IMG/VR virus record: IMGVR_UViG_3300028048_000047
Location: 96,001 to 160,000 of that record
DNA length: 64,000 nucleotides
Strand: one strand, 5' to 3'
Source of the DNA: a virus
Taxonomy: Duplodnaviria; Caudoviricetes
In this document: one piece after another, positions 1 to 64,000 of the stretch
Layout of the letters: each line of letters opens with the position of its first letter
How positions within the stretch are numbered: the first letter of the stretch is position 1
Notes under the pieces: generated by a model
Seen by the model: only the letters and a program-made list of their open reading frames with translations
Told to the model about the DNA's origin: nothing
The model's database searches: none
Position numbers and translations under genes: made by a program

Positions 1-2
1 AA

Positions 3-413
3 TTGTTTTTGGATACTCTTCAACATTGTGATGATGTTGAAAATGTGATGAAACATATTGCATCACATATTGAAGATATAGGGGAATATCATGATTATAC
101 AAAAATAGAAAATTTTGAGGACTATGCAAATGATACATTAGAAAGACAGATTACTCCTAATTTTAAAGAAAGAAAGTGGTACAATATACATACTACTAAT
201 GAAAGACATCATATTAATTCAAATATACATGATGATGTGAATTTATTTGATTTATTAGAGTTTATATGTGATTGTATTACTGCGGGTAAAGCAAGAACAG
301 GTAAAGTAAATAAATCATTTTTAAAAATTGATGAAGAAATATTAAATAAATGTTATTGGAATACAATTAAATTAATCGATGAGTCTGTATATGTTATTGA
401 CTCCAATAAGTAA
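3..413 (+). CDS. DUF5662-like HD-type protein (may be 5'-truncated by window)
   Basis: H..HDYTK..H...ERHH...D.LE..CD pattern; paralog of the C-terminal part of 2811..3512. Confidence 0.6.
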   Translation: MFLDTLQHCDDVENVMKHIASHIEDIGEYHDYTKIENFEDYANDTLERQITPNFKERKWYNIHTTNERHHINSNIHDDVNLFDLLEFICDCITAGKARTGKVNKSFLKIDEEILNKCYWNTIKLIDESVYVIDSNK

Positions 414-435
414 AAATTATAAAAAGGATGGTATT

Positions 436-837
436 ATGATTAAATTATCTGAGGATTTCAAAAAAATTATAGAAAAAGACAAACATATAAAAATGATGTG
501 GAATGAGTATCAAGATGCAATAAATAAAAGAGAGGAATATTTTAATAAAGTAGTAATGGAGTTAAATAATCATCGTTCAATCTTACAAGAAGAATATGGT
601 TTGAAGGGTTATAATTATAGTAAACCATGTGAATATGAAGATACTGTACGGGTAGATAATAGTAGATATTATTGTTTTAAAGTAATTTTTACAAATAGAC
701 CGTCTGCAAAGGAATTAGGTATTATTGAAGATATTACAGGCTGTAAGTATGTGGGAGGAGGATATAGAATAAGTAAGGGAAATTCAGTAGTATTCTATTT
801 TGAATTACCTGAAATTGTAGAATATGAAGTACATTGA
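436..837 (+). CDS. hypothetical protein
   Basis: ORF; start moved to the ATG after a purine-rich SD. Confidence 0.6.
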   Translation: MIKLSEDFKKIIEKDKHIKMMWNEYQDAINKREEYFNKVVMELNNHRSILQEEYGLKGYNYSKPCEYEDTVRVDNSRYYCFKVIFTNRPSAKELGIIEDITGCKYVGGGYRISKGNSVVFYFELPEIVEYEVH

Positions 838-853
838 AATGGAGGAGATATAT

Positions 854-1330
854 ATGAGTATAGAGATTAATGTGGAGTCAATAGATAAGGTAGAATATAG
901 TAATTCATCTAAAACTCAATTTCTGGTTTATTTAAGATTACTTCCTGATAATATATTATTTGAAATAGTATTTGAGAATGTTCAAAATGAAAAAGATGTA
1001 AAAAATATTATAAAAAATTTTAATAATCCTTACCGATTGAGTGATTTGTATAAATATAGTGAGATTAAACCATTCAATGAAAAGGTATATTCATGTGATA
1101 TTGAATCTCCTATTAAATTTAAAATCAAAAGTGGGGACAAAAAAGGTTTGGAGAAGTTTTTATATCTTCTTAATACTCCTACAAAATTAGATGAAATGGA
1201 TTTATTTGAAGAACATCAACAATTATCTACAATAATTGATACACATATTCAAACTATTCATGATTTAATTAAAAGAAGAAGGGAAATTGAATATAAATTA
1301 TGGGAATATGGGAAACAATCAGCAAAATAG
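854..1330 (+). CDS. hypothetical protein
   Basis: ORF with GGAGGAG SD at 841. Confidence 0.65.
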   Translation: MSIEINVESIDKVEYSNSSKTQFLVYLRLLPDNILFEIVFENVQNEKDVKNIIKNFNNPYRLSDLYKYSEIKPFNEKVYSCDIESPIKFKIKSGDKKGLEKFLYLLNTPTKLDEMDLFEEHQQLSTIIDTHIQTIHDLIKRRREIEYKLWEYGKQSAK

Positions 1331-1351
1331 CTTATTAATGGGGAAAGTTAT

Positions 1352-1798
1352 ATGGGATTTAGAATAGTGGAAAATCCTCCTCCAAAATATCTTGAAAAAT
1401 ATGATACTTTTATAGATTTATATAATAATAGTCCATTAAATGTTAAAGAAATAAGAGAAAAACTTGATTGGTCAATATCAGTATATAATCAAGCAAAAGA
1501 AAAAGGTTTGAAAGAAGGTAAAATCATTGAAAGAAGAACTCCTTTAACAATCAAAAATGTTAAAGGAAGACCTAAAAACACCAAAAATCCTCCGAAGTAT
1601 TATTCAAAAACTACTGATGGTAAATATGTTGTGGTTAAACGATTTTATAAAGGTAAAACAGTAGATAAGAATGTTTATTGTGGTATTTATGATACTGAGA
1701 ATCAAGCGAAACAAATTGTTGATGAAATGAAAAATGTGAATTGGGATAAATCATATTTAAATGAAATCAAAAAGAGGGTTATTAATGGAAATAGATGA
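1352..1798 (+). CDS. putative DNA-binding protein (HTH-like N-term + AP2-like C-term)
   Basis: PKYYS..GKY.V.K...YCG.Y.TE..AK..V..W pattern; paralog 5719..6069. Confidence 0.5.
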   Translation: MGFRIVENPPPKYLEKYDTFIDLYNNSPLNVKEIREKLDWSISVYNQAKEKGLKEGKIIERRTPLTIKNVKGRPKNTKNPPKYYSKTTDGKYVVVKRFYKGKTVDKNVYCGIYDTENQAKQIVDEMKNVNWDKSYLNEIKKRVINGNR

Positions 1799-2018
1799 CT
1801 TTATAAATAAAGTATTACAGATAAATAATGCAAGAGAACAATTTCAGACTGATGTATATATTACATCAAAATATTATGAAGTTGTTATTAAACGATTGTA
1901 CATAACTGATATTAAAAGAGTAAATAATCAAATAATTATTACTATAAATAATAAACGAATTCAAAAATTAATGATAATGGACGATATGACTTATGGGTTA
2001 AGAACAGATACATTTTAA
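1785..2018 (+). CDS. hypothetical protein
   Basis: ORF with SD GAGGG. Confidence 0.5.
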   Translation: MEIDDFINKVLQINNAREQFQTDVYITSKYYEVVIKRLYITDIKRVNNQIIITINNKRIQKLMIMDDMTYGLRTDTF

Positions 2019-2044
2019 AAAAAAATAAAGTATAGGTTTTTAAA

Positions 2045-2704
2045 GTGAATATTAAAATTGATTATCGTGAGAAAAAAAGAGGAAAAAAGGCGTTGAAATT
2101 TTATGATGAAAGAGAACATAATGTTAATATTTTAAATTTAGATACAGGGGATTATGTTTTTGATGATAAAGTTGTTTTTGAATTTAAAACATGGAGTGAT
2201 ATGTTCAATAGTATTCATAATAATCGTGTTTTTGATGAGAGTTTAAGGCAAAGAGATGAGTATCCATATCATTATGTGATAATTGTAGGAAATGATAAAG
2301 ATAAGCAAAAAGCATTATATAACTTACATAAATTAAATATTAAATTCAAAATTAAACAGTATTATGGTGCAGTTGCAAGATTAAATACATATACTAATGT
2401 TATTTATGCTCCAAATACCACCAAAGCATTTAGGATAATGGAATGTCAATCTGAAAAATGTTTGGATTCAAAACCTATAATTAGAGAGTTAAATGATAAA
2501 ACAGATAATGTTGCTCTCAATATATTAATGTTTTTACCACATATTAAATATAATCGTGCAAAACTTATAACAGATTCATTGGAATTGGAAACAGTTGAAG
2601 ATTTATTTAAAGTAACCCCAGAAGATTTACTTAAAGTTAATGGTATAGGGGATAAGTTGGCAGAAAGTATTATTAATAATATAACTAAAAGATATTTAAA
2701 ATAA
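2045..2704 (+). CDS. ERCC4/XPF-family structure-specific endonuclease with C-terminal (HhH)2
   Basis: IDYRE, LDTGDY, EFKxxxD nuclease motifs; HhH KVNGIGDKLA. Confidence 0.88.
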   Translation: MNIKIDYREKKRGKKALKFYDEREHNVNILNLDTGDYVFDDKVVFEFKTWSDMFNSIHNNRVFDESLRQRDEYPYHYVIIVGNDKDKQKALYNLHKLNIKFKIKQYYGAVARLNTYTNVIYAPNTTKAFRIMECQSEKCLDSKPIIRELNDKTDNVALNILMFLPHIKYNRAKLITDSLELETVEDLFKVTPEDLLKVNGIGDKLAESIINNITKRYLK

Positions 2705-2810
2705 TTATAGTATACAATTTGGTGTTTTAAGAAATTTAAAATATGGTTTAATAATAATTGATGATTATTTTTTTTTAAAAAAATAATATTTTTTGGGAGG
2801 TTCTTTTAAA

Positions 2811-3512
2811 ATGAAAAATTATGAAGTAAAATATAATGAATTAACAGATAAAATACTTCAATTAAATGCCGAATATAGTTCAAAGATGCGAGATATTGCA
2901 AGTAATCTTAGAGTATATAGTGATGATGAGGAGTATTTGAGATACAAATATAAATTAGAATGTTTACATGAATTACTTAATAATACCAACATGGACTGTG
3001 TTGAATATAATAATGGGTTTTGGTCAAAAAATGATGGATATATTCTTTTAAGCGATTCAAGTAATGGGGATAGTAGAACAAGTAAAAAATCCCCAAGTTA
3101 TGATGAAATTCGTCAAGCCGTTGAAATTCATATTGGGGATGTGGATAAAGCATTAGAATTTTGGAAAAAACAATTAGAGGAAAAACAGGGAATTCATGAC
3201 TACACCAAGTTAGAAAATTTTGAGGAAGAATATGGTTTTCTTGTGCATGAAGGGGTGAAGGATGAAATATTTCTTAAAAGTGAATGGTGGCATAAGCATA
3301 TAACAAAAGAAAGACATCATTTACAATATTATTCTCCATCTGATGTTAATTTAATAGATGTGCTTGAATTAATAAGTGATAGGGTTGTTGCAGAAAAAGG
3401 AAGGACTGGAAGCATTATTAAAGAATATCTTGAAATTGATATGAATATTTTAAAGGACGCTTATTGGAATACTGTTAAATTATTGGATAGTAAGACAAGA
3501 AGGGTGGAATAA
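2811..3512 (+). CDS. DUF5662-like HD-type protein with N-terminal extension
   Basis: HIGDV..HDYTKLENF..H...ERHH..DVNLIDVLE..D; aligns with 3..413. Confidence 0.6.
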   Translation: MKNYEVKYNELTDKILQLNAEYSSKMRDIASNLRVYSDDEEYLRYKYKLECLHELLNNTNMDCVEYNNGFWSKNDGYILLSDSSNGDSRTSKKSPSYDEIRQAVEIHIGDVDKALEFWKKQLEEKQGIHDYTKLENFEEEYGFLVHEGVKDEIFLKSEWWHKHITKERHHLQYYSPSDVNLIDVLELISDRVVAEKGRTGSIIKEYLEIDMNILKDAYWNTVKLLDSKTRRVE

Positions 3513-3991
3513 TGTCTATGATAATTACACGAAGGGGATATGTTATATACTATGGTTATGGGCAGTTTGATTATTATTGTGTTCATGTGTTAAAACCTAA
3601 ATCCAAAAGAGTTTGGAAACCAAGGGATACAGAGTGCTTTATGTGGTTAAAAAGAATGGGTAAGAAATATGGGAATGATAAATTATATGAAGATTTTTTA
3701 AAAATTTATGAACCAATTACAACTGATACAGATATGGGGGATATTGAAAATATTGTTAAAGAGGTTAGTAGTAAGTATAGGTATAGTCAAGAATGGTGGA
3801 TTATATTAGCATTAACAATAAAAGCAGAATTACATAAAAAGAATACTAAATTAGGGAAGACAATTAAACATTTGGGTGTGTATGAATTATTAAATGAAGA
3901 TAAAAAAGTAAGGGATATAGTGTTGGATATAAATGATGAAAATTGGATGGCTTTGAAAGAATCAATGTTGGAGAAAGGTATATATGATTAA
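3512..3991 (+). CDS. conserved hypothetical protein (DUF7004-like)
   Basis: GQFDYYCV..PRD..YG...LYEDF..AE..K..LGKTIK.LG pattern, recalled from memory only. Confidence 0.45.
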   Translation: MSMIITRRGYVIYYGYGQFDYYCVHVLKPKSKRVWKPRDTECFMWLKRMGKKYGNDKLYEDFLKIYEPITTDTDMGDIENIVKEVSSKYRYSQEWWIILALTIKAELHKKNTKLGKTIKHLGVYELLNEDKKVRDIVLDINDENWMALKESMLEKGIYD

Positions 3992-4520
3992 TGGTAATGA
4001 AATTTTAAAAAAGAAATATCCTGATTTTGATGATGAATCAAGGACACCTAATGGTATTGATTTGAGATTAGGAAAAGTATATGTACTTGATGATGCAATA
4101 GAACCGTATCCTAATAATTTTTCGTCTTATGGATTATATAAAGAAGATTTATTTGATGGGACACCTGAAAAGGATTTACCAAAACAAAAAGAAATTAGAC
4201 CTAAATTTATGGATTGTTATCATATAGAAGGTTGGAGTTTAATTCCAAATAAAGTATATATTTTAGAAGTGGAGGATACAATAAAAATTGATAATGATTC
4301 TATACAATTGTATAAACCTCGTTCCACATTATTAAGAGCAGGATTATCATTATCAACTGCTGTTGGAGATGCAGGATTTAATGGCAAATTATCATTTATG
4401 TGTATTAATCATGGACATTTACCATTTTTTTTAGAGAAAGGGGTTAGATTTGTACAACTAATTGATTTTGAATTGAATGGGAATTCAATTACTTATGATG
4501 GGGATTATCAAGAATATTAA
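3984..4520 (+). CDS. trimeric dUTPase / dCTP deaminase family protein
   Basis: PNGIDLRLG, PRSTLLRAG, AVGDAGFNG, GVRFVQL motifs. Confidence 0.88.
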   Translation: MINGNEILKKKYPDFDDESRTPNGIDLRLGKVYVLDDAIEPYPNNFSSYGLYKEDLFDGTPEKDLPKQKEIRPKFMDCYHIEGWSLIPNKVYILEVEDTIKIDNDSIQLYKPRSTLLRAGLSLSTAVGDAGFNGKLSFMCINHGHLPFFLEKGVRFVQLIDFELNGNSITYDGDYQEY

Positions 4521-4708
4521 AAATATTTAAGGTGTTTTTTCATGAGTGATGTGAATATATATGACCAACAATTATTATTAATTAATAAAAAAATAGATTT
4601 AATGAATGAATTATTAATTGAAGTATTGAAAGAAAATTCTCCAAGAACAATAATTAAATATTATAATGATTATGAAGAATTACTTAAAGATGGGGAGGAG
4701 TTGTATTA

Positions 4709-5005
4709 ATGATAATGGACGATTTACTTGAATTAAAATTGGATGAAATATTAGATAAATACTGTTTATTGTATAGTCCTGAATGTGGTTATTATTATGG
4801 GATAGCAGAATGTAATGATGTCGATAAATTGTATGAAGAGTACAATATTGACGAATATTCCGAAGCTTTTGAGCCTGATACAATTATACCAGGGCATATT
4901 ATGGGGGAAATAAATGATAAACTTCTTACATATGATTTGTTGGAGAATATAATGAATAATTTGGATATAACAAAGAAAAATAATAATGTTGATACAAATG
5001 ATTAA
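4709..5005 (+). CDS. hypothetical protein
   Basis: ORF, SD GGAGGAG. Confidence 0.55.
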   Translation: MIMDDLLELKLDEILDKYCLLYSPECGYYYGIAECNDVDKLYEEYNIDEYSEAFEPDTIIPGHIMGEINDKLLTYDLLENIMNNLDITKKNNNVDTND

Positions 5006-5693
5006 ATATAAAGTGATTTATAATTGTGCAAATGATACTTATAGTATTCATGATGGAAATAATATATATCATTTAAATAATGAACAAGATATTTCACAAA
5101 TAATAGTTACTTTAAATAACTATTCGTCCATTAAAAAAAAATATGATAATTCTTTTGAGAGAATCAAACAATTAAATGAAATTTTAATAAAGAAGAATGC
5201 TAAGATTCATAAATTGGAAAAGAAATTGAACAAATGTGAAGATAGATTAAATGGATTATTCCCAATTAATGCAGAACCTATTAAATCTCCTTATCGATTG
5301 AATTTAAGGGATTATTTTAGTATTCCTTCAATGCAAACTGAAAAATATTGGGGTGTTGGGGATATATTAAAAGCATTACATTATTATTGTAATGATGATG
5401 TGAATATAATGGGTAGTGAGTGTGTTGGTGATTATCAAGGATATTATTATGCTGTTTTTAAAATTAATGATTATCTTTTTTTATGGAGAGGAGATTTTGG
5501 TTCATGTGATGTTTGTGATATGATTGGTGGAACTGATATTGAAGATGGTTATGAAGTATTAATTAATACATTGTCAGAAGGTAACACTTTACAATTTTAT
5601 AATAAAGTTCATGCTATGAATTATTTGATTACTGTTGAAAATAGTAATAGGTATAATAGCTGGAAGAATTTTCCAAAAGGATTATTGGGTTAA
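4998..5693 (+). CDS. hypothetical protein with coiled coil and GDYQG..GSCDVCD domain
   Basis: ORF; CxxC motif. Confidence 0.6.
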   Translation: MIKYKVIYNCANDTYSIHDGNNIYHLNNEQDISQIIVTLNNYSSIKKKYDNSFERIKQLNEILIKKNAKIHKLEKKLNKCEDRLNGLFPINAEPIKSPYRLNLRDYFSIPSMQTEKYWGVGDILKALHYYCNDDVNIMGSECVGDYQGYYYAVFKINDYLFLWRGDFGSCDVCDMIGGTDIEDGYEVLINTLSEGNTLQFYNKVHAMNYLITVENSNRYNSWKNFPKGLLG

Positions 5694-5718
5694 AAAGAAG
5701 TATATGAAGTGAGATTTT

Positions 5719-6069
5719 ATGGGATTTAATGTGATTGAGCAAGATACTCAGAAGAAAGAATTAAAAGAATATGAAGATGTGATTAGATTATATAATAAAG
5801 GATTGGCTGTTAATAAAATAAAAGAAATTCTTGGTTTAACATCATATAAATATTCCAAACATATGAATGAAGCGTTGGGGGAGGGTAGAATAAAATCAAG
5901 GAAAAGTTTAAAAAGTCCAAAGTATTATTATAAAACAAAAAATAATAAATTTTGTATTCAAAGAAGGTGTTCTGAAACAAAAAGAATGAAAAGTTATGGT
6001 ACATATGAAACAGAAGAACAAGCAAAAAAGAAAGTGGTTGAATTGATTAAAAATGGTTGGTTGGAGTGA
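5719..6069 (+). CDS. putative DNA-binding protein (paralog of 1352..1798)
   Basis: MGF..E..Y...LYN; PKYY; YGTYETEEQAK. Confidence 0.55.
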   Translation: MGFNVIEQDTQKKELKEYEDVIRLYNKGLAVNKIKEILGLTSYKYSKHMNEALGEGRIKSRKSLKSPKYYYKTKNNKFCIQRRCSETKRMKSYGTYETEEQAKKKVVELIKNGWLE

Positions 6070-6076
6070 GTTTTAT

Positions 6077-6604
6077 ATGGATTTTGATAAGATATTATTG
6101 TATCATCCTCAACAAAAAATGACTTATATCCGTAAATTAACTATGAGTTATGGTTATTATGCTGTTTTGGCTACTGTTAATCATGAGCAAAAGATAACTC
6201 ATATAGGAATTAATAATACTTTACAGATAATACCATATAGTAAGTTAAGTGATTCTGATAAGTATTTATTAGGTAAAAAGAAATGTGAAAATTTAAAAGA
6301 TAATGATTTGTTGAATATATATAGTATTAATAAGGCGATTCAATTGAAAAAACCTTATAAATTACATAAGAAGTGTAATGGTATGAGGTATACTACTCCT
6401 GAGGAAACTTTGGAATTGAAGAGAGAAATATTATTAAATAAAGATAATGTTATTGTTATTGAAGGTAATAAGTATTATAAAGAGAGTTATACGGATAATA
6501 GTAGTGTTGATATTGGGGATGTGGATATTACAAAAGAGTTGGAGATGATTCGATTAAAACATTATGAAGATTTGTTAGCGAATGGACAGACAACTTTAAT
6601 ATGA
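6077..6604 (+). CDS. hypothetical protein
   Basis: ORF, SD GAGTGAG. Confidence 0.6.
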   Translation: MDFDKILLYHPQQKMTYIRKLTMSYGYYAVLATVNHEQKITHIGINNTLQIIPYSKLSDSDKYLLGKKKCENLKDNDLLNIYSINKAIQLKKPYKLHKKCNGMRYTTPEETLELKREILLNKDNVIVIEGNKYYKESYTDNSSVDIGDVDITKELEMIRLKHYEDLLANGQTTLI

Positions 6605-6628
6605 TTTTATTTTTTATTTTATTTTTTT
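6605..6628 (+). terminator. oligo-T archaeal-type terminator
   Basis: T-rich tract directly after a stop and before a TATA-like element. Confidence 0.5.
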
Positions 6629-6642
6629 GAAGTAAATAGTTA

Positions 6643-6658
6643 TAGTAATATTTATATT
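6643..6658 (+). promoter_or_regulatory. archaeal promoter (TAGTAA..TTTATAT)
   Basis: Same TAGT(A/T)A+TATA arrangement as 18741, 63431, 63609. Confidence 0.45.
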
Positions 6659-6732
6659 ATATTATAGATAAAATGAATATATTGAAATAATACATAAAAA
6701 TATAAACAAATATAAATGGAGGATAATGTTTT

Positions 6733-7140
6733 ATGGTAGATGATTTATATGATTTTCGTAAAAGAAAAGATGTGATAAAAAAAATGTGTGGTATAAAAAG
6801 TTATAGAGATAATGGTTATACTAAAATAACAGATATTTATTCTATTTATTATAATCCTTCCACTTGGTTAATTAATGGTTTTCGTGATAATGAAAGAGAA
6901 AAATTTTATCATTATCATAATGAAAAGGACATGATTGAATTTATTCACATGATTAATCTTCGTGAATTTCGTTTGACTGAATCAATGCAAAATATAGAAC
7001 AGATTTTTAGAAGTTGCACAGATAATGAAATAAGATATCATGAAATAATTCATAAACTGGAAGAAAAAGTGGATATATTAACAAAAGAAAATGAAAAACT
7101 TAAATTCAAACTAAAAAATAATAATGTACTTATGAGATAA
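6733..7140 (+). CDS. hypothetical protein, C-terminal coiled coil (ENEKLK)
   Basis: ORF with GGAGG SD. Confidence 0.6.
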   Translation: MVDDLYDFRKRKDVIKKMCGIKSYRDNGYTKITDIYSIYYNPSTWLINGFRDNEREKFYHYHNEKDMIEFIHMINLREFRLTESMQNIEQIFRSCTDNEIRYHEIIHKLEEKVDILTKENEKLKFKLKNNNVLMR

Positions 7141-7201
7141 AATATGGGAGCATATATTTAGATAAGACTGATAATGAATTAATGAAGGAGATGGCTAAAA
7201 T

Positions 7202-7618
7202 ATGGACATGAAAATTGAACCAATCAACACACATAATAGAAATAATGACCGTTTTGTTTTAACAATTGATGATGATAATTCTGTATATTATTATGATAAC
7301 CATAAAAGAGATGGGTTTGGATTATATGCAGGGGACGGTGAAACCAAGTTTAGTGAGGGGAAGATTGTTAAAAAGAATTTTGAAGATTTGTTTAGTAAAA
7401 TAAATGAATTATATAATGAGAACCAAGCATTAAAAAAGGGTAATGAATATCATCAGATTTTAAAAAAGAAATTCGATGCAGAGGAAAAAGAATTATTAGG
7501 TTTATATGAAGTTGCATTGAAAAGTGGGCATAAGGAAAATGCGAGAATGTATATGGATATAATTAATATATTGGGTGAGATATGGCAACATACATTTCAA
7601 GGTGAAGAATATGAATAG
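7202..7618 (+). CDS. divergent member of the array protein family
   Basis: DRF..INELYNENQALK. Confidence 0.55.
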   Translation: MDMKIEPINTHNRNNDRFVLTIDDDNSVYYYDNHKRDGFGLYAGDGETKFSEGKIVKKNFEDLFSKINELYNENQALKKGNEYHQILKKKFDAEEKELLGLYEVALKSGHKENARMYMDIINILGEIWQHTFQGEEYE

Positions 7619-8048
7619 ATTTTTTCAACGAGGAGAAGTAATTGAAGACAAGTATAAAAATACAAAATTTGTTCTTAATAATGAGAATAAAGTAAAATAT
7701 ACTGTTGATTTACTTAATGAATTAAACAATGAGTTGGAAGTTAAAAAAAGAGAATATATTGATGTTGTAGAGGATTTGGCTCATTCTGAGAATACTATTG
7801 AAGATTTAGCGTCTGAATTATCTGATTTGGAAAATTTTGTATTATCACAATTTAATTCATATCAAAAGTATATTAAAGATAAAATAGAAATTTGTAATTA
7901 TATTCAAATGAAAATTAATAATATATCAACGGTTAAAATAAGTGAAAATAACGATGAAAATAATTATAATTATTCTTTATTAAGTATTAAAAAAGATTTA
8001 ATAAAAAAAGGATTATGGGAAACTTATGTTGCTGAAAGAGATATTTGA
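7611..8048 (+). CDS. divergent member of the array protein family
   Basis: MNRF..VDLLNELNNE. Confidence 0.6.
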   Translation: MNRFFQRGEVIEDKYKNTKFVLNNENKVKYTVDLLNELNNELEVKKREYIDVVEDLAHSENTIEDLASELSDLENFVLSQFNSYQKYIKDKIEICNYIQMKINNISTVKISENNDENNYNYSLLSIKKDLIKKGLWETYVAERDI

Positions 8049-8261
8049 TTAAAGTGTGGTTAAAATTATGAGAATTAAATTTTATGAATTAATGTTGAAA
8101 CTTAATGAAATGAGTAATAATTATGATGATATTAACTTCAAAAAAGTTGATGTTTATACAAATAAAATTAATGGAATTGAATTTTTATTTTTCAAACATG
8201 AGAATGAAGTTTTTGAGGTTATTACAATTGATTCTTTGAATTGAAAAAGGTGTTATAATTT

Positions 8262-8570
8262 ATGGTTATTCATAGTGAAAATGAGAAAGGTGAAAAAGTG
8301 ATATGGGACGATAGTGGTAAGCAATGGAAGTATCCTGATGAAGAAGATGTGATTGACATTGGAGGTAAAAAGAAAAGAGTATGTTCAAAATGTAATAAAC
8401 CACGGATAGATATAAATGGTGTTGTTGATTGTGATTTTTGTTTACAAGGGTTAAGTGTGTGTGATTTGATTGATTATGCTTGTTGTGGACATAATGACCC
8501 TGATAGTGCATATATTAGTTTTAAAGATGGTCGAAGATGGATACTTGATAAAGAATGGAGTCGGAAGTAA
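8262..8570 (+). CDS. Cys-rich putative Zn-binding protein
   Basis: CSKC, CDFC, ACCGH. Confidence 0.6.
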   Translation: MVIHSENEKGEKVIWDDSGKQWKYPDEEDVIDIGGKKKRVCSKCNKPRIDINGVVDCDFCLQGLSVCDLIDYACCGHNDPDSAYISFKDGRRWILDKEWSRK

Positions 8571-9739
8571 AATGGGACGATGTAGTAGTTATATTATCAG
8601 ATTTAAATTTTGGAGTCTTGATAAATCTAAAAAAAAGAGAGCGAGTGTTCCTATGTTAACTATATTTAGTGATGGTAATTTAAATAAGTGTCATGGTCAG
8701 TTTGGTTCTTCTTATTATATGTTTAAGGATAAAGATACTATGATTGGAAATAAATATTTTTTTAAATAAAAAGAATTGAGTGAAAAGTTATGGTTGATGA
8801 TATAAGTCTTAAAGAAAATTCAATTAATTTTATTGATGGAGAAATTTTCTTAAAAACTGAAAATGGATTTGAAGAAGCAATATTGTATATGAGTATTGAT
8901 GATATTAAATATTTTGATATTGAAACAAGTGTACATATTTGTTTAAAAAAAGATTGGGAAAGAATACAAGAAGTAGGAGAAATTAGGGGATTTCCAAATT
9001 ATCAAGTTCAACCTGTAAAATATAGTATGGAATATGTTGAATCAATGTTAACTTGGGAGGATTAATTTTCATGGAAAGAAGAAAAAAGGTCACACTTAAA
9101 GATGTACTTGGTATAAATAAAGATTATAAACCCATTGAAGGACGGTTTAAGGAAATAATATCAACTCAAAAAATCATTGATACAACAAATAATATTGAAT
9201 ATGATGGATTGGTTGATACTGAATTATTAATTGTAATGAATCAGTTATCTGATGAAATTCTTTTCATGAAAAAATGTTTAAAAGAAGAATTACTTGAAGT
9301 AACATTAACTATGAATAATAATGAAGATGAATTAAATCATGAGTCTAATTATGTTAGGTTTCAAGTTTATTATAATAGAATTAAACGATTATGTGATAAG
9401 TGTAATGTCAAAATTGATGAAAAAGACTATTAGTTTGGAGGAAGATAATATTAAACAGATAGATATATTTAATTATATTTATGATAATTATGGATTTTAT
9501 GGTGTATTAGATGATGTTAAAGAAAAATTAGTTTATGGCGAAGTTACAAAAAGAGATGATGGATTATATAGTATATCCACAGGGGGGTTTTCAGATGATG
9601 AACATCTTATCCATAACTTAACACATCTATTGTGTCGATTTGGAAGTAATCATTATGTGGGTTATCTCCGAGGAGGATGTTTTTATTTTAGTGAAAAGAA
9701 GCATGATAACAATATTAAAATAATAAGGGTGTGATGATA

Positions 9740-10042
9740 ATGGGTGAAAGATTTATTTATGAATATAGTGAAGAAACAAGCATGATTTTAATTAAAGATA
9801 CTTTTCGAGAAGAACCTAATACTAATTCCATATGTAATCCCAAAGGGATAGTGAGATGGTTAAATGAATTAAATAATGAAAATAAAAGATTAAGAAATAC
9901 AATTAATGTACAAACAATGGCGTTGTGTGAGTTTCATAATCGTGAATTAGCACAAGAAAAATGGGGGGAACATAGACCTGAATTTGATTTAGATACATAT
10001 TATGAAATATGTATGAATAAACTAAAAAAAGAGATGGACTAA
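9740..10042 (+). CDS. divergent member of the array protein family
   Basis: MGERF..WLNELNNENKRL. Confidence 0.6.
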   Translation: MGERFIYEYSEETSMILIKDTFREEPNTNSICNPKGIVRWLNELNNENKRLRNTINVQTMALCEFHNRELAQEKWGEHRPEFDLDTYYEICMNKLKKEMD

Positions 10043-10318
10043 TTGAATGGATAAAAATGAAATTGGAAAATTTAAGGTTAGGGTTATTATATGAAAATGT
10101 TATCTGATTTATTAATGGTGTTATTAAATAATTTAAGGATTGAAGATTTACCAGTAAATGTGCTTATTAATGATAAATATTACGATATTGATGAATTTTA
10201 TTTTGATAATGAGATTCATGAATATATAATGAAAGTTAGTGGGGGCATTGAATATAGTGTAAGAGGGGAATTAATTAATAAATGAGTAATTAATGGATTT
10301 AATGGAGGTTATTAATTT

Positions 10319-10777
10319 ATGAGAAGTTGTCATTGTATATTGGCTGGAACAAAACATTGTGAAACTTGTGGAATGAATACAATAAATACTATACAGTACA
10401 CTTCACCAAGAAAAACAGTTAGTGTTACAACATCATTACCTGAATTCAATAATAAAACTGAAAAATATAAGTTATCTATGAACAATAATGGAAAAATTGT
10501 TTTAAAGGACGGTAAAGAGTTAAGTACAGAAGAATGTTGTAAATTATTAAATAAAATAGAAAATGAAAAAGAGAATTGGAAAATACACTATTGCGAATCA
10601 AGTAACATGGAAAGCATATTATCAATGGATTTACAGATTGTTCAAGAAGAATTATGGGATTTGGAAAAATTAATCTATGACTCATATATTATAAATGAAG
10701 ATATAATAAACTCAATGAAAAGATTGAAAGTAAAAATAGATGATTTAATTAACCATAAAAATAGAATATTTAGATAA
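10319..10777 (+). CDS. hypothetical protein (Cys-rich N-term + array-family module)
   Basis: CHC..C..C; KLLNKIENEKE. Confidence 0.55.
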   Translation: MRSCHCILAGTKHCETCGMNTINTIQYTSPRKTVSVTTSLPEFNNKTEKYKLSMNNNGKIVLKDGKELSTEECCKLLNKIENEKENWKIHYCESSNMESILSMDLQIVQEELWDLEKLIYDSYIINEDIINSMKRLKVKIDDLINHKNRIFR

Positions 10778-11038
10778 ATGAAGGCATGAAATAATGAACG
10801 GAAGATTTATAAAAAAAGAATATGCTTATGATTGGTGGTTCATTTTTGATAAAGAACAAAAATATATTGAGGACATGAAGATTCCATTTCCTGATGTTGG
10901 AAATCTTGTTGCAATGTCCGAAGACCAAGTATTAACATTATTAAATAAATATGATATGTTGGAGAAAGAAGTTATAGAACTCAAAAAGGAGAATGAAAAA
11001 TTAAAAGAAAAAATTAATATAAATATGGGGGAGTAAGT

Positions 11039-11410
11039 TTGGTTGAAAAAAGATTTGAAAAAAATTCTACTTATTATGGTGGATTAGCTACTAATTATTA
11101 TGATATATAGGATAATGAAGAGAATAAAACTTTAACAATTGATGAAGCAATTGAAAAACTGAATAAATTAGTAAATGAAGTTGTTATGGACACAAGTTTT
11201 AAAAAAATTAAGGATAACCGAATATTAAATGAATGTATAATTGAATTAATGGGTGAAAGTTATCAAACAAGAGTGTTGGGTTATCTTGAAGATGAAATTT
11301 GTATTAATAAATCTGGTCAAGCAAAGTTTAATGATACTTTAAATAAGTATGGGATTAAACAGATAAATACTCATGGTTTTAAGGAGTATTGGATGGAAGA
11401 TAAAATATAA
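11039..11410 (+). pseudogene. MVEKRF-headed ORF interrupted by an in-frame TAG at 11108-11110
   Basis: TTG start, frame continuous with ORF 11186..11410; DI*DNE matches the WDNE seen in paralogs. Confidence 0.65.
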
Positions 11411-12101
11411 ATTGATGATTAATGATGGTGTTTTGTATGAATTTAAGGAATGTAAAACGGTTTAATGTAGCATATGAAGTGGGTAAAGGGTTATCAGAAG
11501 AAGAATTAGTTAAAAAATTAGAAAGTGAAATGATTCCTATTAAAATAGTTGATAATTTTGATGAGATGCTTCCATTATATATCTGTAATAAAGATGTAGG
11601 TAGATTATATGTAAATTATATGAATAACACCATTCCAATAAAAAATATAGATAAAATTGAAAAAGAATTGGAATATATTAAAACAAGATTGTTGAAATTG
11701 GAAGATATATATTATCTTATGAAAAATGAAGTTAATTATGAAACCTTCAAAGAAGAAATGTTCATAAAAGGATGTAATGATACATTTAATCAAACAATCC
11801 ACGGTATGTTTAATGATATTGAGAATATTGTAAGTATTCTTCATGAAGGAGAAAATATTGATAAAAAGGAGGTTTAATTTATGAGTTTTGAAGAAACGCA
11901 CCCATTAAAAAGTATTGATGTTGAAATTAAGCAATTACGGAAATTTTATGAAGATTTTGTTATTTTTGATGGAATATGTCCACATAGGTATGATGATTTT
12001 AAAGAATTAAGGGATAGTTTAGATATTCTTAGGAGTGAATTTTCTGTTTTGTGGAGTCAAATTTTAATAGATAATGAAAATTTAGAAGAAGAGTTGGTGG
12101 A

Positions 12102-12326
12102 TTGATGTATTTGGTTTTTAGGTGTGATTGTGGTAGGGTGTTATATGCACATGAAGGAAATAAAACAAGGAAGTGTAGTAAATGTAATAAAACATTGAAG
12201 GTAAGTAATCGTAGAATTCTTGCGAAAAGTGATAATATTGATGAAGTAAGGTTGTATATTCAAAAATTACAGAATGAGATATATCATAATACTGGTTTTA
12301 TAAAAGCAAGTGAATTAAAAAAATAG
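12102..12326 (+). CDS. DUF1922 (MTH1184-like) Zn-ribbon protein
   Basis: MYLVFRCDCGRVLY..TRKC.C..V..RRIL..LQ.E.Y closely resembles Methanothermobacter MTH1184. Confidence 0.8.
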   Translation: MMYLVFRCDCGRVLYAHEGNKTRKCSKCNKTLKVSNRRILAKSDNIDEVRLYIQKLQNEIYHNTGFIKASELKK

Positions 12327-12358
12327 TAGTTTATGTGGTTGTAATTGGTTTATGAGTT

Positions 12359-12628
12359 ATGGTGATAATTATGGAGGTTATAGGAATATTTGTAATAGGT
12401 TTACTTTCATTTTTTTGTGGGATGTACATAGCAAAAGGTTTGGATAATAATCATAGAGAATTGTTTCAGGCATATATGGATGAACAATTGAAATTAAGTA
12501 TGGAGAAGCAACAAGTTTTTGATGCGTATAATCAATTGTTACTGAGTATGGAGAATAGTGATTTAATTGAAGATTGGATAGTGGATTGTAGGGGATATAA
12601 AATAGGAGTTATTTTTAAGAAAAGGTAA
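12359..12628 (+). CDS. small membrane-anchored protein
   Basis: N-terminal hydrophobic helix. Confidence 0.55.
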   Translation: MVIIMEVIGIFVIGLLSFFCGMYIAKGLDNNHRELFQAYMDEQLKLSMEKQQVFDAYNQLLLSMENSDLIEDWIVDCRGYKIGVIFKKR

Positions 12629-12686
12629 ATTTGAGTAATTTTTATGATGTTATATTATATTTTTCAATTATATAATAAATTTAAAA

Positions 12687-12701
12687 CGAAAGATTTAAAT
12701 A
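12687..12701 (+). promoter_or_regulatory. archaeal BRE-TATA promoter (CGAAA-GA-TTTAAATA)
   Basis: BRE+TATA in an intergenic gap upstream of 12751; near-identical to 25293 and 36541. Confidence 0.7.
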
Positions 12702-12750
12702 TTATTATATACTAATTATTATATATAACATAGAGGAGTGGGTAATTAAA

Positions 12751-13707
12751 ATGACAAACACAGGAATACTAAACTTAAACAAAAGATTAAATAAAAATAT
12801 TAAAAAAGGATACAGGTATGAATATAAATACATACAAAACCACAATAAACGAACTTTATCAAGTGTTAATTTAGAAAAATTAATAAATGAAATAATAAAA
12901 CAAAAATTACCTTATGAAATAGTAGATGAAGAATTATATGAACAAACACTAAAACAAGAACAAGAAGATAATAAAAAATATGATATTCCATCATTCAAAA
13001 AACAAAAAAATAATACTGGAATAAAATATGTTATAAAAATTAAATGTGATGCTTGTAACAAAAAGTATCGTTATCTATATTCATATCATGGTATAAGAAT
13101 GAGTGGTATACTACTTGAAGACTTAAAAACTAAAATATTATCACAAAGATTACCTTATGAAATAGTAGATGAAGAATTATATGAACAAACACTAAAACAA
13201 GAACAAGAAGATAATAAAAAATATCATCCAAGAAAACCAACAAATACAGGAGTACAACATTTATCCAAAACAAAAACGAAAAAAACAAAAAAACAATATA
13301 AATATGTTTATATATACATCAATGATGAAGGAATAAAGAAAACTATAAATAGTGTTAATATCCATGAAGTTCACGATAAAATAATTAAAAAAGGATTACC
13401 TTGGAATATAATAAACAAAGAGTTATATGAACAAACACTAAAACAAGAACAAGAAGATAACAGTTCAATATCTAAAAGAATATTCCAAACAAACACAGGA
13501 ATACAATATATGTCCAAACATAAAAACAAACAATATAAAAAAGGATACAACTTTGTATATAAATACACAGATGAAAATAATAAAAAAAGAACATTAACCA
13601 GTATAAATTTAAAACAATTAAAAGAAAAAGTTCTATCAAAAAATATGGAATGGAATGTAATAAATCAAGAATTATACAATAAAATATTAAATGAGGAAGG
13701 GATTTAA
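12751..13707 (+). CDS. four-repeat basic protein, putative DNA-binding
   Basis: 4x NTG(I/V)...Y.Y.Y...SVN...LP(Y/W).I..ELY; single-copy paralog at 31430. Confidence 0.7.
   Translation: MTNTGILNLNKRLNKNIKKGYRYEYKYIQNHNKRTLSSVNLEKLINEIIKQKLPYEIVDEELYEQTLKQEQEDNKKYDIPSFKKQKNNTGIKYVIKIKCDACNKKYRYLYSYHGIRMSGILLEDLKTKILSQRLPYEIVDEELYEQTLKQEQEDNKKYHPRKPTNTGVQHLSKTKTKKTKKQYKYVYIYINDEGIKKTINSVNIHEVHDKIIKKGLPWNIINKELYEQTLKQEQEDNSSISKRIFQTNTGIQYMSKHKNKQYKKGYNFVYKYTDENNKKRTLTSINLKQLKEKVLSKNMEWNVINQELYNKILNEEGI
12906..13224 (+). repeat. exact 76-bp intragenic direct repeat (12906-12981, 13149-13224; partial third copy 13423-13460)
   Basis: Read directly. Confidence 0.9.
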
Positions 13708-13965
13708 TTGCCAACTGTGTATAAAAAACTTGAACAAGATGATGAAATAAAAATTTTAAGAAATCTTAATATACTCACATGGACAGGATATTCAACTGAA
13801 AGAAAAATAATAGTATCAATTAAAAACAATGAGGATAACAGAAGACATCAATTAATAGAATATAAATTCACTAACAGATATCAATATAAACAGTTTAGGG
13901 ATAAACTTAAAAAAATAGTAAATTAATAAACAAATTTTTAAAAAAATTGACGATTAATTGAATTA

Positions 13966-14253
13966 ATGAATGGGGATAATAAAATGACTTGTGGGGAATG
14001 TAACTTCTCAGAGATAGATATGGACTCATTAAAAATAATATGTGAAAAAACAATGAAAGAAGTAGATTTAAATAAAAAGAAATGTGAAAACTTTAATTTA
14101 AGAGAAGATTTGTTAAAGGAAAGAGCTTGTTGTGGAGTATGTGAATATATGTTAATGGACGAATTTTGTGTATTTCATGATACATATACCATTCACACAA
14201 AATTATGTGATGATTTTGAGGCTTGTGAAGAATACATAAAAGGACAAATTTAA
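13966..14253 (+). CDS. Cys-rich small protein
   Basis: Two CxxC..C..C modules. Confidence 0.6.
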   Translation: MNGDNKMTCGECNFSEIDMDSLKIICEKTMKEVDLNKKKCENFNLREDLLKERACCGVCEYMLMDEFCVFHDTYTIHTKLCDDFEACEEYIKGQI

Positions 14254-14272
14254 ATAAAATGGAGGAGTTAAT

Positions 14273-15217
14273 ATTTTTAAAAAAATTGGATTATATAATC
14301 TTGAACCAAAAATTAATAATAGTGCAATGATGCAAGTAAGTTATTATCATAAAAAGCAAATGGATAAAGTAGAATTATATAATTCAAAGAAACATGATTC
14401 ATATGATAAGATATATGCGTTTAGTTTATTTGATTTTACTCCAAAAGATAAAGTAACTGATGATATGATATGTGGGGGTACTGGTTTTGATGTAAAATCA
14501 AGATTACCTACGGAGATAGAAGAATGTGATTTAGATTATAGCATATGTCCACAATGTGATTATAGTATAATATGGTTCAGTAGAGGTTGTATTAGAAATT
14601 GTCCGTTTTGTGTTGTTCGTGAAAAAGAAGGGAAAATACATCCAGTAAAACCAAAAAATTTAAATCCAAAAGGAAAATATGTTAAAGTTATGGACAATAA
14701 TTTTTTTGCAAATCCAAAATGGCGAGAAGCCGTGGATATGTTAAGAGTAAATAATTATAAAGTGGATATGCAAGGATTTGATATAAGAATATTTAATGAA
14801 GAACAAGGAGAAGCATTGACAAAATTAAAACATTACAAACAATTCAAATTTGCTTGGGATAATCCAAAAGATGACATTGATGATAAAATAGAATTATTAT
14901 TGAATTATATGAAACCATATAAATTAATGTGTTATATTTTAATTGGTTTTTGGAGTAATCCTGATGAAGATTTGTATCGTGTGGAACATTTAAAGGAAGA
15001 ATATAAAATACAACCATATGTAATGCCTTATAATCCTTTGGACGAATATCAAAGACAATTCAGGAATTATGTGAATAATAAAAAAGTATTTCATAAAGTA
15101 TCTTGGAAAGAATATTTACAGTATCATAAAGATTTGTATACAAAAAGGTTGAAAGGAGTGAATGATGTGATGGAATATTTAAAAAATAATAAATCATCTC
15201 AAAAAAAATTAATATAA
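14273..15217 (+). CDS. radical SAM protein (probable upstream ATT start; first ATG at 14327)
   Basis: SRGCIRNCPFCVV..KEG (CxxxCxxC), GGTG, DNNFFA; frame open upstream as IFKKIGLYNLEPKINNSAMM behind SD GGAGGAG. Confidence 0.85.
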   Translation: MFKKIGLYNLEPKINNSAMMQVSYYHKKQMDKVELYNSKKHDSYDKIYAFSLFDFTPKDKVTDDMICGGTGFDVKSRLPTEIEECDLDYSICPQCDYSIIWFSRGCIRNCPFCVVREKEGKIHPVKPKNLNPKGKYVKVMDNNFFANPKWREAVDMLRVNNYKVDMQGFDIRIFNEEQGEALTKLKHYKQFKFAWDNPKDDIDDKIELLLNYMKPYKLMCYILIGFWSNPDEDLYRVEHLKEEYKIQPYVMPYNPLDEYQRQFRNYVNNKKVFHKVSWKEYLQYHKDLYTKRLKGVNDVMEYLKNNKSSQKKLI

Positions 15218-16167
15218 AAGTCCATGTGGTTTTTATATTTTTAGGAGAAGTGATATTTTTGATTAAAGGACAAACTTTACATGATTATCATAATCATGTG
15301 CTTAAAATAATAATGAGAGTTATAAATAGAGAAGAAATGTTAAAGAATGAGTCAGAACAAATTATCAGTTTTTTAAAAGAGTGTGATTTAGTTAAACATG
15401 ATGTGGAATTATTATATGAACTTCGTCAAATGATAATTGATGATTGGGAAAATAGTAATTATAGTAAAGTAAGAAAATAAAAGATAATATTTTTGAATGG
15501 AGGTTTTTTTTATGAAATTATATATATTAACTGATGAATATGATGTGATAAGGGGAATTACAACAAGTCGAAAACATAAAGAAAGAATTGAAGAAGAATA
15601 CACAAGATTATGGGAATTAGAAGAGGAATATGGTTATGAAAATAGGTGTAGTAATTTAACTTGTGATACTTATAATTTAGGAGAATAATTATGTCCATTT
15701 TTCATAAGGATTATGGTGGACGAACCAACACGGATATTTGAAATTATTAATGAAGATTCTGATGAATTGGATTTTATAGTTAAGTATAATGATTTGATAA
15801 TTAAAAAAATTGGTCGAGGAAAATTAAGAGAATTTAGTTATATGTATAATAAGTAACTTAGCAAAAGGAAGGATTTGAAAAATATGAAAGTTAAAGAAAC
15901 AGTACAAAAACAAGATTACCCATCAAGAGAACAATCGTTAAATTCATGCGAAACGATGCTAAATTATATTATAAATAACAACTTATTTATTGAACAAATT
16001 GATTTCATATATAAAATATTAATATATGCCCAACTATTTAATCAAGAACAATATAGTAAAAGATTATATGAAAAATTCAATAAGAATATTGAAATGCCTT
16101 TTTACAAATTTATAATAGAAGAAAAAATGAGGAAGGAATTCCAACAATTTCTACGAGATTTTAAAAG

Positions 16168-16614
16168 GTGATAAAAATGATTAAGAACAGATTCCAAAAT
16201 AGTGATATGTGGATTCAAGATAGGAGTTGGAGTGGTGGAACATATTTTCTTGATGAACCAAGTGATGTCACTGCTTTATGTACATTATTAAATAGATTGG
16301 ACAATAAGATTATTCAATTGGAAGAACAAACAAATAAACTTGAAGAAGATTTGGATTATTATAAAAGTAGAATGATAAAGGGTGAACGATTTTTTATTAA
16401 TAACAGACAGATATGTGATAGTATGGGGTTCATTGAACCAATTCAAATTAATTCAACATATCATGGGGTTCAAGTTAAAAACTTATTAAACAAAAACTGG
16501 GAACAATTTAATGAACAAAAATGTTTAATACAAAGATTAAGTAATCAAAACAAAAAATTACTTAAAATTAATAAAGAGCTAAATAGGAGAATTGGAGAAG
16601 TTAAACATGGATAA
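16168..16614 (+). CDS. array-family protein with two tandem modules
   Basis: KNRF..LLNRLD..LEEDLDYYK..ERF..LLNK. Confidence 0.6.
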   Translation: MIKMIKNRFQNSDMWIQDRSWSGGTYFLDEPSDVTALCTLLNRLDNKIIQLEEQTNKLEEDLDYYKSRMIKGERFFINNRQICDSMGFIEPIQINSTYHGVQVKNLLNKNWEQFNEQKCLIQRLSNQNKKLLKINKELNRRIGEVKHG

Positions 16615-17001
16615 AAAACATTGTGTACTTTGTGGGGGAAAAATTGGATTTCATTATTATACACTACCATTTGGATTTATTTGTTATGACTGTGGAAAAA
16701 AAATAATTGAACATTTACAAGTTGTGATTGAAAATGAATAAAAAAAAGGAGAGATGTGAATTAATTGAAGGAGGGTGGATAGGTGATGAAAAAGAACAAC
16801 ACTTTTCAATAATCTTTTATGACATTCACAAAAACCGTAAACATTTTTTTAGTTTTAAAGGAATAGGAAAATATAGTAAACATAATGAAAAAGAGTTACA
16901 TAACTTAACTGAATTAATTAATAAAGTATTAGCTGAAAATGAACAGTTAAAAAATGAAAGAGATATTGAAAATGGAATGAGAAATCTTTGAGTGGAATTG
17001 T

Positions 17002-17271
17002 ATGAGTAAAAAAAGATTTAGAACGGGTAACGGAATTTTTAAAGGAGATTATTTTTCAGAAGCAATAATTGATGAAAAAACTGGTGAAAGATATTATGAT
17101 GGAATAAAACCAAATTATGTGAGTTCAAAAGAAGTGTGTGAGTTATTAAATAATTATGAAAATAATTTAAATAACAAATATTTTAATATTGAAAATAGAA
17201 TCTCTAAAATGGAAGAGAAACTACAAGAAATAGAGTATTATTTTAAAAAATATCAAAAAGATATAAACTGA
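17002..17271 (+). CDS. array-family protein (MSKKRF)
   Basis: head + IIDEKTG + CELLN. Confidence 0.7.
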   Translation: MSKKRFRTGNGIFKGDYFSEAIIDEKTGERYYDGIKPNYVSSKEVCELLNNYENNLNNKYFNIENRISKMEEKLQEIEYYFKKYQKDIN

Positions 17272-17507
17272 AATTTGTTTTAATTGTTTAAATGGGAACA
17301 AAAAGGAAGGTGATTAAACATGATTGAAAATAGAGGATACCCTAAAACTACTGGGTATCTTAAAAAATCACATCATAAAAGTTTACAATCTGAAATTATT
17401 GATGGTAAGTGGATAAATAATAAAATAGAAGAATTACGAAGATTAGGATATTCTGATGAATATATTAATCAAGAATTAGGACATTTAGTTAATTGGAGGA
17501 TTTAAAA

Positions 17508-17816
17508 ATGAGTGAAAATAAACGATTTATAGGTTCAAGTGGAGGGGTCTATGACCAATATAAAAGTGATAGATTTGCTTGGTCTGAATGGGAAGAAATT
17601 ATTCAAATAATGAATAATTTAAATGAAAAAGCAATAGAAAGAAGTAAAGCATTATCTAAACTACAAAAAGTGAATGAAAAGTTAAAATCAAGGAATGGTA
17701 ATCTATTAGAAACATTAGCATTCCGTAGTAATCAGTTAGTATTATTAGAAGAATTAATTGATGATTTAGGTAGTGAAGAGATGGTAAAGCAGATGGGGGA
17801 GATTTTGAATGGGTGA
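17508..17816 (+). CDS. array-family protein (MSENKRF)
   Basis: head + NEKLK. Confidence 0.7.
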   Translation: MSENKRFIGSSGGVYDQYKSDRFAWSEWEEIIQIMNNLNEKAIERSKALSKLQKVNEKLKSRNGNLLETLAFRSNQLVLLEELIDDLGSEEMVKQMGEILNG

Positions 17817-17968
17817 AACACAATTAAAAAAGTTTAGAGTTGAAAAAAGTAGTAGAATAAATGCTTTTTGCGTTACAAATGATAGGTATTCAGTAGTATT
17901 ATTAAAAGAGAATGAAGCGGGTGCTGTTTGTAACATGCTAAATAGAATGATAAAGGAGTTGGAATGAA

Positions 17969-18265
17969 ATGAATTCAAAGAGATATAAAGTGTACTCAGA
18001 TAGTTATAGTGCTGATATTGTTGATGAGATTACAGGTAATAATTATAATCAAATAACTGATATTGAAGATATATGTGATTTGTTAAACAACCAATATGAA
18101 CTGATTGAAAGAGTAAAAAAAGTAATGAAAGAGCATTATAATAACTCAAAAAAGGATTATGAACGAGCAGTTAAAGGAGGTATGCCATCATCAATATTAT
18201 ATGATGAAATGAGTCAAATTGAAGATATTATGAATGAAATTGGATTAGAATTAATTGGGGAATGA
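17969..18265 (+). CDS. array-family protein (MNSKRY)
   Basis: IVDEITG + CDLLN. Confidence 0.7.
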   Translation: MNSKRYKVYSDSYSADIVDEITGNNYNQITDIEDICDLLNNQYELIERVKKVMKEHYNNSKKDYERAVKGGMPSSILYDEMSQIEDIMNEIGLELIGE

Positions 18266-18345
18266 TAAAAATAGTAAATTTTATATTTCTCCAAAGATTT
18301 ATCATAAAATTTGATGATAAAATAAAAAAGATGGAGTGAATTGAA

Positions 18346-18708
18346 ATGAGTATAAAGCGATTTGAGAATAGATTAGATAAATCTAATATTAAATTTAATA
18401 CACAAAATCCTGTATGGGATAATGAGAAAAAAGATGCTTTGAATGTGTTTAAAATGATTGATTTATTGAATGAATTATATGATGTGAATAAAAAGTTGGA
18501 AAATGATTTAACTGATTGTAAGAAGCTTAAAGGGAAGAGATTGAATAAAATTAGAAATCATCGTGCAGTTATTGAGGATTTAGGAGGTGCAATCCGAACA
18601 TATAAAGGACAAATTTCTCAGTTGAATGAAAAAATTGATAAAATAAAAGGAGTAATAGATGATGATGGTGTTTTAACGAAAAGGGAATTAAATGATATTT
18701 TGCGTTGA
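18346..18708 (+). CDS. array-family protein (MSIKRF)
   Basis: WDNE + DLLNEL. Confidence 0.7.
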   Translation: MSIKRFENRLDKSNIKFNTQNPVWDNEKKDALNVFKMIDLLNELYDVNKKLENDLTDCKKLKGKRLNKIRNHRAVIEDLGGAIRTYKGQISQLNEKIDKIKGVIDDDGVLTKRELNDILR

Positions 18709-18740
18709 TTTGTTTATTCTTCAAAAAATATGATATTGGT

Positions 18741-18756
18741 TAGTAAAGTTTATATA
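18741..18756 (+). promoter_or_regulatory. archaeal promoter (TAGTAAAG-TTTATATA)
   Basis: TATA in the gap before 18792. Confidence 0.6.
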
Positions 18757-18791
18757 GTATCATAGATAATACATTATTATGAGGTGAATAC

Positions 18792-19103
18792 ATGGTATCT
18801 AAAAAAAGATTTAAGATGGAAACAATTGGAAATACAATGTTACCATTTATTGTTGATATTACTACTGCAAAAATGAAATCAAATACAATAACTACTTATC
18901 ATACATATGAAACACATAGAAAAGAAAAATGTTTAGAATTAGTTGATTTGTTAAATGAGCAACATGAAACAATCCAAAAATTAGAAGAATATTCGCAAAG
19001 GATAAATGAAACACTTCAATCATTTTCAAAAAGAGATTTAACAGATATTGAAAGAATATTTTTAAATAATCTTTGTAAGGAAATAGGTGTTGATTTAGAA
19101 TGA
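18792..19103 (+). CDS. array-family protein (MVSKKRF)
   Basis: head + VDLLNE. Confidence 0.7.
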   Translation: MVSKKRFKMETIGNTMLPFIVDITTAKMKSNTITTYHTYETHRKEKCLELVDLLNEQHETIQKLEEYSQRINETLQSFSKRDLTDIERIFLNNLCKEIGVDLE

Positions 19104-19297
19104 CTAAAAAACAACAGAATAAATTAAAAATATATTTAATATGGGAACGCCACAATGGTGTTGAGCGAAGGTTGAAAACTGGTTATATGGATAAGAAGTC
19201 TGCTTATAAGAAAGTAGAAGTCTGGAATAATCGGGAGAAGAAAGAAGATTGTGGGCATAGGTATTATGTTCGTGAATTTGAAGTGTATAAGAATTAA
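19100..19297 (+). CDS. hypothetical protein, paralog of 42829..42987
   Basis: YLI.E.HNGVE.RL.TGY..AYKKVE.WNNREK shared. Confidence 0.7.
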   Translation: MTKKQQNKLKIYLIWERHNGVERRLKTGYMDKKSAYKKVEVWNNREKKEDCGHRYYVREFEVYKN

Positions 19298-19319
19298 TTA
19301 AAAAATGGAGGAGTAGTAA

Positions 19320-19604
19320 ATGACTGAAAAAAGAATGGTGGATTGTTTGAGATATACTGGTGGGGCAAAATGTCATTTTACTGGTGAATTTTGTAATGAT
19401 GAGTATGCACAAACTTGTGAAGATTATAAGTCAGAAGATGGATTGTATGAGTGTCCCTATTGTAATTTGAAAGGATTAAAATTATTAGATTATGGGTCTG
19501 ATAATGTATGGGAATGCTTACGGTGTGGGGCAGAATTATGGTTTTGTGAAAGTGTCGGTGAGATGCAACAAAGATGTAGGGAAATTAGAGAAAAGAGAGA
19601 GTGA
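19320..19604 (+). CDS. MTEKR-headed Zn-ribbon protein
   Basis: CPYC..WECLRCG. Confidence 0.7.
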   Translation: MTEKRMVDCLRYTGGAKCHFTGEFCNDEYAQTCEDYKSEDGLYECPYCNLKGLKLLDYGSDNVWECLRCGAELWFCESVGEMQQRCREIREKRE

Positions 19605-22600
19605 ATTCTTATGGGAGGATAAGAAAATTTAAGATGGGGGTGATGGATGTTATTGGTTTTATTGTATTTGTATTAGTAGTAGTGTTCTTGCTTTTGATGG
19701 TGTTTGTGTTGGTAAGGGATATGTTCTTCCAGTAAAAAAATAAATATATGAATGGTGGTGTTATTAATGGATTTATTGTTTGATATGTTGAATAAACGGC
19801 AAGAGTTTGTTCAATCAAAAATAGAATATCTTAATAGTATTAATGATTTTTATAATAATACTATTAAGGACTTGAAATTGCATTTTAGGGGTAATAGATT
19901 ATATTTGACTTTTAATTCTTGGGAAGAGATACCATCTACTATGACTATGGATTTTTGTAATGAGTTTGGTTATCTTGCACCGACTTGTATTTATAATGAT
20001 GCTTATGGATTGATAATTAGAACTTATAAATTTATTAAGATATTAAATTAAAAATAAATATTGTGGTGGTGATGTGATGTTGGAATTTCCACATAAATTA
20101 AATATTAATAATAAAGGTATAGTTAAACGGTATAATACTGTTGAGAAAGGTGAGTCTAATTGGTGGTGGGTTTGGTATGATGGTGATTATCTACCTACAT
20201 CAACTGTTGTTCATAAATTAAATGATTTAACTGATGAGAATATTAAGTTACAAGCAGAGAATGAAGTGTTAAAATCAAGAATAAAAGAATTGACTTCACA
20301 GTTAACTGAAACTGGAAAAAGGGAGTAACTGATAAAAATGAATGGTCGGAGTTATAATAAGTTTATGATAATTTTATTGTTATTACTAATTATAGGTCGG
20401 ATAATATTATCTTATTTCAATATTAATTGGGTGAGAACTGTTAGTGCTTATGATTTTATAATAATTGTAATATTATTTTTTAACTGTGGTGTGTATTTTT
20501 CAATGGATTTCATCGATTAAGTAAAAAAAAGAATGGGTGAAAGAAAATAATGAATGGTGGTGAAAAAATTGGTTAATTCTATTGATGTTCCAGTTCTTAA
20601 AGTTGATAATATACCTGAAGAAGCATTAGATGAGATATATGAATTTCATGAAAAAATTAATAAAAAATATGAAGGTTATCGTATAGATAATGATTTAAAA
20701 ATGCAGTTAAATCAAGATGTTATTTTATTTAACCGTAAGATACAAGTAAAATATGATGATTGGCTTAAACCTACTGTGAAATTAATTGGAAATCTTGCGT
20801 ATCATAATGTAGAATGGGTATTGTCTGATGTATTACATGAGCATGAAAAATATTGTAATGAAAAACACGAAATAAAAAAACAATATACTCGAATTGAAGT
20901 TAATAATATGTTATTTGATTTACAGATAATTGATAGAATTCGTAATTATTCTTGTGTTGCATTACCTTATAGTTGTACAGAAGAATATAATAATAAGATA
21001 TTTCCACATGATGAAAACATAGAAGTGGAATGTAGATATTAATAAAAATGATGGGGGTTTTGAATTTGTTTGAAAATAAAAGATTTATTGGTAAGTATGA
21101 ATGGCCTGAAACAAAAGAGAATATGTTAATGGGGTTATGTCCTATGAATTATCATAATATATCAGATAATGATTGGAGTTTTGGAGATGCAGAAAAATTA
21201 CATGCACAAGGTTATCATGAAGAAGCTAAACAAGTAAATGAAATACTTGGAGATAGATTAATTAAATGGACAAAAGCCCATGAAGAAGAGTTTGAATTAT
21301 ACTATACATATGACACAATAATAATTCAGACAGAAAATATTTTAGAATGGAATGAAGAATTACATGATGAACTATGTGATGAGTTCAATGTAATATTATT
21401 GGAACACAATAAATTGAAAACATACCAACATGATAATTTTAAATTGAAATACAGTTATATTTACATAGCATGGATAGATACTAATCGTATTCATGAACTT
21501 GAAAAAACCAAGAAGAAGTATAATCTTAACTGGAATGAAATTAAATTTTAAAGGATGGATGGTATTATAGACAATAAAGGATTTAAGTTAAAATTATGCT
21601 TAAATAAATTAATGAAAGAGAATGAAGAGTTAAAAAAAAGAAATGATAATTTAACTGTGGAAATTAATGAGTTAAAAAATCAAGTTATTAAATTATATGA
21701 ATTCTTAACTTCAAATGGTTATGAAAATGATGAGTTTAATGTTTGGTTTATAAATGAAAAAATTAATAGATATATTCATGATAATACTATTGAAGTTGAT
21801 GAATTACCATTATATGGTAATGAAATGTTAATTTATCAATTACCTAACAAATTACAATATATCTATTTTAAAAAAAAATGGGAATGTATTGGTGAATTGG
21901 AAGATTAAATGATATTAATGAAAAAGGAGTAGTGATGGAAATGAGTATTAATAATTTTTGGGGTGACCATGTAAGTGGAAGAATTATAGAATTAACAGAT
22001 ATTATTTGGGAAGATAATTCTGAAATATGTATTCGTGAATTACCTTTACAAGAAAATGGTAAATATGGGTCACCCCAATTATTATTATCAGAAAAACCAT
22101 CTGATGACTGTTTAGAGAAACTTCGTGAAATGTATCGTATACGATTTTTTAAAAATGATGATGTTAATGATGATTATAAATATTTAATGACTGTGGAAAC
22201 TTTACGATTTAGTTTTGAAGAAGATTGGCATTGGAATGGTGTAAGAAACGATAAGATACAATCATTATCCAAAGAAATATTGAATAATCAATGGGATTTT
22301 GATGGGTATTTTTATATTACTGATGAATTAAATAGTTATCGTAAACTTGCAGTAATACCATTTAAACAAAGTACTGACCTTGATAGTGGATTTAATTTAG
22401 AGAGAAGTCAAGCATTAACATTAGTTAAAAATATTGTGAAAAAATTGAATGATGGGGAATTTATAGTATAAAAAAACAGTTGGACTGTATTAAGGATAGT
22501 ATAAAAAAAATATGGGACGATAAAATGATTGGTGAGTTAATAAGTTTATTAATATTTTGTGTTACATTTGTGCTTACATTCTCATTATTAAGTCATATAG

Positions 22601-22735
22601 AGCATTTAATGTGGAAGGATTGGTTTTACGGGAAAAATAGTTGGTGGAACATACTCTATAAAAATAGATAATAAAAAAATGGTACGGGACAGATATTGGA
22701 AGCATTTTTAAGGCATTTGATAAGGAAGTGGAAGA

Positions 22736-23197
22736 ATGAATGAAAAACGATATTCTCATGATGCTATTGTTATAGTAGACCATTTAAAAAAAGATTTAAT
22801 TTATATCGATGGTAAAGATGAATTATTGGAACTTGCAGAATATGTAGATATATTACAAGAAGAGAATCTGAAATTAAAATCATTTATTAAACAGAAACAA
22901 TGGACTGGTGGAATAGAAATGACTGAAAAACGATTTATAATTGATGTTGAAGAAACAACACAAGAAAATGCTTTATTTGAAAATGGTAAATTCGTTTGTT
23001 TTGAAGATGATACTGATGAGTATTTGAAAAAAATAAATGAAATGTCAGATGAAATTGTACAGTTAAAACAATTCCAAGAACAAGTTACAAGTGTTATTGA
23101 AAGTAAAATGGGTGATAATGTATGCAATGATTACAAAATGGAAGTGTTGAAAGAGATATGGGACGAATTAGAATTAGATGAAGTGTGGTTTGAATGA
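22736..23197 (+). CDS. in-frame fusion of two array cassettes (second head at 22919)
   Basis: MNEKRY..ENLKLK..WTGGIE-MTEKRF. Confidence 0.7.
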   Translation: MNEKRYSHDAIVIVDHLKKDLIYIDGKDELLELAEYVDILQEENLKLKSFIKQKQWTGGIEMTEKRFIIDVEETTQENALFENGKFVCFEDDTDEYLKKINEMSDEIVQLKQFQEQVTSVIESKMGDNVCNDYKMEVLKEIWDELELDEVWFE

Positions 23198-23464
23198 GTG
23201 AAAAACAATTCAAAAAGATGTGGGATAATCATTATGAAAACATTCTAACAATTGGTAACCTAAAAGAAGTAATTAAAGATTTAAATGATGATTTACCAAT
23301 AGAATGTAGTGTTCATAAATTAGATAATACTTACATTATTAAAGAAGCATCTTTATGTGGTAATATGGTCGAAGAACCTATCTTACAATTAGAAATTAAA
23401 ACGGATTGGGAACTAACTGAAAGAGATGAAAAAGCATTTAAAGAATGGTGTAAGGTGGAAGATA

Positions 23465-23803
23465 ATGACTGTAAATAAACGATTTAAAGGTGGACAAGGG
23501 AAGGTTAGTGATGTTGGAGAGGATTTAATATTTAAATTATTATGTTTAATTGCAGAGGAGAATCAAGAGTTACGAACAAAAAACAATACTTATATTCAAG
23601 ATATAGAAACATATAGAGAAGAAAATACTCATTTAAAGTTAGAGAATGAAGAGTTAAAGAATAATATGAAAATTAAATTATGCAATAACTGTATTTATTG
23701 GCGATTGGGTACTGCGGGTCTTAATGATAATTATTGTAGTTTAACTGATGAATGGGCAGATTGGGAAGGGACTTGTGAAAAATGGAAGGGTTATCATGAC
23801 TGA
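23465..23803 (+). CDS. array-family protein (MTVNKRF), Cys tail
   Basis: Head shared with 25494. Confidence 0.75.
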   Translation: MTVNKRFKGGQGKVSDVGEDLIFKLLCLIAEENQELRTKNNTYIQDIETYREENTHLKLENEELKNNMKIKLCNNCIYWRLGTAGLNDNYCSLTDEWADWEGTCEKWKGYHD

Positions 23804-23909
23804 AAACGATTTAAAGAAGTTATTTTCACATGGATAGATAGTGGTGGTGAATATCATTATGAAAGAAGAATTGTTAGGGATATTAAAAAAGAAAAGGAGT
23901 TGAAAAAAG

Positions 23910-24221
23910 ATGATTGAAAATGCACGATTCCTATTTGTCATTGACAATGGAGAACCAACATTTTATGATTTAAGTAAAAAAGGCAAAACAATGGATATGA
24001 ATGAAACAGAAGATATGTTAAATGAGTTAAACAATGAGAATAATGAATTAAAACAATTCCAAGAAAAAGTATTTGATTGGATTGATAAAGAAATTTCTCA
24101 AAATGAAGAAGCAATTGAATGGGGAGAAAAGCAAGGTGCAGATGTGGGTGCAATGGGTTTTTATACAAATATGCTTAAAATGTTCCAAAAGGATTTTGCA
24201 GATGGACAATACAATAAATAG
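23910..24221 (+). CDS. array-family protein (MIENARF)
   Basis: Tail shared with 43486. Confidence 0.75.
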   Translation: MIENARFLFVIDNGEPTFYDLSKKGKTMDMNETEDMLNELNNENNELKQFQEKVFDWIDKEISQNEEAIEWGEKQGADVGAMGFYTNMLKMFQKDFADGQYNK

Positions 24222-25292
24222 TTACCATGATATTTTAAAATAGAGGCACGAAAATGAATGATGAGAGATTTTGTATTTATAGTAAATCAACTGATAGTAA
24301 TGTGTATGATAGAGTTGAAGACCAATATTATAGTTGGGATACTATTGTGGATTTATTAAATCATATAATTCCAAATGATGCAGATGTTTTAGAGTTGTTG
24401 GATATTCATATTGAAAATAATAAAACATTAAAAGAAAAACAATTGGATTTTATTGTTAATTTATTATTTGATATTCGTTGTTATAGTGATGTGCATTATA
24501 ATGAATTATTGGGTGGTGAATTAGCAAGAGCAGAAGCGTTAGGGTTTAATGTTGAAGATTCAAAAAATTGGGATTATGATGAAGAAAGTTATGAATTTTG
24601 GAAAAAGAAGTTACAAGAGTGAGTGGACGGGAGGTGTTGGAAAAATGAATTATGAAGAAAAATACACTTGTAAAAAAATTGAAAACCCAGTAACAAAAGA
24701 AGTAAATAATTATATACAATATAATGATACCACTATATTAAAATTAAATTCAATAACTGATTGTAAGAATGTATGTCAATTATTGAATAGACTTGATGAT
24801 ATAATTGAGGATTATAAATCTTCAATTGAATTAAAAGAAGAGGGGATGGTGTGTAAAAATGATATATGGGATACTTGGGAGTTGATTAAACCAGTTGCAA
24901 ATATGGTTTTATGGAATTGGGGATTAAAATTAGTAGGTGCAAATGATTCTTATAATCTTATTTGTTTTGATACTGAAAAATTTGAAAAAAAATTAATTGA
25001 AACAATTGAAATTAATAAAATGGTTTAAATAAAAAAAGTATGGGTAAATGAAAGTAAAGGATTTCCTTGTTAATTTTGTGAAATTGGAGGATTAAATTAT
25101 GAGTGAAGAAAATATACATATGAATTGTGAGAATTATAATCCTAAAAGGGATATGTGTCTTAAATGGTTTGAAGAAAATGTGTCAGAGAAATATAAGATT
25201 TGTAAAGAATACTCTGAATTTGATGATAAAAAGTTAAGTATGAAATGGAGTAATTAAATTAATGAAATGTTATTGTAATTTAAAGTTTAAAA

Positions 25293-25307
25293 CGAAACAT
25301 TTATATG
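25293..25307 (+). promoter_or_regulatory. archaeal BRE-TATA promoter (CGAAA-CA-TTTATATG)
   Basis: Shares TTTAAAACGAAA with the 12687 promoter. Confidence 0.7.
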
Positions 25308-25493
25308 TGATGATTTACTAATAATGTAATAGTAAGTCAAAAGAATAAAATAAATTTTAAGGAGTGAAAGAAATGACTAAAAAAGTGATATTTGAAATGG
25401 ATGTATTTGAATTGATTGAGTGGATAAATAATAATCCGTTAACTATGGCTTATTTATATGCTCTTGAAAGAAATGGTATTTTAGGTGGAAAGA

Positions 25494-25757
25494 ATGACTG
25501 AAAATAAACGATTTAAAGGTGGACAAGGGGAAGTTAGTGTTGTCAGGGAGAATTTAATATTTAAATTATTATGTTTATTTGCAGAAGAGAATCAAGAATA
25601 TAGGGAAGAAAATACTCATTTAAAGTTAGAGAATGAGAAGTTAAAAAATGTTATAGTATTTGCTTATACACTTATGAGTCTGAACACTATTTCAGATGAA
25701 GAATATTCTGAGTTTTATGAGTTATGTGAAAATATGGGGGTGAGTTTGAATGACTGA
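25494..25757 (+). CDS. chimeric array-family protein (head of 23465 + tail of 25750)
   Basis: Direct alignment. Confidence 0.8.
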   Translation: MTENKRFKGGQGEVSVVRENLIFKLLCLFAEENQEYREENTHLKLENEKLKNVIVFAYTLMSLNTISDEEYSEFYELCENMGVSLND

Positions 25758-26082
25758 AAAATGGATTATTAAAAATGGAGAAATTGTAGATACAACCAAT
25801 AATATAACCTTTGATTCATTCATGGAAATCATAATAGTGCTAAACGGACAATCAAGACAATTAACTCAAATGTCAAAAGAAAATAAGAAGTTAAAATCAA
25901 TTTGTCAAGACCATCGTGACCATGCAATTGATTTTAAAGCAGATTGTGTAAGATTAGAAAAAGAGAATAAAGAGTTAAAAAATATTATATTATTTGCTTA
26001 TACACTTATGAGTAAAAACACTATTTCAGATGAGGAATATTTTGAGTTTTATGAGTTATGTGAAAAAGTAATAAAACAATAG
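25750..26082 (+). CDS. array-family protein (MTEKW)
   Basis: FAYTLMS.NTISDEEY tail. Confidence 0.75.
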   Translation: MTEKWIIKNGEIVDTTNNITFDSFMEIIIVLNGQSRQLTQMSKENKKLKSICQDHRDHAIDFKADCVRLEKENKELKNIILFAYTLMSKNTISDEEYFEFYELCEKVIKQ

Positions 26083-26093
26083 GATTTGTAAGA

Positions 26094-26645
26094 ATGATTG
26101 ATTATAAAAGTATAGCCGAATTTTATTTAGAAATTTGTAGTAGAATATCAAAAACAATTTATGAAGCAGAACAAAATGAAAAAACAAAGGAAGATGCTAA
26201 AAAAGATTTTGATAGTATGTATTGGAGTTTTGATAGAGCAAAAAGTAGAGCGCATGATGTTTTACAAATGCACAAATATTGGAATGAAAAAGACTTTGAA
26301 CACTATGGTTTAGAACAATTATCCAGTACAAGACATCGTATAGAACATTTTTTAGAAGATTGTTTACTTACTTACCCTGATTGTTGTTATACTTTTGATA
26401 AATATGATGATATAATTATAGATTATTATAAACCTATTAGATTAAATGGGGGTCAAGAACATCATGAAAAATGGAAAAAATATTATAAATTGAACCATAA
26501 AAGGATTATGATTAATTACGGGTTAGTTAGGGATTTGAAAGGAGCATATGATTATGTGAAAGATGATGAGAAACACTTAATTGATGAAATGATGAAATTA
26601 TGTAAGAAATTAGAAGGTTATGATGAAGAAATGGCAAACGATTGA
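26094..26645 (+). CDS. hypothetical protein
   Basis: 183-aa ORF. Confidence 0.65.
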   Translation: MIDYKSIAEFYLEICSRISKTIYEAEQNEKTKEDAKKDFDSMYWSFDRAKSRAHDVLQMHKYWNEKDFEHYGLEQLSSTRHRIEHFLEDCLLTYPDCCYTFDKYDDIIIDYYKPIRLNGGQEHHEKWKKYYKLNHKRIMINYGLVRDLKGAYDYVKDDEKHLIDEMMKLCKKLEGYDEEMAND

Positions 26646-26663
26646 AAAGGAGTTACAATAGGA

Positions 26664-26918
26664 ATGACTAAAAAAAGATTTGAGATAAATAATCTTGTAA
26701 AAAAAGGCACTATGAGTTTTTGGGATAATGAAAGCAAAGCAATTTTAAATGCAAGTCATACACTTGATTTATTGAATGAATTATCAGAAAAGAATGATGG
26801 ATTAAAAAAAGACTTGTTTGAAACAAGAAAAGATTATTTGATTGAAACTGCCGACATCTCCGATAAATTATATTTGGACGAGATGATTGAAAATGAACGA
26901 AAGGAGATATTTAAATGA
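26664..26918 (+). CDS. array-family protein (MTKKRF)
   Basis: RKEIFK tail shared with 48368. Confidence 0.75.
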   Translation: MTKKRFEINNLVKKGTMSFWDNESKAILNASHTLDLLNELSEKNDGLKKDLFETRKDYLIETADISDKLYLDEMIENERKEIFK

Positions 26919-27355
26919 AGGAATGTTGTGCAAATTGTCAATATTTCAGATTATTAAACGATTTTGAAATGTATTGTACTAAAAAGGAGAGTTATACATT
27001 TCATTTGAATATTTGTGAAAAATGGAAAATGATGAGATAAAAATAATGACTGAAAAAAGATTTACATTTAATAGTGATACTGTTGCAACAAATTTAAAAA
27101 CACCTATTGTTTATGATAATAAAATAATGAATATATGGGAAGTATTAGAAAAATTAAAAATGGAGTTGAAACTATGACTGATAAACCAATTGTTCCTCCC
27201 GAACAATTTCTATATACTCTAATCAATCAGATGATGGATAAATATGAATCTCATCCATTAACAAGAGCTGTATTTGAAATGGGCTATGTTAAAGAAGGTT
27301 ATAGGTTAGATTGGAATAAAAGATTAGATGAAAATGGAGAATGGAGTTGTAAAAA

Positions 27356-27631
27356 ATGACTGAAAATAAACGATTTAAATATTCATATTCATTGGAAAAA
27401 GTATATGACTGCGATACTTTCAATGGAGAAACAACAGAAAGTTACGGGACATTTGAATGTTGTGATATGTTAAATCAGTTAAATGATGAGAATGAGCAAT
27501 TAAAATCTGAAAACAGAAATCTTAAAATCACTATTAGTGCAAGAGATGCATTAATTGAAGTTTGCGAGGAAAAATTCAGGGAATTAGGATTCATTATAAC
27601 TGTTGATGATAATGGATATGTGATAGAATGA
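27356..27631 (+). CDS. array-family protein (MTENKRF)
   Basis: LNDENEQLK. Confidence 0.75.
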   Translation: MTENKRFKYSYSLEKVYDCDTFNGETTESYGTFECCDMLNQLNDENEQLKSENRNLKITISARDALIEVCEEKFRELGFIITVDDNGYVIE

Positions 27632-27732
27632 CTGAATATTATATATATATATATGGATACAGAAGATAAATTACCTGCTATTCTCCCAAAATATAATTAT
27701 TATTGTACCTACAAGAATGAGGAGGAAGATGG

Positions 27733-28209
27733 ATGACTGAAAAACGATTTTATGTTGATAAAAATGGGGATTTTAGAGATACCAAAACTGGTAATATTAT
27801 AGTTGATTTTGGTTATTCCTTTAATGGAATGGACTGCAAAATGATTTTAGATTTGTTAAATAAGTTAAATGATGAATGCGAGTTTCTTGAAATTGAAAAT
27901 GAATCATTGGAAGATGGTGCAACAAAATATGCAGAATTATATCATAAATCATTAAAAGAGAATGAGGAGTTAAAACAACAATTAAAAACAAGAGTAATTG
28001 TTAATAAACAGTATGAAGAACTCCAAAGACTTAAAAAAGAGAATGAACAGTTAAAAAAAGTATTAGGTGCAATATTACTTGAAGTGAGAAGAGATATTTC
28101 AAATACGAATCAAACTGGTGAAATAAAAGTATTTATCAATCCTAATAGTTTTGATTTAATTAGTGAAGTATTAAAGAAGTATGGAGCATTAAAGGGATGG
28201 TATGAATGA
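27733..28209 (+). CDS. array-family protein (MTEKRF)
   Basis: Head domain near-identical to 43486. Confidence 0.8.
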   Translation: MTEKRFYVDKNGDFRDTKTGNIIVDFGYSFNGMDCKMILDLLNKLNDECEFLEIENESLEDGATKYAELYHKSLKENEELKQQLKTRVIVNKQYEELQRLKKENEQLKKVLGAILLEVRRDISNTNQTGEIKVFINPNSFDLISEVLKKYGALKGWYE

Positions 28210-28511
28210 CTAAAAAACGATTTATTTTAGTTGAATATGTTAATAAAGGATTGTTTATTCAAGATAATGCTAATGATGAAACACAATATTTTCAAGGGAG
28301 TAAAGCATCATTAGAAAAAGTTGTTAATTTGTTGAATAATTTAAATGATGAGAATGAGCAGTTAAGACAACGAAACACTAACCAATACAATCAATTAACT
28401 GAATTATGGGAAATAATTGAAGAAGAAAACTGGGAAAAACTAATTGCAATGAAGAAACAATTAAAAGAAGATGAGGAACGATTACAAAAAGAATGGGGGT
28501 GTTATGAATGA
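28206..28511 (+). CDS. array-family protein (MTKKRF)
   Basis: LNDENEQLR. Confidence 0.75.
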   Translation: MTKKRFILVEYVNKGLFIQDNANDETQYFQGSKASLEKVVNLLNNLNDENEQLRQRNTNQYNQLTELWEIIEEENWEKLIAMKKQLKEDEERLQKEWGCYE

Positions 28512-28721
28512 CTGAGATAGCATTAAGTTGTATTGATTGGGCTATCCTATTATTTGAAATGTTAATTGCTATGATTATCTTTGCAATCGTGAAAGGATGG
28601 TATGATAGTAGAAGATGGGAAAATCATATTTATCAAATATTGGAGGAATATCGTGCTAAATATGGGGTAGATAGTGGTTGTGAACTGTTATTGTATAGGA
28701 AAACAAATAATGAGGTGGAAG

Positions 28722-29252
28722 ATGACTGAAAAACGATTTAAGATGAAAAAACTTGAATATGAATCCTATTTTATTGATTCTCAACAAGAGTATGTTGATG
28801 AAGATGAGCCGAATTTTAAGATTGATGGTGAAAAAACATTGTCAGATTCACAAATTCTTGATTTATTAAACGAGAATGAACAGTTAAAATCTGAAATAAA
28901 AGATTTGAATGATGTACTTACAAGATACGAAGAAAAGGATTTACAAAAAATGAAGAAGGATACTCATATGGATGATGAATTAAGTTCTGATGAATTTTTT
29001 AAGAAATACATGGACGAAATGGACAAAGTGGGTTATGAAGTATTTGGGATTCGTTATATGGATGATTATGTTAATCTTTTCCCAAGTGAAGATGAACAAG
29101 CAGTTCGTGATAGTTTAACAAGATTTGCAGAATCATTCCATAAAGGACATAATGCCCTACCTGTTATAATATTGGTTAATAAATATTATATTAAATCATG
29201 GTTAGAAACTGGTAATGTTAAGGACGGTTATGGTAATTTGGTTAAATTATAA
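28722..29252 (+). CDS. array-family protein (MTEKRF)
   Basis: ENEQLKSEIKDLND shared with 45202. Confidence 0.75.
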   Translation: MTEKRFKMKKLEYESYFIDSQQEYVDEDEPNFKIDGEKTLSDSQILDLLNENEQLKSEIKDLNDVLTRYEEKDLQKMKKDTHMDDELSSDEFFKKYMDEMDKVGYEVFGIRYMDDYVNLFPSEDEQAVRDSLTRFAESFHKGHNALPVIILVNKYYIKSWLETGNVKDGYGNLVKL

Positions 29253-31429
29253 AAATTATGTAAAATACTATTTTATGATAATGAAAAAAATTAGTTATAA
29301 TTGTAAATAATTTTGAAGGAGAGTTATAACTTGTGAAAAAAAAGAAGTTTATTAATTTTACTGACCGTGAAAAATATTGTATAATGATGGGTGTATGTTT
29401 AGGTATGATAACTATTCTTACAATTTTATTGCTTTACCTATATTTACCAGAAACCTCAGTACTTGAACAAACGGCGATAGTTTGTTTTATTGGAGGGGGA
29501 GTAGTAATGTATGTATGTAAATGGATATTGGAGGAGTAATGAATGACTGAAAAAATTATTATTGAAATGGAAGTTACTGATTGTTTTCATTGTAAGTTTT
29601 TAAATTCAAGTGATACTGGTGAAAATTGTAGTATATTACGAAAGGGTATTCAAGAAGATGAATGGAGTAATATTAATTTCCAATTTGAAGAGGGTTGGAG
29701 ATATGAGAAATGCCCTTTGTTCCATAGGGGGTATATTTGTAGAAATTGTGGAGTGAAAGTACTGGAATTGGGAGAATGATTGATGAGTTATCTTTAATAA
29801 TTATGTTAATAGGGGTAGTGTTATTCATTGTTATCACATATTTTCATAGTGATTTTGAAAATTCACTTAATAAAATAATGGATGAATCTTGTTACTACTG
29901 TATCTATTCAACTGAACCATATACTATAAGAAATGAGGATAAAAATACTTGTAAAAGAATAAATAATCGTAATTGGACAAGTAATCAGATAAGAAATTGT
30001 AGATATAGGGTGAAAGAATGACTGAAAAATATTGGGTTAAGTCTATCATAATGAAGAAAGTTTTGAAGATATGGATTGTAGTGCCAAAGGAGGAAGTATG
30101 ATGAAGTTACCATATTTTCTTTTCAGTAGTTTTAATAGAAAATCACTTGTTTCATTTAAAAATTTAAAAAAGAAGGAAGATAGAAGTTATGATTATATCT
30201 TTGGTATTAATGGATATTATAATTTTCAAACTAAAAGTAAATATCATATGATAAGGGGTTTTATTGAATGAGTGAAAAACGATGTCATAGATGTGATAAT
30301 GTAATTAACAGTATAATTTACTGGGATAATGGGATATGGTGTTATTGTTTGGATTGTAGTCATTATATTATTCAAGAGTTGTATGGGTGAATTTGAATGA
30401 CTGACGATTTATTGATAAAAGTAGGGATGATAATAGCATGGGCATGTAACACAATTACATTTTATAAGAGATATAACCTTAACAGAAAGATGATAGAGGA
30501 ACAAGATGATTAAAAAAGATATTATACGAAAGTTTAAATCAAACTGGGAATATACCGAAGATGAAGAATGTTTCACTATAAAAGGTGATTTAGTTGAACC
30601 TATTGTTGTTGATGGTTGGACTCTTGATGGTGTTAATATTAACTTACCGAAGCATATGGTTTATAGGGATTATGAAGTCTTTTGGAGTGAAGTGAAAGTT
30701 AAAGAATTAGTTAAAGGATTAAATAATAAAGATATACCTTTTTATGTGGATGGTAATTTGAATTTTCGTTTAGAGAATATTAGTATGAATATTTATAGTA
30801 ATGATGAATAAGAGTAATATGAGAGTGATGTTATGGGTACTCGTATGGATGGTACTGATTTCCAAAGATGGTATATGGATAAGTATAATGATGTAATTAT
30901 TATTTTAAATGATGATAATCGTGGATTATATGCAGAATATCTTGAAGATAAAAAGAGAGAAAGAGAACAACTAATATGGATTATTTGTGGAATCTGTACA
31001 ATAACTTATATTATTATTTGTATTACATATATATTTCCAATTATAAATTTATAAAATTTGTAAAAAAATGGAGTGGAATATAAAAAAAATAAGATGGTTA
31101 GTAAGGAGGTAGTAAATGTTATTGAAAGGAATATCATTAGATAATAAAATTATTAAAAAAGCAATTTTCAGATTATATGAGTGTGATACATTACTTGATA
31201 TTACTTTTATAGATAATGATGATTGTGAAATAATTAATATGGGTTTTGCATTACACGAACTCGGGGAAGTTGACCGATTGCGTGATGGTTTAATAAATCA
31301 AGGAATAGTAGTGAACTGGACATTGACTATAACTTGTGATGATGAGAGTATGACTGCTACAATGGATTGCTATGAAAATAAGGATTATTCATTCAATGAT
31401 TTTTAAATTAAATTGGGAGGGTGTGATTT

Positions 31430-31735
31430 TTGGATAAAGTACCATTAAAAACATTGTTTAATAATGCAAAAAAGAATAATCGTAAGAGTAATAGATATTC
31501 TGTTGAACATATGTGTCGGAGTAAACAGAATATCGGAATAATGAATGTATCCAAGGTACATTGCACTACTTGTAAGAAAAAATATATGTATTTGTATAAT
31601 TACAAGGAACATGGAGAATATAAATCATTTAATTCAGTTGATTTAAATAAATTAAAACAAAAAGCCATTAGTAAAAACTTACCTTGGATTATAACAAATC
31701 AAGACAAATTGGAGAGAATACTTAAAAAAGAATAA
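31430..31735 (+). CDS. single-copy paralog of the 12751 repeat domain
   Basis: NIGI..VSK..C..C.KKY.YLY..SVDL..LK.K..KNLPW. Confidence 0.7.
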   Translation: MDKVPLKTLFNNAKKNNRKSNRYSVEHMCRSKQNIGIMNVSKVHCTTCKKKYMYLYNYKEHGEYKSFNSVDLNKLKQKAISKNLPWIITNQDKLERILKKE

Positions 31736-31768
31736 ATAATGAAATATGTGTTATGGTTGGTGATTTGT

Positions 31769-31987
31769 ATGGTTAGAAAACAATTTAAAAAAGGGGATTT
31801 TGATGAAGATTGTGAAAGGTTTGTAGCTTTTAAAAGAGATGAATCTTATAATTTATATGATATTGTTGATACTGAAAAATTAGATTATGTGGGTTTTATT
31901 GTGCCTTATAATGACTATAAAGAGTGTGAAAGAGATTGTAATATAATGAATGTAGTAGATTATCTTTTAAAAGAGTTACAAGGATAA
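31769..31987 (+). CDS. paralog of 46317..46538
   Basis: FKKGDF.EDC.RF..DIVDTEKLDYVGFI..NIMNV.DYLLKEL. Confidence 0.75.
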   Translation: MVRKQFKKGDFDEDCERFVAFKRDESYNLYDIVDTEKLDYVGFIVPYNDYKECERDCNIMNVVDYLLKELQG

Positions 31988-33530
31988 ACTGAAAAAGAAA
32001 AAAAAGTTTTTGGAGTTTGTGAGGATGTATATTTTATGAGAAAGATTAGAACATTTATGGATTACTTATTATCAGATGTTAGTTATGAACATCAAAAACA
32101 TAATTATAGTACTATTTATGGTAAAATCATTTATCCAGTAGCAATTAATCCATTAGAGTATTATCATTGTCATAAATCAAAGGATTATAATAAAATATTT
32201 AATAACAAAAGTAAATATAATATAATAAGGGGGAATAGATATGTCATTCAAATTAGACCAAGAACACGAAGAAATATTCACAAAAATAATATATGATGAA
32301 ATCCATGAAAAAACCACAAAAGAAACCATAAAAGAAATGTTACAAGAATATAGTACAACAGGGAAAAGTACACGGACAATAAACCGACAACTACTAAACC
32401 CAAATTATAGTACAAAAACAGAAGACTACAAAAAATTAAAAATAAAAATAGTATTAGAAGAACCCGAAGAAAACTATCCAAAACCATTAGGAGTAGAATA
32501 ATAATAACCGAAGTAAATATATTATAGTAAGATAAAAAAAAAGGTGGTTTTTTATATGACATTACCTGATAAGAAAAATTTAAAGGATATTCAAATGTTA
32601 TTAAGAGAATATGATTCTATATTAACAGAAATTTTAAAGTTGGAGGATAAGTATGATAAAACTTATCCACGAACAAGTAGTGATGAATTGTATGGTATGT
32701 ATATTCGTATAAATGGTAATTTAGCACCAATTAAAAGTTATTATGAAGATTTGAAAATAATACCTTATCAAGACATTGTTAAAGATAATTATAAATTAAT
32801 TAAAGAGTATGGTACTGATGCATATGATATGCGTGAATTAAAAAGATTATCAGAGCATGAACATGAAGTGTTGAATCATCTATTAAAAAAGATTATATGA
32901 TGTGTGGAATTGTTAACCAAAAAAAGTTAAAAGTGAATTTGAGTGGGAGAAGAGAAATGACCATTGAAGATTTAATGTATTATCTCCAAGAATATTTAAC
33001 CGAAGAAGAAAGAAAAAGATATTTACAGTCATTATATTATCGGAAGCAGATGATTGAATATGGTGTTTTGAGTAAAGGTCAAATGATTGAATTAAAAAAT
33101 AAGTGGAGTTGTAATGAATGACAAGTATGTTCTTATATGATATTTGGATGGATTGTTTAAAAGAATTTCAAGAAGATTATATTGATGATTATTATAAACA
33201 AATAACAGAGTATAAGAATAAGTTATTGGATATTGGTTATTATGGTGAAGTTCGTGTGGATATTATTAGTGGGGGTAGTGTTGATGATTTTAAGTTGATT
33301 GATGGGGTTGTTCATATTTGTGGGGGGATATATCATATACATGATACTATTAAGAATATTGAATATGAAGTTAATTTAAATGAAGAAAAGGATAGGATTA
33401 TATTCTGCTTGAAGGATTATTTTATTTTAAACTTCTCGGATTATCCTTGCATACTTTACAGTCCTAACATATATAATGAACACATAAAAAATATTAAAGA
33501 AAATAAAATAAAAGAATTAAAGGAAATGAA

Positions 33531-33704
33531 GGAGAGATGAACTAAATGAATTACTTAAAAATAATATTAATTGCAATAGGCAGTATAGGTATAACACATT
33601 ATAATTATCAACTAAATGTACCCAATAATTTAACAATAATATTATTAATCAGTTTAATAGCACTAATACATGGATGTACAATAAGAACGGAGAGATGAAC
33701 TAAA
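33531..33704 (+). repeat. 16-bp direct repeat GGAGAGATGAACTAAA (33531-33546, 33689-33704) flanking a 50-aa membrane ORF (33546..33698)
   Basis: Read directly; the repeat contains SD and stop codon. Confidence 0.8.
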
Positions 33705-34582
33705 ATGTTAAGTTTACAAGAGAAATTGAACCGTATACGGAATAAATATGATATGATAATCAAATGCCAAAAACATATCAATGAAAGTTACGAAAAACTA
33801 AACAGTAACAATTATGACAATGAAGTCAATAACTTAAAAGGATTATGCAAAACACATAACCTATGGTTAAACGAATTAACAGAATATCTTGATGATTACT
33901 TTAATATAAACTCAAAATGGAGTTTTAACCATTTCCGAATAAAACAAGGATGGAAATGTTATATAATAAAACCACCAAAGATACTACCTAAAACCAGTAA
34001 AGAATATGTACTATTAAAAGAATTACTCGTAAAATTACATAAAAAATATAGTCTATGCAATGGGGGTATAAGTTATGCTTTTACTCGTGTGGAAGACCAT
34101 ATGTGGGAAATAGATGATAATACAAAAGATACTGAATTAATAAATAAATTAATGAATAAAAGTAATAGAATAGGATTAATATGACTGATAATATCCCCTT
34201 GTTTGATTATAACGATGATGAACTATCTTACTGTGATTATACAGATGATGAACTATATTACTGTGTAAACCAGTGCAAATATTATAATTATTATGATGGT
34301 TGGTGCCATTATTATGATAAAGATACTTGTGAAATCAGATTATCTGAATGTAAGATTGTAAAAGAAAAAGTAGGTGATTGAGAATGTTAAGTGAAAAACA
34401 ATTAATTGGTTCATTTCTATTAGGAATACTTACAGGTATAGCAATAATAGGTTTAATTGCATGGTTTTCTGTGTATGGTTATGATTTTTGGAATCAATAT
34501 AAAGAATTGATTGGAGGATTCATAATGGGATTTGGAATAATGTATTGTATTCATAAAATTGATTGGGGAGTAAGTGTTTAGA

Positions 34583-35089
34583 ATGTCTACAAATAAACGA
34601 TTTAATTTAGTTAAATGTAAAGGAAACAGATGGGGAATTGAAGACAATATTTTAGAAAAAGAAGATACATTATTTTTTATTTGTAGAGAAGGACAATTTG
34701 AAACAAATGGATTAGTTTTGTTATTAAATCAATTAAATGATAAAAATGAACAATTAGAAAAAGAAAATCTTGATTTAACAGAAGAATTGGATTATTATAA
34801 GACTAAATGTGCTTCATTGGAAACTGGTTATATTAAGGCAGAAGATGAAAATTGGAGATTGGAAAAAACAAACATGGAATTTGCAAATGAATTGGGGAAA
34901 ACCATTGATGAGAATGAGCAGTTAAAAAATGAAAAAGAATCATGGAAAAAATCATGGATTGAAGAAATGGAAGCTCAGGAAGAACAATCTAAATGTATAC
35001 TTAAATTAGTAAACGAAAATGAAAAGTTAAAATCAGAATTGGGATATTATAGATTAAGAGATACTCCAAAATGGAGGGCAAAATGGTAA
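34583..35089 (+). CDS. array-family protein (MSTNKRF), long coiled coil
   Basis: Multiple ENEQLK heptads. Confidence 0.75.
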   Translation: MSTNKRFNLVKCKGNRWGIEDNILEKEDTLFFICREGQFETNGLVLLLNQLNDKNEQLEKENLDLTEELDYYKTKCASLETGYIKAEDENWRLEKTNMEFANELGKTIDENEQLKNEKESWKKSWIEEMEAQEEQSKCILKLVNENEKLKSELGYYRLRDTPKWRAKW

Positions 35090-35411
35090 AAAAAGGAGGT
35101 TACAATGAAAATGAGTGGTAAGCGTACTGATGAGGTTAAAATGGAAATGATATTAGATTTATTAAAAAGAGTTGATAAACTTGAAAAAGAAATCTATAAT
35201 TCAAAAATAGAAGAGTTAGATTGGGCATTGAATCAATTTAGATATACTGGAAAAACATCTGACCAAAGGAAAGCATTTATGATTATTGAAAAGGAGTTAG
35301 GATTTAAAAAAACAAGTTTAAGACCGAAATCGTATAATAATTTCCAATGAAACCAAATTAATTTTTGGTGGAGGAAAAAATATCATAACAGAAATCCCTG
35401 TTGTAAAAAGC

Positions 35412-35523
35412 GAATTGCTCTGATGGATACTGGGGGAATATGAAATCGGAGCATTCTCCAATTCTCGAATTCGTGAGAAAAAAGGTGCTGTTCGGATAGT
35501 GTGAAATATGAAGAACAGCACCT
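35412..35523 (+). ncRNA. candidate structured element: two hairpins with different stems but conserved GGATA..AATATGAA loops
   Basis: Stems 35412-35424/35445-35456 and perfect 35483-35493/35513-35523; intergenic and GC-enriched. Confidence 0.5.
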
Positions 35524-36005
35524 ATATTATGGTGATTGATATGACTGAACAAAGATTTAAATTCATACACGATGAAAGCAACCACACAATTGGTTTTATT
35601 GATAATTTCACAGAAAGAACCTATACTAAATGGTATCAACTTCCACGATTACTCAATGGTTTAAATAATCATAAAAATGAATTAATTAAAGCAAATCAAT
35701 TCTTATTGGAAGAAATCACTCATTTAAAAGGTTATGAGTCCATAGAATTATTTTTAAAAGACAATCCATCTTTTGAAGATAAAATTTATAATGTTATGGA
35801 AGAATAAACCATTTCCATCATTTTAATGTATGTTCTGAACATTTTAAAATACTCAAAAAAGTATATAATGGTGGAAAAACATAAATAATACACACATAGA
35901 GGTGTTATAATTGTTTGAATTAGAAATTATGAAATGGATTTTTACTATTTGTATCTTCTTTGGTGTAGTATTACCTGCAATAATGGGAGTGGGGGGGGGA
36001 TTAAA

Positions 36006-36422
36006 ATGACTAAAAAACGATTTCTACAATCAAGACATTGGTGTATTGATAGAGTACAAAAAAGAGAAACAGAATACTGGGATACTGCAATAGACTGGTT
36101 AAACGAACTAAACGAAGAATGTGAAAGATTAAACATGATTCTTAATACAAAAGACAAAACCATTCAAAATCTCATAGAGTTATTAAATTTCATTAATAAA
36201 ACTATATTATCATCATATGATATATTAACTAAATGTGATATGAGATTTAATGAAAAAAATAACACATATGAATATTATATTTATTATGATGTGGATTTGA
36301 CTTTTCATCTACGAAATCAATTAAATTATGAAATTTTAGAAAAAATTTATAAATACTGTGAAAAAACAAATTGTACTGATTTTTTCAATAACATTTCTGT
36401 TTTCCTTGTTATTGAAACATGA
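36006..36422 (+). CDS. array-family protein (MTKKRF)
   Basis: WLNELNEE. Confidence 0.7.
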   Translation: MTKKRFLQSRHWCIDRVQKRETEYWDTAIDWLNELNEECERLNMILNTKDKTIQNLIELLNFINKTILSSYDILTKCDMRFNEKNNTYEYYIYYDVDLTFHLRNQLNYEILEKIYKYCEKTNCTDFFNNISVFLVIET

Positions 36423-36540
36423 ATGGGGAATGAGTTAATAATTGAAAAGTGTTTCCACCAATAATATACCATAGCTATTTCTTCGTATGTTTTGAATTAA
36501 TATGATTAAATGATTACTTGTGGAAATCAAATAATTAAAT

Positions 36541-36555
36541 CGAAACATTTATATA
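36541..36555 (+). promoter_or_regulatory. archaeal BRE-TATA promoter (CGAAA-CA-TTTATATA)
   Basis: Canonical motif in an intergenic gap. Confidence 0.72.
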
Positions 36556-36653
36556 TTTTTATTTATATATGTATTATTTGTAAAACTGGAACGAGATAAA
36601 AATTATGACATGGAAAAATCTTGTTCCAATATGAAATTTTGGGGGATAATAAA

Positions 36654-36875
36654 ATGACTGAGAATAATCGGTTTATAGAAACAATTTCAACAGGTATAGT
36701 AACAGATACTGTAACTGGAAAAGAATATAATTGTGAAATGAGAATTAATGATAATCTGTTAAATCTGATGAATAATATTGCCTTGGAGAATGAAGAGTTA
36801 AAAGAAGAAAATGAGAGATTAGAAAATAAACTATGGAATTGTCAAAATAGGAGGGAAAATAAAAATGATGTATGA
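36654..36875 (+). CDS. array-family protein (MTENNRF)
   Basis: VTDTVTG + ENEELK. Confidence 0.75.
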   Translation: MTENNRFIETISTGIVTDTVTGKEYNCEMRINDNLLNLMNNIALENEELKEENERLENKLWNCQNRRENKNDV

Positions 36876-37328
36876 TGATTGGAGTCCCCGAAATTTAAAC
36901 AAAGAAGAAATGTTCAGAGATTATGTTGGAAGATACACTTACAAAGATATTAATAAAGCATTAGATGATTTTGATGAAATCTATAATATCATCAATAAAA
37001 TAGGTAAAGCATTACAATGGTCTGATTTCAACAATATATCAAAAAGAAGCATTGAAGAAAGAGCATTGTATATTTATTATATGCTTTCAAAACAAAAATT
37101 ATTACCTTTAAATTATCCTTTTAAAGAGGGAGATAGATATTGTCAATTTTCACCAGTAAAACATGGGGATTAAAAACAATGACTGAAAAACAATTAGATG
37201 AATTATATAATATTATTGAGGAAGTATTATTAGAAAATAGAATTCCGAAAGAATTTAGAGATTTGATTATTCGTAGTATTATAGGTAGATGTAGTAGAGC
37301 AGGTTATATAAAAATGGAGTGATTTAGG

Positions 37329-37556
37329 ATGATTGAAAGAAATATTAAAAATAAAATTGATGAAAGTAAATTTAAAAAATTTAGGAAAATACCCGTTGAG
37401 ATAGAGGCATATCAAACTAATGAAGAAGTTTATATTGAAACACTTGAAGGTATAATGAAAGCCAACAAAGGTGATTGGATAATTAAAGGAGTTAAAGGGG
37501 AATTATATCCATGCAAACCTGATGTATTTAATATAACTTATGAAAAGGTGGAATGA
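37329..37556 (+). CDS. PGDYG-like conserved phage protein
   Basis: [38 protein letters not shown]. Confidence 0.7.
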
Positions 37557-37643
37557 GAATGACTTTTTGATTGTGAATATTCGTGGAATATTTATACTTC
37601 CCATTTTTTTCATGATTGAATTATTATTATGGTGATTTATGAA

Positions 37644-37928
37644 ATGACTGAAAAACGATTTGAATGGGATGATATCAATATTGCAATTATCGATACTCAA
37701 AATAGGAAAAAGTATTGGATTGATGTAACTTGCATTGATGAGATTGTTGATTTGTTGAATAGTCTTGATGAAAAATATGTTGATGAGTTTATTCTTTGTG
37801 AAACACTACAACATGAGTTACAAAGAGTTGAAAATGAGAATGAGAAGTTAAAACAACAAATTAATGAATTACAATTTAACAAAGCATTAGGACAACAAGA
37901 ATATCAAAAGAGGGTTTTTTATGACTGA
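37644..37928 (+). CDS. array-family protein (MTEKRF)
   Basis: IVDLLN + ENEKLK. Confidence 0.75.
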   Translation: MTEKRFEWDDINIAIIDTQNRKKYWIDVTCIDEIVDLLNSLDEKYVDEFILCETLQHELQRVENENEKLKQQINELQFNKALGQQEYQKRVFYD

Positions 37929-38259
37929 AAAGAAACTATTTACAAAGGGAAGTGAAATTCTAAAAAAAGAAGATAAATGTTGTATATGTAACAGTAAAAA
38001 CAATCTTGAACCACATCATATTTTACATACTACAAAATATGATGAACTACATGATAGTATTGATAATCTTGTTGTAATGTGTCATAATTGTCATCATAAT
38101 TATCATCAACAGTACAATCCAGAAATAACATTCAGAACATTATTAGAATTTCAAAAAAAGTATTGGAAAGAGTATTGTCCGAAATTAAGAACAAAAAATA
38201 AAAAATTACAAAAACAGAATACAGATTTACGAAAAATAATAAACAAAATGGGGGAATAA
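37921..38259 (+). CDS. HNH endonuclease with MTEKK head
   Basis: CCIC..LEPHHI..NLVVMCHNCH..YH. Confidence 0.8.
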   Translation: MTEKKLFTKGSEILKKEDKCCICNSKNNLEPHHILHTTKYDELHDSIDNLVVMCHNCHHNYHQQYNPEITFRTLLEFQKKYWKEYCPKLRTKNKKLQKQNTDLRKIINKMGE

Positions 38260-38403
38260 TTATGGAGGAGATTAGAGTTGAAAATTGTAATGGTTGTGTA
38301 ACCACACCTATATGTACATTTAACACAGGGGATAGTCTATTGGATAAGGAATTAAAGAAGGTAACTTTGGAATATTTGAAAACATATAATGGATGGTGGA
38401 TAA

Positions 38404-38586
38404 ATGGAGAATAAAAAAGTAAAAAAAACAAGAGTGAACTTTAATTTGGATGAAAATATCCATATGAGAGTTAAACACCTTGCAGTAGAGAATAGAACTA
38501 CGGCAACAAAACTTTATTCCAAATGGACGATAGAAGGATTAGAAAAAGAAGAAAAAAAACAGAAAAAAGGAATTAGTAACAGGTGA
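38404..38586 (+). CDS. ribbon-helix-helix-like regulator
   Basis: RVNFNLDENIH..VK.LAV...T: beta-alpha-alpha pattern. Confidence 0.6.
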   Translation: MENKKVKKTRVNFNLDENIHMRVKHLAVENRTTATKLYSKWTIEGLEKEEKKQKKGISNR

Positions 38587-40025
38587 TTTTGATATGGCTG
38601 AAAAATATAAAGTAACTGTTAATGATTTGTACATTGAATTAAAAAAACTTGTTGAGAATGGTGATGGTGATAAACCAGTTAAATTAAGTGTTAACTGGGA
38701 CGATTGTGAACATATGAAAAATTTAAGAGCATTTAGTGAAGATTATGGAAATTGGATTTTATTAATGGGGTATGATTAAAATGACTGAAAAGAAACGATT
38801 TATTGTTGATGATGGAACAGTATTGGATACAGTTACTGGTGAGAATTTTGATACAGTTGAAGAAGTTGTAACTACTTTGAATTACTACGAAGATAATTGT
38901 TTACGATATCAAAAAACAATTGCCGAACTAAAAAATGGTACTTATAAAGAAGAGTTACCTATAACTCAAAGGAAGTGAAAGAATGACTGAAAAACGATGG
39001 ATTATTGAAGATGATGAACTTTTACAAATAATTGATAGTAAAGGAGAATATGAAACAGTATGTGTATTATATTCAAAAGATGCACATCAAATAATGGATT
39101 TATTAAATCAAAAAGAAGAACGAATTGACTATTTAGAACATCAGTTACATAGTTTAAATGGATTATGGGCTTCTGATAAAGAAGATATGAGTTATCCATT
39201 TAGATTAGAATTTAAGGAGTTGTAAATGAATGACTGAAAAATTATCTTTTGTGTATTATGGGGATGATGAAGCATTAATTCTTGAAAATGGTAAGGATAT
39301 TGGTGTTGCAAGAGGGAAAAGATTATTACAAATCCTTGAATTAATTAATACTGCTTGTAGTAAATATGGTATTGATTTTGAGTGTTTAGAAGAATGTTTA
39401 GATGATTTTGATGAATTTTTAGAAGATGAATATAATAGTAGATTATATGGATACTCCAAAGATGAAGAAGTGGAGTGATTTAGAATGACTGAAAAACGGT
39501 TTAGTAAATTGGATGAAGATTTTTGTTTAGTTGATGGGAAAATTTTTGTTAAATTTGCAAGAATTTTTGAATTAATTGAAGATGCAGAATGTTTAGAAAG
39601 TTTAGAGGCAATATGTGGAGCAGATTTAGATTATATTGTTGCTACTTATCTTACACCTCAATAGGTGATTTAGAATGACTGAAAAATTTAAACCTCCTTT
39701 TGTAAGGGATAGGGCAGTTATTTTAGATGATATTGCTTATACAGAAAGTATATTGAAACGAAAACCGAATGATGAGAAATTAAAAAGGATTGTTAAAGAT
39801 TTAAACGATGAGTTAAGTTATACCAAACCTTCTTTAATCGAAAGGATATTTAAAAGGTGATTGAAATTATTGAAAAATTATTAGTGAAGATATTTAAACC
39901 AGTTATACTTATAAATGCTTTTGAAATCTTAACAGGGAAAAACGAGATGTCAGAAACACAAAAAAGAATAGCATATGCCACTACATATGGTTCTGACATG
40001 ATGGAATATAAAAGAGATGATTTAG

Positions 40026-40541
40026 ATGACTGAAAAACGATTTACATATATTAAAAATTCTTCAATTTCTCAATATCAATCAATCCCAATTCAAAAAATT
40101 GGCAAAGGAAAACCATTTCATTGTCAAGGAATTGTAGATGAATTAAATAAATTGTGGAATGAGAATGAAGAGTTAAAATCTGAAATTCAAAAACTCAAAA
40201 AAGAAAACAGATTACTTGAAATCGAAGATGAAAATTTTAAAGATTGTCTTATTGAATTTAATAAAACAAAACAAAACTTTAATGAGATTAAAGAACAATT
40301 TGTATATGATGTATATGATTTTATGGAGAATAAAGGAATTCTTGTGAGAGTATTGTTCTTTGGAGATACTTTTGGTTTGGATATAAAGAGAAACTGGGAT
40401 AATATGACGAATTCTCCAAGAAAAATTCCATTGAATGTTTTAACTGAATTCTGTAATACTTTCGGGTGTGAATTTGAATATACAAAATGTGGTGGAAGTA
40501 GATATATTTTTAGTTTTGATGGATTAAATATGGAGTATTAA
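40026..40541 (+). CDS. array-family protein (MTEKRF) with extra C-terminal domain
   Basis: C-term EFCNTFG resembles DFCNEFG in 19752..20051. Confidence 0.75.
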   Translation: MTEKRFTYIKNSSISQYQSIPIQKIGKGKPFHCQGIVDELNKLWNENEELKSEIQKLKKENRLLEIEDENFKDCLIEFNKTKQNFNEIKEQFVYDVYDFMENKGILVRVLFFGDTFGLDIKRNWDNMTNSPRKIPLNVLTEFCNTFGCEFEYTKCGGSRYIFSFDGLNMEY

Positions 40542-40543
40542 AA

Positions 40544-41005
40544 ATGACTGAAAAACGATTTGAGATTATGGATGGAATTGACAAAGACAGATATACTGGA
40601 ATTTGGGACGAACATGGGGAAAATGATGAATTATGTGTGAGTGAAATTGTTAATTTGTTAAATGTTTTTAATGATGAGAATAAACAGTTAAGATTAGAAT
40701 TGGATACTCATAAACACCCATTATGGAGTACAAGAGAAGCTGAAAAAATAATTAATGAACTTAAACAAGAAAATGAACAGTTAAAACGATTTTTTATTAT
40801 TCAACAAAATAATTTTACAAAAGAAGATGAATTGAAAATAACTGTAAGAGAAGAATTATATAATTTATGTAATAAAATCAATAACAAAATGAAAGAAGTA
40901 TATATAAAAACACCAAACACTTGTTATATTGACTATAAAAACCAATTATATGGATTACTAAAAAAAATGGACACTTCCATTGAAAGTTTTAAGAGGGATT
41001 ATTGA
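40544..41005 (+). CDS. array-family protein (MTEKRF)
   Basis: ELDTHKHPLWSTRE module shared with 52446. Confidence 0.75.
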   Translation: MTEKRFEIMDGIDKDRYTGIWDEHGENDELCVSEIVNLLNVFNDENKQLRLELDTHKHPLWSTREAEKIINELKQENEQLKRFFIIQQNNFTKEDELKITVREELYNLCNKINNKMKEVYIKTPNTCYIDYKNQLYGLLKKMDTSIESFKRDY

Positions 41006-41215
41006 AATGACTGAAAATAAACGATTTGAATGTTGTGGATTATGTTCTCATTTCAGTATAGGCAGATATGATAGTTCAAAAGGTTTATTTGACCATTATT
41101 GTGATGTTTTAAATAAAACTGTGAGCATAATTGGATATGCTTGTTCAAGTTTTCAAAGAAGAGTGGATAAAACAGAAGAAGCTCATTGGGAAATTACAGA
41201 AATGGAGTTGAGAGA

Positions 41216-41437
41216 ATGACTGATAATGATACTAAACAATTATTACACCATAGACATCATTTTAAAGAGGGTACAGTAGCAGGATACCATTTAATATTAT
41301 GCCCAAAATGTAATGAAGAGTTAATATATTCTCGTTATATTGGATTTGGTAATGGAGATGCATACCATGAATATGATTGTACAAATCCAAAATGTGATTT
41401 TGTAGGGAGAATTTTTAAAGAAAATATTTATGATTGA
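41216..41437 (+). CDS. Zn-ribbon protein, paralog of 55099..55290
   Basis: CPKC..NG..Y.E.DC..CDF.GR. Confidence 0.7.
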   Translation: MTDNDTKQLLHHRHHFKEGTVAGYHLILCPKCNEELIYSRYIGFGNGDAYHEYDCTNPKCDFVGRIFKENIYD

Positions 41438-42440
41438 ATTTAATAGGAAGTGAAAAAAATGTTGTTGTTAGATATTTATAAGATTTTACATAAAATAGAT
41501 GATATTACTTACACATTGGAGGATTTAGAATGATTGAAAAACGATTTACATTAGATTTTGATGACTCACGAACAGTATGGATTGATGATAATATTACTAA
41601 TAAAAATTATACTGTTATTAATGACACTCTTAAAAAAAAGAACATTCAGGAGATTGTAGATTGTTTGAATGAACTTCACGAAGAGAATGAGCAGTTAAAA
41701 CAACAAATAAATGATGGTTATTTTTAAGACATTTGATAAGGAAGTGGGAGAATGGGTTTGCTAATTATACACAATAAGGTAAATAATTTGAAATATGTTT
41801 GTGATGAAACAATATCCAAGACACTATATGATGAAGAGAGTAATACAATTATAATGTGTAAAAAAGATTGGGAAAAGTTTATAAGTGGGGAAAATGACTG
41901 AAAAACGATATGATAATGATGAAATATTTTACTGGGCAATTATGTTCTCCTTCGTTGCAATGATGTGGATTACAGTATTACTGGCTTGGGTGATTTAGAA
42001 TGACTGAAAAACGATATGGGTATATGAGTCATGAGGAACTTATTGCCGAAAATGAGAGAGTAATAAAACAGACAGAAATGTTAATTAAAATAATCTATAT
42101 TATGTTAGGACTTACAGTTGTTGCATATTTTGTTTTAATTTTATTGAAATTAGGAGTGATAAAATGAGTGGAATATATTCTGATTGGGCGAAATGTAGAT
42201 ATTGTATGTACGAAGCATTACTGGATAGAGCAGTATGTGTTTTAAATTATGAACCTTGCGAAAGAGAAAGTTGTGAGATGATTAAGAAATGACTGGGATT
42301 GATGATTTGATTATTTGTCCACGATGTTTAAAACCTATGGGTGATGATGTTACTGTTACAACTTGTCAATATTGTGGATATAAAGAATGTGATAACTTGA
42401 ATGATACAATTGAAAAAAAGGGAACTGGAAGTGAATTTGA

Positions 42441-42770
42441 ATGACTACGAATAACCGATTTCGTGTTGAAAAACAAATATTTGATGGGTATTGTATTGTT
42501 GATAATCATTTTGAAGGATACTATGCTTATGAGAAACAAGATTTAGAAAAACTCTGTGAAAACTTGAATGATTTAAATGATGAGAATGAGAAGTTAAAAC
42601 AATCATACATTCAATTAAAACATAGACATAGTTTATTGCATGATGAATGTTTAGATGCAGAATGTGAAAGAGATAGCTTGAAAAAAGATGTGGAATCATT
42701 AGAAAAAGAAAATGAGCGATTAAAACATCGAGTAGAATTTTTTAAAGCATTAGCAGAGGGGGTTGATTAA
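42441..42770 (+). CDS. array-family protein (MTTNNRF)
   Basis: LNDENEKLK. Confidence 0.75.
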   Translation: MTTNNRFRVEKQIFDGYCIVDNHFEGYYAYEKQDLEKLCENLNDLNDENEKLKQSYIQLKHRHSLLHDECLDAECERDSLKKDVESLEKENERLKHRVEFFKALAEGVD

Positions 42771-42828
42771 AATAACTAAAAAATGATATTTGCTTATAAA
42801 AATCATATAATAATGTGGGTGATGATAA

Positions 42829-42987
42829 TTGATTGTTTATTTAATTTATGAATTGCATAATGGTGTTGAACCAAGATTAAGAACTGGATATGTTAATAGG
42901 AGAACTGCTTACAAAAAAGTAGAAGAATGGAATAATAGAGAGAAAGTACATAATTATTATATTAAAGAATTTGAGGTGATAGAATGA
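42829..42987 (+). CDS. 52-aa paralog of 19100..19297 (not in ORF track)
   Basis: TTG start after GGTGA; stop overlaps the next ATG. Confidence 0.7.
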   Translation: MIVYLIYELHNGVEPRLRTGYVNRRTAYKKVEEWNNREKVHNYYIKEFEVIE

Positions 42988-43183
42988 CTGATAAGAATTT
43001 GATAGATTTGAATTATGATGAATTGCAATGTTTAAAATCTGCAATTCATCAAATGCACAAAGGAGCAATTAGGGATTTAGATAAAGAGAGCAGATTAAGG
43101 ATTTGTAAAAGAGGATTTGAATTTATTAACGAAAAAACTGGAAAAACATTTCAAGTGACATTAGAGATAAAGGAGTTAAAAGA

Positions 43184-43489
43184 ATGATTGAAAAACGATT
43201 TACAATTAAATCACAAGATGATTTGTTTGGAGTAGTGGATAATTATTCTCCCGATAAAATATGTGTTGTTAATGGTATTCGTACTGAAATCGAAACAAAG
43301 TGGTTATGTAATGTGTTGAATGATTTAAATGATGAAAATGAACAGTTAAAAGAAGATGCTAAACAAGTGTTATTTGTATTGGCTTGTTGTGATAAAGATT
43401 TTGGATTAAGTATTAATGAAGCGAAAGCAATTAAAAGATTAAATGAATGTGTTGATGGATGTTATAATACAGAGGGATTATTGAAATGA
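43184..43489 (+). CDS. array-family protein (MIEKRF)
   Basis: LNDENEQLK. Confidence 0.75.
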   Translation: MIEKRFTIKSQDDLFGVVDNYSPDKICVVNGIRTEIETKWLCNVLNDLNDENEQLKEDAKQVLFVLACCDKDFGLSINEAKAIKRLNECVDGCYNTEGLLK

Positions 43490-43902
43490 CTGAAAAAAGA
43501 TTTATTGTTGATAAAAGTGGAGATTTTACAGATACCAAAACTGGTAATTGTATAGTTGATTTTGGTTATTCTTTTAATGGAATGGACTGCAAATTGATTT
43601 TAGATTTGTTGAATAGTTTAAATGATGAGAATGAACAGTTGAAAAAAGAAAACAAAAAACTTCAAGATGAATATGATTTGTGGATATATAATAGTGTAGG
43701 TTGTGAATATGATTCCTTAAAAGAAGAGAATGAGCAGTTAAAACAATTCAAAGATAAAACATTTGATTTATTCGATAAAGAAATTATTCGATATGAAGAA
43801 GTGATTGAAGTATTGGGAAAACAAGTTTCAGATGGAGGAGCAATGAGATTTTACACAAAAATGCTAAAAATATTACGAAAGGAGTTACAAATGAATGACT
43901 GA
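43486..43902 (+). CDS. chimeric array-family protein (head like 27733, tail like 23910)
   Basis: Direct alignment. Confidence 0.8.
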   Translation: MTEKRFIVDKSGDFTDTKTGNCIVDFGYSFNGMDCKLILDLLNSLNDENEQLKKENKKLQDEYDLWIYNSVGCEYDSLKEENEQLKQFKDKTFDLFDKEIIRYEEVIEVLGKQVSDGGAMRFYTKMLKILRKELQMND

Positions 43903-44335
43903 AAAATGTTGTCCTGATTGTGAGTATATTAAAGTAATTATAAGTCAAATGGGGAATTATTACTGTCCTAAAAAAGAAGTATATATTGATTATGAGTTTT
44001 ATTGTGATTGTGATGATTTTAAAAGAGGTAATGAAACATTATGGGAAAAAGAAAAGAAAGTGTGGTGAGGGTCATACTGAATATGAAGTAGGCGAAAGGG
44101 GTTTTTGAATGACTGAAAAAAGATTTGAATGTGATAAAGGAAGTCGGATAATAATTGATAATGAAACAAAATTACATTATATTATGACTTTGGATTGGGA
44201 ATGCAGTTTAGTCACAAAACTATTGAACCATTTTGCAGAAGAGAATGAACAGTTAAAAAAAGAAAAGGACTATTATAAAAGAGAATTACAGAAAGAATTA
44301 GTATGTCAAGCAATCATTAATGGGAGGAGAAAAGA

Positions 44336-44842
44336 ATGACTGAAAAGAAATATACAAATCAAGACATATGGAATATGGGAGCAGAAAATACTGCAAAACT
44401 ACTAAACAAACTAACAAAAGAAAATCAAAAACTAAAAGATAATACAAACCAACAGTTACTGGACTTCCTATGGTATACTCCAACATTCATTCCTCCAACA
44501 CCAATAGGATTACCATATGATAATATTTATCATAGAACTTCAAAACAGTTGGAAAACCATTTAAAAGACAATGGTTTTCCTGTAGATACTGTTTCAAGGT
44601 CAAGTGTAGGTGATTTAAGTTTTTATCATGTTGAATTTAATTTATCTGATGATGAATGGGAATATGAGAAAACAAATGATTTAAAAATAAGGAAATTATT
44701 AGGAATTAGAAATGTAGGGCTTGTTGATTTTCATAAGCAAAATGGAATGGTACATGAAGTTATACTTGTTAGTGAAAAAGAATTGAATGATAAATATTTG
44801 AAAGATGGGAATTTAGTGTTTAATAATGGTGATTTTGAATGA
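44336..44842 (+). CDS. array-family protein (MTEKK) with extra domain
   Basis: LLNKLTKENQKLK. Confidence 0.7.
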   Translation: MTEKKYTNQDIWNMGAENTAKLLNKLTKENQKLKDNTNQQLLDFLWYTPTFIPPTPIGLPYDNIYHRTSKQLENHLKDNGFPVDTVSRSSVGDLSFYHVEFNLSDDEWEYEKTNDLKIRKLLGIRNVGLVDFHKQNGMVHEVILVSEKELNDKYLKDGNLVFNNGDFE

Positions 44843-45201
44843 CTGAAAAAAGATTGGGATGGTACGGTGGGAAAAATGAATAGTTTTGAACAAACGAAAA
44901 GGGTAAAAGAGAATTATGATATTGAAAATAAATATCATAAAACGAATAGTAAATTTTTTTCATTAAGTGATTTGAAGTTGTGTGATTGTTTTGATGGGAT
45001 ACGAATTCAATTGGATGATAAAATGATTGAAGGACAGATGTATGAGATATGTAGGATAACTAATGATGAAATTGTTTTAAACCGAGAAGTTTATCCATCA
45101 CTTATTCTTAATCATGAGAGATATCAGAAAATTATTATCCCATTTGATAGTATTAAAACAATTACTTTTGATTATCATAGGGAAAAGGTAAATGATGAAT
45201 T

Positions 45202-45456
45202 ATGACTGAAAATAAACGATTTACTGTTAAACAAAGACAAGGTACAACAATTTACAGTATTATAGATTATTATGGAGAATTACCTTTAAGCGAAGGAATG
45301 TACTATAAGAACAATGCAGAAAAGTTATGCAGATGGTTGAATACTCAACATGAATCACTAAATGCTTTTTGTAAAGAGAATGAGCAGTTAAAATCTGAAA
45401 TAAAAGATTTAAACGATATAGTTACAAGGTATGAAGAAAAGGAGTTAGAAGAATGA
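45202..45456 (+). CDS. chimeric array-family protein (head like 60078, tail like 28722)
   Basis: Direct alignment. Confidence 0.8.
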   Translation: MTENKRFTVKQRQGTTIYSIIDYYGELPLSEGMYYKNNAEKLCRWLNTQHESLNAFCKENEQLKSEIKDLNDIVTRYEEKELEE

Positions 45457-46316
45457 CTGAAAAACTACATTGTGGTCAATGTAAACATTTTTATCATTTT
45501 TATTGTTCGTTAAGGAACATTCAAGTGAGTTATAGTGATAAAACTTGCCCACAATTCAAAGAGAAGTGGTATAATGACTGAAAAACTACCTGTTTGGAAA
45601 GGGAATATCTTGTATGTATGGTCAGAACATTATAATTCATATGTTGCAAATTATTCTATACCAATCCATCAAATTCTATGCTTTGGAAAAAGTGTTGAAG
45701 AATGGAAGAAAATGTTCTGTCTTGATAAATATAAGGTGATAGAATGACTGAAAAACAATACAGATTAAATAAATGGGGTACAAGGTTATTAAAAAATAAT
45801 AGACCATTATTTGATTGGACTAATGAATCCGATGAGATTGTGGATATGTTGAATGAGTTAAACGATAAGAATGAGCAGTTAAAACAACGAATTAAAAGTA
45901 GATTACATTATTATCGTGAATTATGTAATGAATTTGATAAAGATGATGGATTTACTTATAATATCGTTAAAAGAATTGTTGAAGATTTGGAAGATATTTT
46001 AAAGTGATAAAATGGCTGAAAAAAGATTTACATTTACACAAGACACATTAGTAAAAGCAGATGTATTTGATGGGAGCGAATTTGTTTGTTGTACTTTATC
46101 TGTATGGGTAGAACAATTAGTTGATTTATTAAATCAATTAAATGATGAGAATGAGCAGTTGAAAAAATCTGTAAAAAGACAACAAAGTAGCAATAATGAA
46201 TGTGCAAAATTAATAAAAGAACAACAAAAAGAAAATGAACAATTAAAACAACTTATTACAGAGTTACAAAATGAATTAAACAATTGTGAAGAAGATTATA
46301 TTTTAGAGGAATACCT

Positions 46317-46538
46317 ATGACTGAAAATAAACGATTTAAAAAAGGAGATTTTGTAGAAGATTGTCCGAGATTTATTCCTTTTGAAAGAGATGAGAATTAT
46401 ACTTTATTTGATATTGTTGATACTGAAAAATTAGATTATGTTGGTTTTATTAACCTATATACAAGCATAAATGATTGTAATAGAGATTACAACATAATGA
46501 ATGTTATAGATTATCTTTTAAAGGAGTTGAAAGAATGA
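46317..46538 (+). CDS. MTENKRF-headed paralog of 31769
   Basis: Direct alignment. Confidence 0.75.
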   Translation: MTENKRFKKGDFVEDCPRFIPFERDENYTLFDIVDTEKLDYVGFINLYTSINDCNRDYNIMNVIDYLLKELKE

Positions 46539-46808
46539 CTTGTTTATATAGAAGATATAATTTATTTACTTTATTGTGGTGATTTGTAAATGGTTGATTG
46601 TCTTAATTGTAGATATATGGAAGTTCATCAAACAATACAGAAAAGTGGAAGACATAAAATTTATGGGAGGAAAAAATTTTTATGCACTAATGATAAAAGC
46701 AAATATGTAATGTTGTTTCGTGAAGATGGAGATATTTGTGATGAATGGGAGCATAAAAACTTTTTAATAAGATTTTTAGATAAGCATTTTGGAGAAAGGT
46801 GATGTGTA

Positions 46809-47105
46809 ATGACTACAAATAAACGATTCAAAAATGTGGAAGAAAACTTGGAGTGGGGTACAGTACAATACTTCACATATCATGATGAAAAAATAACCGA
46901 TAAAGAAATTGAAAAATTAGTCAATCATTTATTAAATCAGAATGAGCAGTTAAAAAAAGAATTAAAAGTTTATCATGAAGTTGCAAGTTGCGGTAACTGT
47001 AAATATCATAACTATGACTGGTATGATGATGGAGATGAATTTGAAGTTTGCGATAATGGAAATGATGTAACTGATGGAATTTGTAAAGATTGGATGGAAT
47101 TATGA
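46809..47105 (+). CDS. array-family protein with CxxC tail shared with 55515
   Basis: C.NCKY..YDW..DGDEFE.C. Confidence 0.75.
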   Translation: MTTNKRFKNVEENLEWGTVQYFTYHDEKITDKEIEKLVNHLLNQNEQLKKELKVYHEVASCGNCKYHNYDWYDDGDEFEVCDNGNDVTDGICKDWMEL

Positions 47106-47506
47106 CTGAAAATAAACGATTTAAATTAGGATATGTTTGTGGAGATTATGGGTTAATTGATAATGATGAATGGATTGATTTACATTCAATGTCTGAAAAT
47201 TCTGAAAAGAATGTACAAATCTGTATAAACAAAATGAATGAGTTAGCAGATGAGAATGAGCAGTTAAAAAAAGAAAATAATATCTTAAAAGCATCAAATG
47301 GGGAATATGAAGATGCACTTGCAAGATTAGAAGAAGAAAATGAGCAGTTAAAACATCGTATTAAGAAGTTGCAAAATGATTTAAACAATTATTCAGAAAT
47401 TTTTAACGAATTAAATGGTCTTATAGATGAGAATGAGCAGTTAAAACAAGAGATTGAAACATTACATGAACAATTAACACATATTGATGGAGGTATGTTT
47501 GAATGA
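47102..47506 (+). CDS. array-family protein with three ENEQLK motifs
   Basis: Read directly. Confidence 0.75.
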   Translation: MTENKRFKLGYVCGDYGLIDNDEWIDLHSMSENSEKNVQICINKMNELADENEQLKKENNILKASNGEYEDALARLEEENEQLKHRIKKLQNDLNNYSEIFNELNGLIDENEQLKQEIETLHEQLTHIDGGMFE

Positions 47507-47704
47507 CAAGTAAACAATGTAATTCATGCAAACACCATATTCATGTTAAAGAATTAACAGAAGGATGTTTCTATGTTACAACTAAATTCATGAATAAGCG
47601 AAATTGTGATTTATATGAAAATGGGGAAATAAATCAAGCACATAAGGAATATTTTAAAAAAGTGGGGAAAGAATATCCTTTTACAGAAATAAGGTGAGAA
47701 TAAA

Positions 47705-48034
47705 ATGACTGAAAAACGATTTACATTAACTTTTGATGATAAAATAGTTGATAACTTAACTGGAATTATACACGAGGTTCATAGTGGATATGATGTTGCT
47801 ATGGATTTAAGTGGATTGTTGAATGATTTAAATGATGATAATGAGCAGTTAAAATCAATAATAAAAGAAGTTACTGAATTATTATCTGATGAAGTTGATT
47901 TATTCTCCGATAAAGCAACAGAACATGACCTTAATGCTTATATGGAATTAAATGAATTTGACAATAAAGATGCTTTTTATATGGCAACCGCTACAAAGAA
48001 AGCAATACGAATGTTAAAGGAGTTGCAAGAATGA
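47705..48034 (+). CDS. array-family protein (MTEKRF)
   Basis: IVDNLTG + LLNDLN. Confidence 0.75.
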   Translation: MTEKRFTLTFDDKIVDNLTGIIHEVHSGYDVAMDLSGLLNDLNDDNEQLKSIIKEVTELLSDEVDLFSDKATEHDLNAYMELNEFDNKDAFYMATATKKAIRMLKELQE

Positions 48035-48367
48035 GAAAAGGCGATTTAATTACTTTATTAAACAGTAACTTCACAGATGATGCAGAAATACGAATTGCAG
48101 AAAATCCTAAATGTTTAATGGTTGTTGAAGGATATATGGCAACTATGATAAATTTAGAAAAAGAATGGGAAACTGATGGGGAGTTAGAATGACTGAAAAA
48201 CGATTAGAATTACCTACTGGAATTCTTATAATTTTAGATAAAAAATTAGAATCTACACAAATGAGAGAAAAAGGTTTCATTAATGGAATAGGTAGGAAGA
48301 TTGTTACAGAATGTCATGTTGGAGAGGAAGTTTTTAGTAGATTAATAGAAGAATATGGGGATTTAGA

Positions 48368-48742
48368 ATGAGTGAAAAACGATTTACTGTTGAAGATGAT
48401 GATGCAGAAATATGGGAGGATGACTACTTCCTTGCAGTAGCATGCAACCGTACTAATACAAAGAATATTGCTAAAAAATTAAACAAACTTGCATATGGGA
48501 ATAAACAGTTAAAAAAACAATTAAGTGATGATTTTAATCAATTAAATTGTATAACTGTGCAGAAAAGTATTATTTCTGATTTAAAAAAAGAGAATGATGA
48601 GTTAAAAAAAGAGAATGATGAGTTAAAAACAGAATTATTTGAAGTAAGTAAAGAACTTTTATGGACAACAAGTGATGAAGTCGATAGAGTATTATGCTAT
48701 GAAGATGAAGTTGAAGAATTGAGAAAGGAGATATTTAAATGA
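48368..48742 (+). CDS. array-family protein (MSEKRF) with a 21-bp tandem heptad duplication (48581-48622)
   Basis: TTAAAAAAAGAGAATGATGAG x2. Confidence 0.75.
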   Translation: MSEKRFTVEDDDAEIWEDDYFLAVACNRTNTKNIAKKLNKLAYGNKQLKKQLSDDFNQLNCITVQKSIISDLKKENDELKKENDELKTELFEVSKELLWTTSDEVDRVLCYEDEVEELRKEIFK

Positions 48743-49084
48743 CTGGTAAATCTTGTTTCAATTGTAAACACTTTGAAATAAGAGATAATTTCTTTACAAG
48801 CACTGGTCAGAAAGGATTTATAACCGATTTAAAAAAATGTGGGTGGGAATATATGGTTTATAAGGATACAAAAGAAAATAGGAAATTTTTCAGTAATATC
48901 TACTGCAATACATGGGAGCTGAAACAATGACTGAAAAACGATTTGTTAAATACGATGGAAACAAGATTGTTGATTTAAAATATGAGGTTGCTTGGAGAAT
49001 AGGTATAGGGGATGTTGATTTATTACTTAAAATATTAAACAATGAAAAGGACATTGATGAACCGATAAAAAGAGAGGGATAGGA

Positions 49085-49376
49085 TTGAATAAACGATTTT
49101 GGTGGAATTGTAAACCATCTTGAAACAGACAGAAATCTTAGTGTAGCATTTTGTAGCAAAAATAATGATTTTTGTAGTAAAGGAAAATGTAATGAGATTA
49201 CTACCGACAAGAAAAGACAATGGTATCTTGAAGAAAATGAAAGGTTAAAACAATCCCATAATGAAGTAATTGAGCTTCTGCTTGATGGGATTGTTGAAAT
49301 GCACGATGGAAAAAGAGAGTATGCAGAAACACTATTTAATAAAGCGGATTAAATTATTGAAAGGGGATATTTTTGA
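49085..49376 (+). pseudogene. frameshifted MNKRF cassette
   Basis: Removing one C at ~49115 gives MNKRFWWNCKHLE..EENERLK; further TAA at 49350 before the TGA abutting the next start. Confidence 0.55.
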
Positions 49377-51534
49377 ATGAATGAAATTTCAATTGACATT
49401 ACAAAACTCAGCATTAAACCATACAATTGCACATATTATTGTCCTCGGACATTATTATCAAAAAGTAATTGCATCGGATATTGTCAAATGGGAAATAATG
49501 ATGTAAAATATTGTAAAGGTTCTTATTGTGAAGAATATGAGAAGAAGGAGGATTTTGAATGACTGAAAGAAGATTTATTTATACATTTAAGAAGAATGGT
49601 ACGATGGTTATTATTGATAAAAAAGATAATGTTTTAATTCGTGATAAATATCGTGCTTGTGATTATTTAAATAGGTTAAACAATGAGAATGAGCAGTTAA
49701 AAGAAGATTTAGATTATTATAAAAAAAGAATAAAAGAATTAGAAATTGAAAATCAAAGACAATCTGATGCAATTGATGGATTACAAGGATTTATAACCCA
49801 TTACGATTGGAGGATTTAGAATGACTGAAAAACAGTTTATATATAACAGGTGTGAAGATGGATTTTATGATATAATTGATATAAAAAACCATCATGCTTA
49901 TCCAATAGGTAATATGGAAATATTTATTATTGGAATTGTTGAATTATTAAATAATTTAGCAGAAAAAAATAAAAACTTGAAAAAAAAGAATGAGCAGTTA
50001 AAACAATTACTGTTACAATTCTATACAGAAGATGAAATTAATGCAGAGATGATTTGAATGATTTTGAAAGTTCTGATGAAATGGAGAAAATGGATTAAGA
50101 TTATGAGATACTGTTTAACAGTAAAAAATCTTATTTATGATTTTTTAGGGTGTTAAAATTGAATTTTTGGTGGAAATGTATTTATCTTCAATATCATAAT
50201 CATTTACCTTTGTGTATGAATCCTAATTTGTATATGACTAAGCGTAGGCGTGATTGTTTGATGAGTGATTGTGATTGTATGGTTTTTGAAGGTGAGCATA
50301 AAAGTATTATGAGGTGATTAGAATGACTGAAAAAAATGTTTCAAATGAAAAAATGACCGAAAAAAAATTTGTTGCAATGTATGTTGTTGATGGAGAGATG
50401 GCAATTGTTGATACTCACACTACAACTGCTTACTATACCATTGGTGAAATTGAAAAGTTATTGAATGAACAACAAGAAATTATTGTTAAACAAGCCCAAA
50501 AGTTAATAGAATTAGACAGATGGTAAAAAAGGGAGTTATGAAAATATGATGGAAAAGACAAAGTTAATTTTCAAAGATGATGTGATAAACGGATATAAAC
50601 ATTATATTAATTTTAAAAGAGATTTTAGTGGAGCATTAGCAGTATTTGAAAAATATATTTTACCAGCTTATGCGGATATTGGTATCGATGCAAATAATGA
50701 CTGGTTAATATTAACTCTTCAATATGATACTGAAATGGAAGATTATCTTGAAATATTAAAGCAAGATTGGAATTATTTAACTGAATTTTTGAATAATGAA
50801 GGTATCCAATTTTCATATCCATCAATGTATGATGATTGGAGCATGGTGATTCCAATTGATGATTTTGTTGAATGGGTGCTAAAAAATGACTGAACTATAC
50901 GGTAAACAATACTACTCTAATCTCATTACAGATAACATACAAGTACATTTAGTTAGAGTATTACTGCGACAAGATATGAATAATCAAATATGGAAAACAA
51001 TTTCATCAAAAATATCAGTAAAACCCACTTATAATAAAGAATGGATTACAAAAGAATTGGATTTAGATGACGATGAGATTACAGTTACAATAACTACCAA
51101 AAAAGGTAAAAAAATCGAGTTTACTAAAAAATTAGAAATATATACTCCTACTGATGAAGAGTTAAACGAATGGGATAATACTCATGATAAGAAATTTGTT
51201 AGTCGAATGAGATGTCCTCCTGCCGATGAGGTTGGTGGGAATACTGGGGTATTAAGGTGATTGTGAATGACTGAAAAACGATTTAAGCTTGTATATATTG
51301 ATGATGATGATGAATGGAGTTTATATGATTCTGTTGAGGGAAAATATTATAATATAGACCTTACAATGTATCAAAAGGAGATAGAAAGGTTAGAGAGAAA
51401 TCATAAAAACTTACATGAAAAATATGAAGAAATAGAAAGGAAATACAAAGAGTATTATCGTAAATATACTCAAATAAAGAATAATATCAATAGTGCGAAA
51501 CGAATTTATTTAAATTTGAAGGAGTGCTTTGAGA

Positions 51535-51849
51535 ATGGCTAAACGATTTAAAATTACTCAAAAGGGAGATTTGTTTACAGTTAGAGATGTTGTTGAAAAT
51601 AAACCTATGGGAGTATTTGAGTTTAAAGAAAATGAATTTCCAATATATGCTTGTTTTCATCGTATAATAGACTTGTTGAATGAGTTAAACGATGAGAATG
51701 AGCAGTTAGAAGAAGGATGGAAAAGATGTAGAGATTGGCTAAATTCTGATAAATATGATTATGAATTGACATTGGCATTTATCAAAAACAAAGGATATTC
51801 ATTAAAAGATGTGCTTGAATATGAAAAGGAGTTGAAGATGAATGACTGA
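51535..51849 (+). CDS. array-family protein (MAKRF)
   Basis: FIK.KGYSL tail shared with 52446. Confidence 0.75.
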   Translation: MAKRFKITQKGDLFTVRDVVENKPMGVFEFKENEFPIYACFHRIIDLLNELNDENEQLEEGWKRCRDWLNSDKYDYELTLAFIKNKGYSLKDVLEYEKELKMND

Positions 51850-52155
51850 ATTTTTAGTATCTTTTGAGTTATGGACAATTTTATATATTCTTATTCTTGT
51901 TCCACTTTGTACTTTTTTAATTGTTTTTGCTTATAGAATTGCAAAAAGTTTAGAAATAGGATTACTGGAACGATGGAATCGTAGAATTGTTAATCAAAAT
52001 AAAAAAGTGATTATGGAAAATATTAAAGTTTCAAATGAATTGATTGATATGCAGTATCAATTAAGAAAAGAATTAGAACTGACTAAAAAGGATTTAAAAA
52101 AATACGAAAGATGAAATTCAAACAGAATTGATGTAAAATAGGAGTTGCAAATGAA

Positions 52156-52449
52156 ATGGTTGAAAAACGATTTGAATATAATGTGAATAAGAACAGTATT
52201 GAATATGATGGGAAACATTTCACATACTGCAATGTGGAACAGTCAAAGATTGCAAAGAAGTTGAATGAGTTGCACGAAGAAAACAAGGAACTCAAACAAT
52301 TCAAAAAATCAGTATTTGCTTTGATAAATGAGAAAATAACATTTGTAAATGAATGTGAGAAGAATCATAACGATATTGGAATACCTCATGAATACTATCG
52401 TGGAGCAGATGAAATATTGAATTTATTAAAAAAGGAGTTAGTGGAATGA
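52156..52449 (+). CDS. array-family protein (MVEKRF)
   Basis: LNELHEENKELK. Confidence 0.75.
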   Translation: MVEKRFEYNVNKNSIEYDGKHFTYCNVEQSKIAKKLNELHEENKELKQFKKSVFALINEKITFVNECEKNHNDIGIPHEYYRGADEILNLLKKELVE

Positions 52450-52931
52450 CTGAAAAACGATTTAAAGAACAAAATCTTGAAAATCATTTGAATAGAATAT
52501 ATGATACTACAAAAGGGGGAGTTGTTTTTGATGAAGATATTGTTGATTTGTTGAATGAGTTACACGAAGAAAATCAAACATTAAAAAATAAGTATGAGAA
52601 ATTACGAAGGACTGGTGCAAGTCTTGGAGTAGAAAATGATGGATTAATATCTGAAAATTATGAGTTACAAAAAGAGAATGATGAATTAAAAAAAGAGATT
52701 ACTTCATTAAAAGTTGAATTAGATACACATAAACACCCATTATGGAGTACAAGAGAATCTGAAAGAATAGTTAATGAACTCAAACAAGAAAATGAGAAGT
52801 TAAAACAACAATTAACTCATTGTAGAAAACTGTTAAATGATGATTTAGATATTGCATTAGAGTTTATTAAACATAAAGGATATTCATTACAAGATTTAAA
52901 AGATTACGAAAAGGCGATGCAGAATGACTGA
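52446..52931 (+). CDS. mosaic array-family protein
   Basis: Modules shared with 40544 and 51535. Confidence 0.8.
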   Translation: MTEKRFKEQNLENHLNRIYDTTKGGVVFDEDIVDLLNELHEENQTLKNKYEKLRRTGASLGVENDGLISENYELQKENDELKKEITSLKVELDTHKHPLWSTRESERIVNELKQENEKLKQQLTHCRKLLNDDLDIALEFIKHKGYSLQDLKDYEKAMQND

Positions 52932-53355
52932 AAATAAACGATTTGGTTTTGAAATGGATAAAAACTGTTATAAATGTATTGTAGATATTCGTGATAAAAA
53001 ATTGTATACTGATAAAAAACAAGTTGTTGGTTTGTTAAATCAGTTAAATGATGAGAATGAGCAGTTAAAGACAATACGAAGCGATTTAATCTTTGAATTA
53101 GATATATTAATGCAAAACTGGGAAGCACTTGATAAAGAGAAAGATGAGCAACTTGATAAACAAAATCACACATTAAAAAAAATAAAAGGAGAAAATGAGC
53201 AGTTAAAACATAATAATAAAATGTTATCAATGAAAATGAGCGAAGTATATACTAAATATTGTTTATTAAATGAATTTAGTGATGATACAAATCCGAATGA
53301 TGCAGTTAAAAGAATTTTATCTGAATTAATGCAAATAACAAAAGAATATAGGTGA
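52924..53355 (+). CDS. array-family protein (MTENKRF)
   Basis: LNDENEQLK. Confidence 0.75.
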   Translation: MTENKRFGFEMDKNCYKCIVDIRDKKLYTDKKQVVGLLNQLNDENEQLKTIRSDLIFELDILMQNWEALDKEKDEQLDKQNHTLKKIKGENEQLKHNNKMLSMKMSEVYTKYCLLNEFSDDTNPNDAVKRILSELMQITKEYR

Positions 53356-53822
53356 TGATTTGAATGGCTGAAAAACGATTTAAAGTTACAAATATTTCCT
53401 CAAATGGTATGACAGGATTATTTTGGTTAGGAAAAGATAAGTTATCAGTATATGATGTGGTAAAGTTATTAAATGAATTATTTGAAGATGTAAAAAGATT
53501 GGAAGAAGAGAATGAGCAGTTAAAAAATCAGAATGAATTATTATCTGATGAATTAGAGCAATGTAAAGCAGTAATTGATTACCGATGGAGCGAATACTTA
53601 AAGAAAAAAGAGGAGCAAGAGAATGACTGAGAATAAACGATTTACTGTAAAACAATTAATCAAATATCTTGCAGATTTCAATCCTAATGCAGTGATAATG
53701 AATAATATTAATCCAAGTTGGTTTACTGGAATGGGAGAAGAACAAATAAGAAATATTGAAAATGAAAAATTGAATGCCTCAAAAGTATGGTTATTTGATG
53801 ATGATGAAGAGAGGTTTTGAAA

Positions 53823-54164
53823 ATGACTGAAAAAAGATGTACCGATTGTAAACATACAAAAGGAATAGGATATGATTTTTGGTGTGGTGAGGGTCATACT
53901 GAATATGAAGTTTTCGGAGCAGAAACAAACTGTCCGTATTATGAATACCATGATTGGAGTAAAGACACTCCAAGTAGAACTGAAAAACAATTATATGAGG
54001 TAATCAACAAAGAAGAACCACGAGGACAATCAGTAACTTATAAAGACATTCCTTGTACTACAAGAACTTGTGTTACACGATTAAATAAATTAACAGAAGA
54101 AAATGAACAATTACAAAAGAGAATAATGATATTACAAGATAAACTAAAAGGACTGATGAAATGA
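53823..54164 (+). CDS. Cys-rich cassette fused to a second head remnant (RTEKQ)
   Basis: CTDCKH..WCGEGH..RTEKQ..LTEENEQL. Confidence 0.7.
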   Translation: MTEKRCTDCKHTKGIGYDFWCGEGHTEYEVFGAETNCPYYEYHDWSKDTPSRTEKQLYEVINKEEPRGQSVTYKDIPCTTRTCVTRLNKLTEENEQLQKRIMILQDKLKGLMK

Positions 54165-54335
54165 CTGAAAAACGATTAAAATTATCTGATATTTTTGATG
54201 TTGAAATTGTATTACACGATGGGAAATTTTTTTATGAATTGGAATTTGAGGATTATGTTCTTGAACAACCATCTGATTTTCCAGTTAAAGCAGTATTGAA
54301 AAAAGGTAAATTTATAACAAAAAAAGAGGCATTAT

Positions 54336-54773
54336 ATGACTGAAAAACGATTTACTTGGAATAGTAAAGAAGTAGTGATTGATGATAATGTTACTGGAAA
54401 TCAATTAGAAGTGATGGATATTACTGAAATTGATGTACTTATTGATTTGTTGAATGAGTTAAATGATGAGAATAAGCAATTACGGAACGAAAAAGAACGA
54501 TATAAAAGATTAAGTGAAATTAGACAACAACAAATAGATAATCGTATTCTTACAATTAAAGAATTTATAGATGATTGTTCTGACAATAAAGTTAGAAGTG
54601 CATTAAAAGAGTTATTTTATTCAGAAGTAAATGAATATGATTTATCTTCGGAAAATAGAAAATTACTTAATGAGAATGAGCAGTTAAAAAAAGAATTAAA
54701 ATCTTTTAAACCAATTATTTTTGAGAGTGATGGGAAACCAGTTACATTATACAAAAAAGGTGATGTGGAATGA
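54336..54773 (+). CDS. array-family protein (MTEKRF)
   Basis: IDDNVTG + DLLNELNDEN. Confidence 0.75.
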   Translation: MTEKRFTWNSKEVVIDDNVTGNQLEVMDITEIDVLIDLLNELNDENKQLRNEKERYKRLSEIRQQQIDNRILTIKEFIDDCSDNKVRSALKELFYSEVNEYDLSSENRKLLNENEQLKKELKSFKPIIFESDGKPVTLYKKGDVE

Positions 54774-55102
54774 CTGAAAAAAGATTTATATATTGTTTTG
54801 AAGGGATTGAAGATAAATGGGAAACTGTGGAGGAATATAAATATACTCCTTGTACCAAAGATGGTTTTCAAGATTTATGTTATATGTTGAATGAGTTAAA
54901 CGATGAGAATGAACAGTTAAAACAAACTATATCTGATTGGATGGGTTCTTATGATGGATTGTATGAAGATGTAAAAAGATTAGAAAAAGAGAATGAGAAT
55001 TTTAAAAAAGCATTACGGATTGTATATTCAACAAAATTAACTGAACCTACCAAACATACTATTGAACAAATAGCAAAGCATTGCAGGGTTGATTTAGAAT
55101 GA
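54770..55102 (+). CDS. array-family protein (MTEKRF)
   Basis: EDVKRLE.ENE shared with 53364. Confidence 0.75.
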   Translation: MTEKRFIYCFEGIEDKWETVEEYKYTPCTKDGFQDLCYMLNELNDENEQLKQTISDWMGSYDGLYEDVKRLEKENENFKKALRIVYSTKLTEPTKHTIEQIAKHCRVDLE

Positions 55103-55514
55103 CTAATTTAGAAATGGATAGAAATGGTTATTATGTGTGCAATGGAGTTTCTTGTCCGAAATGTAAAGCACGATTAGAAGAGTGTAGAGAAGTAGCATAT
55201 GCTAATGGTGAAGTGTATAAAGAATTTGATTGTGTTGAATGTGATTTTACTGGGAGATTAAGAAAAGGTAATCTTTACATTGACTTATGATGGTGATGGA
55301 ATGGCTGAAAGATGGATTGGTGCAATAGAAACTTTTAATAAAAATCATCAAGATGTTGAAATTTGTTTGCCTGATGGGAAAATTATTTTTGATTGGGATA
55401 ATATTGAGAGTTATTTTAAATTAAAACAATTGATTTTTAATTTTGCTAAAAATGAATATGGGGAAAAAATTCGGCAAGATGACCCAGAAGAATGGATGTT
55501 GATAGGTGAATAAA

Positions 55515-55982
55515 ATGACTGAAAATAAACGATTTATAGTTAAGGATATATGGATTAAAGATAATTGTATTGGGACATTGTTGAATATTGATTTTAACAC
55601 TATTACTGATGCTAATTTATGTTGTGGTCTATTAAATCAGATTGAAAAAGAAAAGAGGAATAATGGTAAACTTGCAAGTAAATTATTAGAAAAGAATGAA
55701 CAGTTAAAATCCGAAATTGAAAAATTATCTTATACTAATGAAGATTTACTTGAAGAAAAAAGAATTTGGAAACAAATGTCAGATGAATACACAAAATTAT
55801 CTGATGATATTGAACAGTTAAAAAAAGAATTGAATATATATACAAGGATAGCAACTTGTAGTAATTGTAAATATCAAGATTATGACTGGTTTGAAGATGG
55901 TGATGAATTTGAAATTTGTAAAAAAGGAAATAATAATCAACAAATAGAATATCATATTTGCAAAGAATGGGAGGAATTTTGA
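55515..55982 (+). CDS. array-family protein (MTENKRF) with CxxC tail
   Basis: Tail shared with 46809. Confidence 0.75.
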   Translation: MTENKRFIVKDIWIKDNCIGTLLNIDFNTITDANLCCGLLNQIEKEKRNNGKLASKLLEKNEQLKSEIEKLSYTNEDLLEEKRIWKQMSDEYTKLSDDIEQLKKELNIYTRIATCSNCKYQDYDWFEDGDEFEICKKGNNNQQIEYHICKEWEEF

Positions 55983-56146
55983 AAATGACTGAAAATAATA
56001 AACGATTATGGTATATCATGTGTTATTGTAATGATAAAATTGAAGCAGAAAATAAAGATGAAGCATATACAATATTCTGTAAAAAACACAATTTTAAAGA
56101 AGAAAATGCACAATTTGTAAGTTATAGTAGAGTAAAGGTGGATTAA

Positions 56147-56623
56147 ATGACTGAAAAACGATATTATGAGAAAGAATACGGTGAAGAATATTATATTTTT
56201 GACTCTGAAATTTTAACTGAAAAAGACTTTGATGAAAAAATAGAATATGAAGGATATAAAACATTTGAAGATAGTTTAACTGGTGAAGAAATTGTTGATT
56301 TATTAAATAATAATGAAAAATTAAACCGAACAATACAAGAATTATACCAATTCCGATTATTATATAATGCACATTTATTCAATGAATGGGCAGAAAATGG
56401 GAAATATGAAGTTTATAAATCAAGGAAACATGATAATGGTGAAGAATGTTTTGATGGTGAATGGTTCATAGTTATAGCAATATTACCAACTGGACAAATA
56501 AGCAACCATTACCATATAAAAGATTGGGATTTATTCAAAATACCATCACTTGATAAAGTTAAAGATAAATTTGATGGTCATACATCAACTGATGTGTTGG
56601 ATAGATTAAAAAATCTATTATAA
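56147..56623 (+). CDS. array head module fused to a WDGH-type conserved phage domain
   Basis: ELY.FR..KSRKHD.G..WFIV..LPTGQISNHY..WDLF..FDGHT..DVLDRL. Confidence 0.7.
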   Translation: MTEKRYYEKEYGEEYYIFDSEILTEKDFDEKIEYEGYKTFEDSLTGEEIVDLLNNNEKLNRTIQELYQFRLLYNAHLFNEWAENGKYEVYKSRKHDNGEECFDGEWFIVIAILPTGQISNHYHIKDWDLFKIPSLDKVKDKFDGHTSTDVLDRLKNLL

Positions 56624-57416
56624 AATAATGGAGGTTAAATATTTATGAAGAAAAAAATAATTAAAAAAATGGAAGATGAATATGGAACATATTGTCCACA
56701 ATGGGGACATTATGAATTAGTATCTGAACCTTTTGAAAGGAGTATTGTGGTTAATAAAAATAAGAAACTAACAAGAGAAGAAATATTAGAACAGATATAT
56801 GAGCATATAAATGATGATATTATTGATGATGAAACTGCATTTTTAAGACACTTAATAATGAAATGGACTGGAAAACAATTTAAATGTAATGATTATGGTT
56901 TAAACTGTTTAAAATGCCCATATTGGAATCATTATACAAATTACTGTACAAAATATAAAATATATAGTGAAACTCATGAATGATAAAAAAATTGAAGTGG
57001 GAAATAAAACAAAACATTAATAAGAGTATTCAAAAAAAAAGAATTATTTGTGAAAAAGGAGATGGATGAAAATGTTGAAAAAACTGTATAGAATTAATAA
57101 AGATTATAAACAATTAAAAAAACAATTAAATGAACAAACATCAAAATCAGAAAATAATAATAAAACAGAAAAAATAAACATAACCCATAAGGAATTAGAA
57201 TACATCATACAGACTTTTAGAGATTTACATAATTTATCCTACTCCGAAACATTATTAATCAAAGACTTCTGCAACAACCTAAAAGAAGATAAAAATACAT
57301 TATTCCTCATACAAGAAGAAAAATGATTAAACCTCTATATTAATAAAAGTACAAATAATAATTTTTATTAATAAAATAAAAAAAAACACATACATATAAA
57401 AAAAATATATAAAATC

Positions 57417-57556
57417 GATGGACATACATCCAAAACTGATGTGTTGGATAGATTGAAAAATTCATTTATAAGTAATGGATGTTAATATTTATGAATAAAA
57501 AAAAATAATTAAAAAAATGGAAGATAAATATGGAACATATCATCCACCCAATGGGA
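57417..57556 (+). repeat. degenerate ~140-bp copy of 56573-56706
   Basis: Shared GATGG.CATACATC..ACTGATGTGTTGGATAGATT..AAAATGGAAGAT.AATATGGAACATAT. Confidence 0.8.
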
Positions 57557-57803
57557 GTTACAATTATGAGATTTAAATTAAAGAATCATGAATTGATGGA
57601 TTTGAAAACTGGTAAAATTTATATTAATAAAGATGAAGCAATGATAAATACGATAAATTTAATAGTTGATGAACTTGATAAACTGAATAAGGATAATAAA
57701 GAGTTAATGGGGTTAATAAATGATTTGTCGGAGGATTGTAGTCGACATTTAAATGATATTGATGAAAAAATTAATAATATTGATAAAAGATGGGTGAATG
57801 TGA

Positions 57804-58118
57804 ATGACTGAATTAACTGATAAAGAAAAAGCATTATTGATTTTGGAAAAATCAAGTGAAGAATTTACTAAATGTACAACAGAAATTAGAAAATTACAAG
57901 AATCATTATATGCTTTGAATTGTGCATTTGAAAATACAAGTAGACTACTTAATAGATACTTTAACGAAGAGGAAAACGGAGGCAATATTCATAAAAACTG
58001 TGAATGGTATAATCCTGAAAAAGATTATTGTAGTAATTATATGATGGGAAAGTATACTGGTTTGGCTTTTAATGTTTCAAAAAATAAGGAATGTATTAAG
58101 GATTTGGTGGATGAATGA
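57804..58118 (+). CDS. MTELTDKEKALLILEK protein, copy 1
   Basis: Paralog of 58408. Confidence 0.75.
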   Translation: MTELTDKEKALLILEKSSEEFTKCTTEIRKLQESLYALNCAFENTSRLLNRYFNEEENGGNIHKNCEWYNPEKDYCSNYMMGKYTGLAFNVSKNKECIKDLVDE

Positions 58119-58407
58119 CTGAAAAACGATTTTTTATTTTGAAAGATGAAAAATTTAAAGATGTTTTACCATGTATAAGGGATAGAAATTCAAAAATAGA
58201 TGATATTTATGGACATTATAAGTATGATGACATCGAACAAATATGTTTATTCTTAAATGAGCAAAATGATGAAATTGAAATGTTAAAATCTATTAAAAAA
58301 ATTATACAAAATTATAATACTAATGAATATAAGCATTCATCAGATGCTTTAACAGATATTATGGACATACTTGAAAAATAAATATCTAACTTTAAGGAGT
58401 GGTTTTT

Positions 58408-58725
58408 ATGACTGAATTAACTGATAAAGAAAAAGCATTACTCATATTAGAAAAAGCAAAAAATGCTTTCAATGAATGTGGTAAACAAGTAAGGGAAACT
58501 CAAACTGCTTTTAGGGGGGAATTAACATCAGCAGTTGAAACTGCAAATGATAATCTTAAAAGAGTCTTGAATGAAGAGGAAAATAATGGTAATATTCATA
58601 AAGATTGTAGATGGTATAATCCGAATAAGGATTCTTGTAGTAATTATATGATGGGGAAATATACTGGTTTGGCTTTTGAAGTAAGTAGACATGATAAATG
58701 TATTAAGGATTTGGTGAATGAATGA
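58408..58725 (+). CDS. MTELTDKEKALLILEK protein, copy 2
   Basis: Paralog of 57804. Confidence 0.75.
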   Translation: MTELTDKEKALLILEKAKNAFNECGKQVRETQTAFRGELTSAVETANDNLKRVLNEEENNGNIHKDCRWYNPNKDSCSNYMMGKYTGLAFEVSRHDKCIKDLVNE

Positions 58726-58907
58726 CTGAAAAAAGATTTACAATAGTTAATATGGGATTGAATGGACAATATATAAAAGAAAATGGAAAAATAATAACAA
58801 TAGAAAGAGTTGTCGATTTATTAAATGAGAACGAGCAGTTAAAGGATTTCATACGAAAAGAATTTCCCAAAAATATCATATAAACATATCCATTAGGAGG
58901 TTTTTGA

Positions 58908-59366
58908 ATGAATATGGAAAAAATGACTCTTGAAGAAAAACTTGAATATTACCAAAGACAAACTCATCAACTTAAAAAAAGAAGAGATGATGCTAATGAT
59001 AAAATAGAATATTTAAATAGTTATATTAAAGAATTACATCAAGAGATTAATAATTTAAAATCTGAAAAACGATTTAAACAAGTTGTTGATGGTGTTAAAG
59101 ACACAAGAACTGGTAGGACTTTAACACACCCGTTAGACTTTACTTTGAAATTGAATGAACTTAATACCTTATATGATTATGTTTTTGATAGGAACGAAGA
59201 ACTTGAAAAAAAGAATGAACAATTAAAACAACAATTATCAGATATTAAGGGACAATTAGTAATGTTGGATAACTGTGACAATTGGGATTATGACCGAATG
59301 AAACATACTGTAAGAGAGATTGCAGAAATAATTGGTTATAATGGAACAATAAACCCTAAAATGTGA
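58908..59366 (+). CDS. coiled coil fused to an internal array module (SEKRF)
   Basis: Internal TCTGAAAAACGATTT. Confidence 0.7.
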   Translation: MNMEKMTLEEKLEYYQRQTHQLKKRRDDANDKIEYLNSYIKELHQEINNLKSEKRFKQVVDGVKDTRTGRTLTHPLDFTLKLNELNTLYDYVFDRNEELEKKNEQLKQQLSDIKGQLVMLDNCDNWDYDRMKHTVREIAEIIGYNGTINPKM

Positions 59367-60077
59367 TGTGCAATGACCGATGAAGATTGTGATAAAATTA
59401 TAGAATTATGTTGGTGGCATTTAGGAACTTGTGAATTAGCAGATTGTATTATAGATTCTTGTGATATAATGTGTGGTGATATGGAATGATTGTTGATGGT
59501 ATAAGTCTAATAATGGGGGGAATCTTTGGTTTCATAATAGGCATAGCATTAGTAAAAGACAAATATAGGAAAGAATGTCATAGATTAGAAGAAAATATTA
59601 TCAGATTACAATATGATGCCCAAATAACTAAATACAAAAATCAGAGGTGATGAGGAATGACTTGTCAATTTGAAGATAGTACAATGATTGATACTCATTG
59701 TAAAATCAAAATATGGAATGATGGATTTGAGGACACTTACTGTCAAACTGGTTGTCCTTTAAAAGAGTTAAAAGGGGATGTGGAATGACTGGAATTGATG
59801 ATTTAATTATATGCCCACGATGCTTAAAACCTATGGGGGAAGAAGTGGATACAATGGTTTGTCAATATTGTGAGTATAATGAAAAAGAAAACAATGAACT
59901 TGAAAAAGGAAAGAAATTTGATAAGGAATTGGATTAAATGAGCAGTTTAACAGATATTTATGTAATTCATCAAATAACTGGATTACCGTACACAAGCATA
60001 ATAACTATAAGCATTATTGGATTTATAATACTATGCCCAATAGTGATTTTTTTAGTGAAGAAGAATGGAGAATTATT

Positions 60078-60557
60078 ATGACTACGAATAAACGATTTAC
60101 TGTTAAACAAAGGCAAGGTACAACAATTTACAGTATTATAGATTATTATGGAGAATTACCTTTAAGTGAAGGAATGTACTATAAAAGCAATGCGAATAAA
60201 CTATGTGAATGGTTAAATACTCAACACGAATTGTTAAATACTTTGTATAATGAGAATGATGAGTTAAAAGCAAGTAATGAAGGTCTTTTAAAAGATTTGT
60301 ATGATAGGTTTAAACTTATCAAATCAGTAGAAAAAGAAAATCAACAATTAGTTAAAATGCTTGACAATGTAACGAATTATATACAAAGAGAACATAAAGA
60401 AATTCCAATTGATGATTTTGTGGAATGGTGGAATAATATAGCAACAGAAGGATTAGAAGATGATAATAGTGTTAATGAAAATAAGATTAGAAAAAGAAAA
60501 GTTAAAGCAGATGGTAAGGTGGATTATGTAGGTATTTCAAAGGAGGATTTAGAATGA
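60078..60557 (+). CDS. array-family protein (MTTNKRF)
   Basis: First ~140 nt near-identical to 45202. Confidence 0.8.
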   Translation: MTTNKRFTVKQRQGTTIYSIIDYYGELPLSEGMYYKSNANKLCEWLNTQHELLNTLYNENDELKASNEGLLKDLYDRFKLIKSVEKENQQLVKMLDNVTNYIQREHKEIPIDDFVEWWNNIATEGLEDDNSVNENKIRKRKVKADGKVDYVGISKEDLE

Positions 60558-60754
60558 CTGAAAAATATTACTTAGTAGTAGAAATAAGTGGAAGTTTAGC
60601 CAAAATGTACGACAATATAAGTGAAGAAAATATAATGGATGTTAATGAAACCGTAAATAAATTAAACGAACTAACCCAAGAAAATCAAATTCTTAAAACA
60701 GAAAATATCCTATTGAAAAAAGAATTGAAAAAAATGACTGAAAAACATTCCTAA
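60554..60754 (+). CDS. last array cassette, ending in an in-frame empty head (MTEKHS*)
   Basis: ATGACTGAAAAACATTCCTAA at 60734-60754. Confidence 0.7.
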   Translation: MTEKYYLVVEISGSLAKMYDNISEENIMDVNETVNKLNELTQENQILKTENILLKKELKKMTEKHS

Positions 60755-60904
60755 CACTATTAATCAAACATAACCAATATAAATACATTAATAAATAAAA
60801 TATAATACAAAAAAAATAATAATAATATAAAAAAAATAAAAAACAAAAACACAAAAATAAATAAACACATTTAAATAATATCAAAAGAATAAAGTAAAAA
60901 ATAT

Positions 60905-60985
60905 ATTACAAAATGATACAGCACGAACTCACACAGACATCAGTCAAAAAAACACGAAAATGTCTGTATGGGTGTATTTTGTGAT
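60905..60985. other. imperfect inverted repeat at the A+C/G+T skew switch; candidate origin or control site
   Basis: ACTCACACAGACAT (60927-60940) / ATGTCTGTATGGGT (60960-60973), plus outer ATTACAAAAT/ATTTTGTGAT. Confidence 0.45.
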
Positions 60986-61014
60986 TTAAAGGATTTTAAG
61001 GAGGTTTTGAGTTT

Positions 61015-61218
61015 ATGAGTAAGAAAAATTTTAGGAAGAATAAGAAGAATTGTGATAAGTTGTTGTCTAAGAGGGAAATTTCTAAGTTTGAGAGGTTGTG
61101 TAGTAAGGTTGATTGGTGTGATGAGGATAGTGTTTTTGAGTTTGGTGTTGAGTTGGGTAGGTGGTCTGTTAGGTTGAGGGGTTTGGTTTTGGAGAAGAGT
61201 TTGGAGGGTGATGAGTAA
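61015..61218 (+). CDS. hypothetical protein
   Basis: SD AAGGAGG; plausible amino-acid composition. Confidence 0.5.
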   Translation: MSKKNFRKNKKNCDKLLSKREISKFERLCSKVDWCDEDSVFEFGVELGRWSVRLRGLVLEKSLEGDE

Positions 61219-61398
61219 GTGGTTGTTTAGTTGTTTTTGTGGTTGTTTATTTTTGTGTTTTTGTGTTTTGTTTGTTGTTTGGTTGTTGGGTTTGTTGTTT
61301 TTTTTGGGGTTTGTTGGTTTTTTTGTTTTTGTGTTTTGTTTTGGTGTAGGTGTGTTTGTTGTTTTTTGGTGTTTTGTGTGGTGGTATTTAAATGTTTT

Positions 61399-61413
61399 GG
61401 AAAGGTTTATATA
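61399..61413 (+). promoter_or_regulatory. archaeal promoter (GGAAAGG-TTTATATA) for the TFB-like gene
   Basis: BRE-like purines + TATA. Confidence 0.6.
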
Positions 61414-61477
61414 GTATGAGTTTTATATATTATTATATGTTTTTTTTAAATAATTTTGATTTGAGGTGTATTTTTTT

Positions 61478-62188
61478 ATGAGTGATGAGATTAATGATTT
61501 TAAGTTGAGGAAGTTGGATTTGGATGATGTTGATGGTAATGTTAATGTTTTTAATAAGGCTCAATGGTATCGTTTGATGAAGTGGAAGGATAAGGTTGAG
61601 GAGAGTTCTGGTAATCGTAATGTTGATTATGCTTTGGATTTGGTTAATTCTTTTTCTGTTAAGTTGGGTTTGGATGGTGTTGTTAGGCGTAGGATTTATT
61701 CTGTTTATAGTGGTAGTGTTGATGCTGGTGTGTTGACTGGTAGGAGTATTGAGGGTGTTGTTGGTGCTTCTGTGTATGTTGGTCTTCGTTTGGAGGGTGT
61801 TGTTCGTACTGCTGAGGAGGTTTCTGAGGTTTGTAAGGTTTCTTATAAGGATTTGCTTCGTACTTCTAAGTTGATTTGTAAGAAGTTGGGTGTTCGTTTG
61901 CCTTTGTTATCTCCGAAGGATTTTGTTCCTCGTTTTTGTGATAGTTTGGGTATTGTTGATGATGATGTTGTTTTGAAGGCTTATGAGTTGTTGGATGATT
62001 GTGAGGTTGTGGGGTTGTGTAATGGTCCTGCTCCTAATAGTTTGGCGGCTTCTTGTTTGTATTTGGCTTGTCTTGGTTGTGGTGTTCGTAAGACTCAGCG
62101 TGATGTTGGGGAGGTTTGTGGTGTTAGTGAGGTTACTATTAGGAATAATCTTCGTAAGATTCGTAAGACTTTGGAGTTAGATTATTAG
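61478..62188 (+). CDS. tfb: transcription initiation factor TFB/TFIIB homolog lacking the N-terminal Zn ribbon and B-reader
   Basis: KAQWYRLMKW, GRSIEGVVGASVY, SPKDFVPRF, KTQRDVGEVCGVSEVTIRN (two cyclin folds + HTH); SD GAGGTG. Confidence 0.92.
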   Translation: MSDEINDFKLRKLDLDDVDGNVNVFNKAQWYRLMKWKDKVEESSGNRNVDYALDLVNSFSVKLGLDGVVRRRIYSVYSGSVDAGVLTGRSIEGVVGASVYVGLRLEGVVRTAEEVSEVCKVSYKDLLRTSKLICKKLGVRLPLLSPKDFVPRFCDSLGIVDDDVVLKAYELLDDCEVVGLCNGPAPNSLAASCLYLACLGCGVRKTQRDVGEVCGVSEVTIRNNLRKIRKTLELDY

Positions 62189-62259
62189 GAGGGTTGTTTT
62201 TTTAAACTTTTCTATTTTTTTTTATGATTATTATTCTTTTTTTTGTGGGGGATTATAGT

Positions 62260-62919
62260 ATGAAGATGGTTTTTTTTGATACTGAAACTACTGGTTTGGA
62301 TAGTGTTGAGGATAGGATTATTGAGTTGGCTTTTGTGGTTGTTGAGGATGGTGTGGTTGTTAGGAAGTATGATGAGTTTGTTGATGTTGGTGTTTCTTTG
62401 TCTGATGATGTTGTGGATTTGACGGGGATTACTGATGAGTTGTTGTCTGCTGAGGGTGTTAGTGAGAAGTCTGTTGCTGATGATTTGATGGGTTGTTTGG
62501 ATAAGGGTGTTGTTATGATTGCTCATAATTGTCAGTTTGATTTGAATTTTATTTTTCAGTTGTTGGTTAGGTATTATTCTGAGGATGTTGTTCTTGATTT
62601 GTTTGGGGATATGTTTTGGTTGGATACTTTGACTGTGTTTAAGGATAGGAAGGGTTATCCTCATAAGTTGGAGGATATGGTTAGGTATTATGGTATTGAG
62701 TGGGGTAGTTTTCATCGTGCTATTGATGATACTTTGGTTTTGTGTGAGTGTGTTAAGGCTTTGAATCGTGAGAGGAATGATTTGGTGGCTTATTTTAATG
62801 TGTTTGGTTTTAATCCGAAGTGGGGTGTTAGTGGTATTGAGTTTGATTTTATTCGGTATGTACCTCAGTCTTTTAGTAAGAGTATGGTTGGGAAGGATTT
62901 TATTTTGCCTTTGTTATGA
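62260..62919 (+). CDS. DEDDh 3'-5' exonuclease (DnaQ-like)
   Basis: FDTETTGL, AHNCQFD, HRAIDD. Confidence 0.9.
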   Translation: MKMVFFDTETTGLDSVEDRIIELAFVVVEDGVVVRKYDEFVDVGVSLSDDVVDLTGITDELLSAEGVSEKSVADDLMGCLDKGVVMIAHNCQFDLNFIFQLLVRYYSEDVVLDLFGDMFWLDTLTVFKDRKGYPHKLEDMVRYYGIEWGSFHRAIDDTLVLCECVKALNRERNDLVAYFNVFGFNPKWGVSGIEFDFIRYVPQSFSKSMVGKDFILPLL

Positions 62920-62952
62920 ATGTTTTTTATTTATTTTTATATATTGGGGGGG

Positions 62953-63002
62953 GGGTTAATTGTCGACTTTTTGTCGACGGTTGACTCATTATTTTTTTTT
63001 TT
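62953..63002 (+). terminator. 15-bp hairpin (4 G-U pairs) + T-tract
   Basis: GGGTTAATTGTCGAC-TTTTT-GTCGACGGTTGACTC followed by T11. Confidence 0.6.
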
Positions 63003-63268
63003 GATAGGTTGGTAGAGTGGTTTAATGTGGGAGGGGGTTTGTAAAACTCTTTTTCATGAGGTTGATTTTTCCATTTGTCTTTAATTTTTATGTGTTTGTT
63101 TAGTTTTTTTGGTTTTTGTTTGAACGGTTTTTTTGTTTTTGTTGGGGTTTTGTTTTTTGTGGTTGAACATTTTTATAGTGTTGTTTGTTTTTTGTTGAAC
63201 GGTTGTGTTTTACTGTTAGTGTTTTTTTTTAGTTTATTTTTTATTGTGGTGTATGTGGGATAGATATG

Positions 63269-63276
63269 TTTATATA
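63269..63276 (+). promoter_or_regulatory. TATA box for the 63332 peptide gene
   Basis: TTTATATAGTATG, same context as 61406. Confidence 0.55.
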
Positions 63277-63331
63277 GTATGGTGTTTATATATATTATAC
63301 ATCAACCAATGAAAAAGGAGGTAAATAATAC

Positions 63332-63433
63332 ATGAAAATTTTAGGATATACACAATGGCATAAATTAATATTGGATGTGTGGTTTGTGATTAGTTGTTTT
63401 ATAATTATAATATTTGCATTATTTTTAAAATAG
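63332..63433 (+). CDS. 33-aa hydrophobic peptide (not in ORF track)
   Basis: SD AAGGAGGT; MKILGYTQWHKLILDVWFVISCFIIIIFALFLK. Confidence 0.6.
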   Translation: MKILGYTQWHKLILDVWFVISCFIIIIFALFLK

Positions 63434-63464
63434 TTAACTTTATATACTATGAAGTATAATATAG

Positions 63465-63589
63465 TATTGTTCATATAAATATCCTACTATTTTTTTACAA
63501 TATGAACAATATGGTGAGGTTGTGTCAGATACACTCCCACCCAAAATGGGTTATCTCCTTAGTGGTGTTTGGAGAACAGGAGTGTATCT
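63465..63589 (+). ncRNA. candidate structured small RNA, copy 1
   Basis: TATA 63439-63446; 12-bp 5' hairpin; three-way junction closed by AGATACACTCC/GGAGTGTATCT. Confidence 0.6.
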
Positions 63590-63645
63590 CTACTTGTTTT
63601 AAAAACAATAGTAAAAATTATATACTATGAAAATCTATATAAATA

Positions 63646-63785
63646 ATTGTTCATATTATATCACATACTACTTTTCGTTCATAATATGAACATCAAAAAA
63701 AAATAATGGTGGTTAAAAAAAAGAGTAAACTCCCACCCAAAATGGGTTATCTTCTTAGTGGTGTTTGGAGAACAGGAGTCTACTC
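63646..63785 (+). ncRNA. candidate structured small RNA, copy 2
   Basis: TATA 63617-63624; 12-bp 5' hairpin; 51-nt core identical to copy 1 except 1 nt; compensatory closing stem. Confidence 0.6.
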
Positions 63786-64000
63786 ACTTATTCTCAAAAT
63801 AAAACAACACAAAACCATAACAACACAAGACAATACTAAAAATAATAACACCACCAATCAATAATATTGACTCATCATCAAAAACCAATAAAAAAATCTA
63901 TGAACATATACATATTCATTAAAAATATATGTGACCCAAATATATTACAAACATAGTAAAACATTTAAATACTATAAACTACATAAAACATAAACATACA

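Follow-up and report, generated by a model that had tools for sequence, protein, structure and literature searches.

The window analysed here, a 64,000-nucleotide stretch of IMG/VR record IMGVR_UViG_3300028048_000047 (positions 96,001 to 160,000), holds a long array of small genes packed on one strand, many of which begin with the same short sequence, referred to below as the head [Table 1]. The contig to which it belongs (195,936 bp) is that of a tailed archaeal virus of the Caudoviricetes, encoding a TerL (PF17289, phrog_38, 9e-72), a portal protein (PF04860, 4e-29), tape-measure phrogs and a TFIIB-family (TFB) homologue (2e-33). The closest TerL in the phage collection (54% identity) belongs to a Methanobacteriales virus, which together with the TFB homologue upholds the first-pass annotation of this DNA as an archaeal mobile element. 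The exact head was found in six ruminant Methanobrevibacter MAG contigs, and a ruminant Methanobrevibacter is the probable host. Within the window, 20.5 kb is matched at 100% by an independent ENA assembly of 203 kb. The window is likely to hold the accessory-gene region of a tailed virus of roughly 196-203 kb.

Table 1. Features of the array and of its strain comparison, in window coordinates.
Feature	Position	Strand	Remarks
Whole array	17002..60754	+	~155 small ORFs, all same-strand; median length ~75 aa; tight packing
Exact head ATGACTGAAAAACGATTT, example	47705..47722	+	MTEKRF
Other exact head ATGACTGAAAAACGATTT starts	22919, 27733, 28722, 37644, 40026, 40544, 48927, 51267, 52446, 54336, 58115	+	
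Joint 2 GAGAATGAGCAGTTAAAA, example	47252..47269	+	Inside gene 47102-47506; strain block ends just beyond, at 47274
Other GAGAATGAGCAGTTAAAA copies, including	28350-28367, 43627-43644, 49685-49702, 51694-51711	+	
Modelled family member	47705..48034	+	Predicted structure
HNH-type gene	37921..38259	+	Head variant MTEKKLF; PF01844 match weak
WDGH-domain gene	56147..56623	+	Behind head MTEKRY; PF25311, 9e-30
BRE/TATA-like CGAAACATTTATATA	36541..36555	+	Exact, in 231-nt gap
BRE/TATA-like CGAAACATTTATATA, second copy	25293-25307	+	1 mismatch
Four-gene block	39503..40531	+	Absent in L056; flanking heads 39485 and 40544
2.2-kb block	41914..44107	+	Absent in L056; flanking heads 41894 and 44109
Zinc-ribbon cassette body	45469..45572	+	Absent in L056; flanking heads 45453 and 45574
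Head-like AAATCTGAAAAACGATTT	59058..59075	+	Internal to ORF 58908-59366
N-segment module	27733..27875	+	91% identical to 43486-43628, first head base to zipper joint; tails differ
Tail module	28869..28949	+	86% identical to 45373-45453, zipper joint to next head; N-segments differ

Gene content and layout of the array

Gene calling returned 155 + strand ORFs within window positions 17000-60760. The small-ORF array of ~44 kb described from the sequence alone thus stands, together with its repeated head (53 matches to ATGACTGAAAAACGATTT), although the original estimate of 80-100 ORFs was too low. Sixty of the array starts overlap the preceding ORF, 44 of them by 4 nt and 16 by 8 nt. A full head, the MTENKRF variant counted in, is carried by 60 of the 155 ORFs and a further 28 bear only ATGACTGA or ATGAnTRA; with 35 ORFs bearing just ATGA and 32 none of these start motifs, the statement that each ORF starts with a head variant was an exaggeration.

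Alignment of the members of the main protein family recovered the architecture proposed at the outset, with the head followed by an unalignable, hypervariable segment of 30-50 aa, the zipper motif LLNxLNDENEQLK and a variable tail. Fifty-six homologues with one tail type bear at least 30 unrelated N-segments. Entirely unrelated cargo was also confirmed behind the head, in the form of CxxC zinc ribbons, TM peptides, and HNH and WDGH domains. For the proposed host-interaction or anti-defence role, searches returned neither a Pfam family nor a matching fold. Of the two BRE/TATA-like sequences listed in Table 1, that at 36541 is a putative promoter and likely marks the start of a long transcription unit; consistent with the earlier impression that no clear BRE-TATA lies between 36.6 and 57 kb, the sole CGAAACATTTATATA match there is a chance one within a head. 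The array may be transcribed as long operons with translational coupling between cassettes.

Nucleotide conservation of the MTEKRF head

The 18-mer ATGACTGAAAAACGATTT, which encodes MTEKRF, has 53 matches at three or fewer mismatches, where shuffled sequence would give 0.53; they fall exclusively on the + strand, from window position 17002 to 59075, and a search of the whole contig gave none outside the array region and none on the - strand. Each match is an ORF start preceded by a Shine-Dalgarno (SD) sequence of the GGAGG/GGTGA type, so that the shared element (SD plus codons 1-6) does lie within the coding start, as first read. The first eight bases of the head, ATGACTGA, combine the start codon with a TGA in both other frames, because of which the upstream cassette can be ended and the next ORF started in any frame. 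Stops in both other frames no more than 8 nt from the start occur at 83 of the 155 array starts, compared to 9/81, 14/126 and 12/103 in other regions of the genome. The description of the array as expression-ready fits these findings, as an SD and a start come with each cassette and an upstream ORF read in either of the other frames is stopped by the head. A requirement for the second TGA could by itself account for a preference for ACT as the Thr codon of the head.

Codon 2 of the head (Thr) is ACT in 73 cases and ACA in three, against a background of 47:45, and the Arg codon is CGA in 44 and AGA in 11, against 8-13% vs 54%. Non-seed heads of distant IMG/VR contigs follow the same trend (ACT 25 vs ACA 6, CGA 20 vs AGA 11). 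The synonymous sites of the head, whose freedom to vary would have spoken for conservation as protein only, are thus strongly biased, and head conservation falls off with distance from the ATG. As judged from codon choice, the head is conserved as DNA, beyond the protein level.

A second joint within a predicted zipper

A second in-frame joint, GAGAATGAGCAGTTAAAA, encodes ENEQLK in mid-gene and is likewise conserved with rare codons (GAG 32 vs GAA 11, CAG 25 vs CAA 3; backgrounds 22% and 17%), its letters being the same in two other viruses. The AF2 model of the family member listed in Table 1 (pLDDT 83.7) consists of three short strands, the first of which is encoded by the head, a long helix (residues 29-63) containing joint 2, and two further helices. 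As a homodimer this protein scored 0.44 (best control, 0.00), a mark attained by 20 of 30 proteins whose structures were solved as pairs of one chain and by 1 of 23 whose structures were solved with a single chain. Across the homodimer runs at least 74% of contacts agreed, with a partner pLDDT of at least 64, and the predicted contacts ran in register from 35:35 to 53:53. Joint 2 is predicted from these models to sit in a parallel dimer zipper, and N-segments and tails could be swapped without breaking frame or fold because GAGAATGAGCAGTTAAAA falls in the heptad register of that zipper. Dimeric binding proteins would then make up the library that the array encodes.

Strain breakpoints at the two joints

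The comparison sequences were metagenome assemblies throughout, and the only close strain for this virus (L056) spans 9.4 kb at 95-99% identity. Its alignment with the window falls into 12 blocks and reveals block deletions, replacements and chimeras, including the absence of the three blocks listed in Table 1. Scored by eye, 15 of the 23 interior block ends lie in heads, four in joint 2 and two in the SD of non-head genes. An automatic test on 22 of these ends placed 13 in heads (expectation 8.4%, p = 2e-9). Of the 14 ends that fell at gene starts, 13 were at heads, where 53% would be expected (p = 0.002). In the same strain, the body behind the head-like AAATCTGAAAAACGATTT instead follows a true head that lies downstream of gene 50886-51260. 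Four of the L056 junctions recur identically in a second run (L057), the exact shared stretches at these junctions measuring 12-17 nt and the assembler k being 31.

Across 64 loci, 44 of 250 HSP ends fell in head windows (background 3.1%, p = 1e-20) and 28 in joint-2 windows (background 2.9%, p = 1e-9). In another lineage, two loci (L058 and L059) differed by breaks at ENKQLK, KRF and a start codon, and both arrangements recur in other samples. Paralogue matches inside the window cover the stretch between a head and the joint that follows, or between a joint and the next head, as in the N-segment and tail modules of Table 1. Thus, the comparison of cassette order suggested by the first-pass annotation reveals strains that are not simply colinear and whose homology blocks break in heads and ENEQLK. 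Since close relatives break at the head and at the second motif, the virus appears to reshuffle its protein library.

Search for an enzyme

The absence of an integrase from the window, noted earlier, was verified, Phage_integrase-like ORFs occurring only elsewhere in the genome: the PF00589 profile hit two ORFs, at 165.9 kb (25.5 bits) and 11.5 kb (13.1 bits), both below the 27.1 cut-off. A search for a recombinase found none dedicated to the joints and none common to the five head-bearing viruses checked (this virus, G000, and G001-G004). Searches for an enzyme tied to the joints found no Rad51/RadA, Rad52 or resolvase, and no PF00078 match to a reverse transcriptase was present in the genome. 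An ERF annealing protein is encoded by this virus (5e-15) and absent from G001-G004; ERF annealing was thus rejected as a necessary partner of the joints.

Discussion

Evolution of the region probably proceeds through recombination over short homologies at two joints, both of them in frame and conserved in nucleotide sequence. One small-protein family would have expanded to several dozen copies, with unrelated small genes drawn in behind joint 1 (SD, spacer and ATGACTGAAAAACGATTT). Crossovers between joints within one genome would delete or duplicate cassettes, those between co-infecting relatives would replace cassettes or create head/tail chimeras, and repeated exchange would keep the joints alike. 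Such concerted evolution is a likely explanation for the head variant private to G001, ATGAGTGAGAAACGATTT, which occurs in seven copies with both TGAs kept. Synonymous-site conservation, the placing of the breakpoints and the modular paralogues are the parts of this scheme that were observed directly. That the joints are, beyond this, recognition sites of a programmed diversification, driven by a viral or host nuclease or annealing factor during replication, is in our view improbable. Any homology-dependent recombination breaks where diverged genes share sequence, and joint placing alone is no proof of purpose.

It is rather unlikely that the head is kept for expression, as an RNA element where ribosomes land, with recombination a by-product. 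The head would then couple stop to start, so that termination-reinitiation could run along very long operons, and might also be the operator for a translational regulator encoded by virus or host, for which the T4 RegA sites offer a comparison; crossovers would fall at the head only because it is the one stretch shared. The both-frame stops given by ATGAnTGA at 83 of 155 starts and used by the 60 overlaps agree with a role in expression, as do the restriction of the head to a single region and strand of the genome, its occurrence on unrelated cargo, the drop of its conservation away from the ATG and the retention of both TGAs in G001 despite changed codons. The start-associated sequences (SAS) of Cluster K mycobacteriophages are also start-linked and in one orientation, lie only in the non-structural half, before genes of varied families, and have a suggested role in translation (PMC3203893). 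Expression leaves unexplained, however, AAACGATTT and the CGA preference, as well as GAGAATGAGCAGTTAAAA, which is equally rare-codon-conserved in mid-gene and away from any start. Moreover, at 24 of the 52 ATGACTGAA heads neither TGA comes into use, the preceding ORF having already ended, and neither a regulator candidate nor an Rfam family was found.

The other explanations carry less weight. In T-even phages, the capsid targeting sequence (CTS) of the internal proteins (IPs) takes varied anti-restriction proteins into the phage head, from which they are injected. The IP locus is reportedly polymorphic between relatives, and DNA coding for the CTS is said, after Repoila et al. in 1994, to serve recombination there as well. 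MTEKRF could similarly be an N-terminal peptide signal and the array a set of virion-delivered effectors, given that six identical residues sit on unrelated folds and that the T-even internal proteins are highly diverse defence proteins sharing only the CTS (PMC3012670). Yet a peptide signal has no need of fixed synonymous codons, the modelled fold has the head residues as its first strand rather than as a free leader, and 60-88 different packaged proteins would be unprecedented, all of which makes this very unlikely. A site-specific, integron-type cassette system or a mutagenic diversity-generating retroelement (DGR) is suggested only by the look of many one-orientation, promoterless cassettes behind few promoters and by the two weak Phage_integrase-like ORFs, which are far from the array. 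The repeat is non-palindromic, lies within the coding start and is never on the - strand; neither resolvase nor reverse transcriptase was detected, and the unalignable variable segments are unlike point-mutated copies of a template. Nothing integron-like was found to bear out the analogy drawn in the first-pass annotation, since IntI is missing beside the array and so are palindromic sites of the attC type; both the integron and the DGR are contradicted and exceedingly unlikely. Equally remote is an ordinary family of recently duplicated paralogues whose mosaics arose as metagenome assembly artefacts. The comparison sequences are assemblies, and repeats may mislead assemblers, but the exact repeats at the junctions (12-17 nt) are shorter than k = 31 or 141, junctions are identical in two runs, the L058 and L059 arrangements were each seen again in other samples, and the 203-kb assembly was made independently. 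Nor are the paralogues recent copies, because they are unalignable outside the joints.

Several known systems come close to the array. In the linker model of Susskind and Botstein, conserved short sequences at module borders are said to be sites of homologous exchange; the linkers of the array differ in lying within coding sequence, in fixing the reading frame and in numbering dozens per genome. The PeSL elements shuffled in T4-type phages (Arbiol et al. 2010, PMC2839356; Comeau et al. 2014, PMC4122927) are similarly short, one-orientation repeats that separate small, non-essential ORFs in a hyperplastic region, and the ends of indels and replacements between close relatives lie in them, as 15 of 23 do here in heads and four in joint 2. 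Mini-circles excised between adjacent repeats belong to the PeSL mechanism as well. PeSLs are, however, intergenic and consist of an early promoter and a stem-loop terminator, whereas the repeat of the array is an SD and the first six codons, in frame, of ORFs that overlap by 4 or 8 nt with few BRE/TATA-like sites; the array further has a second, mid-gene joint that makes protein chimeras, and its host is archaeal. The SAS of Cluster K mycobacteriophages (Pope et al. 2011, PMC3203893), a 13-bp GGGATAGGAGCCC located 3-7 bp upstream of the start, shares with the head its tie to starts of different gene families, its single orientation and its place in the non-structural half; it differs in being non-coding and overlapping the SD, the array motif having another sequence that begins at the ATG, and the passages of that paper on the SAS describe no recombination role. 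The T-even IP locus resembles the array in its highly diverse small proteins with a short conserved N-terminal leader (PMC3012670), but comprises few genes per phage and a leader that is a packaging signal cleaved by the prohead protease, as opposed to 60 heads and a second joint. Integrons share the one-orientation promoterless cassettes behind few promoters; the array lacks an adjacent IntI, attI or attC, and exchange would proceed by short homology, not at a folded site. By analogy, the array works like modular shuffling of the linker or PeSL type, unlike an integron or a DGR.

Little work has been done on methanogen viruses, and the ways in which large viruses create and replenish their numerous small orphan genes are still to be worked out. 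A start/stop joint and a zipper joint would let any N-segment, tail or foreign small gene combine in frame, and natural strains display such in-frame exchanges. The array thus provides a testable model of modular evolution on a scale (60 heads, 155 genes, 44 kb) not described in the literature searched, and its joints are simple sequence marks with which to find like regions in other archaeal viruses. If diversification were programmed, each burst would be a population with differently assembled cassettes, whose zipper-sharing products could pair and so multiply dimeric binders against host defence or surface variation, amounting to viral cassette variation without integrase or reverse transcriptase. 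The region points to a pool of candidate host-interaction proteins from viruses of the main methane producers of the rumen.

Shared coding start of the array genes

The first-pass annotation had claimed a same-strand array of small genes sharing one coding start, MTEKRF (the head), and this was borne out: the 18-mer ATGACTGAAAAACGATTT was matched 53 times at up to three mismatches against 0.53 expected, always on the plus strand between window positions 17002 and 59075, and every match was the start of an ORF with an SD upstream. No copy was found in the rest of the genome, and no antisense copy that could serve as a small-RNA regulator on its minus strand. Gene calling yielded 155 array ORFs, of which 60 begin with the full head (including a MTENKRF variant), 28 with ATGACTGA or ATGAnTRA, 35 with ATGA only and 32 with none of these. 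About 55 fell into one family upon BLASTP clustering, and at least ten full heads precede cargo that is clearly unrelated, comprising zinc ribbons, TM peptides and one domain each of the HNH and WDGH types. A small conserved protein devoid of the head (LHNGVEPRLRTGY...REKxxxYYIKEFEV) occurs at window 19100-19297 and 42829-42987, and again in the array region (L107) of G001, another head-bearing virus.

Promoter-like BRE/TATA sites were seen at 25293 and 36541 and no convincing one beyond the latter up to 57 kb, suggesting that the array may be transcribed as very long operons. A near-identical promoter-like sequence, (C)CGAAACATTTATAT(A), is present in three wide intergenic gaps (window 25293-25307 and 36541-36555, and within the final 200 nt of the genome). 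A 20-kb portion of the array had no megablast match among deposited phages, and literature searches returned no description of such an array.

A very large virus with a probable methanogen host

The window corresponds to positions 96001-160000 of one contig of 195,936 bp, whose IMG/VR record is rated complete by CheckV. The genome has a GC content of ~26%, a strongly positive GC skew all along, and ORFs nearly all on the plus strand. Large terminase, portal and tape measure are encoded in its left 60 kb, the closest terminase among deposited phages being that of Caudoviricetes sp. vir080 (annotated host, Methanobacteriales; 54% identity). A TFIIB-family gene (PF00382, 2e-33) lies immediately right of the array at window 61478-62188 (+), pseudomurein endoisopeptidase-type domains are present on related smaller contigs, and six MAG contigs of ruminant Methanobrevibacter carry the exact head, the remaining matches of that scan approximating the number due to chance. 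Thus, the element is an archaeal tailed virus of very large size, and its host is most probably a rumen Methanobrevibacter. The same virus was retrieved from an independent ENA assembly as a 203,062-bp contig (L105, ERZ27252073 k141_1253993; 100% identity across the 20.5 kb compared) and, with archaeal viral genomes ranging from 3 to 188 kb in a 2026 catalogue (PMC13465236), would therefore be among the largest archaeal viruses. The samples containing it and its near strain are Logan SRR8442993, SRR30091534 and SRR30091532 and ENA ERZ27252073.

The contig starts (genome 1-200, L001:1-200) inside a tandem repeat with a period of ~27 nt (AGGTATGGTGGGAGTTATTGGTGCAAT...), leaving the true genome end uncertain. 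The large terminase (L001:13375-15201) aligns to its relatives as two pieces covering ~73% of the protein; its middle, approximately residues 205-350, has no match to them and may be an insertion. The TFIIB/TFB homologue displays two cyclin repeats and apparently misses the N-terminal zinc ribbon; its gene is higher in G+C than the neighbouring DNA, with a BRE/TATA-like site at 61399-61413. Genome positions 60-96 kb (L004-L005) carry nucleotide and DNA-modification genes, encoding QueC, PTPS/QueD, a radical-SAM enzyme, SurE, two ParB-N proteins and several DNA methylases, along with a dCTP deaminase, a thymidylate synthase, PCNA and an RNase_T exonuclease, a gene set suggestive of 7-deazaguanine-type DNA modification. 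The right arm (genome 157-196 kb; L006, L007) is quite unlike the array in architecture, with 20-24% GC, intergenic gaps of more than 30 nt in 73 of 103 cases and an eight-member family of hydrophobic 30-65-aa peptides. The 318-aa ORF at 12751-13707 carries an internal imperfect tandem duplication (window 12754-13588; ~70% identity; period ~245-490 nt). The window yielded no tRNA upon scanning and no Rfam hit at the gathering score.

Strain differences break at heads and at a mid-gene joint

L056, a 9.4-kb contig of a near-identical strain from a different run, aligned to window 38.9-52.2 kb at 95-99% identity in 12 blocks. Base-by-base reading of its 23 interior block ends placed 15 in heads, four in the mid-gene ENEQLK motif separating N-segment from tail (joint 2), two at the SD of non-head genes and two elsewhere; the four junctions in joint 2 generate N-segment/tail chimeras. 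In an automatic test of the 22 ends inside window 38.9-52.25 kb, 13 fell in heads versus 8.4% expected at random positions (p = 2e-9), and under a stricter null confining ends to gene starts, 13 of 14 did versus 53% expected (p = 0.002). Exact identity at the junctions spans just 12-17 nt, which is too short to mislead an assembler at k = 31, and four junctions recur in L057, a contig from a second run. Between L058 and L059, a pair from another lineage with a different terminase type, breaks occurred at ENKQLK, within KRF and at a start codon. More broadly, of 250 interior HSP ends from 64 loci and the window, 44 coincided with head windows (background 3.1%, p = 1e-20) and 28 with those of joint 2 (background 2.9%, p = 1e-9). 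The recombination-driven modularity inferred in the first-pass annotation is supported by the tests which that annotation itself had put forward. Exact-protein look-ups for close strains (L104-L106) returned sequences 100% identical to the window, i.e., the same virus with no added information, and a homologue search with the protein at 52446 did not turn up any long contig with a near-identical variant.

Paralogues within the array match from head to joint or from joint to next head (see table), and 56 metagenomic homologues of one tail type carry at least 30 unrelated N-segments, all with MTEKRF-type heads.

Strain differences, modular paralogues and integrase-like ORFs
Feature	Position	Detail
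Four-gene block missing in L056	window 39503-40531	between heads at 39485 and 40544
Block missing in L056	window 41914-44107	between heads at 41894 and 44109
One zinc-ribbon cassette missing in L056		between heads at 45453 and 45574
Body behind internal head-like sequence	window 59058	in L056, same body fused to true head at 51267
Head-to-joint paralogue match	27733-27875	with 43486-43628
Head-to-joint paralogue match	45199-45393	with 60075-60269
Joint-to-next-head paralogue match	28869-28949	with 45373-45453
Joint-to-next-head paralogue match	25628-25732	with 25962-26066
272-aa ORF, sub-threshold Phage_integrase	genome 165862-166680 (L072)	25.5 bits
272-aa ORF, sub-threshold Phage_integrase	genome 11491-12309 (L073)	13.1 bits

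At joint 2, ENEQLK is written as GAGAATGAGCAGTTAAAA, with the first Glu encoded by GAG in 32 cases and GAA in 11 (background GAG, 22%) and the Gln by CAG in 25 and CAA in three (background CAG, 17%); the letters are identical in two other viruses. In an AlphaFold model of a family member (pLDDT 83.7), three short strands are present, the first of which is encoded by the head, and joint 2 lies within a long helix (residues 29-63). The predicted homodimer scored 0.44 (best control, 0.00), a level attained by 20 of 30 proteins whose solved structures are pairs of one chain and by one of 23 whose solved structures are single chains; contact agreement between runs was at least 74% and partner pLDDT at least 64. 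The predicted contacts, 35:35, 39:39, 42:42, 46:46, 49:49 and 53:53, describe a parallel in-register zipper that would run through joint 2. Fold searches of PDB and BFVD with the family model gave no match at E <= 0.001, and comparison of the family to Pfam and PHROGs gave no Pfam family, just coiled-coil noise and a weak phrog_3671 hit; the anti-defence role put forward in the first-pass annotation therefore stays hypothetical.

The head is conserved as DNA

Codon 2 is Thr in 78 of the 155 array genes, as against 3-4 genes in every other region of the genome, and is written ACT 73 times and ACA three times (genome usage of these codons, 47:45); within KRF, Arg is encoded by CGA in 44 cases and by AGA in 11 (background 8-13% and 54%, respectively). 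The exact 18-mer was present in 48 stretches from ~35 IMG/VR contigs (GC 25-37%) whose DNA is, apart from this, hardly or not at all similar to that of the window virus, and the non-seed heads of IMG/VR loci retain the preference (ACT 25:6, CGA 20:11). The head is therefore conserved at the DNA level, and the free variation at synonymous sites that would have spoken against the first-pass reading was not seen.

Part of this conservation has a simple reading in start/stop coupling, ATGACTGA comprising ATG, a TGA in frame +1 and a TGA in frame +2. At 83 of 155 array starts, both alternative frames meet a stop within 8 nt (9/81, 14/126 and 12/103 in other regions), and the upstream ORF ends at the first TGA in 44 cases and at the second in 16. 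Neither AAACGATTT nor the CGA preference is accounted for by coupling, however, and 24 of 52 ATGACTGAA heads use neither TGA; the double stop is thus kept even where unneeded, which is what a portable junction should show.

Each of four further head-bearing viruses, complete or nearly so (87-155 kb), holds just 4-11 heads, making the present array by far the largest among those compared. G001 (155 kb) has seven copies of a dialect of its own, ATGAGTGAGAAACGATTT (MSEKRF), seen in L107 (G001:C1:100001-119000, reverse strand); this dialect retains both out-of-frame TGAs, and a lineage-specific LNEQQATI stretch stands ahead of the joint (ENEQL). Such sameness of heads inside a genome, in otherwise unalignable genes, fits homogenisation through repeated exchange and could also be accounted for by a co-evolving binding factor.

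Candidate machinery and relation to known systems

Nothing demonstrates a dedicated machine for the exchange. The window virus encodes an ERF-family annealing protein (genome 81476-82180) that is absent from the four other head-bearing viruses (G001-G004); searches revealed no Rad51/RadA, Rad52, resolvase, serine recombinase or reverse transcriptase, and the integrase-like candidates were limited to two sub-threshold ORFs far from the array, possibly tyrosine recombinases with a role in integration or dimer resolution. None of ERF, Rad51/RadA and Rad52, considered as a recombinase common to head-bearing viruses, proved to be shared. The exchange may require no more than recombination by the host or slippage during replication.

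Integrons and DGRs were both rejected as their defining features were not found, among them a reverse transcriptase in the case of DGRs. The closest described system is the PeSL-mediated modular shuffling of T4-type phages, which follows the same logic as the array; PeSL repeats, however, are intergenic promoter-terminator cassettes, unlike the in-frame head at the coding start (PMC2839356). Cluster K start-associated sequences resemble the head in start linkage and genomic distribution but sit upstream of the ATG, where the head begins (PMC3203893). The internal proteins of T-even phages are diverse defence proteins in which only an N-terminal targeting leader is conserved (PMC3012670), and array proteins resemble them in carrying a conserved N-terminus on diverse proteins. 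The array would be a variant of an already described logic of modular shuffling, with a different type and position of repeat, and is of high interest for virus evolution and archaeal virology.

Follow-up and report, generated by a model that had tools for sequence, protein, structure and literature searches.

A 44-kb array of small genes in a tailed archaeal virus

The window that we analyzed, a stretch of 64,000 nucleotides, is bases 96001–160000 of a viral record of 195,936 bases. The genome encodes terminase, portal, PCNA, and a homolog of TFIIB, so this is a tailed archaeal virus. One relative of the terminase carries the label Methanobrevibacter, and the gene starts that we describe below are also clustered in genomes from that genus. 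Based on this label and these clusters, the host of this 196-kb virus is probably Methanobrevibacter.

The window contains an array of small genes (17002..60754, + strand) that spans ~44 kb. All of its ~147 genes are on the + strand, and 86 of them begin with a "dual-stop head," which has stop codons in both of the other reading frames. Within the array, heads are denser and nearer to their consensus from about 36000 to 60500. Genes in the array (taken as 17000–60800) were called with a model that was built for this analysis and that has no preference for heads; a few of the offsets of 4–6 nt may be misregistered.

Just past the array are genes for the TFIIB homolog (TFB; 61478–62188) and for a DEDD-type exonuclease (62266–62919), in unusually T-rich surroundings. 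At 12751–13707, the window encodes a 318-aa protein with internal repeats ~240 nt apart and a weak match to the DNA-binding domain of the Tn916 integrase. The large subunit of terminase is at C1:13375–15201 of the genome. Many of its close relatives are ~950 aa long and contain LAGLIDADG-type domains, which are probably intein insertions, and relatives are also found on contigs of up to 370 kb. A search for the terminase in viral contigs gave no match.

Dual-stop heads and the stops that are used

A preliminary description of the window proposed that the octamer ATGAnTRA is a universal linker for translational coupling. This motif occurs 149 times on the + strand of the window and 11 times on the - strand. 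The exact octamer ATGACTGA occurs 69 times on the + strand, never on the - strand, and once in the remaining genome. The two off-frame stops occur together at 86/147 array starts, as compared to 33/255 (13%) of the other viral genes (odds ratio 9.5, p 2e-21) and 13/287 (4.5%) of host genes from the genus Methanobrevibacter. So, the enrichment at array starts that the description predicted is there, instead of the equal frequency at host or ordinary starts that would have spoken against it. The enrichment also exceeds codon bias: among heads that were defined without using those bases, threonine at codon 2 is encoded by ACT in 41/41 cases, while ACT accounts for 48% of usage in the genome.

The common variants of the head were said to keep the octamer, which fails for MTD at 59373, with ACC and no second stop. 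The second stop is also absent from starts of the form MTT, MTG, MTV, MTS, or MTC. An internal in-frame head of ORF 50323, at window position 50353, has ACC at codon 2 and is the only strict-type threonine head in the window without the T of the second stop.

The dual heads provide the stop of the upstream gene at −4 in 31/86 cases and at −8 in 14/86. The other 41 are preceded by a separate stop, 22 of them at 0–15 nt upstream and 19 farther away. Since just 52% of the dual heads provide the upstream stop (and 48% do not), "universal" is too strong. For instance, the head at 43486..43503 (+) gives a −4 stop, and the upstream gene ends with ..LLK* (in full ..GLLK*, and not E* as originally described). 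The head at 52924..52944 (+), which is of the NKRF form, gives a −8 stop, and the upstream gene ends with ..QND*; the ..ND* ends that had been reported at 25750, 52924, and 53623 are correct. Heads that lose the first stop were expected to have a separate stop upstream. This is true of the MAE heads at 38594, 46012, and 53364, but other such heads (17809 and 51535) use the second stop. Considering all array starts, the upstream gene overlaps by −4 or −8 at 58/147 junctions and stops at 0–15 nt at 37 more; outside the array, 15/255 junctions have a −4 or −8 overlap. This geometry, in which a stop falls at about −8..+6 from the following start and the SD is intragenic, is the one expected for termination-reinitiation coupling.

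In-frame fusion of the upstream gene to the head was also described as a regular outcome, yet it accounts for only about 2% of heads: ~10 fusions among 512 heads are true, as half of the 22 listed are chance internal methionines. One of these rare fused heads is at 22919..22936 (+), within ORF 22736–23197.

The heads at 23796, 27628, 44839, and 60734 open stubs of only 6–14 aa, and three of these four act only as the stop of the upstream gene. We ruled out that heads are mostly dead stubs, as only 35/614 open ORFs of under 30 aa. We also rejected a designed three-frame stop, with TGA immediately preceding the ATG (19/84 heads vs. 12/235). T at −3 is not enriched given GA at −2/−1 (16/43, or 180/515 in relatives), which indicates that the TGA is a by-product.

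The octamer begins a longer repeat

The octamer forms the first part of an 18–21-nt DNA repeat, ATGACTGAA(AAT)AAACGATTT, which we call H. H occurs in dozens of rumen viral contigs. All of its synonymous sites are near-fixed, including across 423 distinct gene bodies from related rumen viral and metagenome contigs. For example, arginine is encoded by the rare codon CGA in 42/54 cases, as compared to a background of 5–13%, and in 365/423 of the relatives' heads. The match to the consensus falls evenly along H with no step after base 8, so we rejected the octamer as the minimal unit. The conserved unit is the whole repeat, and not the octamer as first described; synonymous sites that are unrelated to the stops are equally frozen, and the repeat's role in crossovers is taken up below. 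The fixed part of H starts with the ATG, preceded by degenerate bases. Unrelated gene bodies (membrane, Cys-rich, or WDGH) retain only the first 6–12 bases of H.

We also examined variation within clusters of the same gene. The sixth base (T6), which is synonymous and forms a stop, is polymorphic in 5/94 clusters, as compared to 44/155 for fourfold T sites in gene bodies (p 3e-6); it is ~5x less polymorphic than the fourfold sites of the same genes. Position 5 varies in 20/114 clusters and position 7 changes only between G and A (14/14). The third base of the arginine codon, which is neutral with respect to the stops, varies in just 1/41 clusters and in 4/353 heads. A15 is also conserved, without a stop rationale.

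A variant head, MTAKRF, has a rare GCG codon and no second stop. It is found on 12 unrelated gene bodies (at loci L356, L319, L313, L315, L330, L389, L399, and L415) and accounts for 4/5 of the heads in contig L356. Its spread over unrelated bodies is as expected from homogenization by exchange. At 59058 there is an internal remnant of a head, ..KSEKRF without an ATG.

Proteins encoded by the array

The main protein family of the array has a KRF strand, an LLN helix, and an ENEQLK coiled coil. A typical member is encoded at 47705..48034 (+), and its model has three short strands followed by a long helix (pLDDT 87). Matches to the family with E below 1e-10 form 464 clusters at 50% identity, and 88 of the 150 best profile matches begin with MTE. 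The array exposes a large uncharacterized protein family. Among the family members that we tested, Pfam found no family over the cutoff, and Pfam and PHROGs gave only weak matches that were unnamed or were to generic coiled coils. Fold searches with the family model gave a best Z of 6.0 in the PDB, no hits below E 0.1 in BFVD, and unnamed clusters in the Atlas, which does not show that the fold is new. We found no match by tblastn against annotated phage records or by exact-protein look-up among contigs, and no mention of MTEKRF in a literature search. At 56147..56623 (+), a head module is joined to a WDGH domain of foreign origin (PF25311, E 9e-30).

Exchange of modules at H and at a second repeat

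The array contains a second repeat, B (GAGAATGAGCAGTTAAAA), which lies inside the genes of the main protein family, where it encodes ENEQLK. B is frozen at rare codons (GAG and CAG) that are unrelated to its stops. One of its ~46 copies in the array is at 47252..47269 (+). We rejected hybrids of H and B as a pattern, as there is just one anecdotal case: the sequence at 40769–40790 (ENEQLKRF) is a possible B-to-H hybrid. Clusters of heads along with B repeats are also found in genomes of the genus Methanobrevibacter, at L194 (G034:C4 76.7–77.6 kb) and L195 (G007:C103). The head cluster in G034 is 5 kb from a terminase gene, which indicates a provirus. Three Methanobrevibacter loci were identified by a scan of the genome collection that was otherwise too loose to be informative.

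Among segments that are at least 85% identical between viruses, both partners' ends were at H in 38/74 cases and at B in 15/74, while random positions would give about 8% and 4%; because local alignments run through any shared motif, ends that are adjacent to a motif overstate the precision. The left ends of the shared segments are mostly at −3..0 of the ATG, and the right ends are at +8..+24 within the next head, which implies that the module is a gene plus the SD of the next gene. Exact identity at the joints often extends over only 4–20 nt, and the point at which it breaks varies from the SD to the end of the head.

The shuffling of genes that the preliminary description assumed is real: 85% of re-seen modules have different neighbors. 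Of the upstream modules seen again among 978 junctions, 88/104 have two or more partners, as do 97/114 of the genes seen again, in related loci that were collected by their head or B patterns, which favors consensus arrays. We also found two clean head-to-head indels, of 217 and 825 nt. Among pairs at B, 107/110 were recombinant, all of them in frame, as compared to 33/70 for control points in mid-gene.

Several modules in the window illustrate these exchanges. The segment from repeat B to the next head at 54672..54775 (+) is 98% identical to a segment of L022, a 42-kb virus, with unrelated sequence on both flanks. A head-to-head module at 55984..56157 (+), comprising the gene at 55985–56146 and the SD of the next gene, is 95% identical in L022 but has other neighbors there. 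From head to B, 47102..47289 (+) is 92–93% identical in L022 and L036, with a different tail after each. Overall, the sequence comparisons indicate that H is a recombination joint and that B is a second, in-frame crossover site.

There are also duplications within the array with their left ends at heads: 57804–58132 and 58408–58739, 42288–42417 and 59784–59907, 45199–45393 and 60075–60269, and 27733–27875 and 43486–43628.

The two stops buffer changes of frame

In 56/149 (38%) of the recombinant pairs of head junctions, the position of the ATG is offset by a number of bases that is not a multiple of three. Register changes were seen in 3/21 non-recombinant junction pairs and in 0/24 comparisons between coding blocks. 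The register-changed pairs cover 36 upstream modules, 27 of which have a partner that ends at a head stop. In 14 independent upstream modules, the stop switches between −4 and −8 in different viruses, and the longest read-through of a frame-shifted partner is +14, so the proposal that the two stops absorb frame changes at the junctions held up. For example, the head at 51842..51850 (+) acts as a −8 stop for an upstream module that, in L047, lies before the head of a different gene and ends at that head's −4 stop, with a 1-nt offset. The median worst-case read-through in the off frames is 8 nt in the array and 19 nt at other starts.

In Haloferax, coupling drops steeply with distance and fades within ~20 nt; the common overlaps are −4, −1, and −8 (PMC10666635). 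Across prokaryotes, −4 (ATGA) and −8 (ATGNNTGA) are the commonest and third commonest overlaps (PMC6728339, PMC10666635). Given these observations, frame buffering should keep termination-reinitiation working.

How modules might be exchanged

We think it likely that H is a shared crossover joint for exchanged accessory genes, with its two stops buffering the changes of frame. The SD, the spacer, and the 18–21-nt head would together form the joint at which Methanobrevibacter-type viruses exchange small accessory genes from a common pool. The exchanged unit runs from one head to the next, with the SD of the following gene at its 3' end, and repeat B swaps segments of the main protein family in frame. 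Crossovers at H would be imprecise or would occur within the variable SD-spacer, which would often shift the frame of the upstream gene relative to the ATG. The off-frame stops, aided by TGA or TAA in the SD and spacer, end the upstream gene no more than a few bases away from the start codon. Repeated exchange would homogenize the head, and the dual stop may have helped the head word to spread. This gives a concrete, countable mechanism for the exchange of accessory genes among rumen methanogen viruses, with genomes from 40 to 200 kb.

Recombination is probably by annealing at short, imperfect homology, carried out by a viral Erf-type protein or by host functions. The genome encodes an Erf annealing protein (C1:81476–82183), which together with an ERCC4-type nuclease at 2045..2704 (+) of the window is a candidate for the recombination machinery. 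Erf recombines diverged sequences, and the minimal segment for Red-beta is quoted as 23–27 bp (PMC3945230); the identity of 4–20 nt that is often seen at the joints is below that minimum. Erf is present in this genome and in the provirus G009 but was not found in three complete genomes with arrays (G001, G002, and G004). Among 84 non-structural proteins that we scanned, none was a reverse transcriptase.

Alternative explanations

The octamer could instead be kept by selection on the two stops as a coupling linker, with the rest of the conservation being secondary. The rarity of polymorphism at T6, the free variation of position 5 with only G/A at position 7 (which fits ATGAnTRA), and the short read-through in the array are in line with this. 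We nevertheless consider it unlikely: the stop-neutral third base of the arginine codon is equally fixed, the counts fit uniform homogenization plus a mutable C, the MTAKRF head spreads without a second stop, nearly half of the dual heads give no stop, and B is just as frozen at codons that have nothing to do with its stops. The equal fixation of B, which is in mid-gene, also argues against H being an mRNA element, such as an efficient initiation context or the site of a viral translational regulator (as proposed for the start-associated sequences, SAS, of mycobacteriophages), with shuffling following from homology. That idea would explain why H covers the start codons of many co-oriented genes in one region and why A15 is conserved, but we identified no regulator and the breakpoints already account for homogenization, so it seems quite improbable. 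We give similarly little credence to selection on MTEKRF as a protein N-terminus (as the first strand or as a tag for targeting or degradation), with identical DNA due to recent duplication. KRF does lead into the first strand of the confident model, and as noted above, 88/150 of the best profile matches begin with MTE. Yet rare codons are frozen even though the gene bodies cannot be aligned, position 5 freely alters the residue (T, S, I, or N), and bodies of the membrane, Cys-rich, and WDGH types retain no more than the first 6–12 bases of H. Selection on the N-terminus may be a second constraint on members of the family.

If H and B were the sites of a site-specific recombinase, then this would be an integron-like cassette array, perhaps served by two tyrosine-recombinase-like genes. 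These genes encode proteins of 272 aa (at C1:11491–12309 and 165862–166680 of the genome) and were not found in five related viruses. In favor of this are the genome's two weak matches to PF00589 (E 1e-6 and 7e-3, below the cutoff), the position-specific conservation of H, and the cassette-like units. Two complete genomes with arrays, G001 and G002, have no match to PF00589 and no homolog of this genome's tyrosine-recombinase-like protein (at the sensitivity of our search). Also, the register changes in 38% of the recombinant junctions, the position at which identity breaks varies, H and B have just ~6 bases in common, and by eye, neither has inverted arms. We therefore consider a dedicated recombinase very unlikely. 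It is extremely unlikely that the switches of partner are chimeras from metagenome assembly at the repeats, even though the relatives are mostly assembled contigs. The exact stretches shared at the joints are 4–20 nt, and the words used by assemblers are usually longer than this; the partners differ by several percent and by indels in the spacer; and heads are also present in provirus records and in host genomes.

Comparison with known systems

A close parallel is the PeSL cassettes of T4-type phages, which are likewise conserved elements that recur between the small and non-essential genes of hyperplastic regions. As in the array, recombination between the copies inserts, deletes, or swaps genes, and no dedicated recombinase has been shown (PMC2839356). 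PeSLs end in an SD and a start codon (PMC2839356). The array likewise has a repeated element between the small genes of a variable region, and genes are gained, lost, and swapped with breakpoints in the element. However, a PeSL is a ~100-bp intergenic promoter and stem-loop terminator (PMC2839356), while H is ~20–35 bp and largely coding. Also unlike PeSLs, H leaves the SD with the upstream module and contains stops in the other two frames. It has an intragenic counterpart in B, and viruses of 40–200 kb have it in common. Half of the heads overlap the upstream gene, which leaves no intergenic room for a promoter or terminator. In 38000–57500, sigma70-like and terminator-like sites were not above shuffles, in a scan whose models do not include archaeal promoters. 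Because it has no promoter-terminator element, the array does not belong to the PeSLs; it works like PeSL-mediated modular shuffling, as a distinct linker-mediated variant.

In integron cassette arrays, promoterless gene-sized units are reordered at a repeated joint. Phage cases have been described (PMC9892861). The array differs in that no attC-like hairpin was seen (by eye), no integrase is shared, and the junctions are imprecise. A cognate tyrosine integrase is absent from G001 and G002, and the matches in this genome are below the cutoff and not shared. Crossover is not at a single position, as the register is not the same within 56/149 recombinant pairs. Relaxed homologous recombination by Rad52-like phage recombinases, which include the Erf family, also yields mosaics bounded by short homology, but the substrates tested were longer than the 10–30-nt joints here (PMC3945230).

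The start-associated sequences (SAS) of Cluster K mycobacteriophages, as presented in the available part of PMC3203893, are also short asymmetric repeats in one orientation at the starts of many unrelated non-structural genes. But SAS are upstream and overlap the SD, with a proposed role in translation, whereas the fixed part of H begins at the ATG; that part of the report describes no crossover or stop function. MSTV1, a tailed virus of the methanogen Methanobrevibacter smithii, also has an array of small host-interaction genes, but the available part of PMC11375127 describes neither a start repeat common to these genes nor a joint for shuffling in its hypervariable region. Three features set the array apart: the frame buffering documented above, the pairing with a joint inside genes, and the sharing of its joints among viruses that differ greatly in size.

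We speculate, with more doubt than conviction, that H and B form a community-wide standard for assembly at two joints, in which a start word was selected as crossover site, start codon, and two-frame terminator all at once, alongside an in-frame joint. If so, then sloppy exchanges would stay translationally coupled, and the in-frame joint would build a combinatorial library of coiled-coil proteins for interacting with the host.

Overlaps of −4 or −8 are normally specific to a pair of genes, whereas here one word offers both at dozens of starts. The overlaps themselves are of the ordinary kinds, and the same gene is seen switching between them. These natural switches offer a ready system in which to ask whether selection for coupling acts on the geometry of overlaps.

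Follow-up and report, generated by a model that had tools for sequence, protein, structure and literature searches.

The window analysed here, a stretch of 64,000 nt, comprises bases 96001–160000 of the 196-kb genome of an archaeal tailed virus. The marks of an archaeal virus within the Caudoviricetes are present, namely a large terminase (Terminase_6C match, 30.5 bits), an archaeal transcription factor (two TFIIB domains, 70 and 48 bits) and relatives in Methanobrevibacter assemblies; further relatives occur in gut samples of cattle, sheep and goat. From the TFIIB domains, the terminase and the relatives in these assemblies, the host is probably Methanobrevibacter, a genus of rumen methanogens. 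The genome assemblies with multi-copy loci of the 18-mer described below are Methanobrevibacter assemblies, with the exception of one 2.9-kb rumen contig binned as Gastranaerophilales.

Around 60 small genes form an array that makes up about 30 % of the genome. Every gene is complete and has a start codon and a ribosome-binding site to itself. All follow one plan: the head (MTEKRF) precedes a variable N-domain some 40 residues long, which leads via a hinge (..LLNxLND-ENEQLK) into a variable coiled-coil tail, in which further ENEQLK copies are frequent. All 67 heads in the window are on the + strand, and weaker members of the array extend back to about position 7000. The dense part of the array, two exact copies of the hinge motif and a representative member are as follows.

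17002–60754, + strand: dense part of the small-gene array, each gene with the head ATGACTGAAAAACGATTT (MTEKRF) and at least one hinge motif (ENEQLK)
34910–34927, + strand: exact 18-mer GAGAATGAGCAGTTAAAA, a secondary copy within the tail of gene 34583–35089
41683–41700, + strand: exact 18-mer GAGAATGAGCAGTTAAAA, the hinge of gene 41530–41727
54770–55102, + strand: representative member, 110 aa, with its hinge motif at 54905–54922

No virion-protein family was matched by the array proteins. A match to RVT_1 (reverse transcriptase), the criterion for a diversity-generating retroelement, was likewise not found in the 196-kb genome.

The model of the 54770 protein (pLDDT 85) consists of a beta hairpin at residues 2–19 and a helix at residues 33–87. 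As a homodimer the model scored 0.60, against 0.00 for the best control; 20 of 30 solved pairs of one chain and 1 of 23 proteins solved as single chains attain that mark. Between three runs, 96 % or more of the contacts agree, and the partner pLDDT does not fall below 85; the contacts lie in register at 40, 43, 47, 50, 54 and onward. A parallel in-register dimer, i.e. a leucine zipper, is thus predicted; the alignment behind the dimer model was of our own making and coiled coils are similar to many dimers of known structure, so the pass may reflect likeness only. The motif Asn and Leu are invariant (46/46) and pair as core residues in the dimer model. Together, the predicted fold and dimer support the coiled-coil hinge proposed from the sequence-only reading. 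GCN4/bZIP zippers have the spacing L-x-x-L-x-x-x-N-x-x-L and a buried core Asn; the array proteins are alike in L/N spacing, in the buried core Asn and in the predicted parallel in-register dimer, but are without the basic region. Membership in the bZIP, HALZ or TSC22 families was rejected, as the best Pfam matches (21.6–23.4 bits) were all below the gathering cut-offs (28–30). The match to Ead/Ea22-like (PF13935) reached 15.3 bits against a gathering cut-off of 27; one structural look-alike row in the Atlas is Ead/Ea22-like (TM 0.68). The array may encode early or accessory proteins that dimerize and are subject to diversifying pressure.

Copies and codons of the hinge motif

The window holds 16 exact copies of the 12-mer GAATGAGCAGTT, whereas shuffled sequence would give 0.01. 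All 16 are on the + strand and in frame as ENEQL, none being intergenic or in another frame, and they include the 13 positions at which exact recurrence had been reported previously. At up to 4 mismatches, the 18-mer GAGAATGAGCAGTTAAAA has 65 copies on the + strand and 0 on the − strand of the window; thus, the repeats are not inverted. Motif copies at the array edges are degenerate. The core GAATGA, proposed as common to motif and head, occurs in only 27 of the 67 heads and is a mere 6-mer.

Synonymous-site conservation is limited to the motif. In the array background, GAG makes up 17–20 % of Glu codons and CAG 13–17 % of Gln codons. Within the exact ENEQLK copies (n=23) the counts are GAG 17/23, GAG 14/23 at the third codon and CAG 21/23; with GAG in only 14 of 23 third codons, the motif is not uniform in the virus genome. 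Matched for the following residue, the motif codons differ from background at Fisher p values of 5e-6, 7e-5 and 4e-9, which, like the binomial p values given below, overstate significance because the copies are paralogues treated as independent samples. Only the six motif codons depart from background (G-statistics 51, 14, 29, 75, 26 and 6, versus at most 12 in the flanks), and among Gln codons CAG accounts for 28/32 inside the motif and CAA for 13/13 directly after it. The proposal that the motif uses GAG and CAG codons that are otherwise in the minority is therefore borne out, and agreement with background codon choice, which had been named as counter-evidence, was not seen. Third-position G is kept despite residue changes, with AAG, CAG, GTG and GGG at codon 1 and GAG/AAG at codon 4. 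The head has a codon bias as well (ACT 18/18; CGA 26/33, versus 14 % in the background).

The 18-mer is also conserved in other viral contigs. Two loci found by peptide patterns (L010 and L011) have the exact 18-mer in 11/11 ENEQLK copies. In 30 other loci that bear the family, exact copies number 29 of 52, versus about 0.4 % expected from codon usage, a count that leaves out the copy by which each locus was retrieved. An unrelated NDENEQLK protein in other AT-rich viral contigs has the codons GAA AAT GAA CAA. A synonymously recoded hinge would read GAAAATGAACAATTAAAA.

Mosaic genes with breakpoints at the hinge motif

The array genes are mosaics of one another. In self-blastn comparisons every chimera named in the sequence-only reading proved real, with the parent switch at the motif in each. 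The genes concerned, together with three features that bear on junctions in other contigs, are given below.

25494–25757, + strand: chimeric gene, head/N-domain of 23426/23465 type and tail of 25750 type; junction on the motif at 25629–25646
26664–26918, + strand: gene with only its tail in common with gene 48368–48742
43486–43902, + strand: chimeric gene, 27733-type N-domain to the motif at 43627–43644, a private spacer, and a 23910-type tail from the motif at 43726–43743
45202–45456, + strand: chimeric gene, 60078-type N-domain and post-motif segment of 28722 type; junction on the exact motif at 45376–45393
46809–47105, + strand: gene with only its Cys-rich tail in common with gene 55515–55982; similarity from the motif at 46938–46955
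47102–47506, + strand: gene carrying the motif three times (47252, 47336, 47429); head and N-domain recur in contig L039 with another tail
52446–52931, + strand: multi-module gene, module 52707–52806 in common with gene 40544 and last module with gene 51529
54336–54773, + strand: gene with a last module (exact motif at 54672–54689 to the stop) that recurs in L039 behind the 47102 N-domain
55806–55823, + strand: degenerate motif copy GATATTGAACAGTTAAAA, the joint site in a sheep-gut contig

For gene 25494, the head blocks pair 23437–23568 with 25464–25597 (87 %) and 23611–23662 with 25598–25649 (92 %), the tail block pairs 25628–25732 with 25962–26066 (90 %), and head and tail blocks overlap on the motif at 25629; by blastp the sole partner of its N-domain is 23426, and that of its tail is 25750. 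The front of 43486 (27733–27875 with 43486–43628, 91 %) ends at the motif at 43627, and its tail (24027–24196 with 43717–43886, 76 %) begins 9 nt ahead of the motif at 43726. Gene 45202 combines 45199–45393, matching 60075–60269 (87 %), with 45373–45453, matching 28869–28949 (86 %), the blocks overlapping on the motif at 45376. In gene 52446, the block shared with 40544 (40688–40787 with 52707–52806, 89 %) ends at the motif at 52788–52805, and the last module pairs 51746–51850 with 52830–52932 (76 %). The similarity of 46809 to 55515 (46943–47121 with 55811–56007, 73 %) starts at the motif, with 53 % aa identity in the tails and no similarity in the N-domains. Likewise, the tails of 26664 and 48368 share 46 % identity across 48 aa (E 1e-10) from the motif-like KNDGLK/ENDELK, and their front domains are unrelated.

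Junctions were also located in other contigs. The cleanest case is gene 1148–1399 of viral contig L039, which equals the front of window gene 47102 (93 % at the nucleotide level) followed by window bases 54672–54775 (98 %); at base level the parent switch falls within the shared 20-mer GAGAATGAGCAGTTAAAAAA. Assembled contigs of public runs gave further junctions. At GATATTGAACAGTTAAAA, the sheep-gut contig has the N-domain of gene 54770 fused to the tail of gene 55515, with 13 letters common at the joint, and this joint, 54909 to 55811 (side 142, both 13), is found in contigs of other ruminant samples. Contigs from other samples also match the head at 41530–41547 and resume at the motif at 41680; the N-domain in between has therefore been replaced.

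Breakpoints fall at the motif more often than chance allows. Within the window, 9 of 32 similarity-block ends lie at most 12 nt from a motif versus 5.7 % expected (p 5e-5), although BLAST block ends are drawn to some degree towards a conserved motif. Against other contigs the count is 27/109 (p 1.6e-10), which may be coloured by ascertainment, as loci L012–L074 were picked for the exact motif; the within-window test and the peptide-found loci are free of this. The enrichment is about fivefold in both comparisons. Heads take 6/32 block ends within the window and, against other contigs, 19/109, where about 6 % is expected for heads and for motifs alike. In the sense of block-end enrichment, the motif thus fits the second crossover hotspot that had been suggested, with the head as the other.

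N-domains and tails assort independently. Congruence of the two had been named as the result that would speak against shuffling, and they are not congruent: among 50 motif-bearing genes, blastp (E ≤ 1e-3) gave 30 N-domain pairs, 27 tail pairs and 0 pairs in both lists, where about 0.7 would be expected under free assortment and many under whole-gene duplication. The N-domain of gene 54770 is found in 44 metagenome proteins, 0 of which share its tail, their tails forming 22 unrelated clusters; its tail is found in 12, 0 of which share its N-domain. Tails of window genes 28206, 51529, 46809 and 27356 occur elsewhere behind the 54770 N-domain.

Known systems and alternative explanations

In T4-type phages, PeSL cassettes are short repeated sequences, each an intergenic promoter plus terminator, in a hyperplastic region of small non-essential genes, where recombination between them moves whole genes and shuffles modules (Arbiol et al. 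2010, PMC2839356; Comeau et al. 2014, PMC4122927). The array is alike in having a many-copy nucleotide motif (16 exact 12-mers, 65 near 18-mers, 67 heads) among small variable genes, and in module shuffling within and between related viruses with differences that start or end at the motif. The hinge is not a PeSL, since it is always in frame inside genes and has no intergenic promoter plus stem-loop terminator; it swaps protein halves, and the host is presumably archaeal. By analogy, we read the hinge as working like a PeSL, as a coding-sequence counterpart of T4-type motif-mediated shuffling. In position, the head anchor comes closer to a PeSL. Repeats of a separate cassette some 200 nt long (terminator, TATA-like element, ribosome-binding site) occur at the far end of the genome, and this cassette looks like the truer PeSL counterpart. 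Trojet et al. 2011 (PMC3157838, citing Tetart et al. 1996, 1998) also describe conserved-motif recombination in the tail fibre adhesins gp37/gp38 of T-even phages. There, one or two structural genes per phage are exchanged between phages, whereas here the array is paralogous with 60 members, and the synonymous sites of its motif are demonstrably non-background.

In Neisseria pilE/pilS and Borrelia vlsE, silent cassettes are copied into one expression site by gene conversion. The array is alike in that conserved nucleotide segments flank variable ones and guide recombination, but here the exchanges, which are fixed in genomes, seem to be reciprocal or duplicative.

A first alternative is that the 18-mer owes its conservation to a separate cis function (a regulator or nuclease site, a modification target or an mRNA signal), with recombination as a side effect. 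Such a function would suit the sharp end of synonymous conservation at the motif edges, the conservation across different viruses and the third-position G that outlasts residue changes. It is nonetheless unlikely: no structure or known signal was recognized in the motif, every copy is in frame as ENEQL, and G-keeping variants are also expected from single point changes of the consensus. The head, conserved in the same way with a different sequence, suits a shared process better than two signals.

A dedicated recombinase is a further possibility. In the R64 shufflon, the Rci recombinase acts on inverted 19-bp sfx repeats in pilV and so reversibly switches a single expressed gene, whereas each gene of the array is complete. 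The array resembles it in a coding repeat of similar length (about 18 nt) that joins a front to alternative C-terminal segments, the shufflon front being constant, and a virus enzyme recognizing the 18-mer could be sought in a tyrosine-recombinase-like gene with a weak Phage_integrase match about 10 kb beyond the array (genome 165892–166350, 25.5 bits, cut-off 27.1) or a weak HNH match inside it (window 37978–38109, 18.6 bits, cut-off 21.4). Both are below cut-off, whereas the tyrosine recombinase Rci is dedicated to the shufflon and lies next to it. The 65 copies all have the same orientation, as direct repeats, so site-specific exchange within one molecule would only delete. Junctions also occur at degenerate copies, once with 13 shared letters, and at the unrelated head sequence. 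Since the paralogous halves are 73–92 % identical, the exchanges are old, fixed events and not a running switch. Programmed site-specific shuffling is accordingly very improbable.

No more credible is an ordinary tandem family evolving by birth and death, in which the motif would have no special role beyond being the most constrained piece of the protein. Chimeras would then arise by crossover at any site, and only boundary-joined ones would survive. The invariant core Asn and Leu and the coincidence of the junction with a structural boundary in the predicted fold fit this explanation; however, protein constraint leaves unexplained both the minority codons at three synonymous sites and the exact 18-mers in other viruses, and the junctions resolve within stretches of nucleotide identity. 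Chimeras made by an assembler jumping between strains at the repeat can practically be dismissed, for although the record is a metagenome assembly and many related strains coexist in ruminant samples, the 13–20 nt of junction identity is below usual assembly k-mers, the paralogous halves diverge too far within one contig to be reads used twice, and the same architectures are seen in independent assemblies and samples.

The hinge as a probable recombination joint

A short coding sequence probably doubles as a recombination joint in this array, since gene halves are swapped, among copies and between related viruses, at one letter-for-letter conserved 18-base motif. We put at roughly 75 % the probability that the array genes are shuffled by homology-guided crossover at an in-frame, register-keeping anchor in a predicted zipper. 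Head and hinge would be the two nucleotide-conserved anchors, with homology presumably guiding crossovers that are resolved within 18–20 nt of identity; the partners may be copies within the genome, in sister genomes or in co-infecting relatives. As the hinge is in frame and its Asn and Leu would belong to the core of a parallel in-register zipper, crossing over at this point would keep both reading frame and heptad register, so that nearly every head-by-tail combination would be foldable. N-domains and tail modules could then assort freely across a population-wide pool.

The G-ending codons may persist because only consensus copies keep recombining, or through conversion or second-order selection. 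A founder motif with chance G-ending codons, spread by copying, would mimic the codon pattern without selection on DNA, and selection for foldable chimeras would by itself also leave surviving junctions at the domain boundary.

A bolder reading, which we regard as a long shot, is that head and hinge are dedicated cis-acting signals of programmed cassette shuffling in archaeal viruses, with the anchors kept identical by a virus enzyme and a library of dimeric effectors rebuilt continually. If so, programmed shuffling would draw N-domains and tails from a population-wide pool, and members with a common zipper core might cross-pair, multiplying the combinations.

The gene array, its virus and its host

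Between roughly 7 and 61 kb, small genes on the + strand fill the window; they are named here by their start coordinates. The 67 MTEKRF-type starts share a highly conserved nucleotide head, ATGACTGAAAAACGATTT; in 62 of them this head overlaps (ATGA) the stop codon of the preceding gene. Heads and ENEQLK-like motifs are restricted to positions 100–157 kb of the genome, and this one protein family of about 60 genes takes up approximately 30 % to a third of it. Ten array members searched against Pfam and PHROGs gave no family and only below-threshold coiled-coil matches. An 8-kb piece of the array, searched by Megablast against 50,697 phage records, matched none of them.

The virus record, of which the window is bases 96001–160000, comprises 195,936 bases and is rated complete. 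A large terminase is encoded in the genome, and one protein (61466–62188) contains two TFIIB cyclin domains, which identifies the virus as an archaeal tailed virus. In the same region, at about 61000–64000, composition shifts abruptly (AT skew goes negative, coding becomes G+T-rich), and the translation of ORF 62224–62919 suggests a putative DnaQ-type 3′–5′ exonuclease. In a scan of 596 Gb of prokaryote genomes, the exact 18-mer encoding ENEQLK was found at several copies in each locus of seven Methanobrevibacter assemblies from the guts of goats and other ruminants. Outside those assemblies almost only scattered single matches occurred, most of which, in unrelated bacteria, are at chance level for 596 Gb; the exception is a short rumen contig binned as Gastranaerophilales, with three exact copies. 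Public runs that contain 10–37 % of a 10-kb array piece derive from the guts of cattle, sheep and goats; runs sharing a small part of its words were taken to name the habitat no more finely than 'ruminant gut'. From these assemblies and runs we infer Methanobrevibacter as host.

The head (e.g. 54770–54787) also precedes unrelated proteins, among them small Cys-rich proteins at 41007, 47503, 48739, 53823 and 55099. A second in-frame MTEKRF/MTEKKF head is found mid-ORF in 22736–23197 and 50314–50526, apparent fusions of two family units. A two-gene unit is tandemly duplicated (57804–58381 and 58399–58990; 57804–58132 matches 58408–58739 at 75 % nt identity), each copy being followed by an MTEKRF gene (58115 and 58722). 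Two copies of a non-coiled-coil module, KGDF.EDC.RF...LYDIVDTEKLDYVGF, are present (31778–31985 and 46329–46536, 80 % nt identity), behind a family head at 46317 and without one at 31739; the module occurs in other contigs too. Contigs from one bovine-gut RNA library equal eight array pieces (within 41488–54449), spanning several genes with zero differences, which may be a weak hint of array expression in the rumen, DNA carry-over being possible in such libraries.

Exchange of N-domains and tails at the hinge

Between the N-domain and the coiled-coil tail of array genes lies an in-frame 18-mer, the hinge. GAATGAGCAGTT occurs 16 times in the window against 0.01 expected, 14 of the 16 between 41 and 55 kb, and every exact copy reads ENEQL. 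With up to 4 mismatches the 18-mer GAGAATGAGCAGTTAAAA has 65 copies, all of them on the + strand. The sequence-only reading had named chimeric genes that switch parent at this motif; self-blastn bears out each of them, with every parent change on a motif copy, the tail sharing of 26664 and 48368 holding at the protein level only (46 % identity over 48 residues from a motif-like stretch). Its proposal of a crossover hotspot is supported, as a clustering of junctions, by breakpoint mapping, in which block ends are enriched at motifs both within the window and against other contigs.

Ends of alignment blocks at motifs and heads (motif ends counted within 12 nt of a motif; within-window blocks of at least 75 nt; distinct ends for other contigs)
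Within the window: motif ends 9/32 (expected 5.7 %, p = 5e-5); head ends 6/32 (p = 0.01)
Window against other viral contigs: motif ends 27/109 (expected 5.9 %, p = 1.6e-10); head ends 19/109 (p = 2.5e-5)

These counts are to be read with two caveats, namely that conserved stretches somewhat attract BLAST ends and that many of the other loci were retrieved for holding the motif. Neither applies to the cleanest single junction, an 83-codon gene on another viral contig (L039). From its start through the hinge this gene matches window gene 47102 at 93 % nt identity, and from the hinge onward, past the stop and into the next head, it matches window 54672–54775 at 98 %; the overlap of the two matches is restricted to GAGAATGAGCAGTTAAAAAA. 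A sheep-gut contig joins 54909 to 55811 across 13 letters that the two sides share, which puts the 54770 N-domain in front of the 55515 tail. Additionally, in two runs, contigs match the head at 41530–41547, carry a different N-domain after it and rejoin the window at 41680, 3 nt ahead of the hinge; for runs X2, X4 and X24, uncovered parts of the compared stretch were given no weight.

The two halves of the genes assort freely. When 50 motif-bearing genes were cut at the first hinge and each half was compared all-against-all by blastp, 30 N-domain pairs and 27 tail pairs were related, with none in common, so that the two halves are incongruent, in line with the combinatorial shuffling proposed from sequence. 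Independence predicts about 0.7 pairs in both lists; whole-gene duplication predicts a large overlap. In a collection of 5.8 billion proteins, the 54770 N-domain at ≥60 % identity was found in 44 proteins, none with its tail, and the tail in 12 proteins, none with its N-domain. The tails behind the N-domain in those 44 form 22 unrelated clusters; some of these tails can be traced to window genes 28206, 51529, 46809 and 27356, and in alignment the proteins run together until ENEQLK and diverge after it. Tails are themselves strings of sub-modules with further motif copies between them.

Synonymous-site conservation of the motif

Across the array, GAG makes up 17–20 % of Glu codons and CAG 13–17 % of Gln codons. 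Codon choice within the motif departs from this background, as the minority GAG/CAG codons noted from the sequence had suggested, both in Fisher tests and in a column scan.

Codon use in 23 exact ENEQLK copies (Fisher tests against dipeptide-matched background; p-values inflated, the copies being related)
First Glu: GAG 17/23, p = 5e-6
Second Glu: GAG 14/23, p = 7e-5
Gln: CAG 21/23, p = 4e-9

In the column scan of 46 copies, departure from background is limited to the six motif codons (G-statistics 51, 14, 29, 75, 26 and 6), conserved flanking residues reaching at most 12. For Gln, CAG is used in 28/32 cases inside the motif, whereas directly after it CAA is used in 13/13; this contrast of motif and immediate flank is a sturdier argument than the p-values. 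In relatives at two other viral loci (L010 and L011), retrieved by peptide pattern and thus unbiased in codons, 11 of 11 ENEQLK copies are the exact 18-mer. In contrast, where an unrelated protein of other AT-rich viral contigs contains ...NDENEQLK, the codons are GAA AAT GAA CAA TTA AAA; it came from a scan of viral contigs for AATGAT plus ENEQLK whose 10 matches are too few for statistics. Across 30 other family-bearing loci, 29/52 copies are exact once the copy used to retrieve each locus is set aside, against about 0.4 % expected from codon usage. The head is also conserved at synonymous sites (Thr is ACT in 18/18; Arg is CGA in 26/33 against a 14 % background).

A need for G-ending codons to maintain an out-of-frame ATG...TAA or stops in other frames was rejected, as the all-A synonymous version retains both stops. 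Head–hinge RNA pairing, judged by eye, amounts to 5 bp only. The best explanation for the minority codons is the recombination process itself. Only copies keeping the consensus would continue to recombine and give rise to new ones, those left isolated would decay toward A, and the degenerate copies at the array edges fit such decay. Founder effect, biased conversion and selection for the ability to recombine may each be the cause.

Proposed recombination mechanism and comparison with other systems

We conclude that hinge and head are probably identity stretches within which homologous recombination between otherwise unalignable genes resolves. Lying in frame and fixing the heptad register, the hinge would leave recombinant products foldable, which would account for the unrestricted assortment as well as for the junctions that survive. 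An AlphaFold model of the 54770 protein (mean pLDDT 85) predicts a beta hairpin (2–19), a short helix, a long helix (33–87) that starts at LLNELND and includes the motif, and a final helix. Foldseek of this model against the PDB gave no match at E ≤ 0.001, and Atlas look-alikes are unnamed viral clusters. A two-copy model scored 0.60, whereas the best of three controls stood at 0.00; this score was attained by 20/30 proteins with a solved one-chain pair and by 1/23 with a solved single chain; contact agreement between runs was ≥96 % and partner pLDDT ≥85. Predicted self-contacts fall at 40, 43, 47, 50, 54, 57 and onward, which would place motif Asn47 and Leu50 in the core. This two-copy model supports a parallel, in-register dimer, with the caveats that our own alignment was used, that coiled coils resemble many solved dimers and that a pass indicates likeness, not binding.

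A shufflon-type inversion switch is excluded, since all repeats are direct. A retroelement mechanism is ruled out by the absence from the genome of matches to RVT_1, RecT, Rad51 and Resolvase (reverse transcriptase and serine recombinase included); the acting enzymes may be the host's. Candidate enzymes in the genome are limited to two below-cut-off matches. Beyond the window, the ORF at genome 165892–166680 is tyrosine-recombinase-like (Phage_integrase 25.5 bits, cut-off 27.1), and the virus may be temperate. Array member 37921–38259 (+), with an MTEKK head, has an HNH-like CxxC...HH...CHxCH core (PF01844 18.6 bits, cut-off 21.4) and would be a putative nuclease gene inside the shuffled array.

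A guiding role in the mosaic evolution of viruses has been attributed to short conserved sequences; clear examples known to us are few, mostly intergenic and mostly from bacterial phages. Shuffling mediated by PeSLs, the terminator-plus-promoter cassettes of T4-type phages (PMC2839356, PMC4122927), works alike, yet the hinge, as an in-frame coding sequence, is not a PeSL. A similar process is the recombination of T-even adhesins at conserved motifs (PMC3157838). In the literature searched, neither this family nor such an in-frame anchor was found described for archaeal viruses. Separately, a cassette of ~200 nt precedes genes at many places in genome 168000–195936 (e.g. L087:12180–12430, in the last 28 kb) in copies 80–87 % identical; it contains a T-run, GTGGTGTGGACATATATGGGTTGG, a TATA-like AAACATTTATATAC, then AAGGAGATG and a start codon, and may be the archaeal equivalent of the PeSL cassettes of T4.

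The array is distinct from earlier cases in that the anchor lies inside coding sequence, with reading frame and coiled-coil register kept, and in that its synonymous sites are conserved beyond what protein function explains. The scale is also distinctive, with about 60 genes in one genome and one front domain joined to 22 unrelated tails across samples, and the anchor idea is directly testable. From their number, diversity and distance from structural genes, the array proteins are conjectured to be accessory proteins engaged with the host. The case comes from viruses of rumen methanogens, about which little is known and whose accessory genes are relevant to attempts at using such viruses against methane producers.

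Follow-up and report, generated by a model that had tools for sequence, protein, structure and literature searches.

In the archaeal transcription factor TFB, the zinc ribbon recruits RNA polymerase (RNAP) via the dock, the cleft is where the B-reader and linker operate, and TBP and the BRE are bound by the core (PMC7289017, PMC6212726). For the recombinant core of the M. jannaschii protein (TFBc), TBP/TFBc/promoter complexes form at a 5-10-fold lower concentration than with full-length TFB (PMC2699501). Archaeal viruses are thought to be wholly dependent on the TBP, TFB and RNAP of their hosts, and few repressors have been characterised. TFB genes have been annotated in some rudiviruses and in the Asgard viruses JinchiV1 and PBV300 (PMC13700489; bioRxiv 10.1101/2020.01.16.907410). 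In a literature search that covered methanogen viruses incompletely, we found no published natural core-only viral TFB, no functional study of virus-encoded TFBs, and no description of a TFB in methanogen viruses, of which a prior mention is possible.

The TFB core gene described here lies in a window of 64,000 nucleotides that represents bases 96001-160000 of the 195,936-bp IMG/VR virus record IMGVR_UViG_3300028048_000047 (Duplodnaviria; Caudoviricetes). The record was rated complete by CheckV, and the gene is thus encoded by the element, as a preliminary description had it. The genome has a G+C content of about 25% and carries nearly all of its genes on the + strand. The record carries G+T-rich tandem repeats with a 27-nt unit, AGGTATGGTGGGAGTTATTGGTGCAAT, at its left end (genome 1-2400), outside the window. 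A search of IMG/VR for related loci returned no relatives beyond the virus's own record. DNA near-identical to the region is present in bovine and sheep gut metagenomes from 14 studies (the search for such sequencing runs returned no RNA data set), and the closest cellular relatives of the TFB core protein are the TFBs of Methanobrevibacter and the Methanobacteriaceae (41-42% identity). For these two reasons, the host is most likely a ruminant-gut member of the Methanobacteriales. Such hosts are the main methane producers in ruminants.

Domain architecture of the viral TFB core protein

The gene and its parts are the following, with coordinates given in the window.

61478-62188, + strand: TFB core gene, 236 aa, with a short tail, a B-linker-type helix, two cyclin repeats and a C-terminal HTH, without Zn ribbon and without B-reader
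61556-61600, + strand: linker-type helix, residues 27-41, which holds NKAQWYRLMKWK and shows the highest conservation within the viral family
61616-61888, + strand: cyclin repeat 1, approximately residues 47-137, with the GRSIE and RT..E motifs kept
61913-62173, + strand: cyclin repeat 2, approximately residues 146-232 (Pfam stretch 142-230), including the BRE-reading HTH (R/K)TQRDV..GV(S/T)EVTIRN

The cyclin repeats place the protein in the TFB/TFIIB family, with two matches to PF00382 (TFIIB repeat) at an E-value of 2.1e-33. The C4 zinc ribbon of the family (PF08271) is missing; Pfam gave no match to it in the ORF, nor at an E-value of at most 0.001 anywhere in the whole 195,936-bp virus genome. 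We extracted cellular TFB ORFs from 80 loci and examined 79 of them, with one intein-containing ORF set aside, and all 79 contain the CxxC..CxxC ribbon. In the alignment with these proteins, the viral protein begins past the ribbon (CPECGS..CGLV), the B-reader (GPEWRAF.HEQR) and the B-linker strand (HDKGLST.I). It thus starts C-terminal of the segment that forms the B-reader helix and loop (GPEWRAF / HEQR.KR), and the absence of both ribbon and B-reader noted in the preliminary description is borne out. While the strand motif of the B-linker is gone, the subsequent helix, NKAQWYRLMKWK, is present and invariant in the viral family. As had been described, about 25 residues precede this AQWYRL.KW helix, and residues 26-37 align with NRAQWYRLRKWQ of the Methanobacteriaceae TFB. 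In the viral family alignment, N26, A28, Q29, Y31, R32, L33, K35 and W36 are invariant.

The AF2 model of the protein, built with 17 homologues, has a mean pLDDT of 83.7 and consists of a disordered stretch (residues 1-13), an N-terminal helix (27-41) and then the ten helices of two cyclin folds. It superposes on the core of the P. woesei TFB, 1D3U_B, with a VIA-align Z-score of 26.1 and an rmsd of 2.3 Å over 196 residues, and Foldseek gave TM-scores by target of 0.86-0.90 to TFBc. In a phmmer search of the PDB, constructs of the P. woesei TFB core (1D3U, 1AIS) matched at 1e-30, with query residues 44-233 aligned over chain residues 5-195. When compared with PIC structures, the linker helix superposes on the TFIIB residues immediately N-terminal of cyclin repeat 1 (3K1F_M; model 23-137 versus chain 102-214), and the structural alignment with 8S5N_M extends from 17 to 234 in the model and from 86 to 298 in the chain. 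By the numbering of TFIIB, the superposed TFIIB residues just before cyclin repeat 1 fall in the B-linker region, on which the tentative name B-linker helix is based.

Both cyclin folds and the HTH (KTQRDV..GVSEVTIRN) are therefore retained, as the preliminary description had it. At least 95% of the cellular TFBs also have the HTH residues R204, T206, Q207, G215, V216, V219, T220, I221, R222 and N223. Residues 215-223 correspond to the near-invariant cellular consensus (at least 95%) except for residue 218, a conservative E/D position, and judged by its sequence the HTH appears to be that of a TFB. The viral recognition helix, SEVTIRN within GVSEVTIRN, is nearly identical to TEVTIRN of the host.

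Promoter, conservation and setting of the gene

The gene is part of a compositionally extreme segment of the genome with the following features.

61001-63250 (genome about 156901-159400), no strand assigned: G+T-saturated island, G+T 0.73-0.86 on the + strand, containing the 67-aa ORF, the TFB core gene, the exonuclease gene and two G/T spacers
61015-61218, + strand: 67-aa ORF, the first gene of the island, with a basic N-terminus and the motif WCDEDSVFxFGVELGRWSVRLR, without zinc ribbon
61219-61477, + strand: G+T-rich spacer with about 0% C, bearing the promoter and SD of the TFB core gene
62260-62919, + strand: DnaQ-like DEDDh 3'-5' exonuclease (PF00929, E 1e-22; phrog_192 'DNA polymerase exonuclease subunit', E 1e-35)

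The TFB core gene likely starts at ATG 61478, because the alternative GTG at 61466 falls within the SD (GAGGTG, 61463-61468). Its BRE/TATA promoter, gGAAAgg-TTTATATA, is located at 61399-61413, 65 nt ahead of the ATG, and a second TATA-like box, GTATTTAAATG, is found just 5' of it. The promoter and SD that had been assigned to the gene are thus present, and their layout is kept in six related loci (L003, L006, L007, L008 and L009 among them). No ribbon-coding extension exists in the 260 nt upstream, which are G/T-rich spacer, and none is possible since the promoter and SD sit directly 5' of the gene. An upstream ORF at 61208-61414 with a Cys-rich translation was rejected as low-complexity G/T spacer containing the promoter.

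Independent ruminant-gut assemblies contain near-identical contigs that span the island and in which the TFB core frame is intact. Because these assemblies agree and the homologues have the same N-terminus, the short form of the protein is no artefact. The ruminant contigs match the island at about 99% from 60868 onward and diverge 5' of it (about 60716-60868), so the small-ORF array ahead of the island differs between strains.

The same architecture was found in nineteen homologues of 227-237 aa, all with the conserved ribbon-less N-terminus. A word-index search identified 15 close relatives (228-237 aa, 57-86% identity) and also P0017 (264 aa), which the tree places as a fragment of a cellular Methanobacteriaceae TFB. 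The remoter ribbon-less proteins P0018, P0019 and P0022 (227-235 aa, 40-49% identity) were recovered by an exhaustive HMMER search. No longer homologues were returned by a word-index search restricted to 414-2000 aa, an uninformative range. Among the 150 best representatives, 57 lack the full ribbon pattern and are mostly obvious fragments, while some, such as P0116 (209 aa), look from their sequences like further core-only forms.

In a maximum-likelihood phylogeny, 18 of the ribbon-less proteins form one clade (SH-aLRT 90) with long branches, apart from all cellular TFBs. The position of the clade relative to the Methanobacteriaceae is not settled by the tree, and the amino acid composition is deviant, so that long-branch and compositional effects apply. 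The stem branches of the clade measure 0.75 and 0.65 changes per column, as compared to a median end branch of 0.016 in the tree. A contig of 2.8 kb from a Methanobrevibacter MAG (L029) contains a divergent, full-length, ribbon-bearing TFB on a long branch within the Methanobacteriaceae clade, which may be a second TFB paralogue, perhaps element-borne.

The sampled cellular TFBs have 120 columns with an invariance of at least 95%, and the viral family keeps 44 of these and differs in the other 76. The kept columns include GRS.E, RT..E, P.D..RF, G..P, R.TQ and GVT.VTIRN. In the 17-row alignment of the family, one row of which is the cellular fragment, 45 columns are invariant. In the pairs least affected by compositional bias (L006 versus L095, and this genome with L006 or L095), dN/dS is 0.18-0.43, with 0.18 for L006 versus L095, and the other pairs of L095 with relatives for which dS was estimable gave 0.27-0.43. 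Values for strongly G/T-biased pairs, such as 1.36 for this genome versus L007, were rejected as artefacts of convergent synonymous composition. The constant length of the homologues, the invariant columns and the dN/dS values of 0.18-0.43 indicate that the gene is under selection rather than decaying. It is a functional, conserved viral gene that originated from a euryarchaeal TFB, with its nearest cellular kin in the Methanobacteriaceae.

In the TFB core gene, the exonuclease gene and the 67-aa ORF, G or T occupies 97-99% of third codon positions (A 0.01-0.03, C 0.00), and the four-fold sites of the island genes are 82-100% T. In comparison with the relatives, T takes the place of A at four-fold sites, and G does so at two-fold purine sites. 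The relatives show the bias to different degrees, extreme in L007 and L094, intermediate in L006 and L095, and absent from L009. On either side of the island, the same strand has A+C-rich patches. Damage that an exposed coding strand suffers over a long time (C>T, A>G, G>T), as at an R-loop or an origin, would fit the pattern, while selection against A and C is a conceivable alternative cause. Two adjoining DNA methyltransferase genes (D12-class N6-adenine; N6/N4 type) follow the island at genome 160764-162405, outside the window. The first of them has G-depleted, A/C-rich third positions and is in this respect the mirror image of the island.

The gene order is common to L003-L008, L094 and L095, with the small-ORF array followed by a 67-70-aa ORF, the G/T spacer with the promoter, the TFB core gene and the DnaQ-like exonuclease gene. 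Orthologues of 67-70 aa precede the TFB-like gene in L094, L095, L006, L007 and L008, and the exonuclease gene adjoins it in L003-L007 and L095. A remote orthologue of the 67-aa ORF, a small WxDEDSVW ORF, is located upstream of the remote ribbon-less relative P0022 in L012. The 67-aa protein has no Pfam or PHROG match and could be a partner of the TFB core. Further downstream, after a gap of 2-5 kb, the related viruses encode an 81-aa protein, an HslV-like peptidase (phrog_1040), a 158-160-aa protein and an integrase-like protein.

The right arm of the genome contains about 45 copies of AGAAAC(A/C)TTTATATA, a canonical, near-consensus BRE/TATA. These belong to about 45 near-identical cassettes, AAAT-AGAAAC(A/C)-TTTATATA-CTA..., at genome 168470-195936 (outside the window), each ahead of a small gene. 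The leader of the cassette contains an inverted repeat (TGTGAGTgg..aaACTACTTACA) and then AGGAGATG, and the promoter-leader array is unusually uniform. The preliminary description had proposed that two promoter flavours, CGAAA and TAGTAA, might be read differentially. The data do not support this in the form proposed, since the orthologous promoter of the TFB-like gene itself reads GGAAA, CGAAA, AGTAA, CGTAA or CAAAA depending on the relative, and the recognition helix is nearly that of the host. By their sequences, the promoter variants look like tolerated BRE variants and not like two classes.

Possible modes of action and the 81-aa protein

Instead of activating promoters by itself, the TFB core probably blocks them or re-programmes them. 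The two possibilities raised in the preliminary description, a dominant-negative inhibitor and a factor that receives its ribbon in trans, remain the leading readings of the sequence data. We tentatively prefer the former, and give a probability of about 0.4 to the protein being a promoter-occupying competitor of the host TFB, over its completion in trans. After infection, the TFB core protein would be made from its own canonical BRE/TATA promoter and would bind host TBP on BRE/TATA promoters, like recombinant TFBc. Because a TFB core without ribbon should be unable to dock RNAP by the normal route, it would compete with the host TFB and leave promoters occupied unproductively, in dead-end complexes. 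Host promoters, early viral promoters or both would thereby be shut off or slowed in their timing, unless the polymerase contact comes from another factor. Since TFBc forms its promoter complexes at a lower concentration than full-length TFB, a natural TFBc should compete effectively.

The retained BRE helix and the GRSIE, RT..E and P.D..RF motifs are in favour of the competitor, as is the absence of a TBP gene from the virus genome. However, such a competitor would also block the virus's own near-consensus promoters, unless these are set apart by timing or by another factor. Furthermore, conservation within the family is highest in the linker helix, which a pure TBP/DNA decoy should not need, and the 81-aa protein with its TFB-ribbon-like motif is co-conserved in all six related viruses with enough sequence. 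Taken together, these three observations favour an RNAP-engaging factor that is completed in trans.

Under this less probable alternative, the TFB core would be the positive half of a split, virus-specific initiation factor, with the docking ribbon supplied in trans by the 81-aa protein or another partner. By analogy with a phage sigma factor, the two pieces might direct host RNAP to viral promoters, and the invariance of the linker helix suggests that polymerase contact is still selected. The preliminary description had pointed to the many small Zn-ribbon proteins of the array, but the small CxxC proteins are not TFB-like; the genome contains 12 ORFs with CxxC..CxxC, and none of the 12 resembles the TFB N-terminus. 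The idea of a ribbon in trans has instead gained one candidate outside the window, with a sub-threshold PF08271 match.

Genome 163625-163870 (L093 7625-7870), outside the window: 81-aa protein, followed by the HslV-like peptidase gene

With an HMM of the cellular TFB N-terminus, we searched the six-frame ORFs of the virus and of five related loci in full; no match was significant (best E-value 0.097), and in every locus the best weak matches were orthologous small ORFs 3' of the TFB core gene. These encode the 81-aa protein, a family of 13 members with the motif PSPRCExCxxKCxVLYDSHHDEYFSxNCGLVIxEQ, in which C26, C29, C33, H40, H41 and C49 are invariant. Its sole match among 24,736 Pfam models is PF08271 (E 0.0079), with 16.2 bits as compared to a cut-off of 29, and the same model matches 6 of the 13 members, also below threshold (best E 0.002). 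When the family was compared with hhalign to a 20-sequence profile of the TFB N-terminus (P 7.7e-4, probability 25%), C26, C29, D38, E43, C49, G50 and V52 were paired with seven of the first nine invariant TFB columns, CGLVI among them, and these nine columns make up the zinc-ribbon stretch. AF2 gave a poor model (pLDDT 58, three short strands), and the top-ranked of 350,542 chains in a Foldseek search with this low-confidence model was 1PFT, the TFB ribbon, at a non-significant E-value of 1.4.

All of these similarities are below significance, which counts against the split factor. In the reciprocal search, with the HMM of the 81-aa family against the ORFs of the 80 cellular TFB loci, TFB ORFs made up 17 of the top 40 matches, all with E-values above 1 and not independent, which amounts to noise, and the family profile found no TFB/TFIIB match among the PDB sequences. 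A feature search of the ESM Atlas returned unnamed clusters alone (0.87), and the predicted complex of the TFB core and the 81-aa protein scored 0.01, which is evidence neither way. The Cys at the position of the third zinc ligand is a conserved Ser in the 81-aa family, and a segment resembling the B-reader is present in neither protein. In 6/6 distinct related viruses for which the sequence extends far enough, the 81-aa gene is located 2.3-5.4 kb downstream of the TFB core gene. It does not adjoin that gene and has a different composition, and their co-occurrence is weak evidence because these viruses are syntenic in general.

We consider it about even odds that the 81-aa protein is a TFB-derived ribbon. 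Its co-conservation with the TFB core is new here, and is suggestive rather than proven. The wider proposition, that a clade of large ruminant-gut methanogen viruses encodes TFB as two fast-evolving pieces, a linker-helix core and a degenerate 81-aa ribbon, which would jointly act as a virus-specific initiation factor redirecting host RNA polymerase, is doubtful. If true, the two-piece viral TFB would be an archaeal counterpart of the phage sigma factors.

The motif TTTTTTGGTAAGAGTGTATAATGA occurs at genome 12768, 55691, 70741 and 163596, all outside the window, with the central 13 bases identical in the four copies. It is kept directly 5' of the 81-aa gene in the relatives (L003 13834, L007 4750, L008 4046, L095 7715). 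We rejected it as a TATA box of that gene, since it is too near the start codon. Possible roles include those of an RNA element, of a junction between terminator and start, and of a recombination site.

It is unlikely that the TFB core is instead a promoter-selective modulator that acts with host TFB, TFE or TBP, stabilising TBP on weak viral promoters or sequestering it, or that it has a DNA-architectural role at the island or an origin beside the exonuclease. Such roles would suit the conserved module of 67-aa ORF, TFB core and DnaQ-like exonuclease within the extreme island, the small WxDEDSVW ORF that likewise accompanies P0022, and the alteration of 76/120 near-invariant cellular positions. 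However, the motifs that have been retained are the ordinary ones for binding TBP and the BRE, and cyclin-fold TFB cores have no known role beyond transcription initiation. Finally, the idea that the gene is a TFB captured from the host that has lost its function, or that its start was called wrongly, would agree with the long branch, the strongly skewed amino acid composition and the rare G-ending codons, but is highly improbable given that length and N-terminus are conserved in 19 homologues, that promoter and SD are conserved, that the functional motifs are invariant, that dN/dS is well below 1 where measurable, and that the frame is intact in independent metagenomes.

Comparison with known systems

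The TFB core would thus serve either to shut off transcription at the promoter or as half of an initiation factor that is split and specific to the virus. In both cases, this natural and conserved TFB core, which lacks the half that docks the polymerase, offers a ready-made probe of how archaeal viruses take over transcription and time it. It most resembles the TFB of Methanobrevibacter and other Methanobacteriaceae (PF08271 and two copies of PF00382), with 41-42% identity across the stretch of linker helix and two cyclin repeats, and shares with it the AQWYRL.KW helix and the motifs GRSIE, RT..E, P.DFVPRF and RTQRDV..GVTEVTIRN. However, the viral protein lacks about 90 N-terminal residues, corresponding to the Zn ribbon, the B-reader helix and loop and the B-linker strand, and it is encoded by a virus and evolves much faster.

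In domain content, the protein corresponds to the laboratory truncations TFBc and TFIIBc (P. woesei 1AIS and 1D3U; the M. jannaschii TFBc that has been employed in EMSA). It differs from these in being natural and selected, and in having about 43 extra N-terminal residues that include the linker helix. Like the virus-encoded TFB homologues, it is a TFB-family protein of an archaeal virus, and it matches phrog_20431 at an E-value of 2e-25. The match covers only positions 84-286 of the 293 in the profile, and PHROG 20431 thus has an N-terminal part that is missing from the viral protein.

The TFB3 paralogue of Sulfolobus has kept the ribbon and lost the core, and is a cellular protein induced by DNA damage. 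It is similar to the viral protein in being a naturally truncated TFB; it is no substitute for TFB and works jointly with the canonical machinery (PMC7289017). The truncation is, however, the opposite one, and the analogue of TFB3 would be the 81-aa viral protein rather than the TFB core. A functional analogy may also exist with the viral and host RNAP inhibitors ATV RIP/ORF145 and TFS4, which are reported to shut down host-type transcription during infection (PMC5123050, PMC8448823, PMC5715097). These have unrelated folds and bind RNAP itself, whereas the TFB core would act at the level of the promoter and TBP.

Follow-up and report, generated by a model that had tools for sequence, protein, structure and literature searches.

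Tandem structured RNA units of a tailed virus, probably captured from an RNA gene of its predicted Methanobrevibacter host

Phage PhiTE reportedly carries a mimic of the antitoxin RNA of its host, the pseudo-ToxI whose description is attributed to Blower et al. in 2012. ToxI itself, a 36-nt tandem repeat, precedes the gene of the toxin that processes it. A second group of viral RNAs, the RNA anti-CRISPRs (Racr), is said to have been described by Camara-Wilpert et al. in 2023. CsrB/RsmZ-type RNAs titrate a translational regulator by means of Shine-Dalgarno-like purine motifs in their loops and linkers; we know of no CsrA homologue in archaea. Large phages and haloarchaeal tailed viruses carry tRNA genes. 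A list of haloarchaeal tailed viruses is available (PMC8651126) and, among methanogens, the Methanosarcina sRNA154, sRNA162 and sRNA41 are intergenic small RNAs that act antisense (PMC3432209).

The locus studied here is part of a 64,000-nt stretch of viral DNA (the window), which corresponds to bases 96001-160000 of a 195,936-bp IMG/VR virus record. An initial annotation of this DNA had described two units of about 180 bp at 63431-63790, each made up of a promoter, a 5' hairpin and a three-way-junction core, and all of these elements were recovered at those positions. The likeness of the units to phage RNA mimics and Shine-Dalgarno sponges is one of logic only, as the defining features of those systems are absent. 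The proposed logic is similar to that of pseudo-ToxI, in that a virus carries more than one copy of an apparently host-derived non-coding RNA and controls them itself. Nevertheless, and contrary to ToxI, the host gene is in this case a single 125-nt RNA without any recognisable toxin neighbour, and the host is an archaeon. The units also share with Racrs that they are short, structured and promoter-driven viral RNAs that would copy an RNA element of the host, but Racrs copy CRISPR repeats, whereas the family described here copies a stand-alone host RNA gene located outside of arrays. The Shine-Dalgarno-like purine motifs, one in a hairpin loop and the other in a single-stranded linker, recall the CsrB/RsmZ RNAs; yet, the latter contain many repeats of the motif and only two UGGUG motifs are present per RNA here, a sponge role being suggested by analogy. 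As in the tRNA-carrying viruses, a large virus harbours host-type RNA genes under viral promoters, but this RNA is not a tRNA and the 196-kb virus has no tRNA genes at all (ARAGORN; 0 in the window and 0 in the entire virus). Finally, the Methanosarcina small RNAs are likewise stand-alone archaeal genes that have a TATA promoter and end in oligo-T, but they have no sequence or Rfam relationship to the units and no antisense target was found for the latter.

The window has approximately 25% G+C, a GC skew near +0.4 and ORFs that are nearly all encoded on the + strand. Terminase, portal and capsid-type proteins are encoded, which identifies a tailed virus. Among the described phages, the terminase is closest to that of a Methanobacteriales virus (54% identity), and the exonuclease encoded at 62224-62919 has hundreds of homologues (49-58% identity) in Methanobrevibacter MAGs from rumen and gut. 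On sequence grounds, the source is an archaeal tailed virus with rumen Methanobrevibacter as its host, so promoters and transcription signals have to be read by archaeal rules. Methanobrevibacter is the main source of ruminant methane and, to our knowledge, its small RNAs and viruses are almost unstudied. The INPHARED phages contain no near-identical DNA, and IMG/VR scans with exact patterns and protein patterns provided no matches. A first scan of JGI metagenomes was empty and a second one gave 15 matches, all of which are chance matches according to the viral covariance model R1 (see below). Translation with alternative codes (TGA=W, TAG=Q, TAA=Q) did not make the ORFs of the window meaningfully longer.

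Several other features of this virus deserve mention. The 195,936-bp record and its relative, scaffold_85 of ERZ1024255 (222,444 bp), are Methanobrevibacter viruses without tRNA genes, and both exceed the size range of 3-188 kb that is given in the abstract of a 2026 paper on an archaeal virus genome database (PMC13465236). These Methanobrevibacter viruses may be among the largest archaeal viruses assembled. The window encodes at 61466-62188 a TFB with two TFIIB cyclin repeats (Pfam E = 2e-33), the N-terminus of which is short and cysteine-free and hence lacks a zinc ribbon. The neighbouring exonuclease is of the DEDDh 3'-5' type and is a host-derived gene recoded in the G+T-rich style of the island. 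This TFB-exonuclease gene pair is present in all of the related viral contigs fetched (up to 222 kb).

Both units have a promoter on the + strand. That of unit 1 (63429-63446) consists of the upstream element AAATAGTTAAC and the TATA box TTTATATA (63439-63446), which we take to be a methanogen-type TATA box; that of unit 2 (63607-63624) consists of AACAATAGTAAAAA and the TATA box (A)TTATATA (63617-63624) and belongs to the repeat family D10. They fit a virus-wide consensus, TTAAATAGAAAC(A/C)TTTATATACTATGA, which is also found at 63958-63975, and the promoter word TTTATATACTAT has 23 occurrences in the virus, all of them on the + strand and none on the - strand (0.07 expected). The promoters proposed in the initial annotation are therefore present where it had placed them, but their type is archaeal (a TATA box with an upstream element) and not that of a bacterial -35/-10 pair. 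The viral TFB may recognise this virus-specific consensus. In the 164-196 kb block of the genome, outside the window, the consensus is followed by a conserved ATTAATAATTGTGAGTGGGAA. According to the distance from the TATA box (22 nt; range of ~22-25 nt), transcription is predicted to start at ~63469 in unit 1 and at ~63647-63649 in unit 2, in both cases on the 5' arm of the hairpin and within ~3 nt of the previously expected 63466 and 63646.

Unit 1 opens with the 5' hairpin HP1 (63467-63509, + strand), whose arms are UUGUUCAUAU and AUAUGAACAA and whose loop contains UACUA and U7. It is followed by a single-stranded linker (63510-63526) that contains AUGGUGAGGUU, with a Shine-Dalgarno-like GGUG, and aligns with the host-invariant AAUGGUGAUGGUU. 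The core (63527-63589) is made up of the closing stem P1 (63527-37 with 63579-89, 11 of 11 pairs), the hairpin P2 (63539-51) and the stem P3 (63554-58 with 63571-75), which carries the 12-nt loop L3 (63559-70), UUAGUGGUGUUU. Unit 2, on the same strand, has a 12-bp 5' hairpin (63648-63692) with UACUACUUUU in its loop, an A-rich linker (63693-63722) containing AAUGGUGGUU, and a core (63723-63785) with P1 (63723-33 with 63775-85, 10 of 11 pairs and one A.C), P2 (63735-47), P3 (63750-54 with 63767-71, including one U.G) and a loop L3 (63755-66) identical in sequence to that of unit 1. The units share a 57-nt direct repeat that is 95% identical (family D2). The three pairs of P1 that had been described as swapped but kept between the units are indeed kept; nevertheless, P1 of unit 2 additionally has one broken pair. 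The 16-mer AGTGGTGTTTGGAGAA, which corresponds to L3 and the 3' strand of P3 in both units, is found once more at 182692-182707 of the virus genome, apparently inside a coding region, and this extra copy may be due to chance.

Archaeal transcription terminates at oligo-T runs, and the UUGUUUU run at 63594-63601 (+ strand) is, by its sequence, the probable termination site of unit 1; UUUGUUUUU is found at the corresponding end of the host gene. The core of unit 2 has no T-run downstream, which leaves it without a predicted 3' end. The similar promoter at 63958-63975 had been regarded as a sign that the series of units continues, a suggestion that has to be abandoned: in the whole virus, the model R1 matches the two units and nothing else, meaning that the third promoter starts no further unit, and the RNA downstream of it has no significant fold (z = -1.0).

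The ViennaRNA fold of the units is exactly the three-way junction which had been drawn from the sequence, and none of 200 shuffles of the unit 1 core folds as well as the original (z = -3.8). The covariance model R1, built from five viral copies, gives scores of 83.1 bits to unit 1 and 80.1 bits to unit 2. In the MAFFT-based alignment of the five copies, 98% of the cells pair and 12 of the 22 pairs are compensatory, with at most 55% of paired cells in slid controls. When 15 viral and host sequences are considered, 97% of the cells pair and 18 of the 22 pairs are compensatory (slid controls ≤57%; 0 of 500 shuffles reach the observed values); this second alignment was fitted to the model and its pair counts are somewhat inflated, but the MAFFT-based five-copy count agrees with it. 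Covariation affects P1, P2, P3 and also the 5' hairpin. The latter is kept in all the viral and host copies compared, with a spacing between its arms that varies from 16 to 27 nt; its compensatory changes turn A-U into G-C and U-A into G-C and include the replacement of CAU/AUG by CGU/ACG in one host group and of UUGUUC/GAACAA by GGUUC/GAACC in the host genome G051, and one G.U pair is found in the viral contig L025. P2 is variable among copies (3- to 7-nt loops, 5- or 6-bp stems). The loop L3 is invariant, being identical in all good viral copies and in the main host lineage. The 15-sequence alignment contains 20 G.U cells and 8 unpaired cells. Since G.U cells would be mismatched on the - strand, an RNA of the + strand is favored, and the promoters and T-runs are likewise located on the + strand. 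The existence of homologues in related viruses and host genomes, with covariation in all helices, bears out the original idea of promoter-driven structured RNA genes with compensatory pairs, and the status of the units as real structured RNA genes is well supported. In most copies, the HP1 loop (UACUA) could form a kissing interaction with L3 (UAGUG), but in a second host group L3 is unchanged although the HP1 loop is different.

The relatives of the virus were reached through the homologues of the exonuclease and are contigs from ENA and Logan, up to 222 kb long, with the same TFB-exonuclease pair. Units of the same layout adjoin this pair in L023/L045, L024, L025/L026/L027, L046 and L048, where some lie after the exonuclease and others in the space that separates a 67-aa gene from the TFB gene. 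A diverged second type, which was outside the training of R1, was detected at 12399-12473 of L025 and 4071-4145 of L046 with 39-40 bits. The viral copies have viral-type promoter sequence upstream of the TATA box, and in its 5' half the L025 copy shows about 3 differences from the host RNA over 57 positions. No unit was found within the 10 kb fetched from L020-22 and L047, which have the same gene pair. A degenerate third type follows the exonuclease in L023 (6888-6966) and L045 (2608-2686), with R1 scores of 21-22 bits; these copies have a perfect 11-bp P1 related to that of L024, and their P2 and P3 loop are not recognisable.

With R1, three Methanobrevibacter genomes gave one locus each (35-39 bits). 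At the host locus L130 (1420-1570), a TATA box is followed 22 nt downstream by a hairpin of the viral type, the linker AAUGGUGAUGGUU, an 11-bp stem, a 7-nt internal loop, a 5-bp stem with the same 12-nt loop and a T-run. The host RNA lacks P2 and has the 7-nt internal loop at the position where P2 is found in the viral units. The AUGGUGAUGGUU linker is common to host and viral RNAs, and the spacing between TATA box and hairpin in the viral units matches that of the host gene. A covariance model based on the host sequences (R2) matches 89 of the 103 genomes of the host GTDB genus and, in a sample drawn from the whole order, 32 of 151 genomes, nearly always as a single gene, most of the extra matches being truncated copies at contig ends. 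This model also recovers the viral units (23-67 bits), with scores of 66.5 and 23 for the two units of the window. The host neighbourhood is largely conserved and is composed of a panE-like gene, the RNA and then the gene of an acidic protein, for which the best result is a sub-threshold SseB-like match. These conserved neighbouring genes, together with the genus-wide presence of the RNA, indicate a chromosomal core gene and not a provirus. The otherwise invariant host RNA gene has the 3' strand of P1 replaced by unrelated sequence at two loci of host MAGs, L200 and L203, which correspond either to disrupted copies or to joins made in assembly. The genome G001 has two further exact L3 words, both of them within coding sequence.

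Both units, the host gene and all the copies compared have a TATA box some 22 nt before a 10-12-bp hairpin with a U-rich loop; both units also have a single-stranded AUGGUG(A/G) linker, a long closing stem and a 5-8-bp stem capped with UU(A/G)GUGGUG(U/C)UU. By their sequence and layout, the host RNA and its viral copies are one undescribed RNA family, and the direction of gene transfer is most simply from host to virus. In Rfam 15, the models of which include hammerhead, twister, pistol, HDV-like, phi29 pRNA and riboswitches, there was no match at the gathering threshold and, at E up to 10, only noise far below it. The literature that was searched contains no description of this RNA, and reading the sequences revealed no K-turn, H/ACA or bulge-helix-bulge patterns. 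Two known classes were considered and rejected. The first one is that of the archaeal C/D box sRNAs: the linker GUGAUGG fits 6 of the 7 positions of the C box RUGAUGA, and no CUGA is found in the 3' part of the units or the host RNA. The second one is that of the type III (ToxI-like) antitoxins: each host locus has one copy and the downstream proteins are acidic.

We consider it likely that the units are separate RNA genes of ~130 nt captured from the host family, which were put under viral promotion, extended by P2 and duplicated, and which act on the partner of the host RNA. In that case, the virus lineage would have captured the host gene and then set it under viral promoters; the additional hairpin P2 would have grown from the internal loop of the host RNA, resulting in a three-way junction, and the gene would have been duplicated. 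Each unit would be transcribed from its own viral TATA-type promoter, with a start at the 5' arm of the hairpin. The features that remain constant between host and virus are the two UGGUG-type single-stranded motifs, set on stable helices, and the U-rich hairpin loop. The two unchanging motifs, one in the loop and the other in the linker, would occupy or supply the partner of the host RNA during infection, so that the viral RNA could be either a decoy or a replacement for a host RNA which falls as the virus takes over transcription. Such imitation or replacement, the probable role of the viral RNAs during infection, would coincide with the redirection of transcription by the virus, whose own TFB is encoded close by.

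Concerning the partner, the GGUGAU of the linker is complementary to the AUCACC in the 3' tail of the host 16S rRNA (a perfect 6-nt match), which makes the small ribosomal subunit one candidate. An RNA-binding protein is an alternative candidate. Complements of L3 or the linker in the virus were limited to scattered 8-10-mers, and in the host genomes the complements of L3 and the linker were not enriched over the reversed control. A more detailed version of the capture scenario may be put forward tentatively: the RNA would be a genus-wide host regulatory RNA that a jumbo archaeal virus captured, remodelled by the addition of P2 and duplicated, and the copies, expressed as decoys or surrogates, would use the unchanging loop GUGGUG and the Shine-Dalgarno-like AUGGUGAU linker to capture the ribosomal tail or a protein and thereby steer translation or defuse a host response to the takeover of transcription.

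The RNA family, present in ~86% of the sampled genomes of the genus, is new in the sense that no Rfam model or paper searched describes it, and the capture of such an RNA by an archaeal virus appears to be undescribed as well. Under the capture scenario, large viruses of the host genus took up, altered and duplicated an RNA of this family. Since viruses tend to copy host RNAs that are important in infection, the viral copies point to a host RNA worth studying. They can also be regarded as a natural mutagenesis series, in which the stems vary freely around a constant loop and linker and P2 may be present or not. The units thus offer a concrete and testable case in an archaeal virus of the RNA mimicry that has so far been known mainly from bacteriophages. 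If the decoy or surrogate role is true, no host-derived regulatory RNA mimic would have been described in an archaeal virus before, and the main rumen methanogens would turn out to have a previously unknown core RNA.

Several other scenarios may be considered. One possibility is that the units are cis-acting leaders or attenuators that control read-through into downstream genes, instead of free-standing RNAs. In most hosts the RNA is found directly upstream of the acidic protein gene and on its strand, with the shape of a stem plus a T-run; the viral contigs L023, L024, L045 and L048 have a unit upstream of the TFB gene, and the lack of a T-run after unit 2 would also agree with such a function. 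Nevertheless, a gene on the opposite strand separates the RNA from the acidic protein gene in one host group, and in the window, L025 and L046 a unit is located after the exonuclease, with non-coding DNA or another promoter-bearing unit on its downstream side. Moreover, the downstream genes are different in hosts and viruses, and the virus has no homologue of the acidic protein. A leader function consequently seems unlikely.

The units could also be small-protein genes in which the pairing would be incidental, a reading that the initial annotation had kept as an alternative on account of the LPPKMGYLLSGVWRTGVY translation. The frame AGU-GGU-GUU is open from an ATG or GTG near the linker in unit 1, unit 2, L023 and L048, and the translations of these four copies are alike (GY.LSGVW..GV(Y/F)). 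However, five of the nine viral copies (L024 and the copies L025A, L046A, L025B and L046B) have no ATG or GTG in the shared frame between the upstream stop and the loop, and the differences in the length of P2 shift the frame relative to the linker from one viral copy to another. What the viral copies conserve is thus the pairing and not the reading frame. In addition, the 12-nt loop has no synonymous variation of any kind and the stems change in compensating pairs. In the hosts the picture is different, and this part of the peptide alternative holds: all 33 distinct host sequences keep the Shine-Dalgarno-like motif GGUGAU with a start codon 5-9 nt downstream and a frame of 11-12 codons. The corresponding mini-ORF, M(I)SIR(L/Y)(Y/H)SFSGV, ends at a UAG made by the last base of L3 and P3, and one host lineage has offset the loss of the AUG by an in-frame AUG 3 nt upstream. 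Yet, some compensating partners fall outside this host frame, and the divergent host G205 has UUG instead of AUG and a weakened Shine-Dalgarno motif. The middle residues of the mini-ORF vary freely. As read from these sequences, the host gene may encode a micropeptide, either additionally or instead; actual translation of the mini-ORF is a minority expectation. This question leaves the RNA reading of the viral units unaffected, and for them a small-protein gene is very improbable.

Two further readings were considered. A DNA-level element (replication origin, packaging site or operator palindromes) at a switch of strand composition could be evoked by the location of the units between G+T-rich and A+C-rich non-coding stretches, by the conserved sequence of the hairpin arms and by a related palindrome at position 163340 of the genome. 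Yet, in a cruciform or on the opposite strand the 20 G.U cells would turn into A.C mismatches, the arms of the hairpin are separated by a variable 16-27 nt, and the homologue in the hosts is one gene, equipped with a TATA box and a T-run, whose chromosomal surroundings are conserved. A role of this kind is highly improbable. No better prospects can be granted to a CRISPR-repeat mimic (RNA anti-CRISPR), solitary repeat, tRNA-like RNA or self-cleaving ribozyme: viral promoter-driven short structured RNAs are the usual form of RNA anti-CRISPRs, the loop AGUGGU resembles a tRNA D-loop and the core has the shape of a three-way junction, but what comes closest in the hosts is a stand-alone gene, mostly in single copy, and not a repeat-spacer array. 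The exclusion of a tRNA, a CRISPR repeat and a hammerhead by the initial annotation stands in each case: ARAGORN finds no tRNA at the locus, which has two inner hairpins only and a P2 loop of variable length (3-7 nt); the hammerhead core is absent and the ribozyme models of Rfam have no match; and the host counterpart, located between protein genes and provided with a TATA box and a T-run of its own, is not a CRISPR repeat, as judged by the layout of the locus.

The units are flanked on their 5' side (62920-63290) by a G+T-rich spacer with almost no C and with GTTGAACGG repeats, and on their 3' side (63790-63960) by an A+C-rich spacer; no long inverted repeats join these two flanks. At 63269-63334 (1339-1404 of L001), there is a sub-threshold Rfam match to the caiA RNA (39.5 bits, 55.5 being needed), which covers the promoter, leader and Shine-Dalgarno region of a gene for a 33-aa membrane peptide (63332-63433) and is probably an effect of composition and of the Shine-Dalgarno motif.
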